A program made the translations under genes and the position numbers. Source: a virus (taxonomy: Duplodnaviria > Caudoviricetes). Taken from it: a stretch of DNA of 64,000 nt. The notes beneath the pieces are model-generated. The model worked only from the letters and a program-made list of their open reading frames with translations, made no database searches and was not told where the DNA came from. The stretch is from the IMG/VR virus record IMGVR_UViG_3300024249_000001, positions 935 to 64,934 of that record, one strand, 5' to 3'. Numbering within the stretch: the stretch's first letter is position 1; each line of letters starts with the position of its first letter. This document shows positions 1 through 64,000 of this stretch, one piece after another.

Positions 1-5
1 ACCTA

Positions 6-2849
6 GTGTGGTACCGGCCTCCACGCAATTGGTTAGATGGCGCGCCCTGGTGCGACGCGGCCATAGCGGCGTGCAAGCCGTTCAATGATGCCCTGGTCCG
101 AGAGCGCGCGCCGAAGTGTATCTTGGCGCTGGGCGGGATGGCCATGCGGGAGCTGACCGGGCTCTCCGGGGAGAAGTGCGGGATCGGGATGACGCGCGGA
201 TTCGTGGTGCCCGGCACGGCTTACCAAGGGATCCCGGTGGTGGGCAGTTATCATCCATCGTTCCTCCGCAGGGGCAGCAAGGAGCGTGAGGAGTCCGGGC
301 CGCGCGGGAAGATCGAGGCGGCCGGCGGCGGCACCCAGGGAATGAGCCTGCTGGGCGTGCTGATCCGGGATATTCTGCTGGCCGTGGCGACCGCGCGGGA
401 CGGCGCGAGGAGGTTCGAGTATGACGATTACCGAATGGGCGCTACTCTTGCTAGTTGGCGCGACGCTCTTGGGATTCTGTTACATGATCCTACTCTTCCT
501 ATTAGTTATGACTTCGAGACCCTCGACTCGATCACCGCGTCTGACGAAAGCGAGTTCGAGATTACTCGACGTGATGTTACCCAGGTGCAAATTTCTTGGC
601 GGCCCGGGCAGGCGCTAGTCTCGGATTGGTTCCCAGAGCTGAGGCCAGTGCTCCAGGAGATCCTGGAGCTGCCGAATCCGAAGCTCGACTGGAACGGGAG
701 GAAGTTCGATCGTCCCATCCTGCGCGAGATGGGGATCCGCTCGGACATCGGCGAGTGGCATGACCTGATGGACTTCTGGCATCACTCCCAGCCGGATCTG
801 GCGCGAGGGCTCCAGTTCGCGACGAGCTTTCACTGCCCGGAGGTGGGCCCGTGGAAGCACCTCTCGGCGAGTGATCCGCACTGGTACGGCGCGCTCGATG
901 TGGACATGCCCCAGAGGATCTTCGCAGGGCTGCGCGTTAGCTGTTCGCAGACTCGGCATCCAATCTCGGGCATCTCGCTCTGCTCCGGATACCAGGACCA
1001 GGTGGTGCGATTGGCGCCTGTACTAGATCGGATGAGCGCGCGCGGCATTCCGGTCGACGACGCCAAGCGGCTTGCGCTCGACGTGGAGTTCACCGCGACC
1101 CTCGAACGGATCGAGTCGGAGTGCCAGGATCTCTTCCCGGAGGAGATCAAGAACGTCAGTCCCAAGCGCGGGTATGTGCGGACGCCAGCTAAGCTGCTGC
1201 GGGATTGCGAAACTTGTGCCGGTGCCGGAAAGGTATTGATCCCGGCCGAGGCGAACGGCAAGAACAGGGTGATTGAATGTCCTGAATGCCATGGAGGGAA
1301 GCGGTTCGTGCGGCCGGACATTCCACTCAAGTGGGTCGAGCGGGAGTTTGAAGATTCAGTGAAGTGTGCGTGTGGTTGGGCGAAGCCGCACAAGAAAACG
1401 ATTGATCCGGATTGCTTGGAATGTAGAAACACCGGGAAGGTGACTCGACGGGTCAAGCGGTGGGCGCGGGTGGAGGACTTCCTGCCCGGCAGCTGGCAGC
1501 AGGTCCTTCGCTACATCGAGCACATGCGGGATAAGGACGTCGCTGAGAGAGCTGCGGCCTACTGCGAGCGGCATCCGACCATGGCGAGTCTGGCCCCGAG
1601 CTGGGCGCGGGAGAAGAGTCCCTGGAAGGTCCCGCTCGACCACAAGACGGGGAAGCCGACCACGGCTGAGGCCGAGCTCGCGCGGCTAGCTAAACGGACC
1701 GAGGATCTGCTCTTGCCGAAGATCCTGGAGCACCGGGAGATCGCCAAGGCGCGAGGAACGTATGTGCGCGGGTGGGCGCCGGGAGCGGACGGCAGAGTCC
1801 ATCCGAACTTCGGGTTCAAGCCCGCCACGCCGCAGCTCTCCAGCGATTCGCCGAACGCGCAGAATTTCTACGCGCACGGCGAGATCGCGCACCGGATGAA
1901 GCAGATGATCGTTGCGCGCTCTGGCTATCGCATGGTGAAGTTCGACTGGAAATCGTTCTTCATCATCACCGGGGGGTTCGAGGCGCAGGACGATCCGTTC
2001 ATCCGGATCGGTCGGGTGGATATGCACTCGTTTGTCACGCTGGTGGGTTTGCTCAAGCTAGAGCGCCCCGAGGTGGCGTTCGGCTGGGACACGGGAGAAC
2101 TCCGGGACAGGCTCAAGTTCTACCGCACGTCGGACACGCTTTATCCCGAGTATGCCCGCGGGGGATTCCCGGCGGGGATGACGTTCGGGCAGATCCGGGA
2201 TTACATCGCCAAACGGGTGATCTTTGCATGGCAGAACGGGCAAGGTCCGAGGTCGCTCTGGTACTTGTGGCAGGAGACATTCAAGGACATTGCTGAGGCC
2301 GCGACGTGTCAGCGGGAACTCGCGGCGCTGTTTCCAAAGACTCCAGCTTGGCAGTCGGAAGTGCGGATGCGCGCGGATGTGGATCATCAGCTGATTACGC
2401 GGTTTGGGCACATTAGGCGGTTCTGGGATGTTTACCACCGCCGGCCCGTGGCGGAGAACTACCAACCGCGCGGTGAAGAGCGGGTGTGGACGCATAAGTC
2501 GGGGCAAAGGTGGCTACTGGTCCCGGGGGATGATCACGAGGCGGTCACGGCGTACCTTCCAAATGCCAATGCTTATGGGATCAAACGGAAGACGCTGGTC
2601 GAGATCGGGGAGCGCGGATGGGACGAACGATATGGGTTGCTGGCGGACGTGCATGACGCGCTGTATTTCGAGTGTCCTGTGGAGCGCCTCGACAATCTCC
2701 TAGCGGACGTGAAGCCGTTAATGGAAGCTCCCTGTACGATCCTGACAGATCCGGTGACCGCACCTGAGGGCTTGTGGTGCGAGGTCGAGGCGGAGATCAG
2801 CCAGGACTGGGATCACTGGGAAAAAATAAGGCTGGGTGCGACCGTATGA
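6..2849 (+). CDS. polA: Family A DNA polymerase fused to an N-terminal uracil-DNA-glycosylase-like domain; 3'-5' exonuclease; Zn-finger insert; probably 5'-truncated by the window edge
   Basis: UDG family-4-like motifs (L)VWYRPPRN and SYHPSFL; ExoI YDFET, ExoII NGRKFD, ExoIII YGALD; polymerase motifs LSSDSPNAQN, A (FDWKS), B (RDYIAK..F), C (VHDALYFE). The frame is open upstream of base 6. Confidence 0.9.
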   Translation: MWYRPPRNWLDGAPWCDAAIAACKPFNDALVRERAPKCILALGGMAMRELTGLSGEKCGIGMTRGFVVPGTAYQGIPVVGSYHPSFLRRGSKEREESGPRGKIEAAGGGTQGMSLLGVLIRDILLAVATARDGARRFEYDDYRMGATLASWRDALGILLHDPTLPISYDFETLDSITASDESEFEITRRDVTQVQISWRPGQALVSDWFPELRPVLQEILELPNPKLDWNGRKFDRPILREMGIRSDIGEWHDLMDFWHHSQPDLARGLQFATSFHCPEVGPWKHLSASDPHWYGALDVDMPQRIFAGLRVSCSQTRHPISGISLCSGYQDQVVRLAPVLDRMSARGIPVDDAKRLALDVEFTATLERIESECQDLFPEEIKNVSPKRGYVRTPAKLLRDCETCAGAGKVLIPAEANGKNRVIECPECHGGKRFVRPDIPLKWVEREFEDSVKCACGWAKPHKKTIDPDCLECRNTGKVTRRVKRWARVEDFLPGSWQQVLRYIEHMRDKDVAERAAAYCERHPTMASLAPSWAREKSPWKVPLDHKTGKPTTAEAELARLAKRTEDLLLPKILEHREIAKARGTYVRGWAPGADGRVHPNFGFKPATPQLSSDSPNAQNFYAHGEIAHRMKQMIVARSGYRMVKFDWKSFFIITGGFEAQDDPFIRIGRVDMHSFVTLVGLLKLERPEVAFGWDTGELRDRLKFYRTSDTLYPEYARGGFPAGMTFGQIRDYIAKRVIFAWQNGQGPRSLWYLWQETFKDIAEAATCQRELAALFPKTPAWQSEVRMRADVDHQLITRFGHIRRFWDVYHRRPVAENYQPRGEERVWTHKSGQRWLLVPGDDHEAVTAYLPNANAYGIKRKTLVEIGERGWDERYGLLADVHDALYFECPVERLDNLLADVKPLMEAPCTILTDPVTAPEGLWCEVEAEISQDWDHWEKIRLGATV

Positions 2850-3037
2850 AGTATCGGGCATTAGCGGTGGGCGTCACACAGAACGGGGTGCCGTTACAGA
2901 ACTTCTCGCACAACGAGGGATCGCTGCTCAAGTGGGCGAGGATGATCGCGGACTCTCACAAGTGCCAGGTGAAGATATTCATTTGGGAAGAGCGGCTCAT
3001 CCAGACTGTCGAGCCGCCAGAGGCTAAAGTCGGCTAA
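2846..3037 (+). CDS. hypothetical protein
   Basis: ATG overlaps the polA stop (ATGA); coupled to the next gene. Confidence 0.6.
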   Translation: MKYRALAVGVTQNGVPLQNFSHNEGSLLKWARMIADSHKCQVKIFIWEERLIQTVEPPEAKVG

Positions 3038-3324
3038 TGCTTATCATCGTCCAGAACCATCGCTGGGTTAGTTCGGCGGAGATCCATCGGCTAGCGTGTA
3101 CGATCCATGCGCGGATGGGAGTGGATATTTCGATCCTCCGCCATGATGATCCGCTTCAGCCGCCATTGCAGTTCTTCTCGCTGATGCAAGATGCAAAGGA
3201 AGTGGATGTTGAAGAGTTGAAGGCGATTCTGACCGCGCATCTTCCCGTGAAGCCGTGGCCCCAGCGGATGTGGGAATGGTGGCAAGCGCGGAAGAATGTT
3301 GCATCCGTTGCAAATACACCGTAA
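3037..3324 (+). CDS. hypothetical protein
   Basis: TAATG stop-start coupling, 95 aa. Confidence 0.55.
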   Translation: MLIIVQNHRWVSSAEIHRLACTIHARMGVDISILRHDDPLQPPLQFFSLMQDAKEVDVEELKAILTAHLPVKPWPQRMWEWWQARKNVASVANTP

Positions 3325-3327
3325 AAT
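3299..3327 (+). promoter_or_regulatory. sigma70-type promoter
   Basis: TTGCAT-N17-TAAAAT, 7 nt before the ATG at 3335. Confidence 0.65.
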
Positions 3328-3334
3328 GATCCGC

Positions 3335-3577
3335 ATGGCCGCTTACCAAACACGCGAGAACCCGAGACCCCGGCGGGAGCTGAGCAAGACCGAGCAGAAG
3401 GTCCGGAAGTGGATCCTGGACCACCGCGGGAGGCTCACGCAGATCGCGGCGGAGGCGAAGGTCTCGCATCAGTATGTGCAGCGTATCGCATATGGCCGGA
3501 GCATCACGCCTTCGCGGGACTTGCGAGTGGAGCGCGCGCTCGCGTCGTCCGGGTGCCCTGGGCTGCGGGTTCGTTAA
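3335..3577 (+). CDS. HTH DNA-binding protein (Cro/XRE-like)
   Basis: LTQIAAEAKVSHQYVQRIAYG helix-turn-helix pattern. Confidence 0.65.
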   Translation: MAAYQTRENPRPRRELSKTEQKVRKWILDHRGRLTQIAAEAKVSHQYVQRIAYGRSITPSRDLRVERALASSGCPGLRVR

Positions 3578-3675
3578 TCAGAACAGATAATGGTTGACAT
3601 GCGCGGCAGGATGGCGCAAGATGAAATACACGGTGCAATTCCCGTCGCCCTAACTTTTAGCCAAGGAGACATGCG

Positions 3676-3849
3676 ATGCCGAAGTTTCTGGAAGACAAGC
3701 TGAAGAAGGAATATCCCGGCAATCCGGGAGCCGTCTACGGGACGATGAACAAGCTGGGGGCGATGAAAGGGAACAAGGAGACCGCGAAGGGCCGCGCCAT
3801 GGAAAAGAAGCACGCCAAGGATGCCAAGAAGGGTCTAGCGAAGAAGTGA
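3676..3849 (+). CDS. small Lys-rich protein (MPKFLEDKLKKEYPG...)
   Basis: Read manually, not in the ORF track; AAGGAG upstream; preceded by a TTGACA-N17-CAAGAT promoter-like site near 3593; stop overlaps the next start. Confidence 0.65.
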   Translation: MPKFLEDKLKKEYPGNPGAVYGTMNKLGAMKGNKETAKGRAMEKKHAKDAKKGLAKK

Positions 3850-5033
3850 TCCCGCTCCAGTTCAAGTCGCTCTCGAACCCGCTGCTGATAGTGGGAGATA
3901 ATCCTTCATTACCTGGGGGTCTTTCGCGCATCGGCCGGGACCTCGCGACGCTCGCGTGTACGCTCCCGGAGTTCCGCGTGGGATATATGGGCCGGGGCGA
4001 GGGGAACCGCACGCGCTTTCCGTTCTGCTTGTATCCCTTCGACGAGCGGCACGAGTGGGGAGCGGACGTGATCCGCGAAGTCTGGCAGGACTTCTCCCAG
4101 GGCGAGCCAGGGATCATTCTCACGACCGATGATCCCTCCCGTAGAGTGTGGTTCGCAGATCCGGCGTTTGCCCCGCCGAAGCTCGAACAATTTCTGGGGA
4201 GCGGCCGGCAGTTCCGCAAGGTGGGATACTTCCCGCTGGACTCGACCGGGCCGGACGGGAGCGCGCTTGGGATCGAGGCCCGGAATACGATCCTGGGCTA
4301 TGATCGGGTGCTCTGCGCGAGCGAATGGGGAGCGGCTGTGGCTAAGCGCTCGGGGAGAGCGGACGCTGATTGGCTCCCTCATGGGTTCTTCCTGGACAAG
4401 TTCCACCCGCAAGCTCATGCCAGAGGGGCGATGGTGAAGAACGACGCTGAGGTCTGGGTCGGGATGGTCGCGGCGAACCAGGCTCGGAAGGACTTCCCCA
4501 CTTTCTTCGAGACCCTCGCCATCCTGCGGGAGCATTACGGCAATCGCCTCCGGGCGTGGCTCCATACCAACGCGCTGGTGGCGTACTGGAACGTGTACGC
4601 GCTCGCGGCGGACTATGGCGTGCAGGATATTCTGGACACCAGCACGAGCCTGCCGGACGAGATGCTGGCCATCCGGTACTCCGCGTGCGACTGCACCCTG
4701 CTGCCTACGGCGGGGGAGGGATTTGGGTACACGATCCTGGAGTCACTGGCTTGTGGCACGAGCTGCGTGACGACGGACTATGGCGCGGGGCAGGAGTTGG
4801 TGGCGGAGAGCTGCCGGGTGCGCCCTGTCGCGTACCGCGTCGAGACCTCGCATAATGTCCAGCGCGCGATTCTGAGCGGGCACGGGTTCGCCCGGGCGGC
4901 GATCGAGCAGATCGAGCAGAAGCGCGCGGATTGGAGCTATGTCGCCGAGCAGAACGCCGAGAGTGTGCGGCATTTGCAGTGGCCGAACCTGAGGTTCCTG
5001 TGGGAGCGTTGGCTGCGGGAGTGCCTGCGATGA
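3846..5033 (+). CDS. GT-B fold glycosyltransferase (GT4-like)
   Basis: NQARKDF and EGFGYTILESLACG motifs. Confidence 0.85.
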   Translation: MIPLQFKSLSNPLLIVGDNPSLPGGLSRIGRDLATLACTLPEFRVGYMGRGEGNRTRFPFCLYPFDERHEWGADVIREVWQDFSQGEPGIILTTDDPSRRVWFADPAFAPPKLEQFLGSGRQFRKVGYFPLDSTGPDGSALGIEARNTILGYDRVLCASEWGAAVAKRSGRADADWLPHGFFLDKFHPQAHARGAMVKNDAEVWVGMVAANQARKDFPTFFETLAILREHYGNRLRAWLHTNALVAYWNVYALAADYGVQDILDTSTSLPDEMLAIRYSACDCTLLPTAGEGFGYTILESLACGTSCVTTDYGAGQELVAESCRVRPVAYRVETSHNVQRAILSGHGFARAAIEQIEQKRADWSYVAEQNAESVRHLQWPNLRFLWERWLRECLR

Positions 5034-5212
5034 CCGGAGTATGCCAAGCTGAAACCGCCCCGCAGGTAGTAAATGGCATTGTGTACACATGCGTTTCGAG
5101 TTCATGGACGCTACTGCCAGCCAATGCACTTTCGCCTGCGCGCTTAGCTATTTTATTGATCTTCGTGTGCTGTTTGGGCTTAATTATATATACGTATTGG
5201 AGGGCGCGGTGA
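5030..5212 (+). CDS. small membrane protein
   Basis: ATGA overlap with the GT4 stop; C-terminal hydrophobic helix. Confidence 0.45.
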   Translation: MTGVCQAETAPQVVNGIVYTCVSSSWTLLPANALSPARLAILLIFVCCLGLIIYTYWRAR

Positions 5213-5958
5213 CCTCCGAGATCGTGAGCGTGCTCTGCGGCGGCTCCGGACCGCAATGCGCCGCGCCGGAAGAGTATCTAAAATCGCGGGAGTTGCCGAA
5301 CGGGGTGCGTCCATCCGGGTATGGCGTGCGGTTCTACGACAATATGAGCAACTCAGTCTCGCCTTGCACTGCATACCAGAATCTCCTAGAGACTTGCGAG
5401 ACGGACGTGCAGATACTAATACACGATGATGTTTCTATTCATGATCCGGAGTGGCGCGAGAAGGTGATGGCGCTCTTCGAGAGCAATAGCAACTGCGTGG
5501 CCGTGGGCCTGGGCGGCGCGACGGCGCTCGGCTCGCGGGATCTCTACCGCAAGCCTTGGAACATCTGGAACATGGCGCGGCGCGGGTACGCGAGCAATCA
5601 GGACGACGCTGAAATTCACGGCGTGCGGTTCACTGGAGAGCGCCGGGTCGCGGTGATCGAGCAGTTCTTCATGGCGATCCGGACGGATTGGCTCAGGCAG
5701 ATTGGGGGCTGGCCGGTGGAACATCTGCGACATCATATGCTCGACGGCTTCATTGCGTGCGAGGCCGCGCGGCGCGGTAAGGAGATTTGGATGACCGGGA
5801 TTTCTTGCCTGCACTCGGGAGGTGGGAGCAGCACAAAGGATAGCTATGCAAAGGCTTCTTGGCTACTCGGCGGAAGTATGAAGAGCGATCATCGACTGCC
5901 GCATGTCTGGTTGGCATCCGAGTATCGGGACGTGCTGCCGATTGAGGTTGGAACATGA
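5209..5958 (+). CDS. GT-A fold glycosyltransferase (GT2-like)
   Basis: YQNLLE...LIHDDV (DXD); GTG start coupled to the upstream stop. Confidence 0.75.
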   Translation: MTSEIVSVLCGGSGPQCAAPEEYLKSRELPNGVRPSGYGVRFYDNMSNSVSPCTAYQNLLETCETDVQILIHDDVSIHDPEWREKVMALFESNSNCVAVGLGGATALGSRDLYRKPWNIWNMARRGYASNQDDAEIHGVRFTGERRVAVIEQFFMAIRTDWLRQIGGWPVEHLRHHMLDGFIACEAARRGKEIWMTGISCLHSGGGSSTKDSYAKASWLLGGSMKSDHRLPHVWLASEYRDVLPIEVGT

Positions 5959-6677
5959 CGAACATAGTGATGCTAGTGTGTGATCGGATGCGGCTGCTCG
6001 AACAAGCCCTAGCGACCCTCGCTGCCAACACGCCACGCGAAGACTACACGCTCACGCTGGTGGATGATTGCTCCAGCGACTTCCGCGTTCGGCGGATGCT
6101 CGAAGCCCACGCTACACGCCCGAACGTGAGCCTACTGCGGATCGAGAAGAGTGCGCATGTGCTGGCGCGGGGGAAGAACCTCGGGGCGTTCTGGTCGGAG
6201 CAGACTTTTGGCCGGGGGGAGTGGCTGTACTTCAGTGACTCGGACGTGGCGTTTCTCCCGGGATGGTTAGGGAAACTGATCGTAGCGGCGGAACTTACCG
6301 AAGAATTCCACCAATATAAGTTATGGGGCGGTCAGATTCATCCATATCACCAAGAAGCGTCGTATCAGCATGAGAATCCACGCTTGCCATTCTCGGATCT
6401 GAGCCTTACTACACATGAGGTATTAGATGGGCCGTCGTGGCTCATGCGCTGGGACACTTGGGACCAGGTGGGCCCGTTCTCCCGCGAGTGCGCCCCTGGG
6501 ACGTGCCAGTCCGAGGACGCGGAATGGTGCGAGAGGCTCACGCAAAACGGTGGACGCATTGGAGTCGTGCATCCGCATGTCGTGCTGCACACCGGGCTGA
6601 CGAACACGGCGGGCGCTGACGCGCCCGGGCGGAAGGAACGTGAGGCTCAGCGAGCCACGGGGTATATCTATGAGTGA
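5955..6677 (+). CDS. GT2 glycosyltransferase
   Basis: LVDDCSSD, FSDSDV and SEDAEW motifs. Confidence 0.85.
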   Translation: MTNIVMLVCDRMRLLEQALATLAANTPREDYTLTLVDDCSSDFRVRRMLEAHATRPNVSLLRIEKSAHVLARGKNLGAFWSEQTFGRGEWLYFSDSDVAFLPGWLGKLIVAAELTEEFHQYKLWGGQIHPYHQEASYQHENPRLPFSDLSLTTHEVLDGPSWLMRWDTWDQVGPFSRECAPGTCQSEDAEWCERLTQNGGRIGVVHPHVVLHTGLTNTAGADAPGRKEREAQRATGYIYE

Positions 6678-6873
6678 TCCGTATTATGTTCCCGGGGCGC
6701 AGGAAGCCGAGAAGCTCCATGCGTTATGCGCGGCAGCGATGGCAGCGGCTCGGGTGTTGGAGACGTGTCCGCGCCGGGAGGAAGTGATGCCCTACGCGGC
6801 GCGGATTCTGGAGGCGCTGGCGGCGGGCTGCGAGCATATGGTGCGGCCAATGGGGAGGATCGATGGTAAATGA
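6670..6873 (+). CDS. hypothetical protein
   Basis: Fills the operon with overlaps at both ends. Confidence 0.5.
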   Translation: MSDPYYVPGAQEAEKLHALCAAAMAAARVLETCPRREEVMPYAARILEALAAGCEHMVRPMGRIDGK

Positions 6874-7444
6874 GATCGAGCGCCGCCCGGACCAGCCGGA
6901 CATCGCGGCGCACATGCCGGTCCTGGAGGAGCTTGCCAGCAGGTCCGCAGTGATCCTGGAGCTCGGGACGGGATTCGGCAACGGTTCGACACGGGCAATT
7001 GCTAAAGGGCTCGCGCGTTCGACCAAGCCGGACAAGCTCTGGGTCAGCGTGGACTTCGATCCCGCGCGCCCGGAGGAACCCCCGCAGGGCGTCGACTGCT
7101 GGCATTTGGTACATGGTCGGACGGAAGATCGCTTAACTGTAGGCCGTGTTTGTCCGTGGATGTTGAGCACGGAGTCTCCCCTGGATTTGTTGTTCATCGA
7201 CACGGACCACACGTACAAGCAGATGCAACGCGAGTTGGAATTGTGGGCCGGGTCGTTCGCGACGCTCGAGACGATCATCGTGGCGCACGATACGTGGATG
7301 TTTGGGGTGTATAACGACATGACGGAGGCGATTAAGAAGTGGGCGTTTGAGCATCCCGGGTGGGAGTATTTCGACTACTCGCTCGACTCGCACGGACTGG
7401 GGATGATGCGGCACCGGGACGGACCGTGGGGGGATGTGCGATGA
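6863..7444 (+). CDS. class I SAM-dependent methyltransferase (Methyltransf_24-like)
   Basis: ILELGTGFG, LLFIDTDH and VAHDT motifs. Confidence 0.8.
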   Translation: MVNEIERRPDQPDIAAHMPVLEELASRSAVILELGTGFGNGSTRAIAKGLARSTKPDKLWVSVDFDPARPEEPPQGVDCWHLVHGRTEDRLTVGRVCPWMLSTESPLDLLFIDTDHTYKQMQRELELWAGSFATLETIIVAHDTWMFGVYNDMTEAIKKWAFEHPGWEYFDYSLDSHGLGMMRHRDGPWGDVR

Positions 7445-7722
7445 GCGACAAACAAAATCGGAAAGTGGGAGATGTGGTGGTGCTTGAAGAAGAGCATGGC
7501 TACGCGAGTGTGACGATCCTCGCACGCTGGGATGAGGGAGACACGCGACGGTATAAGATCCGCTTCGAGAAGATCTTCATTCAGTACCCGTATGTGCCGT
7601 ATTATCCAGGCGATGAGATCGTGATCAGCTACAACACACGCTATACGAATTCCGGCTACGGCTGGCGTTTCGCGGAACTGAGCGAGTGGGATAATTTCAT
7701 GGCACCCGAGGTTCGGCGGTGA
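7441..7722 (+). CDS. hypothetical protein
   Basis: ATGA and GTGA overlaps within the operon. Confidence 0.55.
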   Translation: MSDKQNRKVGDVVVLEEEHGYASVTILARWDEGDTRRYKIRFEKIFIQYPYVPYYPGDEIVISYNTRYTNSGYGWRFAELSEWDNFMAPEVRR

Positions 7723-8330
7723 GTGAACTCTGCGTGTTTACAGCAGGACAAGACCTCGCACTCGCCCGCGCGTCCTGCGAGCGCGTGGGCATCCGGCTCC
7801 AGGAGTTCGACGGGAAGTGGAGCACGTTCTCGGAGATCAAGCTGGTCCGCGCGCGGAAGTTCCTAGAGACCCGAGGGGAGAAGTTCGCCATGTGGATCGA
7901 CGGGCACGACTCGCTACTCTTGCAGGACGAGGAGACGATCTTGCGGCGGTATCATGCCATCGGGCGGCCAGTGGTGGTGAGTGCCGAGCGCTCTTGCCAT
8001 CCGGACCCGGAGCGCGCGGAGAGCTATCCCGTGGCGCCGACCGGGTGGCCGAGGTTCCTGAACGCCGGTGGCTGGATCGGACGAACGGAGGATCTCATTA
8101 GCGTCCTGGACCGGGTGCGCCGGGCGGACCCGGTCGATCATGACCAGCGGGCCTGGACCACGGCGCTCCTCGCGGGGATTCTGCCCGAGGTCACGCTGGA
8201 TTATGCCCGACGGATCTTCGCTTGTGTGGGCGATGGCCCCGGGATCATGAGCGCGGATACTTGTGTGATGCACTGGAACGGCGGGGTCGCCGGGCGGGAT
8301 CGATACTGGAAGGCGTTGCAGGCATGCTAA
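7719..8330 (+). CDS. PLOD/LH3-type glycosyltransferase domain protein
   Basis: WIDGHD, VVSAERSCHP, FLNAGGWIG and DHDQ match the procollagen galactosyltransferase-like GT-A pattern. Confidence 0.75.
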   Translation: MSELCVFTAGQDLALARASCERVGIRLQEFDGKWSTFSEIKLVRARKFLETRGEKFAMWIDGHDSLLLQDEETILRRYHAIGRPVVVSAERSCHPDPERAESYPVAPTGWPRFLNAGGWIGRTEDLISVLDRVRRADPVDHDQRAWTTALLAGILPEVTLDYARRIFACVGDGPGIMSADTCVMHWNGGVAGRDRYWKALQAC

Positions 8331-8824
8331 GGCTCAACATCGGGTCCGGTCAGCGAAAATTTAAGGACTGGACGAATATCGACGCGCAAGCACGATGGAC
8401 TCCGGATGTGTGCATAGACGGCTGGGCGTATCTAACGCAGCAGAAGGATGCGAGCGTCGAGATGATCTGCCTCCATCACGTCCTGGAGCACTACGGGTGC
8501 GGCGAGGCGGACGCGCTGCTGGGAGAATGCCATCGCGTTCTAGCTCCCGGGGCGAGCCTGCTGGTCTTCGTCCCCGACATGGTGGAGCTGGTGGACGCCT
8601 GGTGGAAGGGCCGGATCGACACCCAGATCTTCATGACTAATGTCTACGGCGCATACATGGGGGACGAAGCCGATCGGCACAAATGGGGCTTTACGTTCCA
8701 GACACTCAAGGCCACACTGAAGAAGGCTGGGTTCCAGAGCGTGGAGAAATTCGACTGGCGGAAGATCCCCGGGGCGGACATCGCGCAGGATTGGTGGATC
8801 TTGGGAATGGAGGCGACGAAATGA
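8324..8824 (+). CDS. SAM-dependent methyltransferase (type 11-like)
   Basis: LNIGSG, HHVLEH and RVLAPGASL motifs. Confidence 0.8.
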   Translation: MLRLNIGSGQRKFKDWTNIDAQARWTPDVCIDGWAYLTQQKDASVEMICLHHVLEHYGCGEADALLGECHRVLAPGASLLVFVPDMVELVDAWWKGRIDTQIFMTNVYGAYMGDEADRHKWGFTFQTLKATLKKAGFQSVEKFDWRKIPGADIAQDWWILGMEATK

Positions 8825-8988
8825 AGGGCCGGGACAAACGGAAACTAGCACGCGCCAAAAGCGCCAAGCGGAAAGGAGCAGCGCCATGCAAGAACAAGCC
8901 GGGGCCGGAAGCGCAGGACCGGATCGCAACGAAGGTGATCGAATGGTGGGAAAAGGGATCGCACGCAGACCCATCCCGGTCGTCCTGA
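8821..8988 (+). CDS. small basic hypothetical protein
   Basis: ATGA overlap with the methyltransferase stop. Confidence 0.4.
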   Translation: MKGRDKRKLARAKSAKRKGAAPCKNKPGPEAQDRIATKVIEWWEKGSHADPSRSS

Positions 8989-9704
8989 TCGCGCGAAATA
9001 ATCTGGCCCTGACCAAGCTAGCGATCAAGAGCGTCCAGGCTCAGGACCTCCCGGTCGAGATCCTGGTGGTCGACAACCACTCGAACGATGGCACCGCGCA
9101 ATGGCTCCGGACCAAGTCGCTCACGGTGATCTCAGCGCCGGAGCAATGGAGTCTCGCAAGATGCTGGAACACCGCGCTCGCGGCGCTCTGGCGCGCAGGA
9201 TGGTCGAAGGCGCTCGTGTGTAACAACGACATCGAACTGCGGCCGGACACGGTGAGCCAGCTCAATCGGCACGGCGGGAAGTTCGTGACGGCTGTGAGCG
9301 TCAACCGCCCGGAGCAGTTGGTAGATGAGTCGAACGTCCTGCATGACTGGAATGAGCGTGAGCACCCGGACTTCTCTTGCTTCATGATCTCCCGGCGCGT
9401 GACCGACCGCGTGGGCTGGTTCGACGAGCGCTACTTCCCGGCGTATTGCGAAGACTCGGACTATCACGTCCGGATGTTCCGGGCCGGAATCCGGGCAGTG
9501 TGCGTGGACATCCCGTTCCTGCACCACGGAGCTTCCACGATCAAGACCGCCGGGGCTGGCGAGACCGCCAGGATCCGGCGCGGTGCGGACGCGAATCGGG
9601 AACGGTTCCGGCTTGTGTATGGATGCTTGCCGGGATCGGACGCGTATCAGGACCTGTTCCGCGAGTCGGAGAATGCCGCAAATGCGCAGACTTCAAAAGC
9701 TTAA
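8943..9704 (+). CDS. GT2 glycosyltransferase
   Basis: VVDNHSNDG, CNNDI and FDERYFPAYCEDSD motifs. Confidence 0.88.
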   Translation: MVGKGIARRPIPVVLIARNNLALTKLAIKSVQAQDLPVEILVVDNHSNDGTAQWLRTKSLTVISAPEQWSLARCWNTALAALWRAGWSKALVCNNDIELRPDTVSQLNRHGGKFVTAVSVNRPEQLVDESNVLHDWNEREHPDFSCFMISRRVTDRVGWFDERYFPAYCEDSDYHVRMFRAGIRAVCVDIPFLHHGASTIKTAGAGETARIRRGADANRERFRLVYGCLPGSDAYQDLFRESENAANAQTSKA

Positions 9705-9934
9705 AGAGTGTGCAGAATGGCTTGCCTTCTGCCTTTCTATAGGCTGGAGGCGGGACCAATTAGACGCACTTGAGGCCCTATGGTGGCAATATCACGAAAC
9801 CGATCCGGCTGCGGAGGCGAAAACATCAGGCGGGAATGCCGCAAGGGAGAGGGAATGCTACACGCCATAGACACGCTGGTAGCTATTTGGCTCTCGATCT
9901 GGCTGTACGATTACGCGGTTGCAAGGAGACGTAA

Positions 9935-10111
9935 ATGAGCGACCGGCCAAGGACGATCACGGCAGAGCGGGAACTGACTAAGGGCGAGCGCATCTGTTTC
10001 GAGCGCGGCTATCACGATGAGGAGGAGTTCATCGATCCTAAGTCTGGCGGCTTCACGCGCTGTAAGGACTGTGGCCGCGATGTGGACCGCGAAGAAAGCG
10101 AGGAATGGTAA
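9935..10111 (+). CDS. small hypothetical protein (MSDRPRTIT...)
   Basis: Read manually; AAGGAG upstream; CxxC near the C-terminus. Confidence 0.5.
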   Translation: MSDRPRTITAERELTKGERICFERGYHDEEEFIDPKSGGFTRCKDCGRDVDREESEEW

Positions 10112-10453
10112 ATGAGCGAGCGCCCCAGGACGATGACGATACACCCGGAGGAAACCTGCCAGCAGTGCGGTGGCAAGAACGTAGTCTGGTTCGCTCCCAA
10201 TGATATTTGGAACGCAGTAGTTGGCTCCGAAAGTGGGCTGCTTTGTCCAGTGTGTTTTATCGGACTTGCCGACACTAAAGGACTATACCAGGGCGGAGGT
10301 TGGATGATTACACCAGAGCGCGCCGCCCAAGACTCCAGCGAGCAGACCATCCGGGAGCAGTGCGCCAAGATCACGGAGGATTATGGCCGAACAATTCCTG
10401 CCGCGCGAATGTTCGCGGATCGGATTGCGGCGGCGATAAGGAGCGGGAAATGA
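10112..10453 (+). CDS. hypothetical protein with Cys pairs
   Basis: CQQCG and LCPVC motifs. Confidence 0.6.
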   Translation: MSERPRTMTIHPEETCQQCGGKNVVWFAPNDIWNAVVGSESGLLCPVCFIGLADTKGLYQGGGWMITPERAAQDSSEQTIREQCAKITEDYGRTIPAARMFADRIAAAIRSGK

Positions 10454-11055
10454 GCGATGGCGCACGATGTTTCTACTGCAAGAAGTCTCCCCGCGAATGC
10501 AAGGAGTTATGCCCGTACTGCGGATACGCTTTACCGAACCATAACGCCGTCTGTATAGGGGCAGAGCGCGAGCTTCTGCAATCCCAACTGGACAACACCA
10601 GACGCGATCTAGCGGAAGGGAATCGGCAGAACGCAAAGATGCTGGAGCAGTCCCTCGCCGATCAGCAGACGATCCAGAGGCTAGAGGCGGAGTTGGCGCA
10701 GGCGCAAAAAATGGACGATGAGCTAACGGATTCCCTCAACCGCACGCTTGAATACGCGCGCCAAATTGCGGGACGGCGCGACGTTCACAGCGTGGAGGAA
10801 GTTCTGGATGAATTGCGGAGCCAGCATCAGCAAGAGCGAGAACTCTCGGATCAGTTGGCGGCGGCGCTGAAGATTGCCGAGCACAACGCCAAGCACAACC
10901 GAATCGATGGCACGCAATGCTGGACGACCTGCTCAGCTTGTGTATATGAGGCCGCACTCTCCGCGCACGCAGCGATGAGGGCTACTGCTGCCCGTAGTTC
11001 GGGAACAGATTCCGCATCTCCGTCCCTCCCTCGTGCTGATAGTGATAGCCGATAA
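10450..11055 (+). CDS. coiled-coil/Zn-ribbon hypothetical protein
   Basis: ATGA overlap; CxxC motifs and heptad region. Confidence 0.55.
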   Translation: MSDGARCFYCKKSPRECKELCPYCGYALPNHNAVCIGAERELLQSQLDNTRRDLAEGNRQNAKMLEQSLADQQTIQRLEAELAQAQKMDDELTDSLNRTLEYARQIAGRRDVHSVEEVLDELRSQHQQERELSDQLAAALKIAEHNAKHNRIDGTQCWTTCSACVYEAALSAHAAMRATAARSSGTDSASPSLPRADSDSR

Positions 11056-11329
11056 TATCGCGCTTCTGCTCTGCGCTCAGGCTCATCCAAACGAAACGTG
11101 GTAGCGCGATATAGATCCACCGCGGCGTACCGGACTTGGTGAAGTATCCAATCCGGTCGATCACCCGGATGGTCACAGCTACTGGATCGCCAAGGATACG
11201 GGCGGTCACTAGGTTCGACGGGGCCGGGAACGGATCTCCGGCTTCGTAGTCCATCCCCAGCACTAGACCGGCTTGCTTGGCAATGTCCGTTGTGAACGCG
11301 GCGGGATTGCGGTTGGCGTCCGTTCTCAC
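10982..11329 (-). CDS. candidate small endolysin-like protein
   Basis: N-terminal RNP motif and C-terminal HEGG loosely recall phage lysozyme-like proteins; last gene of a membrane-protein-rich block. Confidence 0.35.
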   Translation of the reverse strand: MRTDANRNPAAFTTDIAKQAGLVLGMDYEAGDPFPAPSNLVTARILGDPVAVTIRVIDRIGYFTKSGTPRWIYIALPRFVWMSLSAEQKRDIIGYHYQHEGGTEMRNLFPNYGQQ

Positions 11330-11529
11330 GGTACTGGTTGGATCTGATGAAGCTGCGCTATCACTTGCTCAACTGTCTGCCCCTTGGACGCAGCTAAAGC
11401 GGCGATAGAGGAGCCGACGATCTTCTCAAGCTCCAGCGCCAAGGCAGCGAATGGCGTGGCCGGAGACGGCACCACAGCCACCGCAGCAGTCACACCTTCA
11501 AGCCATGCTAGTACAGTAGTGCTGTTCAT
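11326..11529 (-). CDS. small amphipathic protein (lysis-cassette candidate)
   Basis: Coupled overlaps; hydrophobic N-terminus. Confidence 0.5.
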   Translation of the reverse strand: MNSTTVLAWLEGVTAAVAVVPSPATPFAALALELEKIVGSSIAALAASKGQTVEQVIAQLHQIQPVP

Positions 11530-11969
11530 TTTACGCTCCCCGCTAGCGCAATAGCTTTCTGTACGATGTCCGTGATCTGCGACTGGATCGCGGCAGGGTC
11601 TGGGTTCTTGCCTGCCACTACGTCCGCATGGAAGCTGAGATAAGCAGTCTCGGCTAAGTTGTACCCCGCGATGACTTGGTTGATCTGCGGCTTGAACGTA
11701 GGATGCGTCACTGCGAGATCACGCAGGCCAATGGTAGGCGGGATGGTGCTCGGATCACCCTCGATTGCCTTCTGTGCCACCAGGAGAGACTTGGACATAT
11801 TAAGGTCAACCGACTGGATGGGCGCTGGTGTATTTGGGTTGGTAGCGCTTCCGCCGCAGGACGCAAGAAGGAGCGAGAGAGCAAGTAGTCCGCGCATCCC
11901 CCAGCGTTTGCGCGGGCACAGAAAGCCACTATTACATGTCTGGGACGGCATCTTTGCTTTCGCAATCAT
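11526..11969 (-). CDS. lipoprotein (possible spanin component)
   Basis: LLALSLLLASC lipobox; alternative start at 11897. Confidence 0.6.
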   Translation of the reverse strand: MIAKAKMPSQTCNSGFLCPRKRWGMRGLLALSLLLASCGGSATNPNTPAPIQSVDLNMSKSLLVAQKAIEGDPSTIPPTIGLRDLAVTHPTFKPQINQVIAGYNLAETAYLSFHADVVAGKNPDPAAIQSQITDIVQKAIALAGSVK

Positions 11970-12424
11970 TAGAGGACCGTTCCCGGAGGCGCGGCTTCCT
12001 GTCCCGCGCTGGCGTTCTGGTTCGCTCCGCTCGGACTCGCCGGATGCCCGCCGTACAACTGCCCGGTGCCCATGACCCAGGCCATGAACACGCTCCAGGT
12101 CTGGGGATCTCCGGAGTTCACCGGGATCTGCACGAGCTTGTTGAAGCAGTCCGCACAGGCGGAATCTGCTGCGCCCTTGGCGTCCCATCCCGGGGGAACA
12201 TACGGCACCGGGAAGTTGTGATCGAAAAACGAGTGCGCGTAGGCTTCCATCGCGGTGATATACGCCTGCGGATTCGCGTACTCCGGCGCAGGCGTGGCCG
12301 CAATGAAGTAGCTGGTGGGATTCTGCAAGCTCACCCAGACGTTATCGGCGAGCATGAAGTCTCCGGTGGTGGGGAAGTCGTTGCGGTTCGGGCGGGGAAG
12401 TTCTCCAGGATTGATCCAGTTCAT
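11969..12424 (-). CDS. hypothetical protein
   Basis: TAATG coupling to the lipoprotein gene. Confidence 0.55.
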   Translation of the reverse strand: MNWINPGELPRPNRNDFPTTGDFMLADNVWVSLQNPTSYFIAATPAPEYANPQAYITAMEAYAHSFFDHNFPVPYVPPGWDAKGAADSACADCFNKLVQIPVNSGDPQTWSVFMAWVMGTGQLYGGHPASPSGANQNASAGQEAAPPGTVL

Positions 12425-12445
12425 GAGCGATACTAACATTAATCC

Positions 12446-13063
12446 ATGCCTAAGGGAATGGTGAACTTCGCGCTCGCGGGGCTGATCCTGGGGCTGAAAC
12501 TATGGCTGCTGCCGAGGTTCTTGCTGATGCCGGGGATGCTCTGCTACCTGAGCGCGTCTGCGGTCGAGACCGGATGTTACCTGCTGGGCTGGAACGCTCC
12601 GAGCTGGTCAGCGTCGGTGAACGTCCTCGCGATGCTCGCGGTGATCGAGGCTCCCGCGTGGGCGATTGGGATGCAGTCGGATCAGGAGCGCTCAGCGGTC
12701 CGGAAGTGGTGCTGGACGCTGGGAACGACAATATGTGCGGCAGGCGTACTGGGACAACCAATCATCTACCCAAATTACGTCGCCAGTGTTTATCTGATAC
12801 GTTTGTATTGCGCGTTGTTCTGTGTAGGCTACCTGTCCGCGCTTCTCGGCTACTGCTGGACTAACGCGCTCGGCGTCCAGCGCTATGTTATCCATGCTTC
12901 CATCCTGCTCCTGCGGCTCGGGACCTTCGGCGCGCTGCTCCTGGTGCATGACCGCTCCCGATGGTTCCAAGCGGACCTGGCCGGAGAGTTCGTGAACATC
13001 CTCACCCTAACCGCGTGGCTCTGGCTTATTCCCAGGAGAGCTCCGGCCCAGCTGCTCGCCTAA
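12446..13063 (+). CDS. polytopic membrane protein (about 6-7 TM), opposite strand to its neighbours
   Basis: Repeated hydrophobic segments across 205 aa. Confidence 0.6.
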   Translation: MPKGMVNFALAGLILGLKLWLLPRFLLMPGMLCYLSASAVETGCYLLGWNAPSWSASVNVLAMLAVIEAPAWAIGMQSDQERSAVRKWCWTLGTTICAAGVLGQPIIYPNYVASVYLIRLYCALFCVGYLSALLGYCWTNALGVQRYVIHASILLLRLGTFGALLLVHDRSRWFQADLAGEFVNILTLTAWLWLIPRRAPAQLLA

Positions 13064-13372
13064 CGTGTCGGCTATCTCCAGCAACTTGTCTCGTGTCTCG
13101 CGTTTCAGCGTCCGCAGATCCCCCTCGACCCGCTGGAACCTGCGGTGGTTATCTCCGCGATCGATGTCGACGGTCGAGGCGAGGCCCTGGAGTTCTTCGA
13201 CTGCATTGTTCATCACCCGGCGCATTTCCATGTTCTGACGCTCCAGTCTCACGATGCGATCAGAGTGGTTTACGTTACGCGCGCGGAAGTAGGAGCGCAC
13301 GGCTGCGGCGGCCGCACCCAAGCCGCCCAGCCATTTAGCCGCTTCGCTCCATCCCGCTTGCTGTTCAGACAT
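13007..13372 (-). CDS. N-terminal TM plus coiled-coil protein (i-spanin/holin-like)
   Basis: WLGGLGAAAAAV helix followed by a coiled coil. Confidence 0.5.
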   Translation of the reverse strand: MSEQQAGWSEAAKWLGGLGAAAAAVRSYFRARNVNHSDRIVRLERQNMEMRRVMNNAVEELQGLASTVDIDRGDNHRRFQRVEGDLRTLKRETRDKLLEIADTLGEQLGRSSPGNKPEPRG

Positions 13373-13517
13373 CGGCGCACTCTGAGGCCTCGATTACTCC
13401 TTCGGACTCTTAGACGGTTTAGGGTCGGGTGGTGCTACAGGATGATCTTTCTTGGGCTTCGGTTCGGTCGGCGCGTTACCGCCGCCGCTCGGTGGCCCCG
13501 GAGGTGGATCAGGCATA

Positions 13518-13859
13518 TTATTTGTCTCCTTTGTCTTCAACTGCATCTTTAACGTCGCCAGCTTCTACTGTGACCTTAGATGGGGCAGAGGGCATGGGAA
13601 TCACCGGATCATCCGGGCCTGCTCCCTTGGGTTTGATTCGCATCAGGAGTGCGCCCGAGAATCCCGTGACCAGGGAAGCTACGATTTGGAAAGTCTGGCC
13701 GTCGCTCTTTAGGAACACTGCGGTCCAAAGCAACACGCCAACGAATATCAGAATAAGAAAGGTGAGAAGCAGTACAACCGAATCCAGCCTATCAGACGTT
13801 TTAATCTCGCTCACTGCTTTCCTCCACCCAAGAGGGCGGATTTTTATAACCGCCCTCAT
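13518..13859 (-). CDS. two-TM membrane protein (holin-like)
   Basis: Two TM helices and a charged tail; TATACT 8 nt upstream of the ATG. Confidence 0.6.
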   Translation of the reverse strand: MRAVIKIRPLGWRKAVSEIKTSDRLDSVVLLLTFLILIFVGVLLWTAVFLKSDGQTFQIVASLVTGFSGALLMRIKPKGAGPDDPVIPMPSAPSKVTVEAGDVKDAVEDKGDK

Positions 13860-13899
13860 TGGATGAAAGTATACACTAATTCAACGGATTAGCTAAAGC

Positions 13900-14169
13900 T
13901 TATGCAGTTGGGAGCGGAGGCGGAGTGGGAACCGGAGTTCCGGGGGGAGTGGTCGAGATCGCGTTCGCCTGCGCGACCAGGGCCTGCGAGGTCGCTTGGA
14001 TCTGGTCGAGCGCGGCCTGGTCGGCGGGGCTCAGGGTCCCAGGGGAGTTCTGAAGTTGCGTGATCAGGTCGTCGAGGGTCTTGATGCCTGCGCTCAGCGC
14101 AGTGAGCGCGGTTCCGAGCGAGGCGAGAATCGGCCCCTCGGCGTTGATGAAGTCTTGAACGGTTGCCAT
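13900..14169 (-). CDS. hypothetical helical protein
   Basis: Paralogous to the adjacent gene at 14175-14396. Confidence 0.6.
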   Translation of the reverse strand: MATVQDFINAEGPILASLGTALTALSAGIKTLDDLITQLQNSPGTLSPADQAALDQIQATSQALVAQANAISTTPPGTPVPTPPPLPTA

Positions 14170-14174
14170 GGTGA

Positions 14175-14396
14175 TTATCCTTTCGGGGTTGGTGGAGGGA
14201 TTGTGGATATTGCCTGCGCTTGTTGGAGGAGCGCACGCGATGTTTGGAGAATCTGCTCCAGCCCCTGCCGGTCGGTGGTTGAGAGCGTGCCCTGGAGGGT
14301 CATGACGATCGCGTTCAGCAGGTCCTGTGCGTTCGGGTCGAACGAGATCACTAGGTTTAGGGTCTGCGGCTGCGGGCCGTGGTCGTGGTCGCTCAT
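14175..14396 (-). CDS. hypothetical helical protein
   Basis: GTLS..D...L.QI..TS.AL..QA.AIST shared with 13900-14169. Confidence 0.55.
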   Translation of the reverse strand: MSDHDHGPQPQTLNLVISFDPNAQDLLNAIVMTLQGTLSTTDRQGLEQILQTSRALLQQAQAISTIPPPTPKG

Positions 14397-14398
14397 GG

Positions 14399-14606
14399 CT
14401 AAGGGTGCCTGTAGGGGAAGAGTCCAGGGCCCGCGGGGAGCATCCCGATCAGCCAGTAGATGGCGAAGATCACGATCACCACGATCATGATGATGCGGAC
14501 GATATTCTGCGGGGGTTCCGGGATGAACCGCAGGAGATAAAACAGTAGGCCGATGATCAGGCCGAAGATCAGAACGTAGAGCAGGGCGTAGAGCAATCCT
14601 GGCATG
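14399..14606 (-). CDS. two-TM membrane protein
   Basis: MPGLLYALLYVLIFG...; strongly hydrophobic. Confidence 0.65.
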
Positions 14607-14659
14607 GTGCACGTCCTTTCAAGTACCGAGAGTACCACGTTGCACGCCGGACGCCAATG

Positions 14660-14899
14660 CTAGGAAGGATGGGATTTCTCCTCCGCAATCCCGGCGAGCT
14701 TTCCCTCGGCGAGCGCGGCGGTCTTGATCACTTCTTGCATCTTTTCCATCTTGCCGTTCACGTCGTTCCGCACGACCTCGATGGCTTGTTTTGTTTCCGC
14801 GTGATTCCGGTCGCCCCAGATTTTAACCGCCGCCGCTACTATCGCGAGCGCGATGGTCTGCACGGCTCCCACAATGATCAGCACGCTCGGATCGGACAT
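14660..14899 (-). CDS. TM plus coiled-coil small protein
   Basis: N-terminal TM followed by EVVRNDVNGKMEK. Confidence 0.6.
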   Translation of the reverse strand: MSDPSVLIIVGAVQTIALAIVAAAVKIWGDRNHAETKQAIEVVRNDVNGKMEKMQEVIKTAALAEGKLAGIAEEKSHPS

Positions 14900-15324
14900 T
14901 AGGGCCTAATGCGTACTTTAGCACTTCCCGGACTCGCGGCGAGGTTGACGGCGTGGTTCGAGATCGTCGCCTGGGGCGCGGCGAGCGTGACCGTCACGCA
15001 CGGGGAGTTCCCCGGGCAGGTAAAAGTGGACGGGAGAGAAATGGTCACCGTCGCGATCGTCCCGGGCCGGATGAACGAGGCGTTCATGCCCAGGAGGAGC
15101 ATCTTGCCCTGGTACGCGCTGGCGCTCTTGTCCGGCGGGAGCGCCCTCACGGCCATCCCGGTGGTGGGGGTGTTCACACTGATGGTCCACTGGTAGGTAG
15201 TCGCGCCGATGGTCGCGGTTGTGACCGAACACACGAGAGGCTTGGCGCTGGTGGACGGGCAGACGATGCCCACCTGGGACCAAACGGGAAGGGCTAAGGC
15301 TAGCAACGCGAGCAGGAGCTTCAT
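14899..15324 (-). CDS. secreted cohesin-like protein
   Basis: Signal peptide MKLLLALLALALPVWS-Q; YQWTI..., DKSA..., LLGMNASFIRPGTIATV resemble acidobacterial cohesin-type domains. Confidence 0.55.
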   Translation of the reverse strand: MKLLLALLALALPVWSQVGIVCPSTSAKPLVCSVTTATIGATTYQWTISVNTPTTGMAVRALPPDKSASAYQGKMLLLGMNASFIRPGTIATVTISLPSTFTCPGNSPCVTVTLAAPQATISNHAVNLAASPGSAKVRIRP

Positions 15325-18300
15325 GGCCCGATCACGCATCCCTGGCCCAGGCTCGCGTTCACGACCCGCTGGACATCCGTCGCGGAGCAGGACCCGGACT
15401 GAGTGATCGAGTTGGTGCACCCCACGATCCCCAGGGCCATGTTGGTCTGGAGCTGGATGTCCAGGACATTGGGCAGGACTGGCGGAACCGCGTGAGTCGC
15501 CGGCGCGCAGGTGGGCAGCGGCGGAGTCACTCCCGCAATGGTGATGCTAAACGGCGAAGGCCCCGCGACGCCGAACGTGTTCGTCGCGGTCACGTTGAAG
15601 CTGGTCGTCCCGGAGACGGATGGTGTGCCGGTGAGGATCCCGGTGATCCCCAGAGTGGCCCAGGACGGCAGACCAGTGCTAGTCCAATTAATCGGCGTCG
15701 TCCCAGTCGCGCGAAACGTGTAGGAGTACGGAGTCCCCACCGCGCCATTGGGCAGCGGGCTGACGCTAGTGATAATCGGGGCGAGGTTCGGATTCGCAAT
15801 GGTGAGTGTGAAGGTCCGGGGGCCATCGCTCCCAGTGCTATTGGTAGCGGTCACGGCGAAGGAACTGGACGCCGCGGTGGGAGGAGTTCCGGTCAACGCT
15901 CCCACTGAAGAGAGCGATGCCCAGCTTGGGAGCCCCGTAGCGCCCCAGGTAATCGGTGCTGTGCCCGTTGCCGTGAACTGATAGGAATAAGCCGTGCCCG
16001 CAGTTGCGCCCGGTAGCGGAGTGGTGCTGGTGATGGACGGTGCGACCCCCGTCACCGTGAGACTGAAGTCGTGCGGCCCGTCGCTCCCCGTGCCGTTCGT
16101 TGCGGTGACGTGGAGAGTGCTCACAGCGACGGCGTTCGGAGTTCCGGTGAGCATCCCGGCGCTCGAGAGCGATGCCCATCCCGGGAGTCCCGTTCCGCTC
16201 CAGGTGATCGGCGCAGAGCCTCCGGCGGCAAACTGGAACGAATACCCCGTGCCCAACGTGCCGTTCGGGAGTGGGCTAGTGGAGGTGATCGTGGGCGCGA
16301 CGGGAGGTGTGACGACCGTGAGACTGAAGTTATGCGGGCCATCGGTCCCCGCGACATTCGACGCTGTTACTGCCAGAATCGTCGTGGTGCTGACGTTCGG
16401 CGTCCCGGTCAGAAGGCCGCTAGCCGATAGGCTCGCCCATGCAGGGAGTCCCGTGGCGGACCATGTGACCGGGCTGGTGCCGGTCGCGGCAAATTGGAAT
16501 GAGTACGGAGTCCCATTTGTCCCGCCAGGCAGTGGACTCATGCTGGTGATCACTGGCGGGATTCCGGCGATCGTGAGGGAGAAGTTCGTCGGCCCAGCGC
16601 TCCCGGCGGAGTTCGTCGCGCGGACGGACATGGTGGTAGTGGCGACGGCGTTCGGCGTCCCGTTCAGCAAACCCGCAGAGGACAAGGTCGCCCAGCTAGG
16701 TAAGCCAGTTGCGCTCCAGGTGATCGTCCCGGAGCCAGTCGCGGCGAATGCAAACGAGTACGGAGTGCCGATGGTCCCAGACGGGAGCGGATTCGTGGTG
16801 GTGATCACCGGCGCGCTAGAGGCGAGGCGCCATCCCAGGGCGTTGTCGATCCCAGGCGCGCCAAACGCCTCCCCGTAGTTCTTGCCCAGAATGGTGATGT
16901 TATCGGCGCCGAGGTTCCCGAACAGACAAGGCGGAGTGTTGACCGGACTCGTTGTGTTGCAATTCGCCGCCGCTTCCCAGGTGTCCGTCACCAGGCCATC
17001 GCAGGCTGGACCGGAGCACGGCAAGGTCTTCAGGCCCTCGTTGGCCGCGCTGGTGAGGCCCGCGGTGGGACCGCCCAGCTGAGCCGCAAGGCACTCATTC
17101 GTCCAAGCCAGGTAGGTCGCATTGAATGTCTGCGCGTAGAGCCATGCGATCCCGCCGCAGACTGTACGGGTCAGGTTCCGGTCCCCGGTGCCGTTGTTGC
17201 AGTAGGTCGCCGAGGAATGGCAAGCAGCGGAGGCGCTCGGCGCATAAGCCACCGCGCTCCCGCTGAGGTTCCCAATCTCCCCGTAGAGCCCGTAAGGAAC
17301 CGTGAGCGTCGCGTGCGTGTTATCGGCGCAGGAGGAGAACTTGTAAATCGTCCGCGGGGTGTTCAAGCCGATGAATGGGTTCGAGGTGCACTGCGCTAGG
17401 AAATTCGTCCCGCTCCCGACAATGCTTGTCGAGCCATGAGTGATGGCCACGGTCCCGGCGCCGGGAGAGATGGTCAGCTGATCGTTGGACTGCGAGTTGA
17501 CCTCGTAGTAGATCCCCCGGTTCGAAGTGTCGCGGCCATAGTTGTTCTGCCAAGTTACGGCCTTGGTGATCACCGCTAGGGTCGCCGCAGCGAGCGACGG
17601 GTTGTTGCATCCTTGTGCTCCATTATCGTTCAGGGACTCGTAGGACGCTTCCATGGCTTTGACGTTGATCGCCTCGCGCCACGGCGCCCCAGGATAGAGA
17701 AACGGACTTGCGAACGCTTTGGGGGCCGCCACGAAAGTTGGATTTATCTCATACTCCGCCTCTGGCCACGATCCATCCGGAGCCTGAACGGAGTTCCAGA
17801 TCGACGTGTAGGTCGAGAGCCAGGAGCAATACTGGGCGTGCCGGGTCGGGTCGGTGTCTACTTTCGCACCGAGCGCGATGTCCCAGAGCACATATCCGGC
17901 TTCGCGATTGTCGATGGCTGGGCTTGCGGAAGGGTCGGCCCATCGCGGAATTTCGCTAGAGATCCAAGTGTAGAGTCCAGGAAGGCGCTCTGTGTGCCCC
18001 TCAGTCACGCGGAAGAACTGCGAGATCATCGCCGCCGCCCGGGGAGCGAGCTGCCTGCGGTATCCGTGGTCGAGCGTCCACTGCCACTGAATGTCAGCAT
18101 AGGCGCGGGCTTGCGTGAGATACGTCGCGTTCCCGGTGCGAATCCACAGCCGATAGAGCGCGATCGCCACGTCGTAATAGTTCCAGACCGTCGAAGGATT
18201 CTCCGTCGTCCAGCATTGGAAGTCGCAGCCGTAGCTATTGGGCGGTGGCATCAGGTAGCCTGTCATGCCGGATTGCGACGGCTGCTGAAAGTCTCCATCG

Positions 18301-19742
18301 GCACAAACTACAGTGGTCGATGTCACGTTGGAGATCGGGCACATGAAGCGGCCGGTTCCAGGGCCGTCTACAGTCGTCCATGCGATGGTGATCCAGGCAA
18401 CTCCGGCAAGTGGGACACGCTGGTCTACTGTGGTCGTGAAGAACTGATTCCCCTGCACCCAGGAGAACGTCCCCGCGAGCGGAGTGCCAAGAGCGGGAGC
18501 CGCCGCGAGAGCAATCGGAGCCATATTGTCAGCGGTGCCCTTCTCCGCTAGATCCCCGAAGGTCCAAGGGTTCGAGCCGTAGGGCGTGAGCGGTCCAAGC
18601 AGGTTATTTTGGATCGCGGAGAGGCCAGTGATGCAGATGCCGTTCGCGTCGGTCGTGCAGGGGTTTGTTGGCGCTGCTCCTGGATTTGCCGATCCTACCC
18701 ATGCCGGATTGGTAAGAGACGCATAGTATAGATTAGTTCCGTCCGTCGTGATCTCATTCAATGAAAGCTCTGAGGTTCCGAAGTAGAACACCGAGGTTGC
18801 TAGTGTCCCTGGAGTGATCCGGCCTAGAGCACTGCGTTGCGTGCTGGTGTTTACAAAAGTCGCCCAGACATAAGTGCCGTCGAAGATGCAACCGCCATCA
18901 GAGGACCATCCTGCGCCGAGCGTCGGCGTGAAGTCGATCAAGGTCTGGCTGGTGAGGTTCGTCCGGTCGATGCGAATGACATTCGCGCCGGTTGTGTTTG
19001 GCGAAGTGGACTCCGATTGGATGTAAATATACGTCCCGTCGAAAGCCATCTCCTGCGGAGAGACAAACGCGACCGTCAGGTCTTGGGAATCTTCGGCTGT
19101 GAAAGTAGCGGTGTCGATCCTGGAAATCTCAGTCGGTATCGTGGAGGTGGACGAGTATAGTTTCCCATGCGCTGCATCGTAGACCATCGCGTGCGGGTTG
19201 CTGCGATTGCCATACGTGATATTGGAGACCCGTGCATAATCGGACAGGCGGTAACGGATAAGCGCGGAGGAGTTCAGTGGAGAGTTCTGATTCTTCACGA
19301 CATACAAGTATGTTCCGTCCGAAACCATCGTCCCGATGCTCGCCACGTTCGCTGGAGGAACCGTGTCGGAAACAACGTCGGTTGATGTTAGTGTCGTTGG
19401 ATCTACTTCTCCGATGGTCACGTTGGTTTGCGTCAGGAACCCGCCGAACAGGACATAGAGCTTCCCCTTAGACGGCACATAAATCACCGTGGAGGGATGC
19501 TTGTGGTTCCCGTCATTGGGAAATGTGACGCTATTGGTGGTAGCTCCAGTGGTCGGATTGATCTGGAGAAGTTGCCCCGGATCGGTGAAGGTCACGACCC
19601 AATAGGAGCCTAACGCATAGGTGCCGCCCTCGATAAAGTTCTGCCCGGTCGAGAGCGTCTGGAACCAACGAGGCGTTATGGTCTGCCCGAACGCCAGCGA
19701 CGCGACGAGCGCTAGCAGACCTGCTTGGATGCCGGACTTCAT
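15321..19742 (-). CDS. large secreted multidomain protein (1473 aa): beta-propeller-like region, central domain, five He_PIG Ig repeats, C-terminal dockerin-like domain
   Basis: Signal peptide MKSGIQAGLLALVASLAFG-Q; repeated ITS..PLP.G...Y.F...ATG...ITWS.TGLP.WA.L...G.L.GTP; C-terminus NVLDIQLQTNMALG...DVQRVVNASLGQGC. Confidence 0.85.
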   Translation of the reverse strand: MKSGIQAGLLALVASLAFGQTITPRWFQTLSTGQNFIEGGTYALGSYWVVTFTDPGQLLQINPTTGATTNSVTFPNDGNHKHPSTVIYVPSKGKLYVLFGGFLTQTNVTIGEVDPTTLTSTDVVSDTVPPANVASIGTMVSDGTYLYVVKNQNSPLNSSALIRYRLSDYARVSNITYGNRSNPHAMVYDAAHGKLYSSTSTIPTEISRIDTATFTAEDSQDLTVAFVSPQEMAFDGTYIYIQSESTSPNTTGANVIRIDRTNLTSQTLIDFTPTLGAGWSSDGGCIFDGTYVWATFVNTSTQRSALGRITPGTLATSVFYFGTSELSLNEITTDGTNLYYASLTNPAWVGSANPGAAPTNPCTTDANGICITGLSAIQNNLLGPLTPYGSNPWTFGDLAEKGTADNMAPIALAAAPALGTPLAGTFSWVQGNQFFTTTVDQRVPLAGVAWITIAWTTVDGPGTGRFMCPISNVTSTTVVCADGDFQQPSQSGMTGYLMPPPNSYGCDFQCWTTENPSTVWNYYDVAIALYRLWIRTGNATYLTQARAYADIQWQWTLDHGYRRQLAPRAAAMISQFFRVTEGHTERLPGLYTWISSEIPRWADPSASPAIDNREAGYVLWDIALGAKVDTDPTRHAQYCSWLSTYTSIWNSVQAPDGSWPEAEYEINPTFVAAPKAFASPFLYPGAPWREAINVKAMEASYESLNDNGAQGCNNPSLAAATLAVITKAVTWQNNYGRDTSNRGIYYEVNSQSNDQLTISPGAGTVAITHGSTSIVGSGTNFLAQCTSNPFIGLNTPRTIYKFSSCADNTHATLTVPYGLYGEIGNLSGSAVAYAPSASAACHSSATYCNNGTGDRNLTRTVCGGIAWLYAQTFNATYLAWTNECLAAQLGGPTAGLTSAANEGLKTLPCSGPACDGLVTDTWEAAANCNTTSPVNTPPCLFGNLGADNITILGKNYGEAFGAPGIDNALGWRLASSAPVITTTNPLPSGTIGTPYSFAFAATGSGTITWSATGLPSWATLSSAGLLNGTPNAVATTTMSVRATNSAGSAGPTNFSLTIAGIPPVITSMSPLPGGTNGTPYSFQFAATGTSPVTWSATGLPAWASLSASGLLTGTPNVSTTTILAVTASNVAGTDGPHNFSLTVVTPPVAPTITSTSPLPNGTLGTGYSFQFAAGGSAPITWSGTGLPGWASLSSAGMLTGTPNAVAVSTLHVTATNGTGSDGPHDFSLTVTGVAPSITSTTPLPGATAGTAYSYQFTATGTAPITWGATGLPSWASLSSVGALTGTPPTAASSSFAVTATNSTGSDGPRTFTLTIANPNLAPIITSVSPLPNGAVGTPYSYTFRATGTTPINWTSTGLPSWATLGITGILTGTPSVSGTTSFNVTATNTFGVAGPSPFSITIAGVTPPLPTCAPATHAVPPVLPNVLDIQLQTNMALGIVGCTNSITQSGSCSATDVQRVVNASLGQGCVIGP
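15533..16812 (-). repeat. five tandem ~85-aa He_PIG (putative Ig) repeats
   Basis: Repeats visible in the translation; boundaries approximate. Confidence 0.85.
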
Positions 19743-20521
19743 TAGAAGATCGTTCCGTGCCCCGGCGTCAGGCTTCCGGTTGCAGCCGTTGACTTGAATG
19801 ACGCAATTCCGGCGACTGCCGTAACTGGAGTACCCATCGCCCATTGTGGGTTCGCCGCCGCCGCCGATGTTTGAATCAAATAAGCCAAGGACACACCCCA
19901 GCTATTGACTGTGTAATCCGTAGTCCCTCCGGTTGGGATTGTGAAACCGCCATTGATAGAAACCGTTGATCCCATGAAATATCCGAGTCCAGCTATCACG
20001 AGTTCATTATTCTGCCCAGGCGTAATACTCCCCGTTGTCAAAGTTGTAGTTGCTGCCCCATTATTCCCATTCTGCTGATCGAATGGACTAGATGCGACTC
20101 CAGCAAATGCAGCAACACTCAAAGCTGGATAAGTTGCTCCGCCAGAAAGCGTAAACGTGTGACTCGCGTTTGTCGTTGGAGCTTGTTTGTAATAGATCGT
20201 AAGCTGTGGCTGGGACGAGCCATTCCATACCGTGAGAGCGGTATAACTATTAGACTGATTGTCGCTAAAAGTCTGACTTCCGCCGCTGATCTTAATAGTC
20301 ACAGCCACAATAAGGTTAGCCCCAACGGTGCTAATCGCAGCCGTTGTTACGTTGGTGGTATCCGACGATCCAGCGCTCTTGTTATTTCCTATCGTGATCG
20401 CGGCTTTTAGTTCTGGGACAACGATAAGAGACGATGCGGCGGCGACCCACAGACCGCCGCGCTTGATAAACTTCCTTCTCGTATCGAGATCAAACGAATC
20501 AGGATTGTTCGCTAGTCGCAT
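19742..20521 (-). CDS. Tat-exported beta-sandwich protein
   Basis: TRRKFIK twin-arginine motif, then a hydrophobic stretch and ELKA-A; start set by an upstream small ORF. Confidence 0.7.
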   Translation of the reverse strand: MRLANNPDSFDLDTRRKFIKRGGLWVAAASSLIVVPELKAAITIGNNKSAGSSDTTNVTTAAISTVGANLIVAVTIKISGGSQTFSDNQSNSYTALTVWNGSSQPQLTIYYKQAPTTNASHTFTLSGGATYPALSVAAFAGVASSPFDQQNGNNGAATTTLTTGSITPGQNNELVIAGLGYFMGSTVSINGGFTIPTGGTTDYTVNSWGVSLAYLIQTSAAAANPQWAMGTPVTAVAGIASFKSTAATGSLTPGHGTIF

Positions 20522-20646
20522 TTTAGTAACGCACTTGGCTTGCAGCCAATCGCGTTTGGCCCAAAGGTTATGATCAAGACGTAGGCAGCATAAAACAATC
20601 CCACGTAGACACAAAGAGTAATCGCATACCGGGCATGTATCTTCAT
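20512..20646 (-). CDS. 44-aa membrane peptide (MKIHARYAITLCVYVGLFYAAYVLIITFG...)
   Basis: Read manually; ATGA overlap with the upstream stop; one TM helix. Confidence 0.5.
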   Translation of the reverse strand: MKIHARYAITLCVYVGLFYAAYVLIITFGPNAIGCKPSALLKCD

Positions 20647-22739
20647 TGGTCACACTCCAAAACCGCGTTAAGGAATTTAGCTGTAGCTACCGCTGTGGGT
20701 TGGACCGCCATGATGTCATTGGCTGTGACGGTAGTTGTAGTGAAATCACTCACGGTCGTGGAGTGAATCGCCGTACCACTAGAAATCGCCACGCCAGACG
20801 TGTTGATCGAATTGGAGATCGTCGGAATCGCCGTCCCGGTGGCGATCTTCCAGAACTTGACCGTGATCGTCCCGGCGTCAATCAGGAGATTATAGGCGCT
20901 GATCGTGCAGGCGAAAGGGACTGTTAAATAAGTAACCGCTGCCGTTGTCAAGGCGCTAGAGTTTCCGGGATCGCCAAGCGTGAAGCCAATCCCGCGAGCT
21001 TTCATGCGGTCTACATAGGCAGTAGAAGCTAGCTTCGTACTATTATCGTCAGCAGCCACCGTCGCCGTGGTCGTGTTCGACATAACGCCACTCGCAGGTG
21101 TACCGAGAGCGGGAGTAACAAACGTAGGTGAAGTTAGCGTGGAACCAATGGCAAGCCATGTATTCGTTGCGGAGCAGTAATAGAGCGTCTGCCCTGTGTT
21201 GCCGTTCGTTTTATTAAACCAATCCACGCCAGAAGTGCAAGCCGCAGGCAGGCTGGTTCCGGACTGAAATGGAGATGTGTACCCGGCTGATCTGAAGTCA
21301 ACCGCGTGCGAAGATGTGCGACCACTGCCGCCGTTCTCGGTCGATGAGCTAATCATGAGCGGTATAATCGTGCCGGGGCAGTCCGAGTTCCCGCCCGCCC
21401 AATTGTCATTGCTGACCAGAAATCCCAAGTGGAACGAGTTGTACTGCGCCATCGTGCAGACCTGCGACCCCGTATAGTTATTGTTCATCGCGTAGAGGTT
21501 CGCATTGTCACCATCCGTGTTGGCGAACACAGTGTTAGCGCTACCGTAGAGTTTATTGCCGATGAAAATCAGGTTGACCGTCTGGCTGGCGTCAATGGAA
21601 GGAACACCCGCAGAAAGCGCCGCTTCCATCGTATTCCCGGTAAACGTAAGTGGCGGGTCGATTGCATGGCCTGTGACTACCAGCAACTGTCCCCCGCCTT
21701 CTGAATTCAAGCCCTTGATCGTCTGCGCCTCTGACCAGTTGGCTAGTTTGAATTCTATGGTGTTCGATTGAGTCTGCCAATTTTCAGCCTGAAAACTGCC
21801 GTTAGTTTCATTCAGAGCATTTGTGCAGTACGTGATTTGGGCATGATAAAATTGCTGAGTCTTAGCATTGGATGATGGCCCTAACTGAATCCCAATTCCT
21901 CCCGCTGCGGGCTTACCAGCAGTTCCACAAACTACCACAAGATCATAGAACTTCATATTCTCAACGTTATTGGCGGAAGTCGGAGCGATGCTGATGCCTT
22001 TGAACGTCGAGCGATTCACGTTCTCATAAACTGTCACGCGACGGAAGGTATTGTCGGTTGTGATCTGCGATGGCGATGCGTCCTGGTCAATCACAATCCC
22101 CACGTCGGCTTGGTTCGGCCCTGCGTCAGTAACAATCGTGAATCCCTCGAATAGAGAGTCCTGAGTCTTGATGCTCATCACGGTCCCACCAGCAGCGCCG
22201 TACCAGAGGAAGGATGATCCAGCCGTGGTCGGCGTTTGCGTTCCGCGTGATTCCCCGAGGGCGATGAATCGAAGTTGGCTCAACACGGGAATATTGATCG
22301 TGCTAGTAACTTTAGTCTGACAGGGATTTGGCATTATCACGGTATGTTGTGTGATCGTCCCCGCTGCGATTGCGGCAAATAGCGTGTTCCACGCGCTTGT
22401 GTCATCGGTCGATCCATCGCAAGTTACCCCTTGCTGAAGCGGGTTAATCGGAACGGATTTGCCTGAGCATACACCGAAGGTCGATGCGCTTGCCCAGCAC
22501 TGCATATCCTGTACCGATGTACCAGCGGGGGAGCTACCCCCGCCACCTGCAGCCGCGCCCCAGATCCCAGATTGGCAGGTATAAAGCGTGCCATTGGGTG
22601 TGAGCAGGTCAATTCCGGTTGCATTGCACGTCCCAGACGGCGCGACGGTCACATAAGCGATCTGGCGGTTGACGACCTGGCCCAATGCCCCCAGGACGAG
22701 GAAGACTAGCAGCAGGAGCAGCTTGAGTGTGCGTTCCAT
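20643..22739 (-). CDS. secreted tailspike-like beta-helix (pectate-lyase-fold) protein
   Basis: Signal peptide MERTLKLLLLLVFLVLGALG-Q; GVTCDGSTDDTSA motif; Asn/Thr-rich beta-helix. Confidence 0.75.
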   Translation of the reverse strand: MERTLKLLLLLVFLVLGALGQVVNRQIAYVTVAPSGTCNATGIDLLTPNGTLYTCQSGIWGAAAGGGGSSPAGTSVQDMQCWASASTFGVCSGKSVPINPLQQGVTCDGSTDDTSAWNTLFAAIAAGTITQHTVIMPNPCQTKVTSTINIPVLSQLRFIALGESRGTQTPTTAGSSFLWYGAAGGTVMSIKTQDSLFEGFTIVTDAGPNQADVGIVIDQDASPSQITTDNTFRRVTVYENVNRSTFKGISIAPTSANNVENMKFYDLVVVCGTAGKPAAGGIGIQLGPSSNAKTQQFYHAQITYCTNALNETNGSFQAENWQTQSNTIEFKLANWSEAQTIKGLNSEGGGQLLVVTGHAIDPPLTFTGNTMEAALSAGVPSIDASQTVNLIFIGNKLYGSANTVFANTDGDNANLYAMNNNYTGSQVCTMAQYNSFHLGFLVSNDNWAGGNSDCPGTIIPLMISSSTENGGSGRTSSHAVDFRSAGYTSPFQSGTSLPAACTSGVDWFNKTNGNTGQTLYYCSATNTWLAIGSTLTSPTFVTPALGTPASGVMSNTTTATVAADDNSTKLASTAYVDRMKARGIGFTLGDPGNSSALTTAAVTYLTVPFACTISAYNLLIDAGTITVKFWKIATGTAIPTISNSINTSGVAISSGTAIHSTTVSDFTTTTVTANDIMAVQPTAVATAKFLNAVLECDQ

Positions 22740-22789
22740 TTGTGGCAATGCTAACACGTTCGGGGCGGGATTAGAATAGAATGTTCGTC

Positions 22790-23491
22790 ATGGCGGTCAA
22801 ACCCAGGCGGATGTTAACAAAAGAGCGGGACGGCGCCCGCGGCTTGGTGCCGACCGGAGCCGACGCGCACCTCGATACGGAGTACGCGCGGTATCTGGAT
22901 GATATTGGTCTCGCCTCGGACCCGGCGCTCAAGGCAGCGCTCGCCAGTTCGCCGGACATCCGGTTCCAGCTGTTCCTGAAATACCTCGCGCTCCCCTCGT
23001 CGGCAAAGACGAAGCACCCGCTGGTTTACTGTGCCAAGCGCGCGACGATCGACATGTCGGAAATGATGGCGTGGGTGTCGAAGGCGCACAACGCCCGCGC
23101 GCTCGCGCTCGCCCAGGCAGCGGCGCCGAAGATCAACCAGGCGATGGCGGTCGATGCCGAGTCGCGATTCGTTGCGTGCGAGCGCTGCGACGGGTTTGGT
23201 TATGTCTCAACCGATCCGGGTCTGCCGGAAGACACGCCTGGGTATCGGCTGCTGCGTCAGGACGTCGAGACGGGGAAAGATATTTGGGTCAGGACCTGCC
23301 CGAATGGTTGTGATCGCGGGAAGCTCCGTGAGCCGGGGAATGAGTTCGCGCGGGAACGGCTCTTGGAGCAATCCGGGCTGATAAATAAGAAAGGGATCGG
23401 GCTACAACTGGTCCAGCACTTTGGGGGGCAGTCGATGCCTTCAGCGGTGTCACGCCTGGACGTGATGACCATCGACGTTGAGCCGGGATAA
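22790..23491 (+). CDS. hypothetical protein, possible terminase small subunit, with a Zn-finger insert
   Basis: First gene of the packaging operon; CERCDGFG...CPNGCDRG. Confidence 0.4.
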   Translation: MAVKPRRMLTKERDGARGLVPTGADAHLDTEYARYLDDIGLASDPALKAALASSPDIRFQLFLKYLALPSSAKTKHPLVYCAKRATIDMSEMMAWVSKAHNARALALAQAAAPKINQAMAVDAESRFVACERCDGFGYVSTDPGLPEDTPGYRLLRQDVETGKDIWVRTCPNGCDRGKLREPGNEFARERLLEQSGLINKKGIGLQLVQHFGGQSMPSAVSRLDVMTIDVEPG

Positions 23492-23619
23492 TCCTGGGGG
23501 CTGCCATACTTTGCCGGGTAAGCCGCGGCGCCTTTCCCTGGCGTTTCTGGACTTAGGCCCCCATCGGTTGCAAGTGTACCAGCTTTACAACGTGCAATGC
23601 AATCGAATACACTAATCCC

Positions 23620-23862
23620 ATGCTCTTCAAGCTCGGCTCACGGATCAGTCAGTTCCTCCATCCGTTCCATTCGATCGCGAAGTCGCTCGCGGTGATTGCC
23701 GAACTCTACGAACTAGAACTCGCCGAGCGCAAGCCCGCGATCCGCCGGGTCACTGAAGCGCCCTCCCGCTCTGATACCACGGTCATGTACACCGGACGCG
23801 AGGACGAGCGGGAAGATCCCTTCGCGCCGGAGGACGACGAGTGGGAAGGCTCGCTCAGTTAA
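23620..23862 (+). CDS. hypothetical protein
   Basis: TTTACA-N18-TACACT 6 nt upstream of the ATG. Confidence 0.6.
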   Translation: MLFKLGSRISQFLHPFHSIAKSLAVIAELYELELAERKPAIRRVTEAPSRSDTTVMYTGREDEREDPFAPEDDEWEGSLS

Positions 23863-24017
23863 TGCGAGAGATCAAGAATCACGGTGATTGCAAGCACGTC
23901 GAAGAGAACGCGCCCCGGCATCAGTGCCCGTATCGCTATGACGTGTACAACGATCCCGACCCGGAATATTGTAACTGCTGCGAAGCCTGCACGACGGAAT
24001 GCGCGCAGGATATTTGA
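23862..24017 (+). CDS. small Cys-rich protein
   Basis: Read manually; TAATG coupling; CNCCEACTTEC. Confidence 0.5.
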   Translation: MREIKNHGDCKHVEENAPRHQCPYRYDVYNDPDPEYCNCCEACTTECAQDI

Positions 24018-25274
24018 ATGTATTCGCCCAACATAACTGACCGGAGGCTCTTCGCCGCGCAGAAAGCCGGACTGAAGTTCAAGCGGCTCTCTCGGGATCG
24101 CTCGCTGGAGATCGCCGGCAAGCTGGAGAAACTCCGCCGCGCGCAGGATGGCGCTCTCTTACCAGACGGGCAGTTAGCGCGGCCACTAGACGCCGCCGAG
24201 AACGAGTTCATCGAAAGCGAGCGGATTCTCTGCAAGGCGGACTTCGAATACTACCTCTCGCGATACCACGCGCTGGATCGGGACCCGGGAGTCGGAACCG
24301 AGAGTGGGATCGGTCCGGCGAAGCTGCTAGAGTCCCAGCGCAAGTTCATCCGCGATCTTGGTCGGCGCGAGGAAGTGGTCCACGCGGAGTACGCGCGGCA
24401 TAAGCACACCGCCGGGATCCTGGTCTACGCGCACAAGTGCCGGCAGGTGGCGTTCACCGCGACGGCGGGCGCGGCGAAGATTCACCGGATGCTCTTCTGG
24501 CCCGGGACCAGGGCATTCGCCGCGACGCTCAAAGACGGTCCCGCAGGGACGGGCGAGCTCTACAAGCGCGATCTCACGGCGATTCAGAACCTCCCGTTCT
24601 GGCTGTATCCCGGCGATCCGTATCCGAACGTGAAGGATGAGGAGATCGGGTTCCGCGCGCCGCTCTCGACCCGGATGAGCTACCAGGCCGAGAACCAACA
24701 GACCGGGATTGGGACTGGGACCCAGCAGGATGTTTCGCACCTGACCGAGGTTCCGCTCTGGAGTTATCCGCAGCGCATACGATATTCGTTCATCCCGTCC
24801 ATTCCCAAGAGCATCGGCACGCTCCATGTGCAGGAGGGGACCAGCGCGGGGAAGGGCGGGTACTGGCAGGAGGTCTCCGAGCAATGCCGCGCCCGACGTG
24901 CAGGATTTGAAGATTGGATCTACATCTTCGTTCCCTGGTATCTCAACAGCACAAAGTACGTGGCAAACGCGCCTGATGACTGGCGGCCGGAGGAGCACAC
25001 GCTCAAGCACGCCGAGATGGTCGCGCGCACCTCGCCGGAGTTCAACAACGGCATGACGGTTCATCTCACGCGGAACCAGTTGTACTGGTGGCAATCTACC
25101 CGGGCGATGCACGCGCAGAATAATGAGACCGCGAGCTTCCTCGCGAACTATCCTGCGACGCCCGAGCAGAGCTTCACCAACTGGGCGCAGGGCGCGCTCC
25201 CGGTCGCGTTACTGGAGCGGATGGAACTCGATGTCCAGGACCCGAGACCATACGAGGTGCACGTCGCGACATGA
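24018..25274 (+). CDS. terL: terminase large subunit, ATPase part
   Basis: HKCRQVAFT (Walker A variant), VSHLTEV (Walker B), QEGTSAG (coupling motif). Confidence 0.85.
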   Translation: MYSPNITDRRLFAAQKAGLKFKRLSRDRSLEIAGKLEKLRRAQDGALLPDGQLARPLDAAENEFIESERILCKADFEYYLSRYHALDRDPGVGTESGIGPAKLLESQRKFIRDLGRREEVVHAEYARHKHTAGILVYAHKCRQVAFTATAGAAKIHRMLFWPGTRAFAATLKDGPAGTGELYKRDLTAIQNLPFWLYPGDPYPNVKDEEIGFRAPLSTRMSYQAENQQTGIGTGTQQDVSHLTEVPLWSYPQRIRYSFIPSIPKSIGTLHVQEGTSAGKGGYWQEVSEQCRARRAGFEDWIYIFVPWYLNSTKYVANAPDDWRPEEHTLKHAEMVARTSPEFNNGMTVHLTRNQLYWWQSTRAMHAQNNETASFLANYPATPEQSFTNWAQGALPVALLERMELDVQDPRPYEVHVAT

Positions 25275-25456
25275 CACCCAATCTACAAAAGCGTTGGTAT
25301 TGGAGTTGGGATTGGATCAAGCGCACATTTATTTGTTGGCGCTGTCACGGGCTGAAACTCCCCAAATGGCACGATCACGGCGACGGCTGGGGCGGCTATT
25401 TGATTTATTGCGCCCGCTGCCGTAATCATTTCAAGCGCACGGGTGCGATGCCATGA
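25271..25456 (+). CDS. 61-aa Zn-ribbon-like protein between the two terL parts
   Basis: CWRC and CARC pairs; ATGA overlaps at both ends; AT-richer than the flanks. Confidence 0.6.
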   Translation: MTPNLQKRWYWSWDWIKRTFICWRCHGLKLPKWHDHGDGWGGYLIYCARCRNHFKRTGAMP

Positions 25457-26367
25457 TTGAGTTCCCCGAGATGCTTCACGTCGCAGGCTCGCACATCGAG
25501 CCGTACTGCGAGGAGTCCTGGGAGAGCGTGCTGAACTCCAAGGACCCGCGCGGAATTTTGCTCATGTGGCACCCACCCCGCAAAGGCGCGACGTATATCA
25601 TGGGCGGCGATCCCACGCAGGGAATCACGGGCTGGTCGCGTGGGACGCGCGCGGACGGGGATCACAAGGTCGACAACGCCGCGCTTGAGATCTTCGAGGT
25701 CGACGGCCTCAAGGAGCCGATCCTGAACGAGCACGGCGTCCAGCTGATCGATGATCTGACCAAGCGCCCGCGCTGGCACTACCGGGATCTGCAGGTGGCC
25801 GAGTTCGCCGCGCCCTGCGACGCGGTGGAGTTCGCGAGGGTCGCGAACGTGCTCGGCCGGATCTACGCCGGAGACGAAGAGGACCAGTGCGAATTTATCT
25901 ACGAAGCATGGCCCGGCCCGGGGATGCTCACGACGCAGGAGCTGCTCAGGCTCGGATACGGGAACCTGTGGATGTGGGAGTACATTGACTCCGTCGCGGA
26001 GGAGACCACGCGGATCGGCTGGCGCTCCACACGCGAGTCGACCAAGCTGCTCTGGTACCGCGCCCGAAGACATCTCATGAATCGCAATGCGAAGATCAAT
26101 TCCAGGTTCCTGCTGGACGAATACGCGAACGCCGAGATCGACCTGGAGAAAATGCGCGCCCGCGCGGCATACGGATATCATGATGACCGGTTCGTCGCGG
26201 CGAACCTTGCGTTCTGGGGCGGGCATGCCTGGACGTATGAGGTGGAGCGGACGGAGGAGCCCGTGACCACTAAGGTGATCTCGGATTTTCAGCAAATGGC
26301 TCCCACGCTCGACTCCGGCGGGACTTACAGCGATTGGTTAGCGACCGCCACGGCGGACTGGGATTGA
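25453..26367 (+). CDS. terL: terminase large subunit, nuclease part
   Basis: YIMGGDPTQG (RNase H-fold Asp) and GYHDDRF motifs. Confidence 0.85.
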   Translation: MIEFPEMLHVAGSHIEPYCEESWESVLNSKDPRGILLMWHPPRKGATYIMGGDPTQGITGWSRGTRADGDHKVDNAALEIFEVDGLKEPILNEHGVQLIDDLTKRPRWHYRDLQVAEFAAPCDAVEFARVANVLGRIYAGDEEDQCEFIYEAWPGPGMLTTQELLRLGYGNLWMWEYIDSVAEETTRIGWRSTRESTKLLWYRARRHLMNRNAKINSRFLLDEYANAEIDLEKMRARAAYGYHDDRFVAANLAFWGGHAWTYEVERTEEPVTTKVISDFQQMAPTLDSGGTYSDWLATATADWD

Positions 26368-26398
26368 TCGCGCTCCTTGCACGGTGTATCATCAACGC

Positions 26399-26620
26399 AT
26401 GGCCCAGACGAAGACCGCTCCTGCTCCCAAGATGACCGAGGAAGTGCTCGACAAGAAGTGTTACATCACCAACTCGGTCGAGGAAGGCGGAGTGATTGTG
26501 CACTTCAAGATCGACCCCCAGGACTGGACGCGGCTCCAGCGCCGGATGGGTCCGCAGGACCCGGCGACTTATATGTGGGAGAACCACCTGTACCGGATGA
26601 TCATGGGGGCAGTCTACTGA
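26399..26620 (+). CDS. hypothetical protein
   Basis: TTGATC-N17-TATCAT 6 nt upstream of the ATG. Confidence 0.6.
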   Translation: MAQTKTAPAPKMTEEVLDKKCYITNSVEEGGVIVHFKIDPQDWTRLQRRMGPQDPATYMWENHLYRMIMGAVY

Positions 26621-26790
26621 TGCCACACGAACCCGAGTATTTACGCTTCTGGTTAGGAATGCTTATCATTGCCATCGTTAATCTCATTGTGGATCTGCGT
26701 ATGCCGCTGCCGACTTGGACATTCTTCTCGCAGCTAAGCGCATGGGCGCTATACTGTGCCTGGAAAGTACTTAACGCCAAGGCCGAATGA
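26620..26790 (+). CDS. small two-TM protein
   Basis: TGATG coupling; hydrophobic. Confidence 0.45.
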   Translation: MPHEPEYLRFWLGMLIIAIVNLIVDLRMPLPTWTFFSQLSAWALYCAWKVLNAKAE

Positions 26791-27245
26791 GACGGACGCT
26801 CTATCTCTGGTGGTGCGGCGGGTGCAAGACTCAGAACGCCGCCACGCACACGCATTGCATTCGCTGCGGTACATCGCGCAAGGAGAAGCATGCGCAGGTC
26901 CATACCTCCGAACGCGCGGTGGTCTACTACAATCCAGCGACTGGAGAGCGCCGCACGCCGCCCCGCGCGGACCAACCGATGCCTGAGGTCTATGCGCGAC
27001 AGGGTTACGAGCGGCGGGAGATCCTGAACATGACACAGTACGAGCGCGATACTGGACTCGTACATGAGGCGACTAGTTTCCATCCGGGAAACGAACCCTC
27101 ACCGAGCATGGACCCTCCGCATCCGAAGATGCCCCGCGAAGCACGCGAGCGTTTGATCGACGACGTCCGGGCGGCGATTGCGAGCGGGCCGTTCACGGAC
27201 GAGTCGCCGGATGGGCAAGTGTTCACCGCGGTCGCCCCAGTTTGA
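26787..27245 (+). CDS. Zn-ribbon hypothetical protein
   Basis: CGGC and CIRC pairs; ATGA overlap. Confidence 0.6.
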   Translation: MRRTLYLWWCGGCKTQNAATHTHCIRCGTSRKEKHAQVHTSERAVVYYNPATGERRTPPRADQPMPEVYARQGYERREILNMTQYERDTGLVHEATSFHPGNEPSPSMDPPHPKMPREARERLIDDVRAAIASGPFTDESPDGQVFTAVAPV

Positions 27246-27267
27246 TACAATATTGCTGCTAGGTGAC

Positions 27268-27310
27268 AACACATGAATGGCCCGGAGTCACGTCCCGGGC
27301 CATTTGTGTT
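27268..27310 (+). terminator. long hairpin, possible terminator, upstream of the portal gene
   Basis: AACACA-tg-AATGGCCCGG...CCGGGCCATT-TGTGTT, 16 bp with a 2-nt bulge. Confidence 0.55.
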
Positions 27311-27345
27311 TCTAATCACTAGAGTCCCGTGTATAATCGGGACCA

Positions 27346-29319
27346 ATGGGACTCACCCTCGCCGCGCCCCGTCAGGACTTCTACGACCTCCCGCCGCTGG
27401 TTTATGACGAGGAGAAGCCCGGCACGCGGGACTTCGAGATCCTCGCCTGGTGCGACGAGCGGCTCCGCCGCGGCATACGATTTGTAGAGAGCCAAGTCGG
27501 ATACGACAAAATCGAGGGCGCGATTAAGGAGATCTTCGCGTATGAGAACTCGAACACCACCTCTTACGCCCCGGTCCCGCTGCGCTCGAACGTCAGCGTC
27601 ACCCGGGCGAACTTCGTCGCCAAGATCGCCGAGGACCTGACAGCGCAGCTCACCGACACTCGCTACTTCTGGAACTACTCGACCGAGAACGCCAAGTACC
27701 AGCCGCAAGCTCGCATATCGAACAAGTCCGCCGAGCGCTGGTACGCGGACCGGCAGATCGCCCTGCGGATCGGCGACGTGATCCGTTACTACACCGTCGC
27801 CGGGACCGGCTTCGCGCATCTCTACTACTCCCGCCGGATCCAGGACATGATGGTCGAGGCGGAGGACCCGCGGAACGTCTTCCCGATCGATCCGCTCTCT
27901 TACCACACGGTGCAAGATAGCCTGGGGATCATCCTGCGCCGACCACGCACGCCGGACTGGGTGAAGGAAGAGTACGACAAGACCGTCCGGCCGGACGTGG
28001 GAGGTCCTGGGACATTCTTCGGCTGGCTCACCCGGATCATCGACGGCCCTGGGGAACGCGGCGGGCCGCTCTCGAAGAAGTCCCGCGCGGACTCTCCCAT
28101 TCCGCACTCGGATACGGTCTACGTCAACACGATGTACCTCACGGACAACAGGCTCAACACGAGCGGGCGCACCGTGCGCATGGGCAAGTGGGAGGACGAC
28201 AAGCCATCCACGCCTTGGAGCTACGAGGTCCCCAAGGGCGCGCCGCTTTATCCGTTCAAGCGCATGATCGTCTGGGGCGGCGGCGCGAAGCTCTACGACG
28301 GCCCGAGTCCGTACTGGCACGCGAAGTTCCCGGTGATCAAGCTCACGCTGAATCCCTGGCCGATGAGCTGGTTCGGCAAAGCCCCCTTATGGGACTGTAT
28401 TCCTTTGCAGAATTCCATCAACTCGAACCTCCAGGTGATCGACACGCACAATCGGCAGGTCGCGCAGCCGGGGATGGTCGCAGATCGGAATGTCTCCCAG
28501 GCGGAGATCCGGAAGATGGACACCTCCGCTCCCGGGTACAAGATCAAGACGAACATGGCCAGCGGCAAGGGGATCACGATTGTCAATCCGCCGCCGCTCG
28601 ACGCGATGATCATGACCGCGATCCAGTTCGCCCAGGACCTGATGCAGAAGCTCTCCGGAGTGGCTGACCCGGGGACCATGGCGAACCTGGGGCAGATTCC
28701 CTCCGACGACACGATTGACACGCTGATGAAGGCGATGACGCCCTCGAACCGGCTGAGGTCAAGGATCCTGGAGGGATTCTATACGGAATTTGCTGAGCAG
28801 TATCTGTACTGTCATTGGGAGTGGGACACGCTCTCGAAGAGGCTCGCGCAGTTCGGCCCCGCCGGCGCGCTCAAGGAGGATTTCGATTACGATCCGAAAG
28901 TGGGGATTCCCGACGACGTCCCGGACGGTGATCCCGGGGATATCGCATCGACCGAGGACGCGCTCGGCACGGACAATCCCCGCCCGCTCTACCAGCGCGC
29001 CCGGGCGATGCTCCAGAGCTTCGTGTGCAAGTTCGACCCGAGTTCGCTGCTGAACTCCGCCGCGCAGCAGGAACTGATGAAGTATTTTCTGCTCGCCAAG
29101 ATGGGCTACGTTTCTGTGTTCACGCTCCTAGATAAGATGGGCGTGCAGAATTTCGCCCCGCCCGGGCTCTCCGTGCCGGACGATGAGATCGGGCGGCTCG
29201 CGCTCCAGCAGTCACTTGGGATCGGCATGATCGCGAATGCCCAGGGGCGGAAGGCGACGGATTCTGCGCCGCCGTCGCTTGGGGAGAACTCCGCCGGGCC
29301 GACCATCCAGACCAGCTAG
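27346..29319 (+). CDS. portal protein (P22-like)
   Basis: Follows terL; 657 aa; PYWHAKFPVIKL, PLQNSIN..L and DR...Q motifs typical of podoviral portals. Confidence 0.85.
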   Translation: MGLTLAAPRQDFYDLPPLVYDEEKPGTRDFEILAWCDERLRRGIRFVESQVGYDKIEGAIKEIFAYENSNTTSYAPVPLRSNVSVTRANFVAKIAEDLTAQLTDTRYFWNYSTENAKYQPQARISNKSAERWYADRQIALRIGDVIRYYTVAGTGFAHLYYSRRIQDMMVEAEDPRNVFPIDPLSYHTVQDSLGIILRRPRTPDWVKEEYDKTVRPDVGGPGTFFGWLTRIIDGPGERGGPLSKKSRADSPIPHSDTVYVNTMYLTDNRLNTSGRTVRMGKWEDDKPSTPWSYEVPKGAPLYPFKRMIVWGGGAKLYDGPSPYWHAKFPVIKLTLNPWPMSWFGKAPLWDCIPLQNSINSNLQVIDTHNRQVAQPGMVADRNVSQAEIRKMDTSAPGYKIKTNMASGKGITIVNPPPLDAMIMTAIQFAQDLMQKLSGVADPGTMANLGQIPSDDTIDTLMKAMTPSNRLRSRILEGFYTEFAEQYLYCHWEWDTLSKRLAQFGPAGALKEDFDYDPKVGIPDDVPDGDPGDIASTEDALGTDNPRPLYQRARAMLQSFVCKFDPSSLLNSAAQQELMKYFLLAKMGYVSVFTLLDKMGVQNFAPPGLSVPDDEIGRLALQQSLGIGMIANAQGRKATDSAPPSLGENSAGPTIQTS

Positions 29320-29357
29320 GATCGCACGTTGTATTTCCTGTCCTCTCAACAACTTAG

Positions 29358-29386
29358 TTGACTTCCCCCCGGATTGCCCGTATTAT
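29358..29386 (+). promoter_or_regulatory. sigma70-type promoter for the head genes
   Basis: TTGACT-N17-TATTAT, 8 nt before the ATG at 29395. Confidence 0.7.
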
Positions 29387-29394
29387 TTCTGCTA

Positions 29395-29631
29395 ATGGCT
29401 CTCGTCGGTTCCATAACTGCCGGACACACGAACGATCCCGGGATGAACGAGCCGCTCCAAGGCTCCCGCAAGGCCGCGCTCGGCCCCGGACAGGGGACCA
29501 TGGGCAGGAAGCTCCGCGGGGATTCGACGCTGTTCGGGCGGAAGCACTCGGGATCCGGCGGCAAACTCGGCAAGACTTCTCAACTCTCCGCAGGTCTCTC
29601 CAGACTGCGTGGCAAAGGGGCACTCGCATAA
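29395..29631 (+). CDS. small basic protein
   Basis: Promoter directly upstream; TAATG coupling downstream. Confidence 0.55.
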   Translation: MALVGSITAGHTNDPGMNEPLQGSRKAALGPGQGTMGRKLRGDSTLFGRKHSGSGGKLGKTSQLSAGLSRLRGKGALA

Positions 29632-29735
29632 TGGCAAAAAAGAAAATGGACGAGAAAGCCGAGCACGGAATGGGCAAGAAGGAAAAGTCCGGCAAGAACC
29701 CGTTCGCGAAGGCTAAGGGCGGGATGAAGAAGTAA
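29631..29735 (+). CDS. 34-aa Lys-rich protein (MAKKKMDEK...)
   Basis: TAATG coupling. Confidence 0.55.
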   Translation: MAKKKMDEKAEHGMGKKEKSGKNPFAKAKGGMKK

Positions 29736-29736
29736 G

Positions 29737-29913
29737 ATGGCCCACGGACGCAAGTCGGAGAAGGCATCGACCATGGGCGGGCGCGGCGGAAAGGCTCGCG
29801 GTCCGCAGATGACACGGAAGAGCACGGGCTTCGGTGCGCGGGTCGCTGCTCCCGGATCAAAACGCAAGAGTGCGCCCGGACTTGAGGGACCGCACGAGGG
29901 ATTTAAACCGTAA
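29737..29913 (+). CDS. small basic protein (MAHGRKSEK...)
   Basis: Read manually; coupled to the next ATG. Confidence 0.5.
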   Translation: MAHGRKSEKASTMGGRGGKARGPQMTRKSTGFGARVAAPGSKRKSAPGLEGPHEGFKP

Positions 29914-30296
29914 TGTCACCAAGTCCTGGAGCATCCGCCGCTCCGCTGCCTCCGCTGCCTGATCTTGGATCGGCTAGTGGAACCGGCGGCGGCCAAACCG
30001 GCGGACCGCCTCCAGGATTGATGTCAGCGCTTGTGAGCGGGATCGCTCCAGTGAAAAACGGAGTGGATGGAATTTTACAGGCGTGCAGGGCGATCGTCCA
30101 GAGCGGCGCGGTCCCGGGCGCGGAACAGATCTGCGGCCAGATCGTCGCGCTCGCCACGTCGCTGCTCCCGATGGCCGCGCAGTCCGCGCTCCAGCCGGGT
30201 GGTGCGCAGGGCGTCGGGGCGATTCCAGGAGTCGGCGCACCAGGACCCGCTCCAGCCGGACCGGGCGGCCCACCGGCGCCCATGGCCGGACAGTAG
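29913..30296 (+). CDS. Pro/Gly-rich hypothetical head-associated protein
   Basis: Lies between portal and scaffold genes. Confidence 0.65.
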   Translation: MSPSPGASAAPLPPLPDLGSASGTGGGQTGGPPPGLMSALVSGIAPVKNGVDGILQACRAIVQSGAVPGAEQICGQIVALATSLLPMAAQSALQPGGAQGVGAIPGVGAPGPAPAGPGGPPAPMAGQ

Positions 30297-30305
30297 GAAG
30301 GATTT

Positions 30306-31130
30306 ATGACAAGAGACGAGTTTATTGCTTACATGACCAACGGACTGGACGCGGACTCCGCACAGACCGTCCGCGAGTCGATCCAGGCGGCGTTCAAGAA
30401 CTCAGTGGTGGCCAGCCGCGCCGAACAGCTAAAAGGCGCATCCGAATGGGACGCGCTCGCTAAACGCGAGGCGGATCTCAAGGCCGAACTGGAGGGTGGT
30501 CCCGAGAAGCCCGGCGCGAAAGCTTACCAGGAGTGGTACGCCAAGAACTACCCCGCCGTACAGAAGCTCATGCAGGACAAGGCGGCCCTGGAGGCGAAAT
30601 ACGGCACGCTCGACGCGCCCAAGGGAGACGTCAAGGTGGACGACAAGAAAGTCGATGATAAGTCTCTCGCGGGACTGAGCGCCGCCGATGTCGCGAAGCT
30701 GGTGGACGAGCGGATTCAGGGCGGCTACGCCGATCGCTGGTCGAATCTGCTCACCGGGATGGGCGGAGTGGTCCAGCGTCACGTCTTTGCTGGACGTAAG
30801 ACCCCGATTGATATGAAGAAACTCGCGGAACTTGCGGCTGCTAACGGCGGAGATCTGGATCGCGCTTACGACGAGTACGACAAGCCGGAACGCGAAGCTG
30901 CGGCCAAGATCGACGAAGAGAAGCGCATCAACCAGCGCGTGAACGAAGAGCTTCAAAAGCGCGGAGCGCACGCGAACTTCCCGGCCGGTGCGGACGCGAC
31001 TCCCGGGACACTCTCCCGCGACCGCGATGCCAGCAAATTCGATCGCGGTGCCATGGAGCGCGATCTGGTCAACACATTTATCTCAGGCGAAGAAGGCGGC
31101 GGTAAGCTGACCGGCTTCGGCGTGAATTAA
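30306..31130 (+). CDS. capsid scaffolding protein (putative)
   Basis: Helical and charged; lies upstream of the capsid gene; GGAAGGA SD. Confidence 0.65.
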   Translation: MTRDEFIAYMTNGLDADSAQTVRESIQAAFKNSVVASRAEQLKGASEWDALAKREADLKAELEGGPEKPGAKAYQEWYAKNYPAVQKLMQDKAALEAKYGTLDAPKGDVKVDDKKVDDKSLAGLSAADVAKLVDERIQGGYADRWSNLLTGMGGVVQRHVFAGRKTPIDMKKLAELAAANGGDLDRAYDEYDKPEREAAAKIDEEKRINQRVNEELQKRGAHANFPAGADATPGTLSRDRDASKFDRGAMERDLVNTFISGEEGGGKLTGFGVN

Positions 31131-31627
31131 TGCTCGAACGATTCCAAGACGACGCTCCGGGCGAGATGGAACGCAGGCGGAAGATCGCCGCAGCGCGGAC
31201 CATGCACGGCCATCGTATCATGCCGAAGGGCAGTGCAGAGTATCGCACCTGGACGGCTTGGGTTTGGATGCGTCGTCGATGTCTCGACGCAAAGCTGCCG
31301 GACTTTCATCGGTACGGCGGTCGTGGTATTAGATTTGATCTTGCGTGGAACGACTACGTGCAGTTCCTGGCGGATATGGGATTGGCCCCTGCGGGCAAGT
31401 CCTTGGACCGCATCGACAACATGGGCAACTATGAGCCGGGGAACTGCAAGTGGTCAACTAAGCAAGAGCAGGCTCGCAACCGACGTTCGAGTCATTTGAT
31501 TGTGATTGAGGGGCAAGAGAAAACCCTGGCTGAATGGTCCGAAATCTCCGGTGTACAGTCTTCGACTATCCGGGCGAGGATCAAATACGGGATGTCAGGT
31601 AACGCTTTAATACTTCCCGTTAAGTAA
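31130..31627 (+). mobile_element. free-standing HNH homing endonuclease
   Basis: RRC...YGGRGI...SLDRIDNMGNYEPGNCKWST..EQARN. Confidence 0.85.
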
Positions 31628-31647
31628 CTGATTCAAGGAGGTTTACC

Positions 31648-32826
31648 GTGCCAGATACGGCCACACAAATAACTGTAACGACCCGCAGGTACATCGACAC
31701 CAACCCGCAGTTGCGCGACTTGGTGTTCAACCACGACCCAATGATGTCCATGATCGGCGAGGAATGTCACGACGAGATCGAGGGCGGGTCGAGCTGGAAC
31801 GACAATATCGAATACGACGTGCAGGACGGCGGGCCGTATTCGAAGGGTCAGGACCTCCCGGCGGACCAGCGTCAGATCGAGCAGCAGCTCCGGTTCGATC
31901 CGAAGTACAACACCATCATGATCCCGTTTTACAAAGAGGACATCAAGGTGCTGAACGTGGGACCGCTCGCGGTGGTCAAGCTGGTCGAAGAGCGCGTGGA
32001 CGCGGCGTTTATTCAGCTCGGGGCGCAGGCGGCGCTGCAGATGTATCTCCAGGGGCAGACCGGGAACTTCGTCAAGTTCCCCAACGGGCTGCTGGAGGCG
32101 ATCTCGGACGGGGTCAACCCCGGCTGGGACGGCTCGACGTACCCGATCTACGGCACCCTCACCCGGAGTCTCTACGGCGGCAGGATGCTGAGTCCGAAGC
32201 CGTTCAACTTCGCCGGGGGCGCCATCACGCTCCCGATCATGGAGACACTCTATCAGAGCGTGAACTATGGCTCCGGCAAGTACGAGATCAACGTGATCGG
32301 CACCACGCCCACGGGATTCGGCTTCATCCGCAATAACTACCAGACCCAGCAGCGGTTCCAGAACGTCTCAGTGGGGAAGGCAGGATTCCGCGGGCTGGAA
32401 TACAACGGCGCAAGTATCATGGCCTCGCGCTACGCGCCCGGCAGCTATCTGATGAATCCGGCAAATGGTGTCGCCCCCACGACTCCTCCGGCCGCTGCGA
32501 ACGGGACCAACGACCGAGTTGCAGTGCGTATGTTCAGCTACGCGACCTCCGGCGGCGTAACCGCGTATCCGGCCCCTGCCACCATGTTCGGCAACGGCGC
32601 GGGCGGCGGGTCGAGCGTCTTCGGCGAGACCATCTGGTTCATGAACATCCGGAAGCCGATGGTGAAGTACCGCACCAGCAAGAGCAAGCCCTTCGACGGC
32701 TCGCTCGACGACGATGGGTTCATCCCTTCGGCAGGCAATACGAAACTCGTGGGGAAGGTCCTGCTCGCGCAGAACTTCACCTTCCTCCCAGGATATTTTG
32801 CATACGGTTACAACTTCCAGTCCTAA
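31648..32826 (+). CDS. major capsid protein
   Basis: AAGGAGG SD; 392 aa; position and family pattern (FNHDP, GGSSW, FPNGL). Confidence 0.8.
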   Translation: MPDTATQITVTTRRYIDTNPQLRDLVFNHDPMMSMIGEECHDEIEGGSSWNDNIEYDVQDGGPYSKGQDLPADQRQIEQQLRFDPKYNTIMIPFYKEDIKVLNVGPLAVVKLVEERVDAAFIQLGAQAALQMYLQGQTGNFVKFPNGLLEAISDGVNPGWDGSTYPIYGTLTRSLYGGRMLSPKPFNFAGGAITLPIMETLYQSVNYGSGKYEINVIGTTPTGFGFIRNNYQTQQRFQNVSVGKAGFRGLEYNGASIMASRYAPGSYLMNPANGVAPTTPPAAANGTNDRVAVRMFSYATSGGVTAYPAPATMFGNGAGGGSSVFGETIWFMNIRKPMVKYRTSKSKPFDGSLDDDGFIPSAGNTKLVGKVLLAQNFTFLPGYFAYGYNFQS

Positions 32827-32854
32827 GGCATGACAAGGAGATAGGAGACATTCA

Positions 32855-33469
32855 ATGGCACAGGTCTACAAGCGAATTGCAAATCCTTACATGCCGCAAG
32901 GCACGCCGGACAAGACAAATGCGAAGTCCCCGTACTACGCCCCCGGCGAACTCGGCTGTTACTTCAACGACGAAAACACCGGGAACCAGTACCTGCGCGT
33001 CCAGGTGGATTCCGGCGCGACGTCGAGCACCGGCATCGGCCACACGCCGCAGATCGGCGAGGTGATGTACTGGAAGTCGGTGGCAAACGCGATCGTGACC
33101 AACGACAAAGCCCAGTGCGATCTCGGCGCGACCGCGGCGCCCAACCGGATCGCGGGAGTGGTCGGCCCCACGGCTCCTACGGTCACCCCGAATACCAACG
33201 GCGACGACGGCGCCCCGCTGATGTACATGACGGATCTGATCGTCAAGACCGGCCCGACGCCCGGATATGTGCAATGCTCCGGCGCGCCCACGGCCGGGCA
33301 GACGGCGTCCGGCAATACTAGCGCGAACACGGCCAACACCGTCGCGACCGCAGCCGGGACCGCGACTCCCTCCGAGATCGTCGGAGTCTTTACGGGTGGC
33401 GCGAGCGTCACGCCCACCGGCTCGACCGTCACGTATCCCTGCGACATTAACATCGGCTTCGCCGACTAG
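32855..33469 (+). CDS. capsid decoration/cement protein (putative)
   Basis: Immediately after the capsid gene; GELG..F...G..Y motif. Confidence 0.6.
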   Translation: MAQVYKRIANPYMPQGTPDKTNAKSPYYAPGELGCYFNDENTGNQYLRVQVDSGATSSTGIGHTPQIGEVMYWKSVANAIVTNDKAQCDLGATAAPNRIAGVVGPTAPTVTPNTNGDDGAPLMYMTDLIVKTGPTPGYVQCSGAPTAGQTASGNTSANTANTVATAAGTATPSEIVGVFTGGASVTPTGSTVTYPCDINIGFAD

Positions 33470-33477
33470 GAGCAAAC

Positions 33478-33750
33478 ATGGCAGTCCAAACTGCAACGAC
33501 TGTTGGCAAGCGGCACGTCGCCGGGGATATGGTGTTCCGCGTGTACGTGATGGGGACAGTAGCGTCGGGAGATACGTTTGTCGTCCCGCAGTCCGGAATC
33601 GAGATCGTGGAGTTCATGCCCACGATCGCCACGGCGACCCCATCCGTCTCGGCAATTACGGAAGGCCCCGGAGACGCCACGGCCACGCTCACCTTTGTCA
33701 GCCAAGCATCCTGGACGGGGCGGATCGGCGTCTGGTCGCGGCGGGGCTGA
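33478..33750 (+). CDS. small virion protein (putative)
   Basis: AGGAG SD; beta-rich. Confidence 0.6.
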   Translation: MAVQTATTVGKRHVAGDMVFRVYVMGTVASGDTFVVPQSGIEIVEFMPTIATATPSVSAITEGPGDATATLTFVSQASWTGRIGVWSRRG

Positions 33751-33751
33751 T

Positions 33752-34303
33752 CTAATGCGAACAGCGCGTTCTACCTCGACCATACGGGAGTGCTTGCACT
33801 CCAGTCAATTCGAGCGAACGCTTCAATCGATTATGGTTTCCCGGCTTAAGCCCAAGTTGTTTGGTGATGCAGCGAAGGCTATGGCCCGCATCCCAAAGTT
33901 TTTTGACCTGCTGGGCTCGAATTTCGTCTATAGTTGGACGGTTGATCCAATCTACAATCTGGTCCAGCTTAGCTTGTTTATCTTTGGCGTAAAAACCAAC
34001 GCGCGACTGGAACACCTTGATACTTGCCGCTCGGGTGATATGCAGGACACGACATGGTTTTCTGTTTTGCATCCGGCGCACAGGCCATTCCGTCCACGCA
34101 ATACCAAGTGCAGTGAGAAAAGTTCCGCACAGATTCATCAAGATGGGATCGGTGTTCGTTACAGTGACGTAGTAAGACGTATGTTTACGCCCAGCAGATT
34201 GTTTGCGAAAGCTAACGGAACCCTCGCCGTCGAAAAAACCTCGCAGCCATCCAGCCATGTAAGATTTGGATTCATAGCGCGCCATACCATCTATAGTAAC
34301 CAA
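33752..34303 (-). mobile_element. free-standing LAGLIDADG homing endonuclease
   Basis: WLRGFFDGEGSVS motif; antisense to the structural operon; AT-richer. Confidence 0.85.
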
Positions 34304-34328
34304 TTTGATCCAATTATGGGGGTGGCAC

Positions 34329-34508
34329 TTGGCTGAGAAATGGATTCAAGGTGCCATAAAGAAGCCGGGCGCTCTCCACAAAGAACTTGGAGTACCGCAG
34401 GGCAAGAAGATCCCCGAGGGCAAGCTGAAGAAAGCCGAGCACGCCGGCGGGAAGCTGGGCAAGCGCGCCCGGCTCGCCGAGACGCTCAAGGGAATGCACA
34501 AGGGTTGA
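34329..34508 (+). CDS. small basic phage protein (AEKWIQGAIKKPGALHKELG...)
   Basis: TTG start; KPGALH..LG.P motif. Confidence 0.7.
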   Translation: MAEKWIQGAIKKPGALHKELGVPQGKKIPEGKLKKAEHAGGKLGKRARLAETLKGMHKG

Positions 34509-34531
34509 GCCCGTTTCCTCCGAACCTACGA

Positions 34532-34562
34532 CAGGTTGGTCTTAGACCCGCCTGCCTTTTTT
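34532..34562 (+). terminator. possible intrinsic terminator
   Basis: Imperfect hairpin CAGG..GGTC-tta-GACC..CCTG followed by T6. Confidence 0.4.
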
Positions 34563-34567
34563 AGCTT

Positions 34568-35845
34568 ATGGGTGACAACTTCAACTCGCTCTGGAACAGG
34601 CTCCAGAACCGCTGCGCCTGCGGACCGGTCCTCGCCCAGCAGATGATAAATGACAGTTGGCACACGCTCCAGGCGATGGAAGAGTGGAGCTGGCGGCGGA
34701 GGAGCTTTACTATCGCCCCGCCTGATCTCTATATCACCGGCACGGTGAGCACCAATGTCGCCGCGGGGAATCCGTTCCTGCTGACCGGAGTCGCGACCGC
34801 CTGGACTCCCCAGATGATCGGCCGTCAGATCCGCCTGGGCGGCCTGCTCTACCCGTACTACACCATCGTAGGCTGGCTCAGCGCGACCCAGATTCTGATC
34901 GACCAGCCCTGGGCCGGGGCGGATGTGGCGGATGTCACGTACCAGATCCTCCAGCTGTGGTTCCCGGTCCCGGAGGACTTCGGATACTTCTACCTGGCGG
35001 TGTCGATCAAAGACGCATATCGGATCTACACGGACTTGACCCAGGCGGAATTGGGACTGCTCGACCCCCAGCGGACCAACCAGGGCCAGACCTATGGGAT
35101 AGCGTTTTATGACTTCTCGCCCCAACTCGGCGGGATCGTCGGGCCAGTCGTGCCGGTCACCTCGCCGACGGATCCGACTCCAATCAGCACGACTTCGCTC
35201 GGGTTCAGCTACCCGGCGAACGCCACTTATGTGATCCAGGTCGTCGCGCCCGGAGTCTCCGGAACCGCGACCTTCGCGTGGCTCCGCGCCGGGCAAGTTG
35301 CGTTCCAGCCGGTCCAGGCCACCTCGGACCAGCCGATCGATCTCTCCGACGGGGTGCAGATCTACTGGCCCGACGGCGTGACCTACGTCGCCGGGGATCT
35401 GTTCGTAATCAACTGCGTCTCGCAGGTGAGCGGCGCCGTCCCGCGGTATGAGCTGTGGCCCGCCCCGACCTTCTCTGGCTATCTCTATCCGTGCATCTAC
35501 ATCGCCAAGGAATACGACGTCACGCAGCAGAATCCCACGCTCCCGCCGTTTGTCGCCAACCGCGGCGAGATCCTGCTGGAGATGACGCTGGAGAAATGTG
35601 CCATGCTCCCCAGCTACATGCAAGAGGGCGCGGGCACGCAGGCGAATCCCTATTATGACCTGAAGCTGGCCCAGATGCACCGGGCGCACTGGCAGGACAT
35701 GCTGATCGACTTCAGGAACAACGACCAGAACGTCGGGATCTCCGTGCTCGGCTACCAGAACCTCAGCTATGCCGGACCGTTCGCCGGACCATACGGGATC
35801 TTCTTCGATGGCGGTTACCAACAACAACACGCTCCGACTTTGTAG
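34568..35845 (+). CDS. head-tail adaptor/completion protein with an inserted beta domain
   Basis: Position; helical N- and C-termini typical of adaptors. Confidence 0.55.
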   Translation: MGDNFNSLWNRLQNRCACGPVLAQQMINDSWHTLQAMEEWSWRRRSFTIAPPDLYITGTVSTNVAAGNPFLLTGVATAWTPQMIGRQIRLGGLLYPYYTIVGWLSATQILIDQPWAGADVADVTYQILQLWFPVPEDFGYFYLAVSIKDAYRIYTDLTQAELGLLDPQRTNQGQTYGIAFYDFSPQLGGIVGPVVPVTSPTDPTPISTTSLGFSYPANATYVIQVVAPGVSGTATFAWLRAGQVAFQPVQATSDQPIDLSDGVQIYWPDGVTYVAGDLFVINCVSQVSGAVPRYELWPAPTFSGYLYPCIYIAKEYDVTQQNPTLPPFVANRGEILLEMTLEKCAMLPSYMQEGAGTQANPYYDLKLAQMHRAHWQDMLIDFRNNDQNVGISVLGYQNLSYAGPFAGPYGIFFDGGYQQQHAPTL

Positions 35846-35882
35846 CGTCTCGTGTTAAGATCGAACCCAAAGGAGTTCACCC

Positions 35883-36077
35883 ATGGCTGAAGAAGTGAAA
35901 GGCAAGACCGCATCCGGGCTAGAGGGCGCGGGCGCAGGATACAACGGCGGGAACGCTCCCACCTCGGCAGAACTGAAGGCCCCGGTCAAGATCTATCCCG
36001 GCGCGTCCAAGCTCCCCACGACCCCCGGCAAGGGACTGATCGAAGGTCCATGCTCGGGCAAGCCGGGCTACAAATAA
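35883..36077 (+). CDS. small hypothetical protein
   Basis: AAGGAG SD. Confidence 0.55.
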   Translation: MAEEVKGKTASGLEGAGAGYNGGNAPTSAELKAPVKIYPGASKLPTTPGKGLIEGPCSGKPGYK

Positions 36078-36087
36078 TCGCTAGAAT

Positions 36088-37419
36088 GTGCCTTACGCTC
36101 AGATCACCCTCGCGAACTTCATCGCCCAGCTGGGGACTAATCTCGACGACACTGCTGGGCTCTATTGGACCGACGCCGAAAAAACGTTCGCGGTCCAAGA
36201 GGGCCTCCGCGTCTTCGGGGCCGTCACAAGCTACTGGCGCACGCGCGGGGGATTCTCAACCTCTCCCGCCGCGACGTATTACGATCTCAGCGTAGTCCTC
36301 CCGACCCTGCGCACCCGCACCTGGACCCTCCAGCAGCTTACCCAGGAGATCCAATTCACGCTGCTAGAGGCCGCGAATGGAATCTCCGGCGCGGGAATGA
36401 GCGGGCAGGTCCAGATCCAGAACATCCTCCAGGCCATCCAACGCGCCCGGAACCGATTCGTGCTCGACTCCCGGCTCCCATACTCGGCAATCGTCGCGCC
36501 CCCGGGCGTCCCCCCGCCCAACGGGCTAGTGCAGTTCGACCAGTCGGTGATTTATCTTCACCGCGCGGCTTGGCAAGACTTCGGCTCGGGCGGCACTCCC
36601 GGCGCCTGGACGAATCTATGGCGCGAGGACGCCTGGCAGGTCGATCACGGCTCCCCGCGCTGGACGATCGAGCCCGGAAGTCCCGTGCAGTACTCCGAAG
36701 CAGAGCTCGCTCCGCTCCAGGTGCAACTCTCCCCTGCGCCGACCAACTCCGGAGCGCTGGAGATCCTCGGAATCCTCTCCAAGACGCTCGATCTCACCGA
36801 TCCCAACGAGACCTTCGGCATCCCGGACGAGTGGATCCACGCGGTGAAGTACGCCGCGCTCGCCGATCTCTTTGGCCCGAACTCCCAGATCTACGATCCG
36901 CTCCGCGCCCAATACTGCGAGACCCGGTACACACAAGCGCTCGATTTCGCCAAGTCCGCCCGGAGTCTCCTGCGCGTAATGGTGAACGGGGTGCCGCTCG
37001 GGATCGACTCGCTCGCCGCGCTCGACGCGGGCCAGCCGTTCTGGCGGAATCAAAGCGCAATGCCGAATCTCGCCGGCGTGCTCTACGACATCCTGGCGTT
37101 CTCCAGTCAGGTTCCAGGGAGCGCGGGCGTCACTTGCGACGTGGTCCAGTCCGCGCCCATCCCGATCGCGTCCTCCGACTTCATCCCGCTCGGCGAGGAA
37201 GATCTGGGCCCGCTCACGGACTACTGCACCCACATCCTGACCATCAAGTGCGGCGGGAAGGAGTTGTCGAGCACTATGGGCGATTACGATAACTTCGCCC
37301 GAGCCTGCGCCCAGCGCCTCGGGATCACGAAGGCTAAGGTCCGGATGCTGGAGCCGCTCTTCGGCATGGCAGGACGGGAATGGCAAGCGCGCCCAGACCG
37401 GATGGAGGCCGCGCGCTAA
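36088..37419 (+). CDS. head-tail adaptor-like virion protein
   Basis: Two adaptor-like units (YWTDAE... and IPDEWIHAVKY). Confidence 0.55.
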   Translation: MPYAQITLANFIAQLGTNLDDTAGLYWTDAEKTFAVQEGLRVFGAVTSYWRTRGGFSTSPAATYYDLSVVLPTLRTRTWTLQQLTQEIQFTLLEAANGISGAGMSGQVQIQNILQAIQRARNRFVLDSRLPYSAIVAPPGVPPPNGLVQFDQSVIYLHRAAWQDFGSGGTPGAWTNLWREDAWQVDHGSPRWTIEPGSPVQYSEAELAPLQVQLSPAPTNSGALEILGILSKTLDLTDPNETFGIPDEWIHAVKYAALADLFGPNSQIYDPLRAQYCETRYTQALDFAKSARSLLRVMVNGVPLGIDSLAALDAGQPFWRNQSAMPNLAGVLYDILAFSSQVPGSAGVTCDVVQSAPIPIASSDFIPLGEEDLGPLTDYCTHILTIKCGGKELSSTMGDYDNFARACAQRLGITKAKVRMLEPLFGMAGREWQARPDRMEAAR

Positions 37420-37961
37420 TGTCCTTCATGGGGCCCATTCCGCCAGTTGCCTCTTCCCAAACGAGCAAGTTATTTGCGCCTGCTGCGCCCAAGCCCGCTC
37501 CGATTATCCCGCCGGTCCAAGCTGCCGCGTCTGATCCGCTGGACTTCACTGCGCACTATAACACCCCAATCCCGCCCGCGCGTCAAGCGGCATTTGACCA
37601 GTGGGTCCAAGCACGCACGGCAGCCGGACGGAACCCGCTCAATGACCGATATGATTACGACGTGAATGGATATTTTTTGTCCGGCGCTGCCAACGACCCG
37701 CGCGGCCACGGACCGGATACGTTCAAGAAACCGAACCATCCGACGTTCTCCAACGAGAGCCAGTATCACGGCCGCGATGGGAACTATGGCGGGAGATGGA
37801 TCACTCAAAACGGCGGGAGTTTCTACGAGCCCTCGTCGCACAATATTCGAATGCACGGGATTGATAAGCTCAAGCAGTATTTCCAGCAGGTCGAACCCGA
37901 GACGCAATTGCTCGTGCCGCCTATGAGCCCACAGCAGATCGGTGCGGGAGTGATCCGATGA
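37419..37961 (+). CDS. conserved phage protein
   Basis: YDVNGYF...GHGPDTFKKPNHPTFSNES motif. Confidence 0.6.
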   Translation: MSFMGPIPPVASSQTSKLFAPAAPKPAPIIPPVQAAASDPLDFTAHYNTPIPPARQAAFDQWVQARTAAGRNPLNDRYDYDVNGYFLSGAANDPRGHGPDTFKKPNHPTFSNESQYHGRDGNYGGRWITQNGGSFYEPSSHNIRMHGIDKLKQYFQQVEPETQLLVPPMSPQQIGAGVIR

Positions 37962-38086
37962 CCCTCGGCGAATACATCCTGGAGCTAAAGGACGCCCTCG
38001 CCGCGCTCCAAGCGGAAGTCGAAGCGCTCAAAGCCCGCGTGCTCGAACTTGAATCCCGGCCACGCGCAAGGAGTGCTCGTGCCTGA
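37958..38086 (+). CDS. small coiled-coil protein
   Basis: Read manually; ATGA overlap. Confidence 0.45.
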   Translation: MTLGEYILELKDALAALQAEVEALKARVLELESRPRARSARA

Positions 38087-40694
38087 GATCATCCGCCTCC
38101 CCACACGCATGGACTGCGACGGCCTGGACGTCATGCACCCCGCCGACCGGATGCCGCCCAAGACCTTCCCCGTGCTCCAAAACGCGCGGGTGGTTGAGGA
38201 AGGGCGGCTGGAATCCCGCCCCGGATACACGCCCTACGACACCGGCACCCGCGTGCACTCCATGCGCAGGCTGAACGACCCGGCGGATCTGTTCAACACC
38301 GCCGGATACACGAACGTGGTTGGAGACGGGAATCTCCTGCGCGTCGGACCCCAGGGCGCTCTAGTCACGGTCGATCAAGACTACTCAGGGCACCCGCTCT
38401 CGCTGCTGACGTTCCGTCCGGACCAGTCCCCCGAGACCTGGATGTACGTGTACGACCAGAACAAACAGGCGAAGGTCAGGCCGGACGGGGTGGTACAACC
38501 CATCGGAGTCCCCCCGCCGGCGACCGGCCCGGTGGCCAACGCCACCTATGGCCCCCCGGCGAACGTCGACGCCTCGATCGGGCAGGCGACCGCCGGGTGG
38601 GCCCCGCAGGGCGGCGCCGGAGCCGTGACCCTGGGCGACCGTGCCTCGCAGATGTCCACCGGGACCGGACTCACGATCGGGACGATTCTTTACGACGTTG
38701 GCACCAATGGATGGTGCGTGATCGTCCCCGCCTCGGGCACTCCCGGGGATCTCGTGCCGGACCAAATGGGCAACCGGATGAAAGTGATCCTCCAGACCGG
38801 ACCCGAGACCGTGCTGGTCCGCGAGGTCCATGCTGATGTTGGAACGACCACGATCGCCGGAATCCAGTACGACCTGGGAAATAACGGCGTCTGCACCATC
38901 GTACTCGCCTCCCAGCCCACAGGCGGGAACCTCCAGGCCCTCACCCGGAACTCGGTCCTGAGGCTGGGAGGGGGCGAGTACGTCCGGGTGCTCTCCGTCA
39001 CGCTCTCCCCAGACGGCTCGACGTATTCGATCCGGTGCTCCACGCTAGCCACCCACTTCGCCGGGGACGCCGTCGCCGGGGCGCTCTCCTGGTACTGCTA
39101 CACCGTGGGCACGCACGCCGCAGGCGAGACCATTGCTTCGCATTACATCTATGCCGCAGTCGCCAGCGCCACTCCGGTCACCAGCTCGCTCCTGGCCGCC
39201 TCGCTCTCGCTCAACCTCGGCTCCGCATCCTCCCGCCCGATCGACCCGGCGAACGACTGGATGCATATCAGCTTTTACTGCGACGCCCCGCAGAACCTCG
39301 GATACCTGCTGCTACAAATCTACATCGGCACCGGCGCGGCGAACGACTACTACGGCTGGACCGTGACGGCGGACACGCTCTCCAGCGGCTGGAACGAGAT
39401 CCTCCTGCCGATCGCCAGCGCCGACCGGGTCGGCGCGCACACCGGGGATTCGCTCTCGAACTCCACCGGGCTCCAGGTGTTCGTCCAGTCCAACGGGCCG
39501 CTGACGTTTGGGTTCGACTGGTGGTATCTCTTTGGGACCTACGGGCCGACGGTCCAGCCCAATTCGCCGGTGGGACTCAGCTACGTCTCGACCAACCGGA
39601 ACTCAGGGACAGGCGCGGCTAGTGTCCCGAGTCCTCCCCTGCGGTTCCAGCTGTTCCCGCTGCGCGAGCAGGTGCTGGTCACACCCCAGCCGAACGCCCT
39701 CGCATACAACGGCGTGCCATACGTCGACAAGCTCGACATCTATCGCCTGGGCGGATCGATCACGAACTTCACTTATGTGGGAACCGTCGCAAACAATGCA
39801 CTCGCCCCGGCGACTTATGCAGACAACCTGCCCGATACCAGCATCGAGTCCTCTCCCCAAGCGGACTTCAGCCTGATCCAGCCCTGGCCGGTGCTAGTGC
39901 AACCACGCTCCGGGACCGTGAACGTGGTCGGCACCAAGGTGACTTGGAACTCCGGCGACTACTTCGACCTCACGCTGCTCTCGGCAAGCGTGATCCTGAT
40001 CAACGGCGTCGCCTTCCAGACCTACGGGCAGTCCCGGATCGGCACGGACCTGGAACTCTTCCTCAACGCGGGCGTGCAGACGAACGTGCCGTACCAGATC
40101 GCGAGCCCGACCCTCGCCGCCCAGCCGCTCCCGCTCGCCTTCGGACCTCTGGAGGGGCCGCTCGCCCCGGTCGCCTTCGCCTTGGGCGATCTCGTCAACG
40201 CCGGGACGCTCTACTATTCCAATATCTCGAACCTGGACGCCGCCTCGGACCAGAACACGGTGGAAATCGCCCCGCCGGGCGAGCCGCTGATCTCGGGAGC
40301 AGTGTGGAACGGCTACGTAATTGTGGGCAGCCGAGAGAACCTCTATATCGCGCGCTACAGCTATCTCCAGACCCTCGGAGTCCCCGGCCAGACAACGTTC
40401 CAGTTCAATCGGCTGCCCTCGCCCTCCGGCGGGATGTGGTCCCGCTGGTCGGTGTGCGCCGGTGCGGACGGAGTCTACTTCCTCGGCCGCGACGGGATCT
40501 ACCGCGCAACTGAGCAGGGCGCGGTGTCGATCACCGATCACCGGTTGTATCCGCTGTTCCCGCACGACGGGGAACCCGCCCGGACGAGCTATGGTCTGCT
40601 CCCGGTCAACATGTCCAACCTCCCAGCCCTGCGCCTCTCCGCCGCCGACGAGGACGTGTACTTCGACTATTCGACCGCGTCCGGAGCCTCGTAG
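38079..40694 (+). CDS. tail hub/stabilisation protein (P22 gp10-like), N-terminal and main part
   Basis: GTG start with AAGGAG; LQNARV..G.LESRPG, beta-propeller repeats, DGVYFLGRDGIY; ends abruptly at YFDYSTASGAS. Confidence 0.65.
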   Translation: MPEIIRLPTRMDCDGLDVMHPADRMPPKTFPVLQNARVVEEGRLESRPGYTPYDTGTRVHSMRRLNDPADLFNTAGYTNVVGDGNLLRVGPQGALVTVDQDYSGHPLSLLTFRPDQSPETWMYVYDQNKQAKVRPDGVVQPIGVPPPATGPVANATYGPPANVDASIGQATAGWAPQGGAGAVTLGDRASQMSTGTGLTIGTILYDVGTNGWCVIVPASGTPGDLVPDQMGNRMKVILQTGPETVLVREVHADVGTTTIAGIQYDLGNNGVCTIVLASQPTGGNLQALTRNSVLRLGGGEYVRVLSVTLSPDGSTYSIRCSTLATHFAGDAVAGALSWYCYTVGTHAAGETIASHYIYAAVASATPVTSSLLAASLSLNLGSASSRPIDPANDWMHISFYCDAPQNLGYLLLQIYIGTGAANDYYGWTVTADTLSSGWNEILLPIASADRVGAHTGDSLSNSTGLQVFVQSNGPLTFGFDWWYLFGTYGPTVQPNSPVGLSYVSTNRNSGTGAASVPSPPLRFQLFPLREQVLVTPQPNALAYNGVPYVDKLDIYRLGGSITNFTYVGTVANNALAPATYADNLPDTSIESSPQADFSLIQPWPVLVQPRSGTVNVVGTKVTWNSGDYFDLTLLSASVILINGVAFQTYGQSRIGTDLELFLNAGVQTNVPYQIASPTLAAQPLPLAFGPLEGPLAPVAFALGDLVNAGTLYYSNISNLDAASDQNTVEIAPPGEPLISGAVWNGYVIVGSRENLYIARYSYLQTLGVPGQTTFQFNRLPSPSGGMWSRWSVCAGADGVYFLGRDGIYRATEQGAVSITDHRLYPLFPHDGEPARTSYGLLPVNMSNLPALRLSAADEDVYFDYSTASGAS

Positions 40695-40700
40695 GGTCCC

Positions 40701-41951
40701 ATGCCGATCGTCACCCTCGCGCCGATCCTGGCCGATCCGGCGGATTTCTCCCGCCAGTCCGGGACCGAGATCAACCCGTTTATCTTTCTCAAGGGCTCCC
40801 TGATCTATCAGGTCCTGGTCGACAGTAACACCGGCGGACTCGCGGTGTTCAAGGCCACCGCCGCCGGCGTGAACTCCCTGGCGCTCGACGCCGCGAATGC
40901 CCCGCAGATCCGCAGCGGAGGTGCGCTGGTCTGCTATTCCGACCCGGCCTCCGCGATCATTTCCATCGCCTACCGCGAGACCGCCAGCTTCAACCTCGCG
41001 ATTGTAGATTTTGACACCGCGACCGATACTTATGGAACTCCGATCGTCTCGACGCTGAACAGCGGCACGGCATTTGCGGCCGGGGCCGGGCTGTTCCATC
41101 GCACCAGCAACGGACTCTACTACATCATCTACCCCGTCGCAGGACAGCTTTCCTACCGGACCATCGACGGCGGCGGGACCACCTCTGCCGCCGTGGCCAT
41201 GACCCCCGCCGTGAGCGCCGGACAGGGGATGTTCTACACGAAATTCGACGAGTCCACCGGGATCGCCTTCTTCTTTTATCTCGTGAGCATCGCCGGGGGA
41301 CACTTCAACTGCATCACGCTCTCGGCTGCGGATGTCGTCGGAACGCTGGTAAACATCGACACCGATGGCGTCGAATGGGTAGAGGCGGTCATTCAGAGCG
41401 GCACACTCAGCGTCGCCTGGATCAACAACGACGGGAGCAAGGTAAAGACCTCCTCTGCGACCGTTGCCACGGCCCCAACTTTCGCGGCCTCCACCACCCT
41501 CGCCACATTAACGCCGCCCGAAGTAGCCACCTATATTTCGATTACCTTCATCGGCGCGACGCTCACGGTCCTCTGGTGCCTGACGGATCTCTCATTCGAT
41601 CCGGGAGTGGACGAGATTGACTATTCCCAGTTCATCGCGAGCGCCTGGACCGCCCCTGCGGTGTTTTACGACGAACTCACCAATCCTCCCGCGGGCGGCT
41701 TGGCTTATCCCAATCAATTCGTCCACACCCTCCAGGTCTTGGGCACCGCGGGCGGCGGCTGGTTCGCCTTCACTGCGATGGAGACGGAAGCGGCTTGTAC
41801 CGGGTTCATCCTGGTCGCCCCCGGCGCGGCCCCCCCGGTGCCCACGCTCCTCTGCCCGATTGTCTCGACCGCGATGATCGGCGTGCCATTCTCGACCATG
41901 CTGCTTGCGAGCGGCGGCACTCCGCCCTACACGTTCGCGATTCTCAGCTAA
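40701..41951 (+). CDS. beta-propeller-like protein ending in the N-half of a He_PIG domain
   Basis: In frame with the upstream gene (TAG GGT CCC ATG); C-terminus GVPFSTMLLASGGTPPYTFAILS*. Confidence 0.7.
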   Translation: MPIVTLAPILADPADFSRQSGTEINPFIFLKGSLIYQVLVDSNTGGLAVFKATAAGVNSLALDAANAPQIRSGGALVCYSDPASAIISIAYRETASFNLAIVDFDTATDTYGTPIVSTLNSGTAFAAGAGLFHRTSNGLYYIIYPVAGQLSYRTIDGGGTTSAAVAMTPAVSAGQGMFYTKFDESTGIAFFFYLVSIAGGHFNCITLSAADVVGTLVNIDTDGVEWVEAVIQSGTLSVAWINNDGSKVKTSSATVATAPTFAASTTLATLTPPEVATYISITFIGATLTVLWCLTDLSFDPGVDEIDYSQFIASAWTAPAVFYDELTNPPAGGLAYPNQFVHTLQVLGTAGGGWFAFTAMETEAACTGFILVAPGAAPPVPTLLCPIVSTAMIGVPFSTMLLASGGTPPYTFAILS

Positions 41952-41954
41952 GAC

Positions 41955-42461
41955 ATGATCACGCTCACTCTAGCATCCGGCTCAGGGATCGAAGGCGGGA
42001 CGCTCCCGCTCACGCTCACGATTGCCAGCACGAGCGGCGATGCCTGTACATCGGTGCAATTCACCCTCTCCTACAATCCCGCCGATCTCACCCTCACCAG
42101 TGCCGTCGCGGGTGCGTCCGCCACCGGCGCTTCGAAGATGGTGAACCGCGCCGGGAACCTGATCGTGATCTGGGGCCTCAACACGAATGTGATCGCCGAC
42201 GGGACGCTCTGCACCCTGAACTTCTTGGTCTCTAACCCAGTCACGCACGGCTCGATTCCGATCACGCTCACATCCATCGTCGCCTCCGACGCGAGCGCCA
42301 ATCCGCTCTCGACCACCGGGGTCGCCGGGACGGTCACCGTGAATATCGTCACCATTGCATGCCCCGTCGGCGGGGGGAGCGCGTCCAAGGGCCAGAATTA
42401 TTCCGCGCAGCTACTAGCGTCCGGCGGCACTGGTCCGTATACTTTCACTATCACTGGATGA
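41955..42461 (+). CDS. cytoplasmic cohesin-like domain plus the N-half of a He_PIG domain
   Basis: VQFTLSYNPADL...AGASA..ASK...WGLNTNVIADGTL; C-terminus YSAQLLASGGTGPYTFTITG*. Confidence 0.7.
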   Translation: MITLTLASGSGIEGGTLPLTLTIASTSGDACTSVQFTLSYNPADLTLTSAVAGASATGASKMVNRAGNLIVIWGLNTNVIADGTLCTLNFLVSNPVTHGSIPITLTSIVASDASANPLSTTGVAGTVTVNIVTIACPVGGGSASKGQNYSAQLLASGGTGPYTFTITG

Positions 42462-42465
42462 GCTA

Positions 42466-43473
42466 ATGCCATTACCACCTGGGCTGACACTCGACCCCAC
42501 CACCGGAGTGATCTCCGGCGTCCCCACCACCTCCGGGACCTTCGTCTACACCGCCCAGGTCACGGACTCGCTCGGGCAAACGGCAACGGTCACCTGCCAG
42601 ATCGTCGTCCCGGCGCTCCCCCCGCCGGTGGTCCAGGCGTCGAACACCCTCCGCTGGCAGATCGAATCGGTGAACCGCCCAGGGCGGTGGTTCCGCCACG
42701 TCTACGCCGACCCAGTAGTGGCGCACTATCTGAACGAGCCATCCGCTTCGGACCCGAATGAACAACAACTGCTCCTGCTCGGCGCCCCGATCTGGCTCGC
42801 CGGCGGCAACTCCGACAACCACGTCCCGATCGACACGGTGATCCTGGTGCCATCCGCCGACGGCGGCGACGAGCGCGCCCAGAAGCTCTACCCGGACGCC
42901 ATGCTCCAGCTGGACGGCGATGGACTGGTCCAAGTGACTCCCACCTTCCAGTCCGCGCAGGTCAACGCGCCCACCACGCAGGTGATCGCTGCGAACGGAA
43001 TCCAGCAGGCACTGGTGAACATCGCCTCGCTGGCTAATCTCGCCCTGTACCGCAACATCGGAGTGGTCCTGGAGTGGACCGGCGGCCCGGACGGCCCGAG
43101 GATCTACGCCTGGGAGCCCGCCTGGTACCTCCAGCCGTACCTGTCGACATTCTTGGTCACGCAATTTTTGAATCTCTCGTATCCGGGTTGGAAAAGTTTT
43201 CGTAGAATGTATCCCGCGCTCATTTCAACTGCTCCCGTTACGTTTACAATCAAATGCCAAGACGGGCGCACCTTTACTTATGAGATTCCGAGCACCAATG
43301 GGCAATTATTCTTGCTTCCAATGATCGTGAATCATGGGGTCAAGGATTTGGCGTTTGCGCTACAGTTAGACGGCCACGGAACGCCCTTCGCATTATTTCC
43401 AGACGAGTTCGTTCTCGAAGCAAAAGGCTGGAAGGACCCGGAATACTTGCAATTGGCAGTATTCAAGACTTGA
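42466..43473 (+). CDS. C-half of a He_PIG domain plus the C-terminal part of the tail hub protein
   Basis: Begins LPPGLTLDPTTGVISGVPTTSGTF.YTAQVTDS; continues NTL...RWF..VY. Confidence 0.7.
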   Translation: MPLPPGLTLDPTTGVISGVPTTSGTFVYTAQVTDSLGQTATVTCQIVVPALPPPVVQASNTLRWQIESVNRPGRWFRHVYADPVVAHYLNEPSASDPNEQQLLLLGAPIWLAGGNSDNHVPIDTVILVPSADGGDERAQKLYPDAMLQLDGDGLVQVTPTFQSAQVNAPTTQVIAANGIQQALVNIASLANLALYRNIGVVLEWTGGPDGPRIYAWEPAWYLQPYLSTFLVTQFLNLSYPGWKSFRRMYPALISTAPVTFTIKCQDGRTFTYEIPSTNGQLFLLPMIVNHGVKDLAFALQLDGHGTPFALFPDEFVLEAKGWKDPEYLQLAVFKT

Positions 43474-44050
43474 TCCAGATCTTGTTCTTCACGATCTGAA
43501 GTATCAGCGAATTCGATACACCAAAACGTTTTCCAAGCGCGACTGAACTATTTCGGTGCCGATCGTGCGGTTTATATAAACTGCGAATGAGATCGACTTC
43601 AGCCCATGTTAGTTTGGCACTGACATTAGCTTCGCCGCGTTTAAGCTGCTCGGGCTTCTGCCGCGTCCAGTGCGCATCCCCGCGTATCAAACGCTGTGGA
43701 TAAAGACGCGCGCCATTCTCATCCCCAGTCGCACGGTTCGCTCGCCCTTTCTGCACGGCATCCATCGCGTTCTCACGCTGTGAACCTAAAAATAAATGTA
43801 ATCCGTTTAAGCATGGCGGATTGTCGCAGGTATGCAAAACATTTTTCGCCCCCGGATCAATCCCGGTTTGCAGAAAATATCCAATCCGATGCGACAGAAA
43901 TCCACAGTATTGCCCATAGCCGTCATTGTCGACTGATCCGGTCCAAGACCAACACGCATCCGGTTCAAGCCCGCAGAGCACTTTCGACCAAAAGCCTTCA
44001 AGTTGCTGCGGCGTGAAATTCGGAATCGGTCTATTATGTAGGGTAGCCAT
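43463..44050 (-). mobile_element. free-standing HNH homing endonuclease
   Basis: CWSWTG...GYG...HRI...VLHTCDNPPCLNGLHLFLG...N. Confidence 0.88.
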
Positions 44051-44140
44051 GCTCGATCTCCTTTCAAGATCGTCTCGGTCAGAGCCGCACAGGACGTTAT
44101 CGCGTTCGGTGCGGCTCGTTCAATTGTATCAGGAGATCGC

Positions 44141-46258
44141 ATGAATCGAACACTTCTCTTCGCAGTCCTGACGCTGCTTTCATGCGTCCCCGGTTTTGCA
44201 ATGGAGCGCGCGCAGGGCCAATGCGTCCAAGGCGGCAAGGTGATCGTCGCGCCCGCGAGCGTGGGCGGCTCGCCCCAAACGCGCGGGTTCGTCCAGTCAT
44301 ACAAATTCTGTACCGTGACGGTTTATCTGAGCGGCACGGTCACTAAGCCCTCCAATATCTACTCGACCAACACCGGGACGGTCCTCGCGAACCCGTTCAC
44401 CGCTGACCAGTTCGGGCAGTGGTTCTTCTACGCCGCGAACGGCCGCTACGACATCCAGATCGCCGGCGGCGGTCCGCCTGCGCTCGCCGCCCCCTACACC
44501 TTCGGAGACATCCAGCTCTTCGACAACCCCACGCTCACGGACTTCGGCGGGTCTTGCGACGGCTCGACGGACAACACCGCCGCGCTCACCGCGGCCATCG
44601 CAGCCGCCCCGACCCTGCTCGTGATCCCCACCGGCACCTGCGTGTTCGCCTCGAGCATCGCCGTCCCAGCGACCATGGCCCTCGCGATCCAGGGGATCAT
44701 CGCCCCTGCTTCCACCAGGGTCTTCACGATTAATGGCGGGGTGCTCGCCGCATCAACCCAGCGGATCTTCTCCGGCGCGGGATCGATCGTCTTTGGCCCG
44801 GGCGCGGTCACTCAGGTCTATCCGGAATGGTGGGGCGCCGCGGCGGACGGCACCACTGCTTGCTCTCCGGCAATTGCAGCTGCTTACGCAGCGCTCCCCG
44901 CAAACGGCGGCCGCATCGCCTTCGCCGCCGGGACCTACTCGCTCGACGCAGCGCTCTCTTTTGCCACATCTGGAAAGCCCGTGACGCTCCAGGGCAACGC
45001 CGGATCGGCGACCAACTTCACCTTCGTCCCAGTAACCGGAACCGCGCTGCTGTTCAACTACGGCACCGGCCTCAAGATGGGCCACGGGATGCGAGACATT
45101 ACGCTCACCGGCCCGGGCTCAAGCACCAGCACCATCGGCGTGCTCTTCGGCGGGAGCCAGGGCGCCCAGGGCTTCGTGTGCGAGAACTGCAAGGTCCAGG
45201 GCTTCGGCGTGGGCGCCCAACTCGGCGCTAATACCTGGATCACGGCGTTCAACGGCGGGATGCTCCGGTCGAACGGCACGAACCTCCTCCTCCCGTTCGG
45301 CCTGACGCAAGCCGGAGAGAACCTCCAGTTCAACCATGTGACGTTCGCGGACGCGCCGAGTCCCTTCACCAACTCCGTGTGGGTCCAGGGCGGGGGGCAG
45401 GAGGTGATCTTCACCGACTGCTCCTTCGACCAGGCGCAGGTCCGAGTCGGAGACGCCGGGACCGCAGCGGCCCAGGTGGTCATCAAAGGATCGCACTTCG
45501 AGAATCCCAACGGCGGCACGAACTACCCGTTCCTGGTCGTCGACAACAACGCCGGGAATTATCTTCGCCTGACGGATTCCTACATGCTGAACGACACGGC
45601 GGTCGCGGGCCCCTCCAGCTTCATGACCCTCCAGGGCGGGAAGGTGTTCATCAGCGGCCTGGGAATGTTCACCCCCGCCGGCTCCCCGCTCACCAACCTC
45701 GCCGTGCTCTCCAACGCGGTCAACGTGGAGCTCTACGGCTTCAACGATCTCTCCGGGAACATCTCCGGCGCGCTCCTCGGCGGCACCACCACCGGCTACG
45801 TTGTGAACTTCGCTGGCGCGAACACCGGATCGAGCACGCCACAAAATTTCGTCTTGAAGGCCGCAGATGCCGTGGGGGGCGCGCGGCTCGACGTCACCGG
45901 GAACATCCGCTCCAGCGCCCAGCTGGTGAGTCTCCAGGCAACCGGCACCGCCCCGCTCTCAGTGAACTCCACCACTCCCGTGGCGAACCTCTTCACGAAC
46001 CCGCTCACCTTCTCCGCGGCCGGAACGCAATCGACCACGACCACCCATCTCGTCTATGGGAGCGCCGCGCTATCCGGCGGCACCGTCACCATCACGCTCC
46101 TGGGATCCGCGATCTACACCAACTCCTCCTCCTACCAGTGCAACGCGAATGATCTCAGCGCGCTCCAGCCCGTGCGGGTGAATCTCGTCTCAGGGAGCAG
46201 CTTCATCCTCCTCGGCACCGGGACGGACAACGTGAACTATGTATGCCTCGGCAATTGA
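44141..46258 (+). CDS. tailspike/depolymerase with a virion-attachment-like N-domain and an N-terminal signal peptide
   Basis: MNRTLLFAVLTLLSCVPGFA; LANPFTADQFG...FYAANGRYDI; CDGSTDNT and ADGTTACS pectate-lyase-fold starts. Confidence 0.8.
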   Translation: MNRTLLFAVLTLLSCVPGFAMERAQGQCVQGGKVIVAPASVGGSPQTRGFVQSYKFCTVTVYLSGTVTKPSNIYSTNTGTVLANPFTADQFGQWFFYAANGRYDIQIAGGGPPALAAPYTFGDIQLFDNPTLTDFGGSCDGSTDNTAALTAAIAAAPTLLVIPTGTCVFASSIAVPATMALAIQGIIAPASTRVFTINGGVLAASTQRIFSGAGSIVFGPGAVTQVYPEWWGAAADGTTACSPAIAAAYAALPANGGRIAFAAGTYSLDAALSFATSGKPVTLQGNAGSATNFTFVPVTGTALLFNYGTGLKMGHGMRDITLTGPGSSTSTIGVLFGGSQGAQGFVCENCKVQGFGVGAQLGANTWITAFNGGMLRSNGTNLLLPFGLTQAGENLQFNHVTFADAPSPFTNSVWVQGGGQEVIFTDCSFDQAQVRVGDAGTAAAQVVIKGSHFENPNGGTNYPFLVVDNNAGNYLRLTDSYMLNDTAVAGPSSFMTLQGGKVFISGLGMFTPAGSPLTNLAVLSNAVNVELYGFNDLSGNISGALLGGTTTGYVVNFAGANTGSSTPQNFVLKAADAVGGARLDVTGNIRSSAQLVSLQATGTAPLSVNSTTPVANLFTNPLTFSAAGTQSTTTTHLVYGSAALSGGTVTITLLGSAIYTNSSSYQCNANDLSALQPVRVNLVSGSSFILLGTGTDNVNYVCLGN

Positions 46259-46283
46259 TACAGAACGGAGTATAATTCCAAAC

Positions 46284-46655
46284 ATGAAACATCTACGGCT
46301 CATTCCCCTGTTGCTGATCCTTGCGCTCCCAGCCACCACAGCGGCCCTGAAGTCTGGCCGTACTACTTGCCCCACGAGCGGAGTCAAGCAACTCGCGACT
46401 TCCACGACCACCAGCACCAAAGCGATCTGGATCTCCCTCCAGACTCCCGCCGACAACACCGGGACCATCGCGTTCGGCGGGACTAATGTCGTCGCGGTCG
46501 CTAGCTGCAACGGCACGACAGTAGGCAATTGCCTGAGCGCGGGCGGCACCGCGTTCCTCCCACCGGTGTCCAACACCGCCGCGCTCGACTTGAGCCAGAC
46601 CTGGTTTGCCTGCACGGTCGCAGCGGACGTGCTCAGTTATAACTATCTGCAATAG
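46284..46655 (+). CDS. small secreted Cys-containing beta protein
   Basis: MKHLRLIPLLLILALPATTA signal peptide; TATAAT 7 nt upstream. Confidence 0.65.
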   Translation: MKHLRLIPLLLILALPATTAALKSGRTTCPTSGVKQLATSTTTSTKAIWISLQTPADNTGTIAFGGTNVVAVASCNGTTVGNCLSAGGTAFLPPVSNTAALDLSQTWFACTVAADVLSYNYLQ

Positions 46656-46660
46656 CTCCA

Positions 46661-47806
46661 ATGGCAGGTCCTGCACGTACAGCCCCGCCGTTCACCCGGC
46701 TGAACCATCCCGATCCCGCGACCAACCGGGTCGTCCAGGACATCTACGACAAACTGAACGCGGTCACGCAGGCCCAGGCCGCTCCAGCCCCGGCGAGTCC
46801 TGCGAGTCCCGCGCCGCCCCCCGCGAACCTGCGACGCATCACGACCTCTTACACACTCGCGGGCGCGGATCACACCGTGAGTGCGAACGTCGGCTCGAAC
46901 ACCTCCGTTCTGCTCCCGCCCACCGAGACCGTCCAGGGCCGCGGGCCATTTGTCATCCACAACGAAACCGGCTCCCGCGCCTCACTCTCGCTCGGCTCCG
47001 CGCGCTCCGAGCTGGTGGGCGGAGTCCCGGCGACGGATCATATCCTCGCGCCTGGCGAGTCCCTCAGTGTCCAGCCCCATCCGGGCTACTGGATCGCCAT
47101 CGGCGTCCCAGCCGGCGCGAGTGCGCTCTCCCCGACCACCGCGGCGACTCCATCCGTCCCAGCCGTGCCGCTCACGCCCTCTGGCGTCCCGCCTCCCGGA
47201 TCCGCGACCGACGCCCCCGTAGTCACGAGTCTTCCGGTCCCGCCCGATCCGCTCGCCGTCGTGGGCCAGTATGTGACATTCAACGGCCAGCAATACATCT
47301 TCACCGCTCCGCTCACCGGCGCGGGCGACGGCTACTGGTCCCGGAGCGCCGTGAACTTCGTCACCATCCGCGACACGATGGCAAACCTCGTGCTATACAA
47401 TGCAGCGGATTATGCCCCAGGATCCTTGTTCACCGCAACCGATTGGCTGGTGAGCTACGCCGTCCAGGTCCCGAGTCCGACCAATGTCCCAACCTGGGTC
47501 TACTACAACGGCGTCTACTCGGATGTAATTGCTAACCTCCCGGGCGCGCTCGGCGTGAATGACAAGAACTTCCAGTTCCATGCCACGGACTACTTCCATA
47601 ACTGGATCTGGAACGGCACCGCCTGGCACTTGGGAACCGGCGGGAATCCTCCCGGGTTCCTGGCATTCTTCATCTCCCCCGCGTATCTGCCGCCCGGATC
47701 GCTCTGGCACCTCTGCGACGGCTCCACGCAGAACATCTCCCAGGACGACGGCACCCTGGTCGCGACGGTCCTGCCCACTGTCGCCAACCAATATATCGTT
47801 CAATAG
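46661..47806 (+). CDS. tail fibre-like protein with a C-terminal collar-like motif
   Basis: PPGFLAFF...PPGSLWHLCDGS resembles the tail-collar motif. Confidence 0.6.
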   Translation: MAGPARTAPPFTRLNHPDPATNRVVQDIYDKLNAVTQAQAAPAPASPASPAPPPANLRRITTSYTLAGADHTVSANVGSNTSVLLPPTETVQGRGPFVIHNETGSRASLSLGSARSELVGGVPATDHILAPGESLSVQPHPGYWIAIGVPAGASALSPTTAATPSVPAVPLTPSGVPPPGSATDAPVVTSLPVPPDPLAVVGQYVTFNGQQYIFTAPLTGAGDGYWSRSAVNFVTIRDTMANLVLYNAADYAPGSLFTATDWLVSYAVQVPSPTNVPTWVYYNGVYSDVIANLPGALGVNDKNFQFHATDYFHNWIWNGTAWHLGTGGNPPGFLAFFISPAYLPPGSLWHLCDGSTQNISQDDGTLVATVLPTVANQYIVQ

Positions 47807-47842
47807 GATTGCATTCCCGTCCAGCAGGCATTAGCATGGAGC

Positions 47843-48511
47843 ATGGCCGAGATCGAATTCCTCCCGCCCCCGCGTTCTTCCTCCGAGGCGTCGGAACGGG
47901 TCGACTCGCCCCCGGCTACCAGCGCTCATCCAACGAGCACCGGGGACGGAGCTTCCGCTACCGCAAAGGCTTCGTCCCCTTCAACTACCCAATTCCGTCC
48001 ATTGACGCCGGACGAGATCGAATCGAGTGTCAAGCCGGATTATGACGTGACCGGGAATCCGCTCCCGGACCCGTCGATCTCCACCTTTATCGGCGCACTC
48101 CAAGACTTCCAAGTGATCGCATATCTCTGTCTCCAGGTGAAACTCCACGCCCAACCGCTTGTCATCCGCGACGGCCACCAGTCCGTGCTAAAGTCCCTGG
48201 TCGCCGCAGCCGAGCGCTATATTCTCGCGACCGTCGGTCCCCAGTGGGTCTACCTATTCACGCCCGCCGGGAAACTCGCCCAACTCGCGTCGACCATGGG
48301 CATGCAGCTCGAACCCTGGGTGGTGATGAGCAAGCTCGTCCAACCCGAAGCTCCGGCCAAGCCAGCGTTCGAAATCGTCAGCCATCCCGTGCCCGAACCC
48401 GGGCCATTCCCGGAGCGCGAGGATTACCAAGCCCGCGCGGATGACAACGTATTCGACTCGCTGTTTCCTAACGGCGTGATGCCGATCGACGCGAGCGGAC
48501 GGGTCCAGTAG
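47843..48511 (+). CDS. hypothetical protein, possibly GNAT-like
   Basis: Lies between tail and ejection genes; TTGCAT-N17-TAGCAT upstream. Confidence 0.45.
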   Translation: MAEIEFLPPPRSSSEASERVDSPPATSAHPTSTGDGASATAKASSPSTTQFRPLTPDEIESSVKPDYDVTGNPLPDPSISTFIGALQDFQVIAYLCLQVKLHAQPLVIRDGHQSVLKSLVAAAERYILATVGPQWVYLFTPAGKLAQLASTMGMQLEPWVVMSKLVQPEAPAKPAFEIVSHPVPEPGPFPEREDYQARADDNVFDSLFPNGVMPIDASGRVQ

Positions 48512-48512
48512 C

Positions 48513-49124
48513 ATGGCGAGCTTCGGTCCGTCTGACGCTACCCAGTCCGGCTTCAATACCCTTCAGGCGAACAACGCCGCGACAGGAGCCGCCGCCCCGC
48601 CGCTGGTCAATGCGGGCACGTCGAACTTGGGAGCCGGGGCAAACTTTTTCCGCACCCTCATGGGCGGGTCTGCGGCTGACACCGCCGCCCTGCTCCAGCC
48701 GGACGTGAATCGCGTGAACAACGCGAACCAGCAGACGCTCCAAGCCGTCTCGACCCTCACTCCCCGCGGAGGCGGGCGCAGTTCCACGCTCTTCCAGCTG
48801 CCGTTCCAGGGCAACCAGCAGATCCAGGGCCTGTTCAACGGCCTCCGGGGGCAGGCCGCGAGCACCCTCTCGCAAATCGGCGCCACCCAAGGCGGTCTTG
48901 GCGCAAATCTATTTGGCATCTCCAACCAGGGCGCGGGCACGCTGGGCGAACTCGGCGAGCGCCAGCAGCAGATCACCCAAAGTGCCCGTGCCGCTCTGCT
49001 CAAAGGAATCCTCGGGGCAGTCGCGGGAGTCGCTGGCGGTGGCGGCCTCGGGAATCTGTTCAAACTCGGCGGTGGCGGGGGATTCACCGATTCCGCCGGA
49101 ATGTCGGACACCATAGGAGCATAG
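48513..49124 (+). CDS. DNA ejection protein (P22 gp7-like)
   Basis: Gly/Ala/Gln-rich; position. Confidence 0.6.
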   Translation: MASFGPSDATQSGFNTLQANNAATGAAAPPLVNAGTSNLGAGANFFRTLMGGSAADTAALLQPDVNRVNNANQQTLQAVSTLTPRGGGRSSTLFQLPFQGNQQIQGLFNGLRGQAASTLSQIGATQGGLGANLFGISNQGAGTLGELGERQQQITQSARAALLKGILGAVAGVAGGGGLGNLFKLGGGGGFTDSAGMSDTIGA

Positions 49125-49129
49125 CGCCA

Positions 49130-51289
49130 ATGCCAGGACTCGCAGACATCATCGGACTCGGTGCCGAGGGCGCAGTGAACCCAAACTTCGGCGCTCAGCT
49201 TCATCAGCAGAAGTTCGAAGCCTCTCAGCAGCTCCAGCGGCTCCAGCACATGCACCGCCAGGAACTCGCCCAGAACGCCCAACAGAACGCGGAATACTAC
49301 GGCGGAGTCGGCTCTCCCACCGGCCGGCAATTGCACACGCTCTCCCAGGAACTCCTCTCCTATCCCAACGACGCGACGCTCGAATCCAACCTCGCCAAAG
49401 CCCAGGCACGCTACTCGCAACTGGTCGCCGCCGGGGACAAGGAACTCGCCCAGTCGCACGACGGGAACCGCCCGATTGCGCCCGTGGGAGCCGCTCCAGC
49501 CCCGCCGAACGCGATGAACTCCAGCCCGTTCTCTCCGTTCATCGGCCAGGGAGCGAAGGAAGCGTTTCCCATCGGCGGAGCGCCTCCGGCCGCGCAGCCC
49601 GCGACTAATCCCCTGACTTCTCCGGCGTCTGGCACCAATGGAGGTCCGGCATCCGGTCAGGCGGGCTTTCCCGGGCCTACTGCATCCGGTCCAGCTCCTG
49701 CGCCATCTGTTCCAGCCATCCCCGCAGTCGGCTCGGACGCCGGGATTCCTGCCGCCCCAGTAGCCCCCGTCGCGGGACCTGCGCCAGCGCTGCCCAACTT
49801 CCAGGGCGACATCGACGAGTTCAACCAGACCGGTTACATGTCTCCGGCCATCCGCGCGATGATCCCCGGCAACGCGGCGCTCTCGCTCGGCAAACAGAAA
49901 CTCCAGGCCATCCAACCCATTCTTAGCGAACTCTCCGGAGTCATGGATGAAAACGGCACCCCAGACATCTCCAAACTCCTCCACACCGAAGCCGAACTCT
50001 CCGCCATGGGCGTCGCTCCCGGCGGAATCGCTCCGATGCTCGGAATGCTGGGACCGCAGAATGAAGTTGGCCTAATTCCCTACGGCCAGCTTTCCCAGGA
50101 AGATCAAGCATTCTACGAACGCACGCATCCAGGTGTTGCTCCCCCTGGTCCGCTCGATCCGGTCCGCAAGGTAGTACATAAATACTCCCGCCAGACCATG
50201 TCGATTGAGCCTCAATCCCAGACACTGAACTTCGGCAAGTACGGCCCGAATGGCGAGGTGATCCCCATTCAAGGACGCTCCGGCGAAGCCCTCCCACCCG
50301 TTGAAGGTGCAAATGGCGGACCCGCGCCGATTTCATCTCAGTTCGTCCCCATCGTCCGCAACGGAATCCATTACCAATGGGTGGACTTCGGGGACCACAA
50401 AGAACTCCTGCCGATGCCCACGTCGAACACGTCTCAACGTGGAGCAGGTGCTCCCCGAGCGGCAGGTGGTGGATCGCTCGCGCCAGTTGCTCCCGCCACT
50501 AAGACTGCCACGCCGCCAACTTCTGGTACGCCCCCAGCTGCTCCCGCGCCGTCCAGCGGCAACTACCGCATGAAGGGCCTGAATCCCTCGAAGGCCCTGG
50601 ACATGAAGAACGCCATCGAAGTCGGCGCGCATCAGCTCTGGGGAGATCCGGACAACCCAGCCCTGCGTCCGCTCGCGTCCTATGCAAAACTCGCCGACGA
50701 CCCTGCCGCACGCGACCGCATCGGGGCCGCGCTCAAACTCGTCCTCGACAACGGCGGCGCGGACGCAGCGTCCCACGTGGGCGCGACCATCGGTCCAGTG
50801 AGCGTCTCCGCTGGCGGCGTAGGCGAGTGGTTCACCAACCAGCTTGGAGTCCCACAGAAAGTCGCCCAGCAGCGCGCACAGATCCTGCGCGACGCGACAG
50901 CCAAGCTCACGCCGGAGGAACTCCAGTATTTCAATTCGCTCATGAACGCGATCCCGACGATCACCGGCCTTCGGCGCCTCACAGGCTCCGGGGCGTTCCG
51001 CTGGTCCCAGCAGGGCCTCGAACGCGAACTCCCGATGATCGGCCTCGCCGGGACTAACTCCGCCGAGGCGTTCCGCCAAAAAATGATCGCCCTCGGCGAC
51101 GAGCCGCTCACCGCGATTAAGAACATCGAACGCACGAACCCGGGCGCGATCGACCCGCGGATCGTTCAGATGATCCGCGGCGGTGGAGGGTCCGCGCCAA
51201 CTTCTGCGATCCAGGCAGTCCCCGGTGCTCCTCCACCTGTCGCTCACTGGGGTCGCGACGCCCACGGCAACCCAGTCCGGCTACAATAG
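49130..51289 (+). CDS. DNA ejection/internal virion protein
   Basis: 719 aa; helical with a Pro/Ala linker; position. Confidence 0.6.
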   Translation: MPGLADIIGLGAEGAVNPNFGAQLHQQKFEASQQLQRLQHMHRQELAQNAQQNAEYYGGVGSPTGRQLHTLSQELLSYPNDATLESNLAKAQARYSQLVAAGDKELAQSHDGNRPIAPVGAAPAPPNAMNSSPFSPFIGQGAKEAFPIGGAPPAAQPATNPLTSPASGTNGGPASGQAGFPGPTASGPAPAPSVPAIPAVGSDAGIPAAPVAPVAGPAPALPNFQGDIDEFNQTGYMSPAIRAMIPGNAALSLGKQKLQAIQPILSELSGVMDENGTPDISKLLHTEAELSAMGVAPGGIAPMLGMLGPQNEVGLIPYGQLSQEDQAFYERTHPGVAPPGPLDPVRKVVHKYSRQTMSIEPQSQTLNFGKYGPNGEVIPIQGRSGEALPPVEGANGGPAPISSQFVPIVRNGIHYQWVDFGDHKELLPMPTSNTSQRGAGAPRAAGGGSLAPVAPATKTATPPTSGTPPAAPAPSSGNYRMKGLNPSKALDMKNAIEVGAHQLWGDPDNPALRPLASYAKLADDPAARDRIGAALKLVLDNGGADAASHVGATIGPVSVSAGGVGEWFTNQLGVPQKVAQQRAQILRDATAKLTPEELQYFNSLMNAIPTITGLRRLTGSGAFRWSQQGLERELPMIGLAGTNSAEAFRQKMIALGDEPLTAIKNIERTNPGAIDPRIVQMIRGGGGSAPTSAIQAVPGAPPPVAHWGRDAHGNPVRLQ

Positions 51290-51293
51290 CACC

Positions 51294-52631
51294 ATGCCCG
51301 GAGCGGATCAGGTCGTACAGTTCGAGGGAACCGAGCATCACTTCCCGGCGGACTTCACCGACGCTGATATTGCCAAGGCCCTCGCCAATCCGAACGGTCC
51401 TACGCAGCCTCCGATCGGAATCCGCCCGGCGAGTCCCTGGGAATCCATCAAATCCCGGTTCTCCGAGTTCACCGCCGACCCGCTCGGCACGCTGCTCTCG
51501 CCCATCCCGGGCTCGGAAGACTTCCAGGGCCATGGGGATCCTTGGGGCCAGTTTGCCCTCGGCGGAATTGCCCCCGGCGGCGCCACGCTCCACGAGTTCA
51601 TGGCCCTACCCAAGAGCAAGGGCCTGGCGAGGCTGACCGATCTACCTGGGAAGTTGATCCAAGCCTACCGGAACGCCAGCGCAGCGTCGCGAGCCGCGAG
51701 TGCCGCCCGGGTCGCTCAGACCGCCGGGCAGGAGATGGTCCGCTCCGGAGAACTCCCATCGCTTGAGGACATCCGGAACCTCCCCGTCCCGCCGGCGCGC
51801 ACTCCGCCTGAGATCCCCGGCCTCGAAGACTGGAAGGCATTCAAGCCCACCCGTGGAGCTGTGCCCAAGTTCACTCCCGGCCCGGAGGTTCCCGAAATCG
51901 GCGTGAGCGGTCGACGCGGAGCACGTGCGCCCGATCTCGGTGAAGGCGCGCTCGTTCCGCCCGCGAGCGTTCCCGATCTCTCCGGTCTCCCCGAGCCAGC
52001 AGCGACTCCGTTCAAGCCAAATCCGCGCGTGGCCAAGACCATGCGCTATTCGAGCGGCTCGGAAGTCCCGGAGATCGGCGTCACTGGCCGTCGTGCGCCC
52101 ATGCCGGATCTGGGAACCGGCCCACTCGTCCCGCCTGCGACTGAGCCTGATCTCTCCGGCCTGCCCGTCCCAGGTCCGACGTTCAAGCCAAATCCACACG
52201 TCGCCAAAGGCATGAAGTTCTCCCCCGGAAGCGAGATCCCGGAGGTGGGCGTGAGCGGTCGGAACCCAGGACTCGTCCGGCGGACTCCGTTCACTCCCGC
52301 GTCCGCTCCCGCCGTGGACATCACCACCGGGGAGGAACTCGTCCCGGCGCCCAAAGGCAAAGGTCCTAAGAGCGCTCCGATCCCGCCCATCGAACCGAAA
52401 GGATCTCCCGTGCCCCCGAATAGTCCCAGCTTCCGCCATCCCGCCGACTACACCGACCTGATCCGCCAGTTCCACGCAACCCATCCCAAGGGAACGAGCC
52501 TACGCTCGGACGCAGCCGCCGTTTACAACCTCAAGCCCGGAACGATGCCCACCTACGAGCAAGCCCTCGCCATCCACGAGTGGCGGCTCAGGAACCCGGG
52601 GAAGTCTCCCACCGCGGCGGACATCAAATAG
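51294..52631 (+). CDS. internal virion protein with Pro-rich tandem repeats
   Basis: N-terminal VQFEGTEHHFPADFTDADI motif; TACAAT 6 nt upstream of the ATG. Confidence 0.65.
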   Translation: MPGADQVVQFEGTEHHFPADFTDADIAKALANPNGPTQPPIGIRPASPWESIKSRFSEFTADPLGTLLSPIPGSEDFQGHGDPWGQFALGGIAPGGATLHEFMALPKSKGLARLTDLPGKLIQAYRNASAASRAASAARVAQTAGQEMVRSGELPSLEDIRNLPVPPARTPPEIPGLEDWKAFKPTRGAVPKFTPGPEVPEIGVSGRRGARAPDLGEGALVPPASVPDLSGLPEPAATPFKPNPRVAKTMRYSSGSEVPEIGVTGRRAPMPDLGTGPLVPPATEPDLSGLPVPGPTFKPNPHVAKGMKFSPGSEIPEVGVSGRNPGLVRRTPFTPASAPAVDITTGEELVPAPKGKGPKSAPIPPIEPKGSPVPPNSPSFRHPADYTDLIRQFHATHPKGTSLRSDAAAVYNLKPGTMPTYEQALAIHEWRLRNPGKSPTAADIK

Positions 52632-53261
52632 CGCTCTCGCTAATCGAGCCGTGTTAGTCCAACGCACGCGCACACGAACGCTACCAGCGCCTCAGCGCAG
52701 CAGATCACGATAAAGATGTCCCAGAACATTTCCTCTTCTCCTTCTCATTAGATTTTGTTTGCTCATCCCCGCCGAGCTTTAATCCAATCAGCGCCTGCCT
52801 GATCCTATACCGACACACGCAGTTACATGCTTCCACTTCCTCTGGGTTACACGGAATAAGGTATGGGCACTCGAATTGGAAGGTGATGGACTGCTTGGGC
52901 ACGTAGGGGAGTGTAGCATGAAATACAACCAAGACGTGCGAAAATTTTTGGTGGGCTGTGGATGGTCAGCGCGCGCCTCGCGACCCCCTGGCCGGCCTCC
53001 TCGAACAATGGCGGCCGCAGGCGCAATGCACTCGCGCAGGGCTAGCGTCGCAAGCGATTCCGCGCGGTCCGCGCGCACGACGACGACGCGACGACGCGGG
53101 ATGGTCCAGACGAGCTCGTGCAAAGTGGACATAATGCCCGTTATCACACGTTGTATTTGGTGCAAACAAAGGCTCGCGCCAAGATTCCTTGTTTCCTTGG
53201 TCGCTTATATCTATATGTAGTGGCCGGCGACCGCGGGAGATTCGGACACGAATGTCCGATG

Positions 53262-53453
53262 TTATAGCCCATGCTTGCGAAGGATCGCGTCTATTCGATG
53301 TTGCGCCTTGAGCTCTCGCACGCGACGCCAGGTCATCACGCGCTGGGGCATCGGCCGACCGCACCCGCGGCTAACATGGAGCCCACCGCAAGCCCGCACT
53401 TCCGGCATATTCCACTTCCCGCAAACACAGCGCCAAGCGCCATCCGGTAGCAT
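53262..53453 (-). CDS. small Zn-finger protein
   Basis: WRCVCG...RACG...CG. Confidence 0.45.
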   Translation of the reverse strand: MLPDGAWRCVCGKWNMPEVRACGGLHVSRGCGRPMPQRVMTWRRVRELKAQHRIDAILRKHGL

Positions 53454-53548
53454 CCAATATCATCTTAACTGAGATTGGCAAGCCCTGCTTAACGTCTGTT
53501 ACATCGTGTGCTGTTGATTCCAAACGTAAGATTCTTTGAATGAGGGTA

Positions 53549-53577
53549 TTGACACCCGATTCCGCACGTTGTATTCT
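53549..53577 (+). promoter_or_regulatory. strong sigma70-type early promoter
   Basis: TTGACA-N17-TATTCT, 6 nt before the ATG at 53584. Confidence 0.75.
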
Positions 53578-53583
53578 TGGTTC

Positions 53584-53733
53584 ATGAGAAAGCCAACGAT
53601 CTACGAAGCCTTAGCCGCTAAGCTTGGCCGGACTCCCACACTCGCCGAACTCAAAGCCGATGTGGCTCGCATCAAGAGTGAAGCGATTCAGGAGCTCGCA
53701 GCCAAGGGCAAGCTAAGGTTTCAACGTCGTTAG
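53584..53733 (+). CDS. small hypothetical protein
   Basis: Promoter directly upstream. Confidence 0.6.
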   Translation: MRKPTIYEALAAKLGRTPTLAELKADVARIKSEAIQELAAKGKLRFQRR

Positions 53734-53753
53734 GCTAACTCAAATACGAAAGG

Positions 53754-54323
53754 ATGCCGACCTATATGTCGATGAACCTATACGCTGCAACACACTTCCG
53801 CTCGATCGGTTCGAGCGTACACCATGACACTCCCAGACTGATTGCCGACGATGGCACGATTCAAAGCGTAGGGAATCTTAAATGGGCAGACCATCGCGCA
53901 GAGTTTGAAGCACTCCGCGAAGGCTTGTCCACTGTAGTGGCAATTTCCCTGGAAGATTCGCGCCATATAATTAACGAGGGATGGCGTGTCACACGCCTAC
54001 CGGACCATCGCACGAATCGAATGGTCTACGACAAACACGCCAAGGAAATCGTCATGATCACGAATGGCGCCTGCGTTCATGATCACACTTCGCGTGAGAA
54101 CTACGGCAAGACGCATGGAGATAATCAGGCTTGCCAGTTTGCGCCGTCTGAAGCGATTGCCCTCCGCGCGTTCCTCGATAACGGCAAGGCGGTAATTGCT
54201 TGGACGTATCGCGCCGTGAATCCGTGCGACCTGCAACCGATTAACGATGAGAAACACGCAAGGGCACAGTTTGAAGCCGTGATGTCCCATCGCCGATCCG
54301 CGCGGTTCATTGGAAGGATATAA
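53754..54323 (+). CDS. hypothetical protein
   Basis: AAAGGA SD; 189 aa. Confidence 0.55.
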   Translation: MPTYMSMNLYAATHFRSIGSSVHHDTPRLIADDGTIQSVGNLKWADHRAEFEALREGLSTVVAISLEDSRHIINEGWRVTRLPDHRTNRMVYDKHAKEIVMITNGACVHDHTSRENYGKTHGDNQACQFAPSEAIALRAFLDNGKAVIAWTYRAVNPCDLQPINDEKHARAQFEAVMSHRRSARFIGRI

Positions 54324-54326
54324 GCC

Positions 54327-54578
54327 ATGATCACCAAACCACTACCAAAAGCCAAGCTTGCTGAAGACATGGGCGCCATGGCCGGCTTGCGTCATGCGGA
54401 AGTGATGAATGCCAAGATCACGGCCGGCGGTTCGATCCTGTACGATCCTTGGCAAGATGCGCTGAGGATCGCCAAAGAGGGAGTGCGGAAATTCTCCGCA
54501 CTCAAAGACAAGATCGCCTATGAACACTGCTTCATGGCTACGTTTCGCGATAACTTCACACTGGGAGACGGCCGCTAA
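54327..54578 (+). CDS. hypothetical protein
   Basis: Coupled to the HNH gene. Confidence 0.55.
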   Translation: MITKPLPKAKLAEDMGAMAGLRHAEVMNAKITAGGSILYDPWQDALRIAKEGVRKFSALKDKIAYEHCFMATFRDNFTLGDGR

Positions 54579-54898
54579 TGGATAAGCTACCGTCCGATGA
54601 GTTCATGCGGAAGAAGCTGCGGATCTGGCGGACTAAGCGGAGGGTGGAAGGACGGGATCAGCATCAAGAGCGTAAGGCGTGGCTCCAGGCGGGGGATGTG
54701 ACTAGAGCTCAGTTGGTCCGGCTCGTACAAGGGTCAAAAGGGTTATGCAAGTACTGTGGTCGGCCGGTTAAGACTAACTGCGGAACTCAGCCGGTTGGAT
54801 TCGATCATGTGATACCGAGAGTGAAGGGCGGCAGGCATACGATCTTAAACATGGTCGTGTGTTGTGGACCGTGCAACTCAATTAAGGGCCGGAAGTAA
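54578..54898 (+). CDS. HNH endonuclease
   Basis: CKYCG...FDHVIPRVKGG.H...NMVVCCGPCNSIKG. Confidence 0.88.
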   Translation: MDKLPSDEFMRKKLRIWRTKRRVEGRDQHQERKAWLQAGDVTRAQLVRLVQGSKGLCKYCGRPVKTNCGTQPVGFDHVIPRVKGGRHTILNMVVCCGPCNSIKGRK

Positions 54899-54924
54899 AG
54901 GAAAACGGCTTATAAGGAGAGCCG

Positions 54925-55137
54925 ATGCAAATGCAGACCAATCACTTCAACCAAGTGCGAGTTAAAGACCTGCTAGACTCCACGAGTTCATTTATCTATT
55001 GTCCAATGTGTGGCGCGGAGTTCTCCGCTACACGGGGGGATTACTTCCAGCTATCACCGGATCATGTGTTCGAGCATTGCGGCGAACCAATGTGGCTTGC
55101 AACGAAGCAGGTAGTGATTCACCGATTAAGTAGGTGA
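54925..55137 (+). CDS. small Zn-ribbon protein
   Basis: AAGGAG SD; CPMCG...HCG. Confidence 0.6.
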   Translation: MQMQTNHFNQVRVKDLLDSTSSFIYCPMCGAEFSATRGDYFQLSPDHVFEHCGEPMWLATKQVVIHRLSR

Positions 55138-55267
55138 CCAAGGCTCGCACGCTCCTACTCCTTAGGGCGGCGCTCTGGCAATACGCTAGAGTTCCGCACG
55201 CCTAGGGGCTTGCACTTGGCGCACTCGCAATAGTGCGCCTTGTGGAGGGTTAAGGAGCCTCCGACGG

Positions 55268-55444
55268 ATGACAAAGACACAAACTGAACAGCCACATCCA
55301 GTGGCTATCATGCTCAATCCGCACAAGTATGGCTATACGCAGTGTTCGCACTGCAATGGCTATGGTTCAAGCCTCAGAGAAGCCGCGCCGAAATGCACGC
55401 GCTGTGGCGGATTCGGGTTAGTCAAGGAGGTCAGCAATGGTTAG
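55268..55444 (+). CDS. small DnaJ-type Zn-finger protein
   Basis: Read manually; CSHCNGYG and CTRCGGFG. Confidence 0.6.
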   Translation: MTKTQTEQPHPVAIMLNPHKYGYTQCSHCNGYGSSLREAAPKCTRCGGFGLVKEVSNG

Positions 55445-55832
55445 CAAAATCATCGAGATTCGCGACGCGGGGACGTTCATTCCCGCGCTGGCAATTCGGT
55501 TAGGCTCGCCGGAGGAACGCGAGCGATACTTACTCGCGCGGTCGGGATTCGGCAGGACATTCGAGGACCAATCGGAGTACATCGTGCTCTGCAAGATCAA
55601 CGGAGGCGAGCCGTGCGAGTGTCACATTGATCCGTTTAGCTGGGGCCAGAATCCCCGGACCATGTTCGTCGCTCATATGTATCTGCTAAACCGTCAAAGT
55701 GAAATACACGAGCCGTTCGGGAAGCATGATGGATTCGACTCGCTCCCGCAAGGTGCGCTAATCGACGTGGAATATATTCTAGGGATTCGGCCCGAGCCCA
55801 AGGAATCCGAGGCGGTGCGTTATGCCAGCTGA
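55437..55832 (+). CDS. hypothetical protein
   Basis: AAGGAGG SD. Confidence 0.65.
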   Translation: MVSKIIEIRDAGTFIPALAIRLGSPEERERYLLARSGFGRTFEDQSEYIVLCKINGGEPCECHIDPFSWGQNPRTMFVAHMYLLNRQSEIHEPFGKHDGFDSLPQGALIDVEYILGIRPEPKESEAVRYAS

Positions 55833-56058
55833 CGGGAGTCTCGCCGCGCTGGTGCTCTGGGCGCTCGGAATCGGCGCGGTCTCCTGGTGCTGGGACACGA
55901 TCGAGCGGCGGTTGCTCGAGTGGCGCTGGAAGGCTAACCAGCGCAAGGTTGCTAAGACATGGCGCCAGTGGTACGCAAGCCGGCCGTGCAAGCGCTCGGA
56001 GACCGAGCCCTGGCGCTCTCCGGCAGAACGTCCGCGGACGAAGGCGGGACGGCTATGA
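55822..56058 (+). CDS. small membrane-anchored protein
   Basis: N-terminal TM; overlap with the upstream gene. Confidence 0.5.
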   Translation: MPADGSLAALVLWALGIGAVSWCWDTIERRLLEWRWKANQRKVAKTWRQWYASRPCKRSETEPWRSPAERPRTKAGRL

Positions 56059-56537
56059 CTACGCGCGGAGGCGTTGCCAAGCGGGTGCGGCTGGATAAGG
56101 AAGCGCACCCGGAGAACTACTGCACGAATGCTAATTGCTTGTGGCGCACCAAGTCGCACGACGGGTTCAAGCCGTGCCCGAAGCACCCCAGAACGGACAA
56201 GCCATGCAAGTCGTGACTGGATTCGCCCTGCTAGGCGGCTTGTGGTTCGGAATCCACGCGGCGCTCTGGGGAGTGGCGAACACCCTGGATCACGCCGCGC
56301 TGGTCCTGCACAAGCTAGCAGGGACCTGGCGCGGGCTGCACGCGGCCAAGTCGCGCACGTTGGCCTCTGAGTGGGTCCGGACGCTCGAACGCGCTGGGAC
56401 CGCGCCAGACGCGCAGGATCAGGCATTCCTGGGACGCGCCGGGATCAGGACGGACGGCTACACCGGCGAGTAGGCTCGGGCATAACAAACGCTTATGCTA
56501 GGACGCCACAGGATAAGCCAAACTCCCGCCGAATCCC

Positions 56538-56750
56538 GCGAACCGTAACGCTGAACTCTAATACAATACGGGTCGTATGGTTCGCTGGCGGTTCGCTGTG
56601 ACGCAGGTTGATTTGCCGCTAGCCGCACTCTCTTTTACCACGGCATATATGTTATGGTTCGTTGGGTAAGACATGTAGGATCATCAAGATCGAACCATCC
56701 GCGAGCCATTTGGCTACATTATGGTTCGCGCGGAATATCCAATGAACCGT
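56538..56750. repeat. iteron-like GGTTCG/CGAACC repeats, putative replication origin
   Basis: Eight copies in both orientations within an AT-richer intergenic region. Confidence 0.55.
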
Positions 56751-56805
56751 ACGGAAATAGGGGGAATCAGGGGTAGATTTTATTAAGCCATGCTATACTC
56801 CTCCC

Positions 56806-57216
56806 ATGACAACCCCCCGGAACGAACCCAACCGCGGCGGCCGTCCGATCGTATGGGTGCCGTGCGGATGGTGCGGCACGCGATTCAAGACCTCGGAACT
56901 TCCCAAGCATTTGAAAGACTGCACGCTTAGGCCGGCCCGGACCAAGATTCCCCAACGTAGGCGTAAGGGACGGTATAAGAAGCACGCCTGGAAGCAGATG
57001 GTTAGGTACTTTGCGCAGCAGCTTATGCGTGTGGAAGAACATAAGCACAAAGGAGTTGAACTAGAAAAAGTACTCGCGGATGTCGCTTGGCTATACGAGC
57101 ATCTGATCTGGGGATTGCAGGATGAATGGAAACGCCTGCCGGATTCTACTGCGTCCGAACGCGCTGATATTTTCCTCGGACAGGACGATCCAGGTGGCCC
57201 TTTTCCACTTGATTGA
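56806..57216 (+). CDS. Zn-finger hypothetical protein
   Basis: CGWC...HLKDC; extended -10 TGcTATACT 6 nt upstream. Confidence 0.6.
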   Translation: MTTPRNEPNRGGRPIVWVPCGWCGTRFKTSELPKHLKDCTLRPARTKIPQRRRKGRYKKHAWKQMVRYFAQQLMRVEEHKHKGVELEKVLADVAWLYEHLIWGLQDEWKRLPDSTASERADIFLGQDDPGGPFPLD

Positions 57217-58168
57217 AGAGCCATTTCTCGACAAGGGACTGGGAGAGAGTGAAGTTCTTACCCTCTTGGATGAACTCGCGGGTAGGGATCAGGCGGTCGA
57301 AGGCTTGCTGCCCGATCCAGTAGTCCATCAGGCTCATGAGATCCTGTTCGACGGGGTCTTCGTAGAGTACTAGTCGGCCACCCTGGTCCTTGTCCATTTT
57401 GTACTTGAGTGTGAAATCTCCGGCGCCCCCGCGGGTGCACACATGGACCCGACGGATCGGATCGGCCGGCTCTTTTGGATTGTCGCGCTGCATGACGATC
57501 ATGAGGTCAGCGAAGCCGGCCCAGGCGGCTGATCCTAAAGCTTGCTCGCGCGGGCTGGTGTAGGCTTCGCCCTCTTTGGCCTTGGCGGTGTGGATAGATC
57601 CGAGGATGGTGATCTTATGTTTCTTGCACAGAGCTCCACAGTCGGCCAGGAACCGCGAGACGACACCGTAGTCGTTGAGCTTGCCGTCCGGAACGAGTGT
57701 GCCAAAGCCGTCGATAAAGAGCAGGCGGTGGGATTTGTAGTGATGGGTGCAGGCTGAGACGATGCGTTCGATAGAAGTAGGCGCGTCACGTTGGGGGAAG
57801 AAGGCGAAGCGATGGTGTGGGATGCCCAAGCTGGTGAGGCGGTCATAGTGTGAGTCTTCGTCCCGGTCGCAGGAGACGATGACCACGCCAGTTTGGCGAA
57901 CCTGGCGTCCATAAACCAGACGGCCTTCCTGGATGTCGTCGCAGAGATCGAAAGAGTGGGTGGTCTTGCCTACGCCGGCCGGACCCACGAGTAGGCAAAG
58001 CTGGCCGATAGGCATGATCTGATCGACGATCCACTCGCGGGGCGGATGAACATAAGGAAGGATGATCTTAGAAGGCGGGGCGGATTTTTCGTCTGGCATT
58101 GATCTCCATTCGGGCACACTTGGACCGCGCGGCGGATGGAGGACCGCGCACGGGTCCAAGTGGTTCAC
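57146..58168 (-). CDS. RepA-like (AAA_25) replicative helicase
   Basis: GPAGVGKT (Walker A), LFIDG (Walker B), HTAK and GSAAW; TTGACA-N16-CATAAT at 58238-58211. Confidence 0.8.
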   Translation of the reverse strand: MNHLDPCAVLHPPRGPSVPEWRSMPDEKSAPPSKIILPYVHPPREWIVDQIMPIGQLCLLVGPAGVGKTTHSFDLCDDIQEGRLVYGRQVRQTGVVIVSCDRDEDSHYDRLTSLGIPHHRFAFFPQRDAPTSIERIVSACTHHYKSHRLLFIDGFGTLVPDGKLNDYGVVSRFLADCGALCKKHKITILGSIHTAKAKEGEAYTSPREQALGSAAWAGFADLMIVMQRDNPKEPADPIRRVHVCTRGGAGDFTLKYKMDKDQGGRLVLYEDPVEQDLMSLMDYWIGQQAFDRLIPTREFIQEGKNFTLSQSLVEKWLFNQVEKGHLDRPVRGKYQRVRTQ

Positions 58169-58353
58169 TCAGCAGGACATGACCCCTGCTGGTCCTGTTA
58201 GGGATGAGCTATTATGACAGTTCCGCGACGGATGTCAAGGCTCAATTTGGGGACACTCGCCCGGGCGAATGCAAATGGAATTGCGCTGGAATATAACAGG
58301 AGATTATGGCAGGACGCGCTGGCAAAAATAATTGGAAACTTGGCGCGATTCGC

Positions 58354-58382
58354 TATTGACACACGCTAGGGATCGGAGTAGG
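58354..58382 (+). promoter_or_regulatory. sigma70-type promoter, divergent from the helicase promoter
   Basis: TTGACA-N17-TAGGGT. Confidence 0.6.
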
Positions 58383-58430
58383 GTAGTGATTGTCCCCAGG
58401 AGGAAATACAACGTGCAAGGAGATGCAAAT

Positions 58431-58800
58431 GTGGCTTAGCGAAGCATTGATTCTCGGCAGGGCGCTCCGACGAAAATGCAGGCACGTATTGTTTGGCGCG
58501 AACACCTCTTGCGCGATGGGCGCGGTGATTGAAGCGCTCGGATATGTGCCACTGTTGGGCGCTCCACTTTTAACCAGCGCGCTGATCGCAAATGGGGATT
58601 CCAAAAACAGAGCCACAATTTATGCACTGGAACACATGAACGACACGCTGGACGTCGATGCGGAATATCTTGCGGACTGGCTAAAGCGCACCGGCCGGGA
58701 TTTCGAAATCCGCGGCCGGTTCGTGGATAACGTGTGGGAGGCAAATGTCGAGACGGATTCCAGTGTAGCGCAAGGATCAGAAGCTCATGCGACTGTCTGA
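58431..58800 (+). CDS. hypothetical protein
   Basis: AAGGAG upstream; start position approximate. Confidence 0.5.
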
Positions 58801-59041
58801 TCTGGATCTCACGGAGCTAGTTGAGTGGCGCACAGTCACGCTGGCGCTCCCGGCGGAGATCGACCGCGCGCTGGAGCTGGTCGCGGCCCGGCGCGGCTGG
58901 ACCAAGAAGGAGACGGTCGCGTGGGCGCTCACCGGGCGGGCTGAGCTAAGGCGAGAAATGCAGGGTGAGGTCGAGCGGCTCCAGGCAAGGGAGCGCGGGA
59001 ATCACGCGCGGGCATTAAAGGTGAACGGAGGGAAGCGATGA
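58787..59041 (+). CDS. ribbon-helix-helix-like DNA-binding protein
   Basis: TVTLALPAEIDRALELVA...KKETV. Confidence 0.5.
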   Translation: MRLSDLDLTELVEWRTVTLALPAEIDRALELVAARRGWTKKETVAWALTGRAELRREMQGEVERLQARERGNHARALKVNGGKR

Positions 59042-59388
59042 CAGAAGAACTGAATGCGGTGATTCGGAGTTTGCATTTGGGGCCGGAGGACCACGGGATC
59101 TTCACGGCATTTGTCACACTCGAATTGAGCGACGGCTCGACGCAGGGATTCGGCGGATATGACCTCAGGCATCATAATGCGGCGTTTCAGTTTGTAAGCG
59201 AGTGCTTGCGAATTGCTCATGTGGAAGATTGGACTGCGCTTGTGGGCAAGCCAATCAGGGCACGTCGCGTGGACAGGATCGTCGTGGCAATCGGAGATCT
59301 GCTAAAGGATAAGTGGTTCGTCGCAAAACAGATGTATGACGAGCCGCATGTCGCGGTGGTGGATGGTAGCGAGGTAGTGCGAACATGA
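59038..59388 (+). CDS. hypothetical protein
   Basis: GGAGG SD; QGFGGY motif. Confidence 0.65.
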   Translation: MTEELNAVIRSLHLGPEDHGIFTAFVTLELSDGSTQGFGGYDLRHHNAAFQFVSECLRIAHVEDWTALVGKPIRARRVDRIVVAIGDLLKDKWFVAKQMYDEPHVAVVDGSEVVRT

Positions 59389-59405
59389 CCGGACGGAGGG
59401 AAGCG

Positions 59406-59786
59406 ATGACGAAGCAACAGGAACGGAAGCAGGTCATACGGAAGTTCATGCGGGAGTTCTATACAGATGAACGGCTGGCGCAGTTGCTTGCGCATGCGCA
59501 GGACGGGAAGCTGACCTACTGTTCCTGCTGTTGTTTGATTGGTCTGCGAACCGCGCAGCACGCGCTGGAAGGCGCGAATGAAAACTGGATCGCTTATGCT
59601 GAGCATGAATCGCCGCACAATGCACTATCGGGGGATGCTAGCGAGGCTTACTGCAATTTAGGAATAGGCAACGACCCGAAGCGGCGCAGGATTCTGATCC
59701 CGATGATCCGCGCGGAGTTCAAACGCCGTGGGATGCTGGCCAAGCGGGAGGTGGTCGATGGTCGAACTGCTCACGTCGCGGTCTAG
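59406..59786 (+). CDS. hypothetical protein
   Basis: GGAGG SD; CSCCCLIG; start position approximate. Confidence 0.55.
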   Translation: MTKQQERKQVIRKFMREFYTDERLAQLLAHAQDGKLTYCSCCCLIGLRTAQHALEGANENWIAYAEHESPHNALSGDASEAYCNLGIGNDPKRRRILIPMIRAEFKRRGMLAKREVVDGRTAHVAV

Positions 59787-61215
59787 GATCCTCACTCGGC
59801 AGCGCTGCGCTCGCGCGCGGTACTGGATGGACGAGGCGTTAGGGACTGGGTTCTCCCCGGTCAAGGTGGCGATTCCGTTGGCTACGGGCGGGGCGGTCCA
59901 CGCCGGACTTCGAACGCTAATGCTCGGGGGGATGCAGCCGAATATACACTGGCCTGTGCTGATCGAGGCAGCAGTAATCGATGCGTGCGACCACTTCCAG
60001 GGCGAGTGTAAGGATCGGCAGCTCGACCTGGACGCGCTGGAGTCCCAGTCCTTTGTGTATGCCGAGCAGCTGGCGCTCACCGAGGCGCTGGTCAGGCTCG
60101 CGGGAACGAGAGTGATCCCCAGACTGCTGGAGCTATACGAAGTGCTCGAGGTCGAGCGGCTCGACACGGCTCCGCTCGTCGCGCAAGAACGCTTCAGCAG
60201 TTCGGAGTCGCCAAACGGCACGATTCGCATTGAGGCGAGCCTTAACGAGTGGAGCGTCCTGTTCCGCTCGATTCCGGACGCGCTGGTGCGCTCCCGGGCG
60301 GATGGGGATCTTTATGTGATCTCCTGGAAGACGACCTCGGAGTACTCGGCCCAGCGGGATCAGGACGCCCGGACGGACATGCAGGGACTCTCGGAGGCTT
60401 GGGCAGCTGAGAGGCGACTGGCACGTTGGCAAAAAGAACTGGACGACTGGGACGATGTGGGCTGTCCGACTGCGCCTGAATTGCCGCAGTGGTTCCTGGA
60501 CCATTATGCCGAGAAAAGGGTTCCGCAGATCCGGGGCGTCCAGATGATCTATCTGGTCAAGGGCGCTCGGCGCAAGAATCCCGATGGGGCCTACGCCACG
60601 CAATCCTCGCTGATTAAGGGGCTGCGCAAGACGGACCTGACCGGGCTGCTCGCGCCGGAGTTCGCCACAGAACGATTCTATACGTGCACCGAGCCACATC
60701 CGTTCAAGTATGCCAAGGGCGGGACTTGCCCGGGAGGCGTGAACCACAAGCGCGGGGAGGACTGGGTCTCGACAAACGTTTGGGAGACGGACGGGGGAGT
60801 GAAGGCGTGGATGGAGTTGCTGGATCGGGGCGGCGTTGGCGGAGCCGGGATCGCGGCGCTCGATTCGGCGTGGGTCATGCCGATCCCGCACTTCCGCACG
60901 ACGGCGAGTGTGCGCTCGTGGGAGAGGCAGACGAAAGCGGGGGAGGCCAAGCACGCGCGGGATCTCCTGCTGATCCGGCAGTATGAGGCAGGACTCGCGG
61001 AACATCCCGAGGATAGCGAACTGTGGGAGTCTTGGAACTCCCGGCTGGATGAGGTCTTCCCGCAGACGACCGAGCGGTGCGGGGACTGGTTCCACCGACT
61101 TTGCCCCGCATGGAATCTGTGCTGGGGACCTCCTCATGTGGCTCAAGATCCAGTAGGTTCAGGGCTTTACCAAATTAAAACGCAATATCAGCCGGAGGTT
61201 GAGAGTGTCTCCTAG
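59728..61215 (+). CDS. Cas4/RecB-like PD-(D/E)XK exonuclease with Fe-S cysteines
   Basis: N-terminal RC; IPD...ISWKT; Q motif; C-terminal C...CPAWNLC; true start may be slightly downstream. Confidence 0.75.
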   Translation: MGCWPSGRWSMVELLTSRSRILTRQRCARARYWMDEALGTGFSPVKVAIPLATGGAVHAGLRTLMLGGMQPNIHWPVLIEAAVIDACDHFQGECKDRQLDLDALESQSFVYAEQLALTEALVRLAGTRVIPRLLELYEVLEVERLDTAPLVAQERFSSSESPNGTIRIEASLNEWSVLFRSIPDALVRSRADGDLYVISWKTTSEYSAQRDQDARTDMQGLSEAWAAERRLARWQKELDDWDDVGCPTAPELPQWFLDHYAEKRVPQIRGVQMIYLVKGARRKNPDGAYATQSSLIKGLRKTDLTGLLAPEFATERFYTCTEPHPFKYAKGGTCPGGVNHKRGEDWVSTNVWETDGGVKAWMELLDRGGVGGAGIAALDSAWVMPIPHFRTTASVRSWERQTKAGEAKHARDLLLIRQYEAGLAEHPEDSELWESWNSRLDEVFPQTTERCGDWFHRLCPAWNLCWGPPHVAQDPVGSGLYQIKTQYQPEVESVS

Positions 61216-61699
61216 CGATTTGCAAAAGATTCTCGCGGTGTGGCCGGCGGAGCGCGATCTCGACCTGCGCTTCTTCGCAATGGTTCAGGTCACGGATAGC
61301 TGCTGGCTGTGGCTCGGATCGAAAGACGCCAAGGGCTACGGGCGCGTGAGTCGAAACGATTATCCAATTCTGTGCACACGCTATATACTTGGTGAATTTA
61401 ATGGCACTCCGGTTCCGGATGAACTCGAAGCATGCCATTCGTGCAATACTCCATCGTGCATTCATCCGAAGCATTTGTATCAAGCCCCGCACGCGATCAA
61501 TATGGCAGATGCCGGACGTGATGGATTGATGGCTTCAGGTCCGCATCATTACCAGAGCACAAAAACGTGCTGTCCGAATTGCGGCGGCCCTTATAGTTTG
61601 AACACGTATGGAAAGCGCATTTGTAAGCCTTGTCGTGCAATTTTGAACGCTGGCTACCATGAACGCCGTAGGTTTAAGGAGAAGAAACGAAATGGCTGA
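61199..61699 (+). mobile_element. HNH homing endonuclease
   Basis: CWLWLG...GYG...ACHSCNTPSCIHPKHL. Confidence 0.85.
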
Positions 61700-62714
61700 T
61701 AGACCCGATAGCCTACTTGCGTACGGGGATACTGGCTGCGGCAAAACCGTCCAGCTCGGCGAGCTTGCCAAGTGGGAGTTCCTGCGCACCGGGCGGATCT
61801 CGCGGCTGCTCTCGGCGGACAGTGGGTGGGATCCGATTGAGGATTTGGTCACGCATCCGGGCAAGCCGTTCGGCACGCTGACGCCCTCCGGGCCGGTGTG
61901 CATTGAGGCGTGGAACATCCAGCACATCCGGCATCCGTTCCCGACGCTGGTGAAGCTCTCCGAAGGCGCGACCAATCCGCGGGCGAGTGCGGATGGGATG
62001 AAGACCCAGCTGAACGCGGCGAAGTGGAAGGATGGGAAGCTTATGTCAGATGACGGATCGGCACCGGTGGGGATGATCGCGATCGAGGGACTCTCGACGA
62101 TCAGTTCCATGCTGATGCAGGACCACATCCGGGAGCAGCGGAAGATCGCGGAGGATATTGTGGGGGATTTTCAAGACCAGATTGATTCCGTCGCGGACGG
62201 GAAGGTACAGACGCAGACGTTCAAGTTCGGAAAGTCCGGTCGGGCGCATTATGGGCACGTACAGGATTTCGTTCTGCTGGATCTGGTGCCGAGGTTCGCG
62301 ACGCTCCCAGTCGCTAGGGTCGTCTGGACCGCGCACGAGGCCAAGGGGACGGACGATATTACGGGCGTGAAGGACTCGGTCCTGGGCCCGGCGACCATCG
62401 GCAAGGCGGCGGTGGCCCGGACGGCCATGAAGTTCGGCGATACGTTCCATCTAGTAGCGTCGACAGCTAGCGTCACTGGTGCCGATCGCCAGAGCCGCCT
62501 GGTGACCACTTACCGCGCGTACTATGGCCCGCATCCGGATGAGCAGCTGACGCGGATGTACTGGCCGGCGAAGCTCTCGCTCCCGTTGGATAGGATCGAT
62601 GAACTGAACCGCGTGTTTCCGGGTGGGTACGTGCCGCTGACGATACATGAGGGCGGATTGGAACGGTTCCTCGATTTTAAGCTGGGAGCGCAAGTGCAGG
62701 ACGCGAAGGCATGA
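61692..62714 (+). CDS. Sak4-like AAA ATPase (single-strand annealing recombinase)
   Basis: YGDTGCGKT, IAIEGLS, YG.VQ and WTAHE motifs. Confidence 0.75.
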   Translation: MADRPDSLLAYGDTGCGKTVQLGELAKWEFLRTGRISRLLSADSGWDPIEDLVTHPGKPFGTLTPSGPVCIEAWNIQHIRHPFPTLVKLSEGATNPRASADGMKTQLNAAKWKDGKLMSDDGSAPVGMIAIEGLSTISSMLMQDHIREQRKIAEDIVGDFQDQIDSVADGKVQTQTFKFGKSGRAHYGHVQDFVLLDLVPRFATLPVARVVWTAHEAKGTDDITGVKDSVLGPATIGKAAVARTAMKFGDTFHLVASTASVTGADRQSRLVTTYRAYYGPHPDEQLTRMYWPAKLSLPLDRIDELNRVFPGGYVPLTIHEGGLERFLDFKLGAQVQDAKA

Positions 62715-63037
62715 TCGAACTCACTACAGAGCGCGGCCTGATTCGCATCGTAGCGCAGCGCTGGCATAAGCAGTACGATCAGTTGAACCAACCCGATAAG
62801 CATGAGATCGGAAGGATTCTGGACCGGCTGGATTTGGAGACCGTAAGCTCCGAAGAGATCGCGCGGGTGATTGGGAATGGGAGTTGGACCCGGATCACTT
62901 GCGATGCCTGCGGGACAGATGTGAAGCTCGCGGTGATCTGCGGCGAGGAGCCAGGATACGAAAGTTCGACAGCGATATTATGCGGGGATTGCCTGGAGAA
63001 GGCATCCGCGTTAATGACGGCGGGAAAGACCGCATAA
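62711..63037 (+). CDS. Zn-finger hypothetical protein
   Basis: CDAC...CGDC. Confidence 0.55.
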   Translation: MIELTTERGLIRIVAQRWHKQYDQLNQPDKHEIGRILDRLDLETVSSEEIARVIGNGSWTRITCDACGTDVKLAVICGEEPGYESSTAILCGDCLEKASALMTAGKTA

Positions 63038-63085
63038 ACCGAGCACTACGGCAATTGGTGCAATTCACAACTAGGAGCAATCGCA

Positions 63086-63733
63086 ATGAGCACAGCAGCA
63101 ACGGGTCCAGACATCAACCAATTGGATCTTATGAATGAACTCGTCGAGGTCGACGGGAATGTAGATGCGGAGCAGTTCTTTAACCCGCCGTTGGCCGACG
63201 ACGGGGAACATGAGGTCACGCTGAACATGGGGAACAGGGGCGTGAAGGCCGAGCGCCAGTGGGAAGGGGAAGGGAAGGCCCGGAAGCGCTCAGGCGCGGG
63301 ATTCTTGAACATTCACCTTCAACTCAAGCAGGTCAAGGACAACGGGGAAGAGGGCGGGACGGTCGCGTTCGACCAGCTGACCACGATCCCGATGGACACG
63401 AACGTGGGCAGGACCACGCGGGCGCACGTAGTTTTCGACCTCGCTGGTTTTCCCCTGCAAGAGAAGTCCCTCGGCGGGCTGATGCAGGAGATCCAGCTAG
63501 CCGTCGCACAGAAGCCGAAGGTGAAGGCCGTCACGCGCTGGGAAGCGCAGGTCAACTCCGGCACCAAGGACGCTCCGAAGTATGAGACCGTCGTGCAGGG
63601 GCAGAAGAATTTCCCCCCGCTGCTCGACAAGGACGGGAATGACACTGGACGGTTTAATCCGGAAGTGACGGATCCCAAGAGCGGGCAGGTCGTGCGGGCT
63701 CAGGTCAGGGTAGTTAAGTATGGCAGAGCATAA
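63086..63733 (+). CDS. probable ssDNA-binding protein
   Basis: Follows the Sak4-like gene; OB-fold-like composition; AGGAG SD. Confidence 0.5.
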   Translation: MSTAATGPDINQLDLMNELVEVDGNVDAEQFFNPPLADDGEHEVTLNMGNRGVKAERQWEGEGKARKRSGAGFLNIHLQLKQVKDNGEEGGTVAFDQLTTIPMDTNVGRTTRAHVVFDLAGFPLQEKSLGGLMQEIQLAVAQKPKVKAVTRWEAQVNSGTKDAPKYETVVQGQKNFPPLLDKDGNDTGRFNPEVTDPKSGQVVRAQVRVVKYGRA

Positions 63734-63950
63734 TCCGACCAAGACCCTGCTGGAGCAGGAAGCGGAACTCGCCAAGGCGAAGGCTAAGGCGATCACGGAC
63801 CTGCTCGACGAGCGGGTGGCGCTCAGCAAGACCACAGCCGCGCGCCTCGATGCCATCGCGGGGGAGCTGAAGGCGCTGGGATGGCACCGCACCCGGTTGG
63901 CACAGGACGTCCAGGACGCTAAGAAGTCCGAGAGCGCCGGGGCGAAGTAG
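63720..63950 (+). CDS. small helical hypothetical protein
   Basis: Overlaps the upstream stop; coiled-coil. Confidence 0.55.
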   Translation: MAEHNPTKTLLEQEAELAKAKAKAITDLLDERVALSKTTAARLDAIAGELKALGWHRTRLAQDVQDAKKSESAGAK

Positions 63951-64000
63951 TTTCCTCCGATCCTTGGGACGGCCAGGACGCGCGGGCGCTGGCCGTATTT

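Follow-up and report, generated by a model that had tools for sequence, protein, structure and literature searches.

The window analysed here is a stretch of 64,000 nucleotides from the complete, DTR-type genome of an uncultured soil phage of about 65 kb. It opens within a gene for a UDG-exonuclease-PolA fusion polymerase, the 5' end of which lies outside the window, approximately 170-260 nt upstream of position 1 (Table 1). The called product, designated P0003 (1005 aa), combines three domains in one chain, namely a UDG domain whose catalytic motifs are intact, an exonuclease domain and a polymerase domain, and its C-terminus lies about 60 aa past motif C. P0003 matches the Pfam family DNA_pol_A (PF00476) with 60.5 bits (cut-off 34.3), and PHROG 17 (DNA polymerase) with an E-value of 1e-31; its Pfam matches to UDG, DnaJ_CXXCXGXG and Anti-TRAP are weak. 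It is the sole PolA of the genome, from which PolB is absent, and its gene belongs to a replication module whose other members are a helicase of AAA_25/DnaB-like type, an annealing protein resembling Sak4 and a PD-(D/E)XK exonuclease. Among the phage genes no primase could be recognised.

Table 1. Features of the polymerase gene and its surroundings, in window coordinates. Residue replacements are given in E. coli Pol I numbering.
Feature	Position	Strand	Evidence and details
UDG-exonuclease-PolA fusion polymerase gene	1..2849	+	full ORF L001:673-3783
Family-4 UDG-like domain, C-terminal part	1..400	+	type-4 UDG chains, E 0.015 (phmmer, PDB); weak Pfam match
3'-5' exonuclease domain	414..1046	+	alignments; Exo I-III residues kept
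Beta-rich insert, about 110 aa, with CxxC pairs	1137..1475	+	weak DnaJ_CXXCXGXG and Anti-TRAP Pfam matches; modelled strands 442-547
Motif 2, TPQLSS for TGRLSS	1827..1844	+	Q668 (CAG, 1833-1835) in place of the minor-groove Arg
Motif A, FDWKSFFII for ADYSQIELR	1941..1967	+	D705 (1944-1946) kept; E710 to F (TTC, 1959-1961); R712 to I
Motif B (O-helix), IRDYIAKRVIFAWQNGQ	2193..2243	+	R789 (2196), K794 (2211), F798 (=F762, 2223), N802 (=Y766, AAC, 2235-2237)
Motif 6 region, HEAVTAYLPNANA	2535..2573	+	R841 to E; N845 to A (A907, 2550); Q849 to N (N911, 2562)
Motif C, VHDAL	2649..2663	+	H941-D942-A943 (2652-2660); H941 and D942 kept; E883 to A
Glycosyltransferase cluster (context, separate from the polymerase)	3846..9704	+	five glycosyltransferases (GT1, three of GT2 type, PLOD-GT) and a Methyltransf_24 methyltransferase

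The HPS motif of the UDG domain has its H141 codon at 252-254, and the GE motif (E16) falls a little 5' of position 1. Among 131 relatives with 31-85% identity, the set on which all conservation counts are based, E16 is found in 116, N57 and H141 in 125 each and P142 in 130. The exonuclease residues D227/E229 of Exo I (510-518), D293 of Exo II (708-710) and Y352/D356 of Exo III (885-899) are invariant throughout this set. The beta-rich insert is located between the first thumb helices and carries the CxxC pairs CETC (1206), CPEC (1278) and CLEC (1413); its strands were modelled by AF2 with a pLDDT of 65-92.

Residues R668, E710, Y766, N845 and Q849 are the textbook determinants of sugar discrimination and minor-groove proofreading in Pol I, and the usual targets of engineering. 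In P0003 these positions read Q, F, N, A and N. The assignment comes from four alignments: phmmer against PDB chains, MAFFT E-INS-i with 64 sequences, MAFFT L-INS-i, and a profile-profile comparison by hhalign. Both MAFFT runs contained T7 gp5 as well as E. coli Pol I, to which the L-INS-i run added N4, Lebethron and phiXF1. All four methods gave the same residue equivalences. Against Taq and Klenow chains, phmmer paired ATPQLSS with ATGRLSS and FDWKSFF with LDYSQIE, and hhalign matched the canonical PolA profile to the family profile with a probability of 100% and an E-value of 3.6e-54. That P0003 and E. coli numbering are identical at 668, 705 and 710 is a coincidence.

These results uphold the reading of an earlier note on this DNA, made from the sequence alone, which had listed the same five replacements together with HDA at motif C: all four alignments agree on them, the codons at 1833, 1959 and 2235 lie where the note had placed them, and the non-canonical residues remain at these positions in the multiple alignment with Pol I and T7 gp5. 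Its statement that the catalytic Asp residues of motifs A and C, the R/K/F of motif B and Exo I-III are intact also holds, with the qualification that R789 precedes the motif B Lys by 5 residues and not by 4, so that it is a positional rather than an exact counterpart of R754. Residues D705, D882, H881, K758 and H734 (E. coli numbering) are kept in P0003. All 12 canonical PolAs aligned share R668, E710, N845 and Q849. The HDA of motif C is in itself unremarkable, as N4 gp39 and Lebethron have it likewise.

The AF2 model of P0003, built with 75 sequences, adopts the Klenow fold (pLDDT 92.3, pTM 0.88). A helix modelled at residues 785-801 covers motif B, and Foldseek aligned the model to Klenow, Bst and Taq with a TM of 0.75-0.80. 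Structural equivalence of the sites refers here to these fold-level matches taken together with the sequence and profile alignments. With regard to membership of family A, P0003 has the PF00476 profile, the Klenow-like fold, the Lys of motif B and both catalytic Asp residues (motifs A and C), and it lacks the canonical sensor residues Arg668, Glu710, Tyr766, Asn845 and Gln849.

P0003 belongs to a large, so far undescribed PolA subfamily of uncultured phages. At E<1e-30 there were matches in over 600 clusters (50% identity), none of them from a cultured phage, and tblastn searches with P0003 and a distant relative, P0185, against 50,697 GenBank phage records returned only short PolA or UDG-domain matches and no cultured relative. 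When GTDB genome contigs were scanned with a narrowed version of this alignment of the family, by two peptide patterns only, no relatives emerged, which constitutes weak evidence against prophage forms. The family is characterized by TxQ in place of TGR, D-x-K-S-F-H in place of DYSQIE, L/F-G-x-G-F-G in place of FGxxYG, A...A/N for N845...Q849 and HD(S/A) for HDE. Q668, D705, K794, H941 and D942 are present in all 131 relatives and R789 in 130, and H734 is invariant or nearly so, like the other catalytic-core residues. Position 710 is His in 125 relatives and Phe in 6. The Phe-gate clade, comprising six sequences including this phage, is monophyletic (support 1.0) and nested within the His-gate sequences. 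Five active-site positions changed on its single branch: 710 from His to Phe, the 762-equivalent from Tyr to Phe, the 766-equivalent from Phe to Asn, the 849-equivalent from Ala/Ser to Asn and the 883-equivalent from Asp/Ser to Ala. This switch fits the co-evolution of contacting residues under selection.

Judged from the sequences, the residue replacements characterise the family and do not reflect decay. In their new form the positions concerned are highly conserved (Q668 in 131/131, H710 in 125/131), a sign that a working site is under selection. The invariance of the catalytic and exonuclease residues across the relatives bears out the earlier argument against decay, and on conservation we reject the reading of P0003 as a decayed or pseudo-enzyme. 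The 'loss of the steric gate' that had been proposed goes too far, since Glu710 has given way to a bulky residue, Phe here and His in nearly all relatives.

In Klenow, ribonucleotides are kept out by two side chains, those of E710 and Y766 (Astatke et al. 1998, cited in PMC10201439). The motifs containing R668, E710, N845 and Q849 have been reported as highly conserved over 19 PolA clusters in a study that also distinguishes a group of 'other, unclassified UDG-PolAs' (Czernecki et al. 2023, PMC10201439). SP15-like and SPO1-like UDG-PolAs are likewise tailed-phage replicases with large polymerase-domain inserts. The UDG is catalytically intact in SPO1-like and SP15-like (YerA41, phiLo) enzymes (Missoury et al. 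2026, PMC13697223) and in the unclassified UDG-PolAs (PMC10201439), and the phiLo and YerA41 UDG domains are biochemically active (PMC13697223). The GE (E16) and HP (H141/P142) motifs of P0003 match LLVGE and LNHP of phiLo, and its UDG is predicted to be active. However, P0003 lacks the TGR Arg, the Glu gate, Y766, N845 and Q849 that the published clusters are reported to keep, and the inserts differ, as P0003 carries a Zn ribbon close to the thumb and an 80-aa CTD was not identified. SP15-like phages also encode a pathway of thymidine hypermodification (with a thymidylate synthase homologue, a dUTPase and a deaminase), whereas six-frame searches found none of these genes here. Among the 50,697 phage records, P0003 and P0185 had no polymerase-domain tblastn match of the SP-15/YerA41/phiLo type; the sole SP-15 match was a stand-alone UDG gene, not a polymerase, and SPO1-type phages were absent from the matches.

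The cultured UDG-PolAs of N4, Lebethron and phiXF1 keep TGR and the Glu gate. N4 gp39 and its Lebethron counterpart share with P0003 the UDG-exonuclease-polymerase fusion, a module with helicase, exonuclease and Sak4-like annealing protein, and the HDA motif C, but they keep the motif B R/K/F/Y, TGR and the Glu gate, a set that the P0003 family does not keep whole. In N4-like UDG domains the catalytic residues are gone (cluster #17, PMC10201439), as are the GE and HPS motifs, both of which the UDG of P0003 retains. The family HMM scored 42 bits with N4 gp39, 109 bits with Lebethron and 120-125 bits with bacterial Pol I. P0003 does not cluster with N4 gp39, as shown by this score below that of bacterial Pol I and by the lack of any N4-like tblastn match. 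Bacterial Pol I (Klenow, Bst, Taq) provides the best structural matches and profile scores of P0003, and D705/D882, H881, K758, H734 and Exo I-III are common to both. P0003 differs in having a UDG domain in place of the 5' nuclease, in three family-specific inserts, and in the changes R668Q, E710F, R712I, Y766N, R841E, N845A, Q849N and E883A. With DpoZ of ZTGC-DNA phages the family has in common a non-Tyr residue at B4 of motif B, which is Phe in most of the family, as in DpoZ; this phage has Asn at B4 and its genome contains no PurZ-type gene. The remaining canonical motifs are reported to be retained in DpoZ (Czernecki et al. 2023, PMC10201439).

Searching the complete genome in six frames yielded no Thymidylat_synt/hydroxymethylase homologue, ThyX, dUTPase, dCMP deaminase, PurZ-type gene (no Adenylsucc_synt match) or TGT/DpdA gene, and no known base-modification gene. 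An unrecognised DNA-modification pathway may exist, because about half of the phage genes have no detectable family. A near-complete polymerase gene was recovered from shotgun assemblies of several soil metagenomes, and the phage DNA is therefore sequenceable by standard methods. Homologues of the glycosyltransferase cluster were found only in the closest relatives, L007, L008 and L020. In L020 the cluster adjoins the C-terminal half of a polymerase that shows the His/Leu/Phe signature of the majority, so that it occurs with both gate types, and it is not beside the polymerase in Phe-gate L013 or in His-gate L004, L006, L016, L017 and L018. On this distribution we reject the reading that the glycosyltransferase operon modifies DNA made by P0003, and the link to this operon suggested in the earlier note finds no support. 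Nine other sampled neighbourhoods with the family signature contain no recurrent nucleotide-metabolism gene. In one relative, dGTP_diPhyd_N and NT5C genes lie 3' of the polymerase.

As far as residue identities can tell, the joint loss of R668, E710, N845 and Q849 could reflect a truly different substrate. The rewired pocket would then serve to incorporate or copy, by preference, modified bases or sugars in a chemically modified genome, with the neighbouring glycosyltransferases completing the modification in the version of the earlier note. This would agree with the fact that the replaced residues are exactly those reading the sugar and the minor groove, with the occurrence of SPO1-like and SP15-like UDG-PolAs in modified-thymidine phages (PMC10201439, PMC13697223), and with Y766F as a hallmark of both DpoZ clusters (PMC10201439); the five glycosyltransferases and the methyltransferase directly 3' of the polymerase gene, and the dGTP_diPhyd_N and NT5C genes of one relative, point in the same direction. 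We nevertheless consider a non-canonical substrate quite unlikely, given that the complete genome has no known thymidine- or base-modification gene and that the nine other neighbourhoods lack a recurrent nucleotide-metabolism gene. Moreover, the glycosyltransferase cluster accompanies both gate types and is missing beside Phe-gate L013, and its GT1, GT2 and PLOD-GT enzymes with an O-methyltransferase-like enzyme have a make-up typical of glycan synthesis. The DNA also assembles from ordinary shotgun libraries, unlike the hypermodified DNA of YerA41 and RP13 (PMC13697223).

Distinctly improbable is a relaxed sugar discrimination, in which rNTPs or RNA templates would be tolerated without the Glu710-Tyr766 pair, so that the enzyme could, for instance, elongate RNA primers efficiently, build ribonucleotides into its product or work as a reverse transcriptase. 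Both residues of the pair are replaced in P0003, no primase was recognised in the genome, and the HDS/HDA of the family at motif C resembles that of single-subunit RNA polymerases; yet HDA is also present in the Glu-gate enzymes N4 gp39 and Lebethron. The gate position is occupied by a small residue (Gly) in RNA polymerases and in Taq variants engineered to accept rNTPs, whereas the replacement here is larger (Phe/His), and other polymerase families keep rNTPs out by means of aromatic gates. The conserved proofreading exonuclease and UDG point to a high-fidelity DNA replicase. A catalytically impaired polymerase domain, in a protein acting mainly as UDG/exonuclease or scaffold while the host polymerase replicates the phage, is hardly credible. 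It would account for the absence of R668, E710, Q849 and E883, residues whose mutation cripples Klenow, but the catalytic Asp pair, the motif C His, the motif B Lys/Arg and H734 are invariant or nearly so in 131 divergent relatives, the replaced positions are conserved as well, and the fold is confidently predicted. Furthermore, some family members carry inteins at motif 2, and inteins are usually located at essential active sites.

Our favoured reading is that P0003 is the replicative, proofreading DNA polymerase of the phage, uniting UDG-type, 3'-5' exonuclease and family A polymerase domains and copying ordinary DNA, and we regard this as probable. Arguing purely from sequence as to its substrate specificity, we infer that P0003 would use ordinary dNTPs on ordinary DNA. 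The subfamily retains the core of two-metal catalysis together with the residues that bind the triphosphate (D705, D882, H881, K758, H734 and a motif B Arg) and has exchanged the canonical sugar and minor-groove sensors. Gln668 and neighbouring residues would assume the minor-groove contacts, the bulky His/Phe at 710 would go on blocking the 2'-OH, by analogy with aromatic gates, and the UDG domain would clear template uracil before synthesis, as shown for SP15-like UDG-PolAs. Sugar exclusion by the P0003 family may well persist, because B-family, Y-family and RT polymerases use aromatic side chains as their steric gates. It is unlikely, although conceivable, that the subfamily represents a second solution to nucleotide selection in the Pol I fold, in which a His/Phe gate and a Gln minor-groove check bring an altered substrate range, with 2'-modified, ribo- or base-modified nucleotides tolerated or preferred. 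If this were true, the Phe/Phe/Asn clade would be a further re-tuning of the pocket, the phages may carry DNA chemistry from genes that are still unrecognisable, and the enzymes of the family would be natural starting points for modified nucleic acid synthesis.

A natural clade of more than 600 clusters replaces all five sensors but has retained its catalytic core and proofreading site as well as an intact UDG, and the Pol I fold therefore supports another working arrangement, which one sub-clade has re-tuned by a coordinated five-residue switch. The family is absent from cultured phages and has therefore been missed by current PolA phylogenies. It bears on how far the accepted mechanism of nucleotide selection generalises, and could yield enzymes for modified nucleic acids.

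The polymerase of the window phage, P0003, is encoded in a genome whose IMG/VR record of 64,934 bp carries direct terminal repeats and has an estimated completeness of 100%; the window covers its positions 935-64934. Its Pfam match to DNA_pol_A exceeds the cut-off, those to UDG and DnaJ-type zinc-finger domains are weak, and in PHROGs it falls in phrog_17, DNA polymerase. The chain opens with a family-4 UDG-like domain, followed by a 3'-5' exonuclease, a ~110-aa beta-rich insert bearing CxxC pairs and a family A polymerase domain, in which two more inserts are found. Structure prediction, proposed in the earlier note, gave a confident AlphaFold2 model from 75 relatives (mean pLDDT 92.3, pTM 0.88), with the Klenow, Bst and Taq large fragments as top structural matches (TM 0.75–0.80 on the target). 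The thumb-region insert, kept in closer relatives only, may be a zinc-ribbon module binding DNA or a partner.

Features of the window phage and of relatives (loci L006 and L020), in window coordinates unless a locus is named; L001 is the whole record
Feature	Location	Strand	Remarks
Polymerase ORF	L001:673-3783	+	Single long ORF, passes the window's 5' end; product P0003, 1005 aa
UDG domain	1-260 and L001:766-934
Thumb-region insert	1137-1475	+	CETC, CPEC and CLEC motifs; weak DnaJ CXXCXGXG/Anti-TRAP matches
R668 to Q	codon 1833	+
E710 to F	codon 1959	+
Y766 to N	codon 2235	+
N845 to A	codon 2550	+
Q849 to N	codon 2562	+
Motif C HDE to HDA	codons 2652-2660	+
Glycosyltransferase cluster	3846-9704	+	Five glycosyltransferases and a methyltransferase, directly 3' of the polymerase
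Two large genes	15321-22757	-	1507 aa and 704 aa; genome otherwise + strand
Structural module	32000-53000
Split polymerase	L020:6001-9366		N-part 749 aa, ends right after motif 2; separate 303-aa gene
dGTP_diPhyd_N and NT5C 5'-nucleotidase genes	L006:14748-16182		~2 kb 3' of the polymerase

All active-site substitutions described in the earlier note are real and correctly placed, as a codon check and four concordant alignment methods confirmed. phmmer against PDB chains gave gapless pairings of ATPQLSS with Taq ATGRLSS and of FDWKSFF with LDYSQIE; the same equivalences came from MAFFT E-INS-i (n=64, including E. coli PolA and T7 gp5), from MAFFT L-INS-i on a set extended by N4 gp39, Lebethron and phiXF1, and from hhalign, in which the family profile was matched to one of canonical PolAs (probability 100%, E 3.6e-54). 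R712 is further replaced by Ile and R841 by Glu, while D705, D942 (D882), H941, K794 (K758), H732 (H734) and Exo I–III are retained. The Arg of motif B precedes the Lys by five residues instead of four, so that it corresponds to R754 only approximately; an HDA motif C is nothing unusual, as N4 gp39 and Lebethron have it too.

A word-indexed search recovered 54 UDG-PolA relatives (pol-domain identity 28 to 85%), and an exhaustive phmmer search over 1.84 billion cluster representatives yielded 608 clusters at E<=1e-30. Among 131 near-full-length relatives, position 668 is always Gln, 705 Asp, 794 (K758) Lys, and 941 and 942 (H881, D882) His and Asp, with the motif B Arg (789) present in 130. Position 710 is His in 125 and Phe in 6. 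Glu occupies 903 (R841) in 115 and Ala 907 (N845) in 119; more variable are 798 (F762; L 100, H 16, F 9, Y 4), 802 (Y766; F 95, N 19, L 14, Y 3), 911 (Q849; A 85, Q 20, S 15, N 6) and 943 (E883; S 52, A 46, D 15, E 13). As a control, 12 canonical PolAs were aligned: those of E. coli, T7, Lebethron and N4, one phage-like PolA and seven metagenomic bacterial Pol I. None of them varies at R668, E710, R712, Y766, N845 or Q849. Among cultured UDG-PolAs, N4 gp39, Lebethron and phiXF1 were compared; all three retain TGR or its Arg together with the Glu gate, and N4 gp39 and Lebethron also motif B R/K/F/Y; the substitutions are thus not common in known standard-DNA phage polymerases, a possibility the earlier note had raised. 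They are the signature of a distinct, strongly constrained subfamily rather than an oddity of one gene.

All six sequences with Phe-710 fall into a single clade (FastTree support 1.0), which is nested among His-710 sequences. At 710/798/802/911/943 this clade has F/F/N/N/A and its sister group H/Y/F/A-or-S/D-or-S, indicating that five active-site positions changed on one branch. In Klenow, the side chains of E710 and Y766 are in contact, and a joint switch would be expected if the residues at 710 and at the 766 equivalent likewise touch and must therefore change together.

The UDG motifs are largely kept in the family: the GE motif E16 in 116, N57 and H141 each in 125, and P142 in 130 of 131 relatives. 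The window's clade lacks the Fe-S cluster cysteines common in the family, the CRPP motif Cys (89/131) being Tyr and the N-terminal CxxC (82/131) absent, yet the GE and HPS catalytic-type motifs are still present. About 10 of the 54 close relatives encode the polymerase as two genes, divided between motif 2 and motif A. The C-part of L020 begins at the strand preceding D705 and bears the majority His/Leu/Phe signature, whereas its N-part shares 76% identity with the window's protein, which suggests that polymerase halves were exchanged between lineages. Within the ~200-nt spacer of this split, a small ORF encodes a ClpX-like CxxC...CxxC zinc ribbon. Several relatives' polymerases (P0007, P0016, P0042) carry PF14890 inteins right after the TxQLS motif, equivalent to window ~1842 and close to the split point of other relatives.

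The tailed phage encodes a portal, a major head protein and an SU10-type adaptor. In its structural module GC skew is negative, yet the best-supported ORFs lie on the + strand. The minus-strand gene pair, whose larger product has five He_PIG Ig-like repeats, adjoins the window's lowest-GC stretch (0.51 at 20-22 kb) and may be an acquired host-interaction module. Genes for an AAA_25/DnaB-like helicase, a PD-(D/E)XK exonuclease and a Sak4-like annealing protein lie 5' of the polymerase, a module of the same kind as in N4 and Lebethron.

Directly downstream are genes for GT1, Glyco_tranf_2_5, GT2, Methyltransf_24, PLOD-GT and GT2 proteins. Only the nearest relatives, L007, L008 and L020, have homologous clusters (59–74% protein identity for GT1, GT2-5 and GT2); the cluster is not beside the polymerase in Phe-gate relative L013 or His-gate relatives L004, L006, L016, L017 and L018. 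Since L020 is a His-gate relative with the cluster and L013 a Phe-gate relative without it, both gate types occur with and without it among the sampled relatives, and the suggested link between polymerase and glycosyltransferase operon is not supported. The cluster's product is most likely a methylated glycan, and its gene content would suit one displayed on the virion or host envelope; the target may be virion, host envelope or DNA. Phage glycosyltransferases have been proposed to glycosylate virions in actinobacteriophages (e.g. PMC11256854).

The fold, catalytic core, proofreading site, UDG motifs, sole-polymerase status and conservation pattern of P0003 are established, and we favour, with moderate confidence, replication of ordinary DNA with an exchanged gate. 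The Glu gate is indeed gone, as the earlier note held, but "lost" overstates the case: its replacement, Phe here and His in 125/131 relatives, is bulkier than Glu, and the gate would be better called exchanged. Tyr or Phe excludes the 2'-OH in B-family, Y-family and RT polymerases, whereas a small residue occupies the gate position in RNA polymerases and in Taq variants that accept rNTPs; relaxed sugar selectivity is accordingly improbable. A hydrogen bond from Gln668 to the minor groove at the primer terminus is still feasible, and Asn911/912 may stand in for Gln849. An inactive polymerase is highly improbable, the strong conservation in 131 relatives indicating a rewired active site under selection, not decay.

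A pocket adapted to modified nucleotides, the interpretation offered in the earlier note, is unlikely: six-frame searches of the complete genome found no thymidylate synthase/hydroxymethylase, ThyX, dUTPase, dCMP deaminase, PurZ-type enzyme or TGT/DpdA, and there is no genomic sign of modified DNA. Searches of this kind also showed a single PolA and no PolB. The polymerase gene was near-complete in several independent soil shotgun data sets, and phage DNA can thus serve as template for standard library preparation, in contrast to the hypermodified genomes of YerA41/RP13 (PMC13697223). Among 10 sampled relatives' neighbourhoods, the sole nucleotide-pool gene pair is that of His-gate relative L006, dGTP_diPhyd_N being the MazG-like dGTP diphosphohydrolase N-domain. 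Overall, the observation of the earlier note is confirmed and its interpretation partly supported.

Czernecki et al. 2023 (PMC10201439) reported the TGR, A, B, 6 and C motifs as conserved across 19 PolA clusters, placed N4-like UDG-PolAs, with UDG catalytic residues lost, in cluster #17, and mentioned other unclassified UDG-PolAs. SP15-like UDG-PolAs, from phages with glycosylated thymidine, were defined by Missoury et al. 2026 (PMC13697223), who showed that uracil in the template is excised by the UDG domain before synthesis reaches it. The P0003 family shares the three-domain design of both groups and, in contrast to cluster #17, keeps the UDG motifs. In tblastn against 50,697 phage records, only short UDG or generic PolA segments matched it, and its HMM scored bacterial Pol I at 120-125 bits, Lebethron at 109, N4 gp39 at 42, phiXF1 at 39 and T7 at 12. 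In the literature we found no PolA described whose steric gate is His or Phe. The P0003 family is an undescribed, very large PolA subfamily, of real interest for polymerase enzymologists.

Follow-up and report, generated by a model that had tools for sequence, protein, structure and literature searches.

Gene content of the plug block and the tail-hub locus

The window analysed here is a stretch of 64,000 nucleotides (G000:935-64934) taken from a 64,934-bp virus record that has direct terminal repeats and is rated 100% complete; the genes for the large exported protein, the small exported protein and the tail cohesin described below are therefore phage genes. The first two lie together on the minus strand, and the third lies among tail-hub genes on the plus strand (Table 1).

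Table 1. Features of the plug block and the tail-hub locus, numbered by position in the window
Feature	Position	Strand	Basis
Pair of small membrane proteins, 79 aa each, next gene position after the small cohesin	14399..14899	-	Translations with hydrophobic segments
Small exported cohesin-like protein, 141 aa, signal peptide	14899..15324	-	Family hhalign, AlphaFold, VIA-align
Large exported protein, 1473 aa	15321..19742	-	Translation; Pfam He_PIG x5
Dockerin-derived plug, last 67 aa of the large protein	15324..15524	-	Alignments, hhalign, HMM, fold model
Five He_PIG Ig-like repeats, between enzyme-like body and plug	15528..16814 (approximate)	-	Pfam, five stretches; repeat motifs located
Tail hub N-terminal part; hub split in this phage	38049..40694	+	BLASTP to G001 hub
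Second head protein, 416 aa, propeller-like, N-half of He_PIG at its end	40701..41951	+	Translation; collinearity
Tail cohesin head, without signal peptide	41955..42461	+	Pfam Cohesin
335-aa protein, C-half of He_PIG followed by counterpart of hub C-terminal third	42466..43473	+	Pfam, BLASTP

The large protein is identical to database protein P0007 and is predicted to open with a Sec signal peptide and an N-terminal repeat region, followed by a conserved middle domain, five He_PIG Ig repeats and, at the C-terminus, a dockerin-derived module, here called the plug. Its N-terminus is Sec-type (MKSGIQAGLLALVASLAFG/Q; 12-residue hydropathy 2.35), it contains 23 Cys residues, and the He_PIG repeats (Pfam E 9.6e-47) form the spacer that separates the plug from the enzyme-like body. 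Over residues 396-1010 of a 1507-aa reading that begins at an ATG at 19844 (~362-976 in the 1473-aa numbering), the middle part shares 68% identity with its counterpart in the related genome G001; it had no sequence match in the PDB, and its nearest Atlas cluster is bacterial, mostly Acidobacteriota, among clusters that are unnamed. The signal peptide, the richness in Cys and the five Ig repeats had all been part of the original prediction, and each was found again here.

The small-cohesin gene shares its first 4 nt with the end of the large gene, and its product carries a signal peptide of its own (MKLLLALLALALPVWS/Q). The two 79-aa proteins that follow are holin-like by shape only and may function in lysis; a PHROGs search with the small genes downstream of the small cohesin gave nothing useful. 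In relative L003, a cell-wall hydrolase (Pfam Hydrolase_2) is encoded further down the same strand as the plug block.

The plug is derived from a dockerin

Dockerins are defined by two 12-residue calcium loops (DxNxDG.....D), each followed by a helix. Both helices are present in the plug as a duplicated pair (DIQLQTNMALG and DVQRVVNASLG), together with four conserved Cys residues. Calcium loop 1 is absent, with CxPxTHxxPP in its place, and loop 2 is degenerate in the window (SITQSGSCSATD), being canonical only in relative L004 (DINQDGVCNTVD). Pfam Dockerin_1 (PF00404) found no match at E<=1 in the large protein or in the whole genome, nor at E<=10 with the module alone, and one of six relatives reached E 0.069. 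Pfam and NCBIfam searches likewise gave no match for the window's plug or the small protein, and searching solved structures by sequence with the plug, alone or as a profile, returned chance matches only and no dockerin.

Profile comparisons were more informative. The plug profile matched the dockerin part of a true-dockerin family (10/19 members pass Dockerin_1, best E 9.8e-11) with hhalign at 97.7% (E 1.3e-12, 47 columns), and the module profile directly matched a bacterial Dockerin_1 domain (HMM, E 3e-5). The AlphaFold model of the plug (pLDDT 75) has two helices, and dockerins make up all of its top ~24 Foldseek and top 20 VIA-align matches (Z 6.2-4.3, with almost the entire chain aligned; best 5lxv_B, Z 6.2, rmsd 2.3 Å, 59 residues), a fold match that is biased by the true dockerins in the model's input alignment. 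These profile and model results indicate that the plug shares both descent and fold with true dockerins, as had been proposed from the duplicated helices and degenerate calcium loops at the end of the large protein, with the first loop now seen to be lost. There is one plug per genome; in G001 and G002 it is internal rather than C-terminal.

A small exported cohesin with adaptor-like relatives

Pfam Cohesin (PF00963) had no match to the small protein at E<=1, and only one of the 19 members of its family touches that model (E 0.0093). A word-index homologue search recovered the protein itself only, and a sequence search of solved structures gave chance antibody matches only. The family profile, however, matches the tail cohesin (hhalign 94.5%, E 7.7e-8). 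The AlphaFold model is all-beta (pLDDT 81.3), and all of its top 27 VIA-align rows are cohesins (Z 12.0-7.9, ~118/141 residues aligned; best 2jh2_C, Z 12.0, rmsd 3.0 Å, 118 residues). Profile and model together point to a cohesin fold and to homology with a recognised cohesin, in agreement with its earlier description as a secreted cohesin-like domain.

The two phage cohesins are only ~26% identical to each other, so their specificities probably differ. The small cohesin is poorly conserved (33% identity between the window and G001), is absent from the complete genome G003 and was not found on the short contig L004. In the window, L002, L003, L031, G001 and G002 its gene touches the plug gene or overlaps it, and in L005 it is the close upstream neighbour of the plug gene; the small cohesin, predicted to be co-exported, is thus encoded beside the plug in 7 of 10 contexts. 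Longer homologues in G001, G002 and L005 carry a canonical dockerin of their own. The small protein had been suggested to be a chaperone or placeholder; given this added dockerin, it looks more like an adaptor.

The tail cohesin is linked to the tail hub

The tail ORF scores 38.8 bits with Pfam Cohesin, above the cut-off of 24.1 (E 1.3e-9; the genome scan gave 39 bits), with residues 3-129 covering profile positions 2-139 of 139. It closes, over its last ~35 residues (~133-168), with the N-half of a He_PIG domain, the C-half of which occupies residues 1-48 of the 335-aa protein (Pfam profile positions 48-95 at residues 3-48). The 335-aa protein also matches residues 652-917 of the 983-aa hub of G001 by BLASTP, and the N-terminal hub part of the window matches residues 15-167 and 243-532 of that single chain. 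Across their junction the cohesin ORF and the 335-aa protein are collinear with a single cohesin-He_PIG protein of G003. The He_PIG split point is identical in the 416-aa propeller-like protein which, when joined to the 335-aa protein, is collinear with the propeller-He_PIG-anchor proteins of G001 and G003.

Several explanations for the split were considered. An assembly or sequencing error was rejected because four independent assemblies agree exactly over the 181 nt of the junction; the cohesin ORF itself is identical in three other assemblies. A programmed +1 frameshift at GGA-TGA-G is unlikely, as the Gly tRNA cannot re-pair in +1 and an SD-like GGAUGAG with an ATG directly after it is present, and stop-codon reassignment is unlikely because the three junctions end in TAG, TAA and TGA. 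It is more likely that the cohesin ORF and the 335-aa ORF are made as separate chains.

In every relative the tail-cohesin gene adjoins the hub gene, and the window's cohesin is 46-52% identical to the N-terminal domains of hub-adjoining proteins in G001 and G003. The cohesin of these relatives heads proteins of 249-528 aa that consist of a head, a variable (Ig) spacer and a shared C-terminal anchor peptide, ...PLLLLNEPVEQVGT. A very similar peptide closes the neighbouring propeller-headed protein, so that the cohesin is the free end of the appendage. Because it is collinear with these head-spacer-anchor proteins, and because the split Ig domain runs into a hub fragment, the tail cohesin is physically tied to the hub.

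The original prediction of a cohesin without a signal peptide in the tail-hub locus therefore stands in its essentials, except that the domain is not free-standing, as half a He_PIG domain follows it. The predicted placement, with the large and small proteins exported and the tail cohesin cytoplasmic, agrees with the N-terminal sequences, and the cohesin or dockerin identity of all three domains was borne out, by Pfam for the tail cohesin and by profile and fold searches (Foldseek and others) for the small cohesin and the plug.

Plug conservation, cargo and co-occurrence

The plug is the best-conserved piece among the relatives, with 60-96% identity versus 30-42% for capsid, portal and hub. 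Compared with the window it is 70% identical in G001 and 60% in G003, where the core genes give 39/38% (portal), 42/35% (capsid), 40/33% (adaptor) and 32/30% (hub); the tail cohesin, at 52/46%, is also above the core genes. Neither plug helix varies between phages whose identity elsewhere is 30-40%. The cargo to which the plug is attached differs: it includes a GH18 glycosidase domain in L031 (E 2.5e-25), a pectate-lyase-like helix in G002, and fn3 and other parts in L002, and in L006 the plug is carried by a protein of 181 aa. The plug thus sits on unrelated, swapped exported cargo.

Plug and tail cohesin occur together in all four long plug-bearing virus records, three of which are rated complete. 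The pairing of a dockerin with a tail-locus cohesin in related phages, put forward beforehand as a check, was in this way confirmed; the four genomes form one small clade, and so the co-occurrence is weak evidence. Pfam Cohesin found no match at E<=1 in G001-G003 and, used alone, would wrongly refute the co-occurrence, whereas the tail-cohesin family profile detects the domain in all three. As the complete genome G003 has the plug and the tail cohesin without the small cohesin, the tail cohesin is the only phage socket common to all. Relatives among viral contigs were recovered by alignment-based searches only, as single-protein queries of these contigs with P0003 and P0004 found none. The plug was not found among 185,579 species genomes and has been seen in phage-like contexts only; neither plug nor cohesin was found in 50,697 GenBank phage records.

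The tail cohesin shares 35-41% identity with cohesins at the N-terminus of large bacterial proteins exported by Sec (domain E about 1e-34), and is much closer to these than to the phage's own small cohesin. The bacterial genes lie in ordinary chromosomal surroundings, and the nearest relative among the species genomes is flanked by two Dockerin_1-tagged enzymes; the tail-cohesin clade therefore keeps company with dockerins. Since secreted bacterial proteins carry such close N-terminal cohesins, host partners are possible for either phage part.

Discussion

The set of cohesin and dockerin domains described here probably clips exported enzymes onto phage parts. In the arrangement that we favour, this group of phages encodes its own plug-and-socket of the cohesin-dockerin type, by which exported enzymes dock onto released virions; we regard this as plausible, though somewhat short of an even chance. 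The plug would be a ~60-residue dockerin derivative in which disulfides probably replace calcium as the stabiliser, a swap that fits folding in an oxidising periplasm, and Ig spacers would connect it to large enzyme-like proteins that are swappable and exported by Sec. The first socket would be the cohesin that heads a cytoplasm-made tail-hub appendage at its distal end; the second, present in most members, would be the small co-exported cohesin, with a canonical dockerin added in some phages in the manner of an adaptor. The exported enzyme would fold outside the cytoplasm, meet the virions at lysis and plug into the tail cohesin, directly or through the small cohesin-dockerin adaptor, leaving the released particle armed with a glycan-degrading enzyme. 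The more specific proposition, that virions are armed only after lysis, by disulfide-rich Sec-exported enzymes whose calcium-independent dockerin derivative binds the cohesin at the appendage end, in some phages via the adaptor, we hold to be doubtful as it stands.

Several observations speak against docking on the tail. Co-occurrence within one clade could reflect shared ancestry; plug and tail cohesin are made in different compartments, going by their N-termini; the small cohesin, which is co-exported and encoded beside the plug, is the simpler partner for it; and the plug is internal in G001 and G002, while that of the window, with one calcium loop gone and no Dockerin_1 match, may have lost cohesin binding. 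The plug may accordingly pair only with the small cohesin or with host scaffolds, giving a free or cell-bound enzyme complex that acts on envelope or matrix before or at release, with the tail cohesin uninvolved. The adjoining genes in seven contexts, the signal peptides that would place both proteins in a shared compartment, the continuation of the block into small membrane proteins and, in L003, a cell-wall hydrolase, much like a late lysis operon, and the non-cellulosomal Clostridium perfringens cohesins (2jh2, 2w1n, 2vo8) that head the structural matches would all suit such a complex. We nevertheless think it unlikely, given that the small cohesin is missing from G003 and from what is covered by L004, and that it is poorly conserved while the plug helices are invariant.

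The tail cohesin might equally be a receptor-binding head that grabs dockerin-tagged proteins of the host surface during adsorption, the plug protein and small cohesin being a separate matter. Its greater similarity to cohesins of secreted bacterial proteins than to the phage's small cohesin, the ordinary chromosomal setting of those bacterial genes and its position at the free end of an appendage, the usual place of receptor-binding domains, are in keeping with this; why every tail-cohesin genome should carry exactly one highly conserved, phage-specific plug is left without explanation, and we judge such a head improbable as the full account. There may, finally, be no cohesin-dockerin binding at all, the cohesins being generic beta-sandwich or glycan-binding heads and the plug a disulfide-stapled C-terminal cap or sorting tag of dockerin descent. 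The window's plug fails Dockerin_1 and lacks its first calcium loop, so that cohesin binding may have been lost; many cohesin-like modules outside cellulosomes have, to our knowledge, no known partner, and phage appendages often bear Ig-like or CBM-like sugar-binding heads. The duplicated helices, however, which in true dockerins are the cohesin-contacting faces, are the parts that do not vary, a constant tag on variable cargo is typical of a docking tag, and these genomes repeatedly combine two cohesins with one or two dockerin-type modules, all of which makes a complete lack of binding distinctly unlikely.

Full-text literature searches, incomplete in coverage, found no natural phage cohesin-dockerin system. 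The closest comparison is with cellulosomal type I pairs (C. thermocellum 1OHZ/2CCL; A. cellulolyticus ScaB Coh6-Cel5 Doc 5NRM/5NRK), which are top fold matches of both models: these share the beta-sandwich socket and the two-helix duplicated plug, the plug likewise stands at the end of varied secreted glycan-active enzymes, and the cohesin-plus-dockerin protein of G001, G002 and L005 resembles an adaptor scaffoldin. In contrast to cellulosomal pairs the phage set is phage-encoded, has one socket on a cytoplasm-made tail appendage and is without a multi-cohesin scaffoldin, CBM or cell-wall anchor; the genome holds one Pfam cohesin, or two single-cohesin proteins by profile, and no scaffoldin-like gene was seen in it. 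The plug also departs from type I dockerins in its lost loop 1, degenerate loop 2, four conserved Cys and failure with the Pfam model. The best structure matches of the small cohesin, 2JH2, 2W1N, 2VO8 and 2O4E (Z 12.0, 11.3, 11.2 and 9.8), come from Clostridium perfringens, where single cohesins and single dockerins join large secreted glycosidases outside cellulosomes; unlike the phage domains, these modules are bacterial, chromosomal and Gram-positive, have calcium-type dockerins and no link to a virus particle. Podoviruses and myoviruses with branched tailspikes (G7C gp63.1/gp66, CBA120 TSP1-4, Klebsiella phage K64-1 type) carry several swappable depolymerases on one tail, with small conserved docking domains that similarly allow cargo to be exchanged between phages. 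Docking there is by N-terminal domains that have no relation to dockerins and are assembled in the cytoplasm, whereas the plug described here is a dockerin-derived tag at or near the C-terminus of Sec-exported proteins.

Tailed-phage particles are thought to be built wholly in the cytoplasm, with depolymerases attached by dedicated N-terminal anchors. The 67-residue plug and the two ~130-residue cohesins are small, defined parts of an uncultured phage that are open to tests with synthetic genes, and a dockerin that is stapled by disulfides and independent of calcium would, together with a matching cohesin, make a useful orthogonal pair for protein assembly. If the host-directed readings are right, phages exploit cohesin-dockerin systems on the surface of bacteria that are not cellulolytic, probably Acidobacteriota. 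If a tail socket and an exported plug do come together from one phage, virions would be equipped in a new manner, and this would explain how large Cys-rich enzymes that need an oxidising compartment join the phage toolkit; and were arming to follow lysis, virion enzymes would be modular and exchangeable between phages, like those of cellulosomes, and virions would be assembled partly outside the cytoplasm.

A podovirus-like phage with cohesin and dockerin-derived modules predicted to be exported or tail-borne

The window covers bases 935-64934 of a virus record that is 64,934 bp long, has direct terminal repeats and is rated 100% complete. As it carries portal, head protein, adaptor and fibre or spike genes, its source is a podovirus-like phage and all genes treated here are phage genes. 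No GenBank phage record resembled either the tail cohesin or the dockerin-derived C-terminal module of the large exported protein, hereafter the plug. The identities of two unannotated ORFs to G001, a related virus record, are unusually high.

Coordinates of the features in the window (other loci where prefixed), with identity of the window phage to the related virus records G001 and G003
Feature	Position	G001	G003	Match or note
Unannotated ORF, 115 aa	10982-11329 (-)	77%		
Unannotated ORF, 205-aa multi-pass membrane protein	12446-13063 (+)	68%		
Small exported cohesin, 141 aa	14899-15324 (-)	33%	absent	
Large exported protein, 1473 aa	15321-19742 (-)			
Plug	15324-15524 (-)	70%	60%	
Middle domain of large protein, ~615 residues	16800-18650	68%		
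Hub		32%	30%	
Hub, N-terminal part, 881 aa	38049-40694			
Hub as single chain (G001/G003)	L018:8822-11773			981-983 aa
Split He_PIG region	40701-43473			
Propeller ORF	40701-41951 (+)			
Tail cohesin ORF	41955-42461 (+)	52%	46%	
Adjoining ORF, 335 aa	42466-43473 (+)			
Spike-like gene	44141-46258; G001:21775-23349; G003:47059-48888			Sec-type signal peptide
Portal		39%	38%	phrog_156, E 2.5e-13
Major head protein (capsid)		42%	35%	phrog_9953, E 6.5e-11
SU10-type adaptor-like protein		40%	33%	Pfam E 1.3e-5
Pectate-lyase-like tail fibre or spike				
Gene directly 3' of plug gene, not small cohesin	L004:2903-3223; L005:3728-3904; L009 downstream of 6180			
Anaerolineaceae cohesin-dockerin set	L048:5199-11863			contig CAZNRD010000023.1

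The large exported protein ends in a dockerin-derived plug

The original prediction described the large protein as secreted, cysteine-rich and bearing five Ig repeats, and this description holds: its N-terminus is of Sec type, and it contains 23 Cys and five repeats of the Ig-like Pfam domain He_PIG. Its middle domain was without a family or PDB match, and the nearest Atlas cluster is bacterial, mostly Acidobacteriota; the identity of this domain to its G001 counterpart, set against 30-42% for the core genes, suggests recent exchange or strong constraint.

The last 67 residues, originally read as a dockerin-like module with degenerate calcium-binding loops, fail Pfam Dockerin_1. They align, from the first helix through the end, to the dockerin portion of the small exported protein's family (hhalign 97.7%, E 1.3e-12) and directly match a bacterial Dockerin_1 domain (E 3e-5). 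Loop 1 is lost and loop 2 is altered to SITQSGSCSATD, which together with the profile homology supports a dockerin-derived module with degenerate loops; the plug of locus L004 retains a canonical loop 2, DINQDGVCNTVD. The model of the plug (pLDDT 75.3) has two helices, and only dockerins headed the Foldseek (E 0.12 and weaker) and VIA-align (Z 6.2-4.3, nearly entire chains) results, a match favoured by the presence of true dockerins in the model's alignment.

The same module is found on nine additional proteins at 60-96% identity, and in the alignment of plugs the helices D-I-Q-x-Q-x-N-M-A-L-G and D-V-Q-R-x-V-N-A-x-L-G and four Cys are invariant. The bodies that bear this constant tag vary: a GH18 catalytic domain in L031 (E 2.5e-25); a pectate-lyase-like helix in the virus record G002, where it follows the module and the plug is internal; fn3 and other parts in L002; five Ig repeats in L004; and a 181-aa protein in L006. 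Signal peptides were present on every plug-bearing protein whose N-terminus was read. There is one plug copy in each of the four virus records G000 (that of the window) to G003, and a search of 185,579 bacterial species genomes gave no match.

The small exported protein is a cohesin encoded beside the plug

A Pfam search with the small exported protein, predicted to be a secreted cohesin-like domain, gave no match. A three-member profile, run in a full HMMER search, recovered 20 relatives. In those of ~200-220 aa the same beta-sandwich precedes a canonical two-loop dockerin, and Pfam Dockerin_1 was present in 10 of 19 family members (best E 9.8e-11). The family profile matched the tail cohesin (hhalign 94.5%, E 7.7e-8) and recovered it in a genome scan (E 6.5e-12). 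The AlphaFold model (pLDDT 81.3, pTM 0.71) gave only cohesins in the top seven Foldseek hits and the top 27 VIA-align rows, the best being 2jh2_C (Z 12.0, rmsd 3.0 A, 118 residues), so that profile and fold matches both bear out the predicted domain.

In the window, L002, L003, L031, G001 and G002 the small cohesin gene adjoins or overlaps that of the plug, and in L005 it lies just upstream. The complete genome G003 lacks it, the short contig L004 yielded none, and L006 is too short to show its presence or absence. The small cohesin looks like an adaptor in G001, G002 and L005, where it bears a canonical dockerin of its own. Small membrane proteins, and in L003 also a cell-wall hydrolase, are encoded 3' of it, which suggests a late lysis block; family searches with the membrane proteins gave no match backing a lysis role. 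Directly 3' of the plug gene in L004, L005 and L009 is a gene for a conserved protein without a signal peptide (MS.VNAIF.Q..P.TV.MTIGGS...WLKL.APWVNEVAAY...); L009/G003 has no small cohesin, and in L004 none was found.

The tail cohesin belongs to the hub

The tail cohesin ORF, foreseen as a cohesin-like domain within the tail-hub genes, is the sole Pfam cohesin in a genome scan, scoring 38.8 bits (E 1.3e-9; cut-off 24.1 bits) over the entire model. Its closest solved structure by sequence is, weakly, the cellulosomal cohesin 4uyp_A (E 0.1).

In G001 and G003 the product of the gene 3' of the hub gene starts with a cohesin, continues with a spacer (three He_PIG domains or serine-rich repeats) and finishes with the C-terminal peptide ...PLLLLNEPVEQVGT; the subsequent gene encodes a propeller head, one He_PIG and an end closely similar to that peptide. 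Other tail-cohesin proteins (249-528 aa) share this head and this end, with spacers of varying length. As the C-terminal peptide is common to different heads, the C-terminus probably serves as the anchor, with the tail cohesin as the distal free head of a hub appendage.

The window hub is split into its N-terminal part and the C-terminal two-thirds of the adjoining ORF, with the propeller and cohesin ORFs in between. Both of these stop at the identical mid-point of He_PIG, and the adjoining ORF opens with the missing half, fused to the hub C-terminal part. When the cohesin and adjoining ORFs were joined with X at the break, they matched one G003 protein collinearly through the junction (47% over 209 residues, E 4e-55); joined to the same ORF, the propeller ORF matches the propeller proteins of relatives equally well. 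The tail cohesin is tied to the hub, whether via fragment complementation or recoding, and the split He_PIG may represent a natural case of complementation between fragments that have alternative partners. We rejected an error as the source of the junction, since it is identical in four independent assemblies.

Some 1.8 kb of head modules separates the two hub parts, and, compared with G001, ~390 residues are inserted in the N-terminal part. ORFs one to three of the hub block lie in a common frame, with TAG and TAA between them; the adjoining ORF follows in the +1 frame after TGA, with an SD-like GGAUGAG and ATG.

In each of the three phages examined, the spike-like gene 3' of the adaptor begins with a signal peptide, although identity there is only 38-44%, and on this basis export of tail-module enzymes seems to be a habit of the group; in the window the signal, reading LLSC, may be that of a lipoprotein.

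Distribution in viruses and bacteria

In alignment-based scans of 2.9 million viral contigs, three records had the plug, and the tail cohesin turned up in those same three; two are rated complete and one 79%. With the window, the two co-occur in four of four records, in line with the co-occurrence expected of relatives; these form one clade, so co-occurrence alone is weak evidence.

The only relative of the tail cohesin among the 185,579 species genomes was a Pfam cohesin in an Anaerolineaceae MAG (L048), a 403-aa protein encoded between two Dockerin_1 genes whose products carry Laminin_G and SpoIID or peptidase M23 domains; this seems to be a non-cellulosomal cohesin-dockerin set organising peptidoglycan-active enzymes. 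A large protein collection yielded Sec-exported bacterial proteins of 850-1690 aa (P0043 and P0046-P0053; loci L049 and L050) whose N-terminal domain is a cohesin with 35-41% identity to the tail cohesin and whose C-terminal end, ...LVLQYVGNTISSVNVQSLP, is conserved. The two such genes looked up lie in ordinary chromosomal surroundings with metabolic genes around. These relatives, and the Acidobacteriota-rich cluster of the middle domain, make it likely that the hosts, probably Acidobacteriota, own similar sockets.

Discussion

Cohesin-dockerin pairs are well established, also outside cellulosomes; full-text literature searches turned up no description of a natural pair encoded by a phage.

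Host sockets of this type keep host-directed readings alive. The tail cohesin might bind dockerin-tagged surface proteins of the host and so serve adsorption, which we consider unlikely; it is just as doubtful that the plug binds nothing but the co-exported small cohesin or host scaffolds, forming a free enzyme complex. That cohesin-dockerin binding is absent altogether appears somewhat less probable still. Of the phage sockets, only the tail cohesin occurs in all four long virus records; it is also conserved above the core genes, like the plug, and displayed on the tail, which argues for it as the partner.

We therefore rate as most likely, if tentatively, that the plug of the exported enzyme engages a phage cohesin, with the tail cohesin as the conserved partner. 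Cysteines in place of calcium loops would suit a module whose folding has to take place in the periplasm, which would explain the export of the cargo, and plug and tail cohesin would then meet at lysis.

Follow-up and report, generated by a model that had tools for sequence, protein, structure and literature searches.

Four adjoining genes, here g1 to g4, are read from one strand of the window, the whole 64,000-nucleotide stretch of viral DNA that was analysed (positions 935 to 64,934 of IMG/VR record IMGVR_UViG_3300024249_000001). The limits of these open reading frames and the three junctions between them (Table 1) are as the earlier note gave them: g1 stops at TAG and the ATG of g2, in the same frame, follows after 6 nt, the second junction is likewise in frame, and the third is offset by +1, the g4 frame being open from 42418 (48 nt 5' of its ATG) and without an earlier start codon. 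Each of the four genes is a cistron of its own, tightly coupled to its neighbours. Both g2 and g3 end inside a He_PIG domain and g4 begins inside one.

Table 1. Coordinates of genes, parts of genes and junctions at the locus, numbered as in the window.
Feature	Position	Strand	Description
Gene before g1	36088-37416		Weak SU10_adaptor match, 26.1 bits (cut-off 27, just missed)
g1	38049..40694	+	Putative N-terminal fragment of nozzle / tail-hub protein; 881 aa counted from first TTG
g2	40701..41951	+	Predicted beta-propeller head (40701..41849) and He_PIG N-half (41850..41951 including TAA)
g2/g3 junction	41949..41957	+	TAA, 3 nt, ATG; in frame
g3	41955..42461	+	Cohesin-like head (41955..42356) and He_PIG N-half (42357..42461 including TGA)
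g3/g4 junction	42459..42468	+	TGA, 4 nt, ATG; frame +1
g4	42466..43473	+	He_PIG C-half (42466..42609), proline-rich linker and putative nozzle C-part
Proline-rich linker in g4	42610..42633	+	Seen in translation; between the He_PIG match and the nozzle-profile match
g4 C-part	42634..43473	+	Putative C-terminal nozzle fragment, residues 57-335

Soil-metagenome contigs of other runs are identical to the window across the g2/g3 and g3/g4 junctions, with zero indels (match extents 41882-42561 for run X2 and 42441-42862 for run X3). Contigs from runs X2 to X4 cover the region partially, and the gaps between them carry no meaning. That the split arose in sequencing or assembly, or by recent pseudogenisation, had been raised in the earlier note as what might undo its reading. 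Only the unusual look of the locus speaks for it, and we give it practically no credence: these independent contigs match, the layout is kept at 53–83% protein identity in other assemblies, the same mid-domain nick is present in nine independent assemblies, and the halves of the domain are under purifying selection (see below). Stop-codon reassignment throughout the genome was dropped as an explanation, as long open reading frames run without internal stops and the junctions use TAG, TAA and TGA. A split intein was rejected as well; no intein family is matched by g2, g3 or g4 in Pfam, and g3 carries a putative cohesin domain.

The putative nozzle gene and its cassette

Using a profile of 1143 positions built from seven unsplit relatives, we matched g1 to positions 1–865 (with homology beginning near g1 residue 11) and the g4 C-part to positions 866–1143, and the two matches are exactly contiguous. 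Eight of 12 IMG/VR relatives have a single unsplit open reading frame of 1137–1163 aa in which g1 is fused to the g4 C-part; in the window the protein is split at profile position 865/866 and is not a single polypeptide. In a structural model of an unsplit relative, of moderate quality (pLDDT 67, pTM 0.43), the break site is a hairpin loop between two strands of a beta-meander. Foldseek matched this model to nozzle or tail chains of cyanophage A4, SU10, Pa223, Pan3 and crAss001, and further to those of Pam1, P22, Sf6 and VP1, with a probability of 1.0, E values of 2e-13 to 2e-6 and low TM-scores (0.15–0.39); these include 9k09_U (2e-13), SU10 7z4b_DW (4e-12) and P22 gp10 8eap_D (2e-6). A sequence search of the g1 and g4 family against solved structures gave only weak matches, to designed Pizza propellers. 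The location of g1 downstream of an adaptor-like gene is that expected of a podophage nozzle, and in L004 the gene preceding the g1 counterpart is recorded as the same SU10_adaptor family.

Judging from the profile and structural matches, g1 and the g4 C-part are most probably two pieces of one podophage nozzle protein, and g2, g3 and the He_PIG pieces appear to be a cassette inserted in the nozzle gene. The earlier note had taken g4 for the C-terminal protein of the tail hub; the larger context of a nozzle gene broken by a cassette was absent from it. In our reading the region belongs to an uncultured soil podophage with an SU10/P22-like tail and is its tail-hub (nozzle) locus, where the nozzle gene would have been broken at the beta-hairpin loop by insertion of a cassette with two heads and a nicked He_PIG domain. 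Past its half-Ig, g4 continues through the proline linker into the last 278 nozzle positions, and g1 and g4 would co-fold to the nozzle via beta-sheet complementation. An HNH gene (43463-44050) is situated outside the break; L001 does not have it.

The nicked He_PIG domain

The Pfam He_PIG profile (PF05345) is matched by g4 residues 3–48 at positions 48–95 of 96 (38 bits, cut-off 24), and no complete domain lies inside one polypeptide of the window. On a family-specific He_PIG model of 83 positions, g2 residues 384–416 align to positions 2–34 (E 2e-8), g3 residues 141–167 to positions 7–33 (E 7e-7), and g4 residues 3–48 to positions 37–82 (E 8e-18). Model positions ∼1–34 are present on both g2 and g3, and positions 35–83 on g4. 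These limits therefore place the end of both N-halves and the start of the C-half in one and the same loop, without gap or overlap, and the single domain split twice at one point that was described earlier, with two N-halves and one C-half, is thus located at 34/35. No second He_PIG C-half was found in the window with the family HMM, and the ratio of N-halves to C-half is 2:1.

When all of the proteins and open reading frames fetched are counted, C-termini inside He_PIG cluster at positions 33/34 (19 distinct sequences) and 69–71 (10), and starts cluster at position 35 (five proteins), with only singletons elsewhere. The sharing of the split point is far beyond chance, and the ends at 33/34 and starts at 35 recur across lineages of related phages, a comparison that the earlier note had proposed. 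The g2-like proteins that stop at this point fall into at least eight 50%-identity clusters. The trio layout of the window is also found in L001, L019, L020 and L032; L019 and L032 carry the cassette at another nozzle site, near position 1015. Four relatives (L022, L033, L034 and L035) have a duo layout, in which a g2 that stops after the N-half precedes a protein whose cohesin leads directly into the C-half; this cohesin-linked C-half is without an N-half in its own chain. He_PIG is intact in a single chain in L002, L008, L025, L028 and L036, and in L036 and L028 both head proteins share one C-terminal anchor peptide. A second nick site, after model position 69, is seen in L003, L004 and L007, and in all three of these loci the next protein has an extra orphan last-strand segment (10.4–14.3 bits, against a 99.9th percentile of 7.5). 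The pairs of reading frames concerned are 5249-6661 and 6663-7991 in L004, 6286-8001 and 8001-9671 in L003, and 4120-5820 and 5822-8029 in L007. For L007, a candidate strand chosen by eye between two proline-rich stretches was replaced by a much better-scoring segment immediately behind the intact domain. From these alignments, the general rule in the relatives appears to be that the missing piece of each nicked domain is in the next protein.

The alternative of recoding, also put forward in the earlier note, is that the stops are passed by read-through and a +1 frameshift, so that g3 and g4 (and g2 and g3) would be made as covalent proteins with an intact Ig domain. Programmed frameshifting and read-through occur in phage tail and capsid genes, as in lambda G/GT and T7 10A/10B, and the likeness is that joined reading of adjacent frames gives a continuous domain: two of the window's junctions are in frame, the g4 frame is open upstream of its ATG, and reading g3 and g4 together in +1 widens the He_PIG match to a near-full 8–95 of 96 (42.3 bits). 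In contrast to those systems, neither a conserved frame relation nor a slippery site or signal is seen in the family of the window, whose starts are conserved. The g3/g4 frame offsets in five loci are 1, 1, 1, 0 and 2, with spacers of 4, 4, 1, 0 and 2 nt, and neither the spacers nor the last codons are conserved there; g2/g3 is a 4-nt start/stop overlap (ATGA or GTGA) in eight of nine loci; the C-half always has an ATG before it; the window's own three stops differ; and fusion of g2 to g3 would put a cohesin inside a half-domain, which is structurally senseless. Because the frame relations vary and the start codons are conserved we reject recoding, and regard it as very improbable.

Purifying selection acts on each of the three halves (dN/dS 0.04–0.33, with dS from 0.4 to saturation), the range being 0.11–0.24 for the g2 N-half, 0.15–0.33 for the g3 N-half and 0.04–0.24 for the g4 C-half. 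By identity, these halves are better conserved than any other part of their proteins. The g2 N-half is 92% identical to that of L001 and the g2 head is 10–40% identical (32% to L001), while the g4 C-half is 75–90% conserved relative to L019 and L020 and the remainder of that protein is ∼25% identical. We note that the He_PIG-coding DNA is the best substrate for homologous recombination, so part of this conservation, and the mosaic boundaries, could come from cassette exchange and not from function.

Taken further, this would make the halves functionless leftovers of cassette insertion in He_PIG DNA, with the heads attached by other surfaces. Such scars would account for the mosaic boundaries at He_PIG (a g2 head of 32% beside an N-half of 92% identity to L001), for the presence of the cassette at two different nozzle sites, and for the many architectures with swapped heads. 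They are hard to reconcile with dN/dS values well below 1 at saturated synonymous sites, or with a stop that at least nine lineages have at one and the same residue, the complementary start being at position 35. Neither would they be expected to leave an internal C-half without a same-chain N-half in the duo relatives, the missing piece of each nicked domain in the next protein, or a predicted complex that beats its controls (see below), and we consider this explanation quite improbable.

Head domains and the predicted g3-g4 complex

The g2 head (residues 1 to ∼383) gives an AF2 model with a pLDDT of 90 and a pTM of 0.86, which Foldseek matches best to the Photorhabdus lectins PHL/PLL, proteins of seven blades (E 1e-10, TM 0.65), and also to sialidases. 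The head is accordingly modelled as a seven-bladed lectin-like beta-propeller, and g2 has 188 relatives at E<=1e-3. Residues 3–129 of g3 match Pfam Cohesin (PF00963) with 38.8 bits (cut-off 24.1), suggesting that the g3 head (residues 1 to ∼134) is a cohesin-like beta-sandwich. Five g3 homologues are 167–168 aa long, and all six g3-type proteins share the end residue. Paired calcium-loop repeats of the dockerin type were not found when the six frames of the window were scanned with a loose pattern. No PHROGs family is matched by g1, g2 or g3, and a scan of IMG/VR with the g3 family gave no locus. A search for a longer, fused g3 (cohesin, intact He_PIG and nozzle) yielded two weak matches to large repetitive proteins, which is weak evidence of absence.

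For complex prediction, g4 residues 1–56 were paired with g3, and three controls were run. The g3 and g4 chains gave an ipSAE of 0.69, compared with 0.01 for the best control; the ipSAE mark is reached by 58 of 80 solved complexes and two of 110 mismatched pairs, counts that are only rough because own alignments were used. At least 97% of contacts agree among runs, the partner pLDDT is at least 90, and the strand pairings are of the Ig sandwich type. The pLDDT of the g4 C-half is 87 with g3 and 46–52 with unrelated partners; in g2 folded alone, the N-half gets only 57–66. The earlier note had supposed that N-half and C-half associate, and an Ig interface is indeed predicted between those of g3 and g4, with an Ig sandwich rebuilt from g3 and the g4 N-terminus. 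Since the chains are halves of one domain, this result may stem from intact Ig folds that the model has memorised.

A further alternative is that only one N-half is a lasting partner. In a handover resembling chaperone-to-subunit donor-strand exchange, g3 would cap either the socket or the plug of g2 while assembly proceeds and later be displaced; otherwise, g2 would dock elsewhere. This is suggested by the presence of two N-halves and one C-half, by the greater conservation of the g2 N-half (pN 0.09–0.16) than of the g3 N-half (pN 0.20–0.29), by the distinct conserved endings of g2-type and g3-type N-halves across lineages, and by the duo relatives, in which g2 alone supplies the N-half. We think it unlikely, given that the g3 N-half is under purifying selection and constant in length in six lineages, that the heads of L036 and L028 share one anchor type without any chaperone logic, and that in the duo relatives the cohesin is covalently part of the tail-bound protein.

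A proposed non-covalent joint and comparable systems

Complementation in trans is well supported in silico and by comparison of relatives. The fragment complementation suggested by the earlier note, in which the two N-halves might compete for one C-half, is the best-supported explanation because the nick is kept (in nine assemblies), the halves are both selected and the most conserved parts, and the controlled g3-g4 prediction passed, this being evidence from sequences and models. In the mechanism that we propose, g2 and g3 each end in the first three Ig strands and g4 starts with the remaining strands. The half-Ig at the g4 N-terminus would be a socket, and the half-Ig of a head protein a plug that completes the fold in trans and holds the head on the tail non-covalently; g2 would pair with g4 in the same manner as g3. 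As each nozzle subunit would offer one socket to two plugs, the two heads probably share the copies in the nozzle ring between them. This whole reading, of a broken nozzle with co-folding g1 and g4, a two-headed cassette, and a nicked Ig as non-covalent plug and socket, seems to us rather probable. That it represents interchangeable receptor-binding heads on half-Ig sockets, with two plugs per genome giving mixed or exchangeable heads per virion and a sister version donating a single strand, is a tentative extension to which we would give somewhat less than even chances.

A split nozzle has been described in the Pseudomonas podophage A1002, where the nozzle-rope gp39 and nozzle-base gp42 genes flank two fibre genes, the pieces rebuild a canonical platform and beta-propeller by strand complementation, and the appendages are held non-covalently by beta-sheet contacts, fibre dimers binding the long rope by sheet augmentation (PMC13730344, PLoS Biol 2026). 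The order g1, g2, g3, g4 likewise has putative nozzle pieces flanking appendage genes. The likeness is one of gene layout: the break lies elsewhere than in A1002, the inserts are other proteins (propeller lectin-like and cohesin-like), the window has one Ig domain nicked mid-domain with its halves on different proteins, and its assembly is predicted, not solved.

Donor-strand complementation in chaperone-usher pili, invoked in the earlier note, is similar in that an incomplete Ig-like fold is completed by strands of another polypeptide to give a very stable non-covalent link, and in that alternative donors can compete for one acceptor. The analogy stands for the completion of the Ig fold by another chain, as predicted, but not for the site of the nick, which is mid-domain at 34/35 and not at the last strand: pilins lack the last strand only and take one donor strand, whereas three of ∼seven strands would be supplied here. 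A closer analogue is provided by the relatives nicked after position 69, which are of the last-strand type. Assembly in the window would also be cytoplasmic, there is no sequence relationship, and neither chaperone nor usher was noticed among the annotated neighbours in the window.

The NrdA gene of Aeromonas phage Aeh1 is reportedly broken by an insertion into two cistrons, whose products reassemble into a working protein. The window's gene appears likewise to be broken into cistrons by insertion, although its inserts would be structural tail modules and not a homing endonuclease. Modular receptor-binding proteins offer another parallel, with a conserved anchor and strongly diverged heads that are swapped between lineages; the anchor in the window differs in being C-terminal and half a domain, the other half being on the putative tail hub. 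No report of a nicked Ig joint was found in the literature on phage-fibre donor-strand complementation, phage He_PIG domains and strand complementation in receptor-binding proteins.

If the halves do reassemble, they would make up a two-chain Ig domain that has evolved in nature as a structural joint of a virus. Such a joint would be common to many uncultured soil podophages, with at least two nick positions, and would account for the way in which a nozzle that is split to receive accessory receptor-binding heads carries them. It would be a second and different case beside the single published split nozzle, that of A1002, and, were the heads interchangeable, a non-covalent path to breadth of host range and quick swapping of heads between phages. 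The module of 34 and 49 residues might be tried as a pair of non-covalent tags, or as a means of exchanging phage heads in laboratory strains. For annotation, He_PIG matches that are cut short at the end of a protein in a phage tail locus are not to be taken for errors or pseudogenes.

Gene array and He_PIG halves

The four genes g1 to g4 of the tail-hub (nozzle) locus form a head-to-tail array on the plus strand (Table), and our reading of the ORFs bears out the three junctions described in an earlier note. The g4 frame is open from 42418, without a start codon ahead of its ATG. Contigs from other soil-metagenome runs (Logan) are letter-identical to the window over both the g2/g3 and g3/g4 junctions with 0 indels (contig X2 covers 41882-42561 and X3 covers 42441-42862), and these two junctions are not artefacts of an indel or stop error.

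Table. Genes of the nozzle locus, their junctions, and other ORFs of the window
Feature	Position	Strand	ORF	Junction to next gene	Frame
g1	38049-40694	+	881 aa	TAG, 6 nt, ATG	in frame
g2	40701-41951	+	416 aa	TAA, 3 nt, ATG	in frame
g3	41955-42461	+	168 aa	TGA, 4 nt, ATG	+1
g4	42466-43473	+	335 aa		
HNH endonuclease gene	43463-44050	-			
Tailspike-like gene	44141-46258	+	705 aa		
He_PIG-repeat ORF	15321-19844	-	1507 aa		

By Pfam, g3 has a cohesin domain (residues 3-129), and g4 residues 3-48 match the second half of the Ig-like He_PIG domain (profile positions 48-95 of 96); when g3 is read +1 into g4, the match grows to positions 8-95. On a family-specific model of 83 positions, for which 394 intact copies in the fetched relatives were used, g2 ends at position 34, g3 at 33/34, and g4 starts at 35. 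Two N-halves and one C-half are thus cut at one point of the domain, as had been claimed from the sequence. No further orphan half was found when this model was run over the window. The sole other He_PIG copies there are five intact tandem repeats in an unrelated ORF (residues ~1035-1455 of the stop-to-stop frame).

A broken nozzle gene and its inserted heads

Relatives of g4 include proteins that join the g1 C-end directly to the g4 C-part, and a single ORF of 1137-1163 aa is present at 8 of 12 related loci in IMG/VR. On a profile of seven unsplit proteins (1143 positions), g1 takes up positions 1-865 and g4 residues 57-335 take up 866-1143, with no gap and no overlap. An AF2 model of one unsplit relative (pLDDT 67) matches by Foldseek the tail-hub or nozzle chains of cyanophage A4, SU10, Pa223, Pan3, crAss001, Pam1, P22 (gp10), Sf6 and VP1 with probability 1.0 and E values of 2e-13 to 2e-6; the TM-scores are low, as expected because the model is large and multi-domain. 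The gene before the neighbour of g1 has a SU10_adaptor match just below the cut-off, and this family is also on record for the related locus L004.

In the AF2 model the g1/g4 break falls in a hairpin loop between two beta-meander strands. At two related loci, L019 and L032, the same three-part cassette sits near profile position 1015 of a distant nozzle gene instead of 865, the loci having a nozzle piece of 1054-1057 aa and a protein of 297-303 aa. The model shows a hairpin loop at this site too. The difference in site means that the cassette either changed position or was acquired on two occasions. Two other nozzle genes are broken without inserted genes, L006 245-3706 at profile 675/696 and L016 4372-7828 at 808/808 with overlapping ORFs; each may be another natural split or an assembly error.

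The g2 head is predicted to be a beta-propeller (pLDDT 90), nearest to the seven-bladed Photorhabdus lectins PHL/PLL and also similar to sialidases; its half-Ig, the last ~35 residues, reaches a pLDDT of just 57-66. The g3 protein is a cohesin-like sandwich followed by a half-Ig of the same kind as that of g2. Over part of the propeller head (40838-41135), runs X1 and X2 contain a further contig variant, with 28 differences over 298 nt, the remaining region being identical; this is co-existing microdiversity in the presumed receptor-binding head.

Conservation, selection and variant layouts

The trio of propeller head with N-half, cohesin with N-half, and C-half with anchor also occurs in L001 (g4 identity 83%), L019, L020 and L032. 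All six g3-type proteins are 167-168 aa long, 53-100% identical, and share a common final residue, and g2-like proteins that stop at the N-half point fall into at least 8 clusters (50% identity). Across all fetched proteins, 19 distinct sequences end inside He_PIG at positions 33/34 and 10 at 69-71, and 5 begin inside it at position 35; every other position occurs once only. This conservation, together with the independent contigs, contradicts an error or a pseudogene, including the recent pseudogenisation that the earlier note had set against its own reading.

The g2 head of the window shares 10-40% identity with its L001 counterpart in blocks of 30 columns, and the half-Ig 92%; relative to L019 and L020 the g4 half-Ig is 75-90% conserved and the remainder ~25% identical. 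Nei-Gojobori dN/dS values are 0.11-0.24 for the g2 N-half, 0.15-0.33 for the g3 N-half and 0.04-0.24 for the g4 C-half, with dS from 0.4 up to saturation. In 8 of 9 loci g2 and g3 overlap by 4 nt (ATGA or GTGA), the exception being the window with its in-frame spacer. At five loci the g3/g4 spacers are 4, 4, 1, 0 and 2 nt (frame offsets 1, 1, 1, 0 and 2); the last codon and spacer letters vary, and an ATG always stands ahead of the C-half. These junctions carry the signature of translational coupling, and they contradict recoding, excluding a conserved form of the frameshift or read-through offered earlier as an alternative.

Other relatives show further layouts. In a duo layout (L022, L033, L034, L035) a propeller protein with a terminal N-half precedes a cohesin-C-half-short tail protein, in which the C-half lies behind a folded domain; its own chain has no N-half, and the sole one nearby is in the preceding protein. 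In L003, L004 and L007 the propeller protein ends after model position 69, short only of the last strand; the protein that follows has, immediately ahead of the nozzle C-fragment, an additional orphan segment corresponding to that strand, with scores of 10.4-14.3 bits where background windows have a 99.9th percentile of 7.5. In all nicked cases save the trio there is therefore one missing piece per incomplete domain, in the neighbouring protein. Recombination scars as the origin of the halves are contradicted by this exact complementarity, by the duo layout, and by the selection on the halves. In L008, L002, P0071 and P0073 an intact He_PIG fuses the heads to the nozzle C-fragment. L036 and L028 have an unbroken nozzle along with two head proteins (in L036 a cohesin and a propeller 68% identical to g2) that share a terminal anchor peptide, so that two heads on one kind of anchor is a recurring design in the group.

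Predicted complex and assembly

We predicted the complex of g3 (alignment A2) with g4 residues 1-56 (alignment A3), obtaining an ipSAE of 0.69 (runs 0.71, 0.69, 0.69), at least 97% contact agreement and a partner pLDDT of at least 90; the best of three controls gave 0.01. Of 80 solved complexes, 58 reach the mark that g3-g4 passes, as do 2 of 110 mismatched pairs; these counts are rough since our own alignments were used. Strand-to-strand contacts are predicted between g4 28-34 and g3 162-165, g4 14-19 and g3 149-153, and g4 40-44 and g3 134-136, which in the model amount to a rebuilt Ig sandwich, and the C-half has a pLDDT of 87 in this complex versus 46-52 beside unrelated partners. The pass may nonetheless come from likeness, because both chains are parts, one half each, of a domain type for which many intact structures have been solved. 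The fragment complementation proposed in the earlier note is thus supported for g3 and g4 by a predicted fold, and the prediction supports their binding and does not show it.

In pili an Ig-like fold is completed by strands of another chain. Most likely, g1 and g4 would co-fold into the nozzle ring, with the g4 N-terminus jutting from the break on a proline linker as a socket of four Ig strands, which the three-strand tail of a head protein, the plug, would complete. As there are two plugs for each socket, the simplest interpretation would have the nozzle copies shared between lectin-like and cohesin-like heads; a handover, one plug being replaced by the other during assembly, is a possible alternative to such sharing. 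The picture as a whole is purely comparative and in silico. A split nozzle is known so far from one case, published in November 2026, the Pseudomonas podophage A1002, where two genes flank two fibre genes and complementation works in the real virion (PMC13730344). In our literature searches no account turned up of a nicked Ig domain serving as a joint in a phage tail, or of a second half with two alternative first halves.

Between g4 and the tailspike-like gene lies a free-standing HNH homing-endonuclease gene (PHROG 1872, E 8e-22; Pfam HNH_3 weak), its 3' end overlapping g4 by 11 nt on the opposite strand. It is an extra insertion, since in L001 the homologous tailspike gene directly follows g4; an HNH gene also adjoins the nozzle gene in L036. 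The tailspike-like protein has a pectate-lyase-like N-part and a PHROG tail fibre match at its C-end, and starts with an apparent signal or lipoprotein-type hydrophobic leader. Similar leaders are present on its L001 homologue and on small proteins encoded behind the nozzle gene of L003 and L004, and are odd for virion proteins. In L032 (4777-5013) and L036 (2990-3214) a small ORF separates the nozzle piece from the propeller-head gene, and both ORFs have recorded matches to RRM_1, an RNA-recognition motif that one would not expect in a tail module; the ORF at this place in L001 (8025-8168, 47 aa) is unrelated, and the window has no ORF at the corresponding place.
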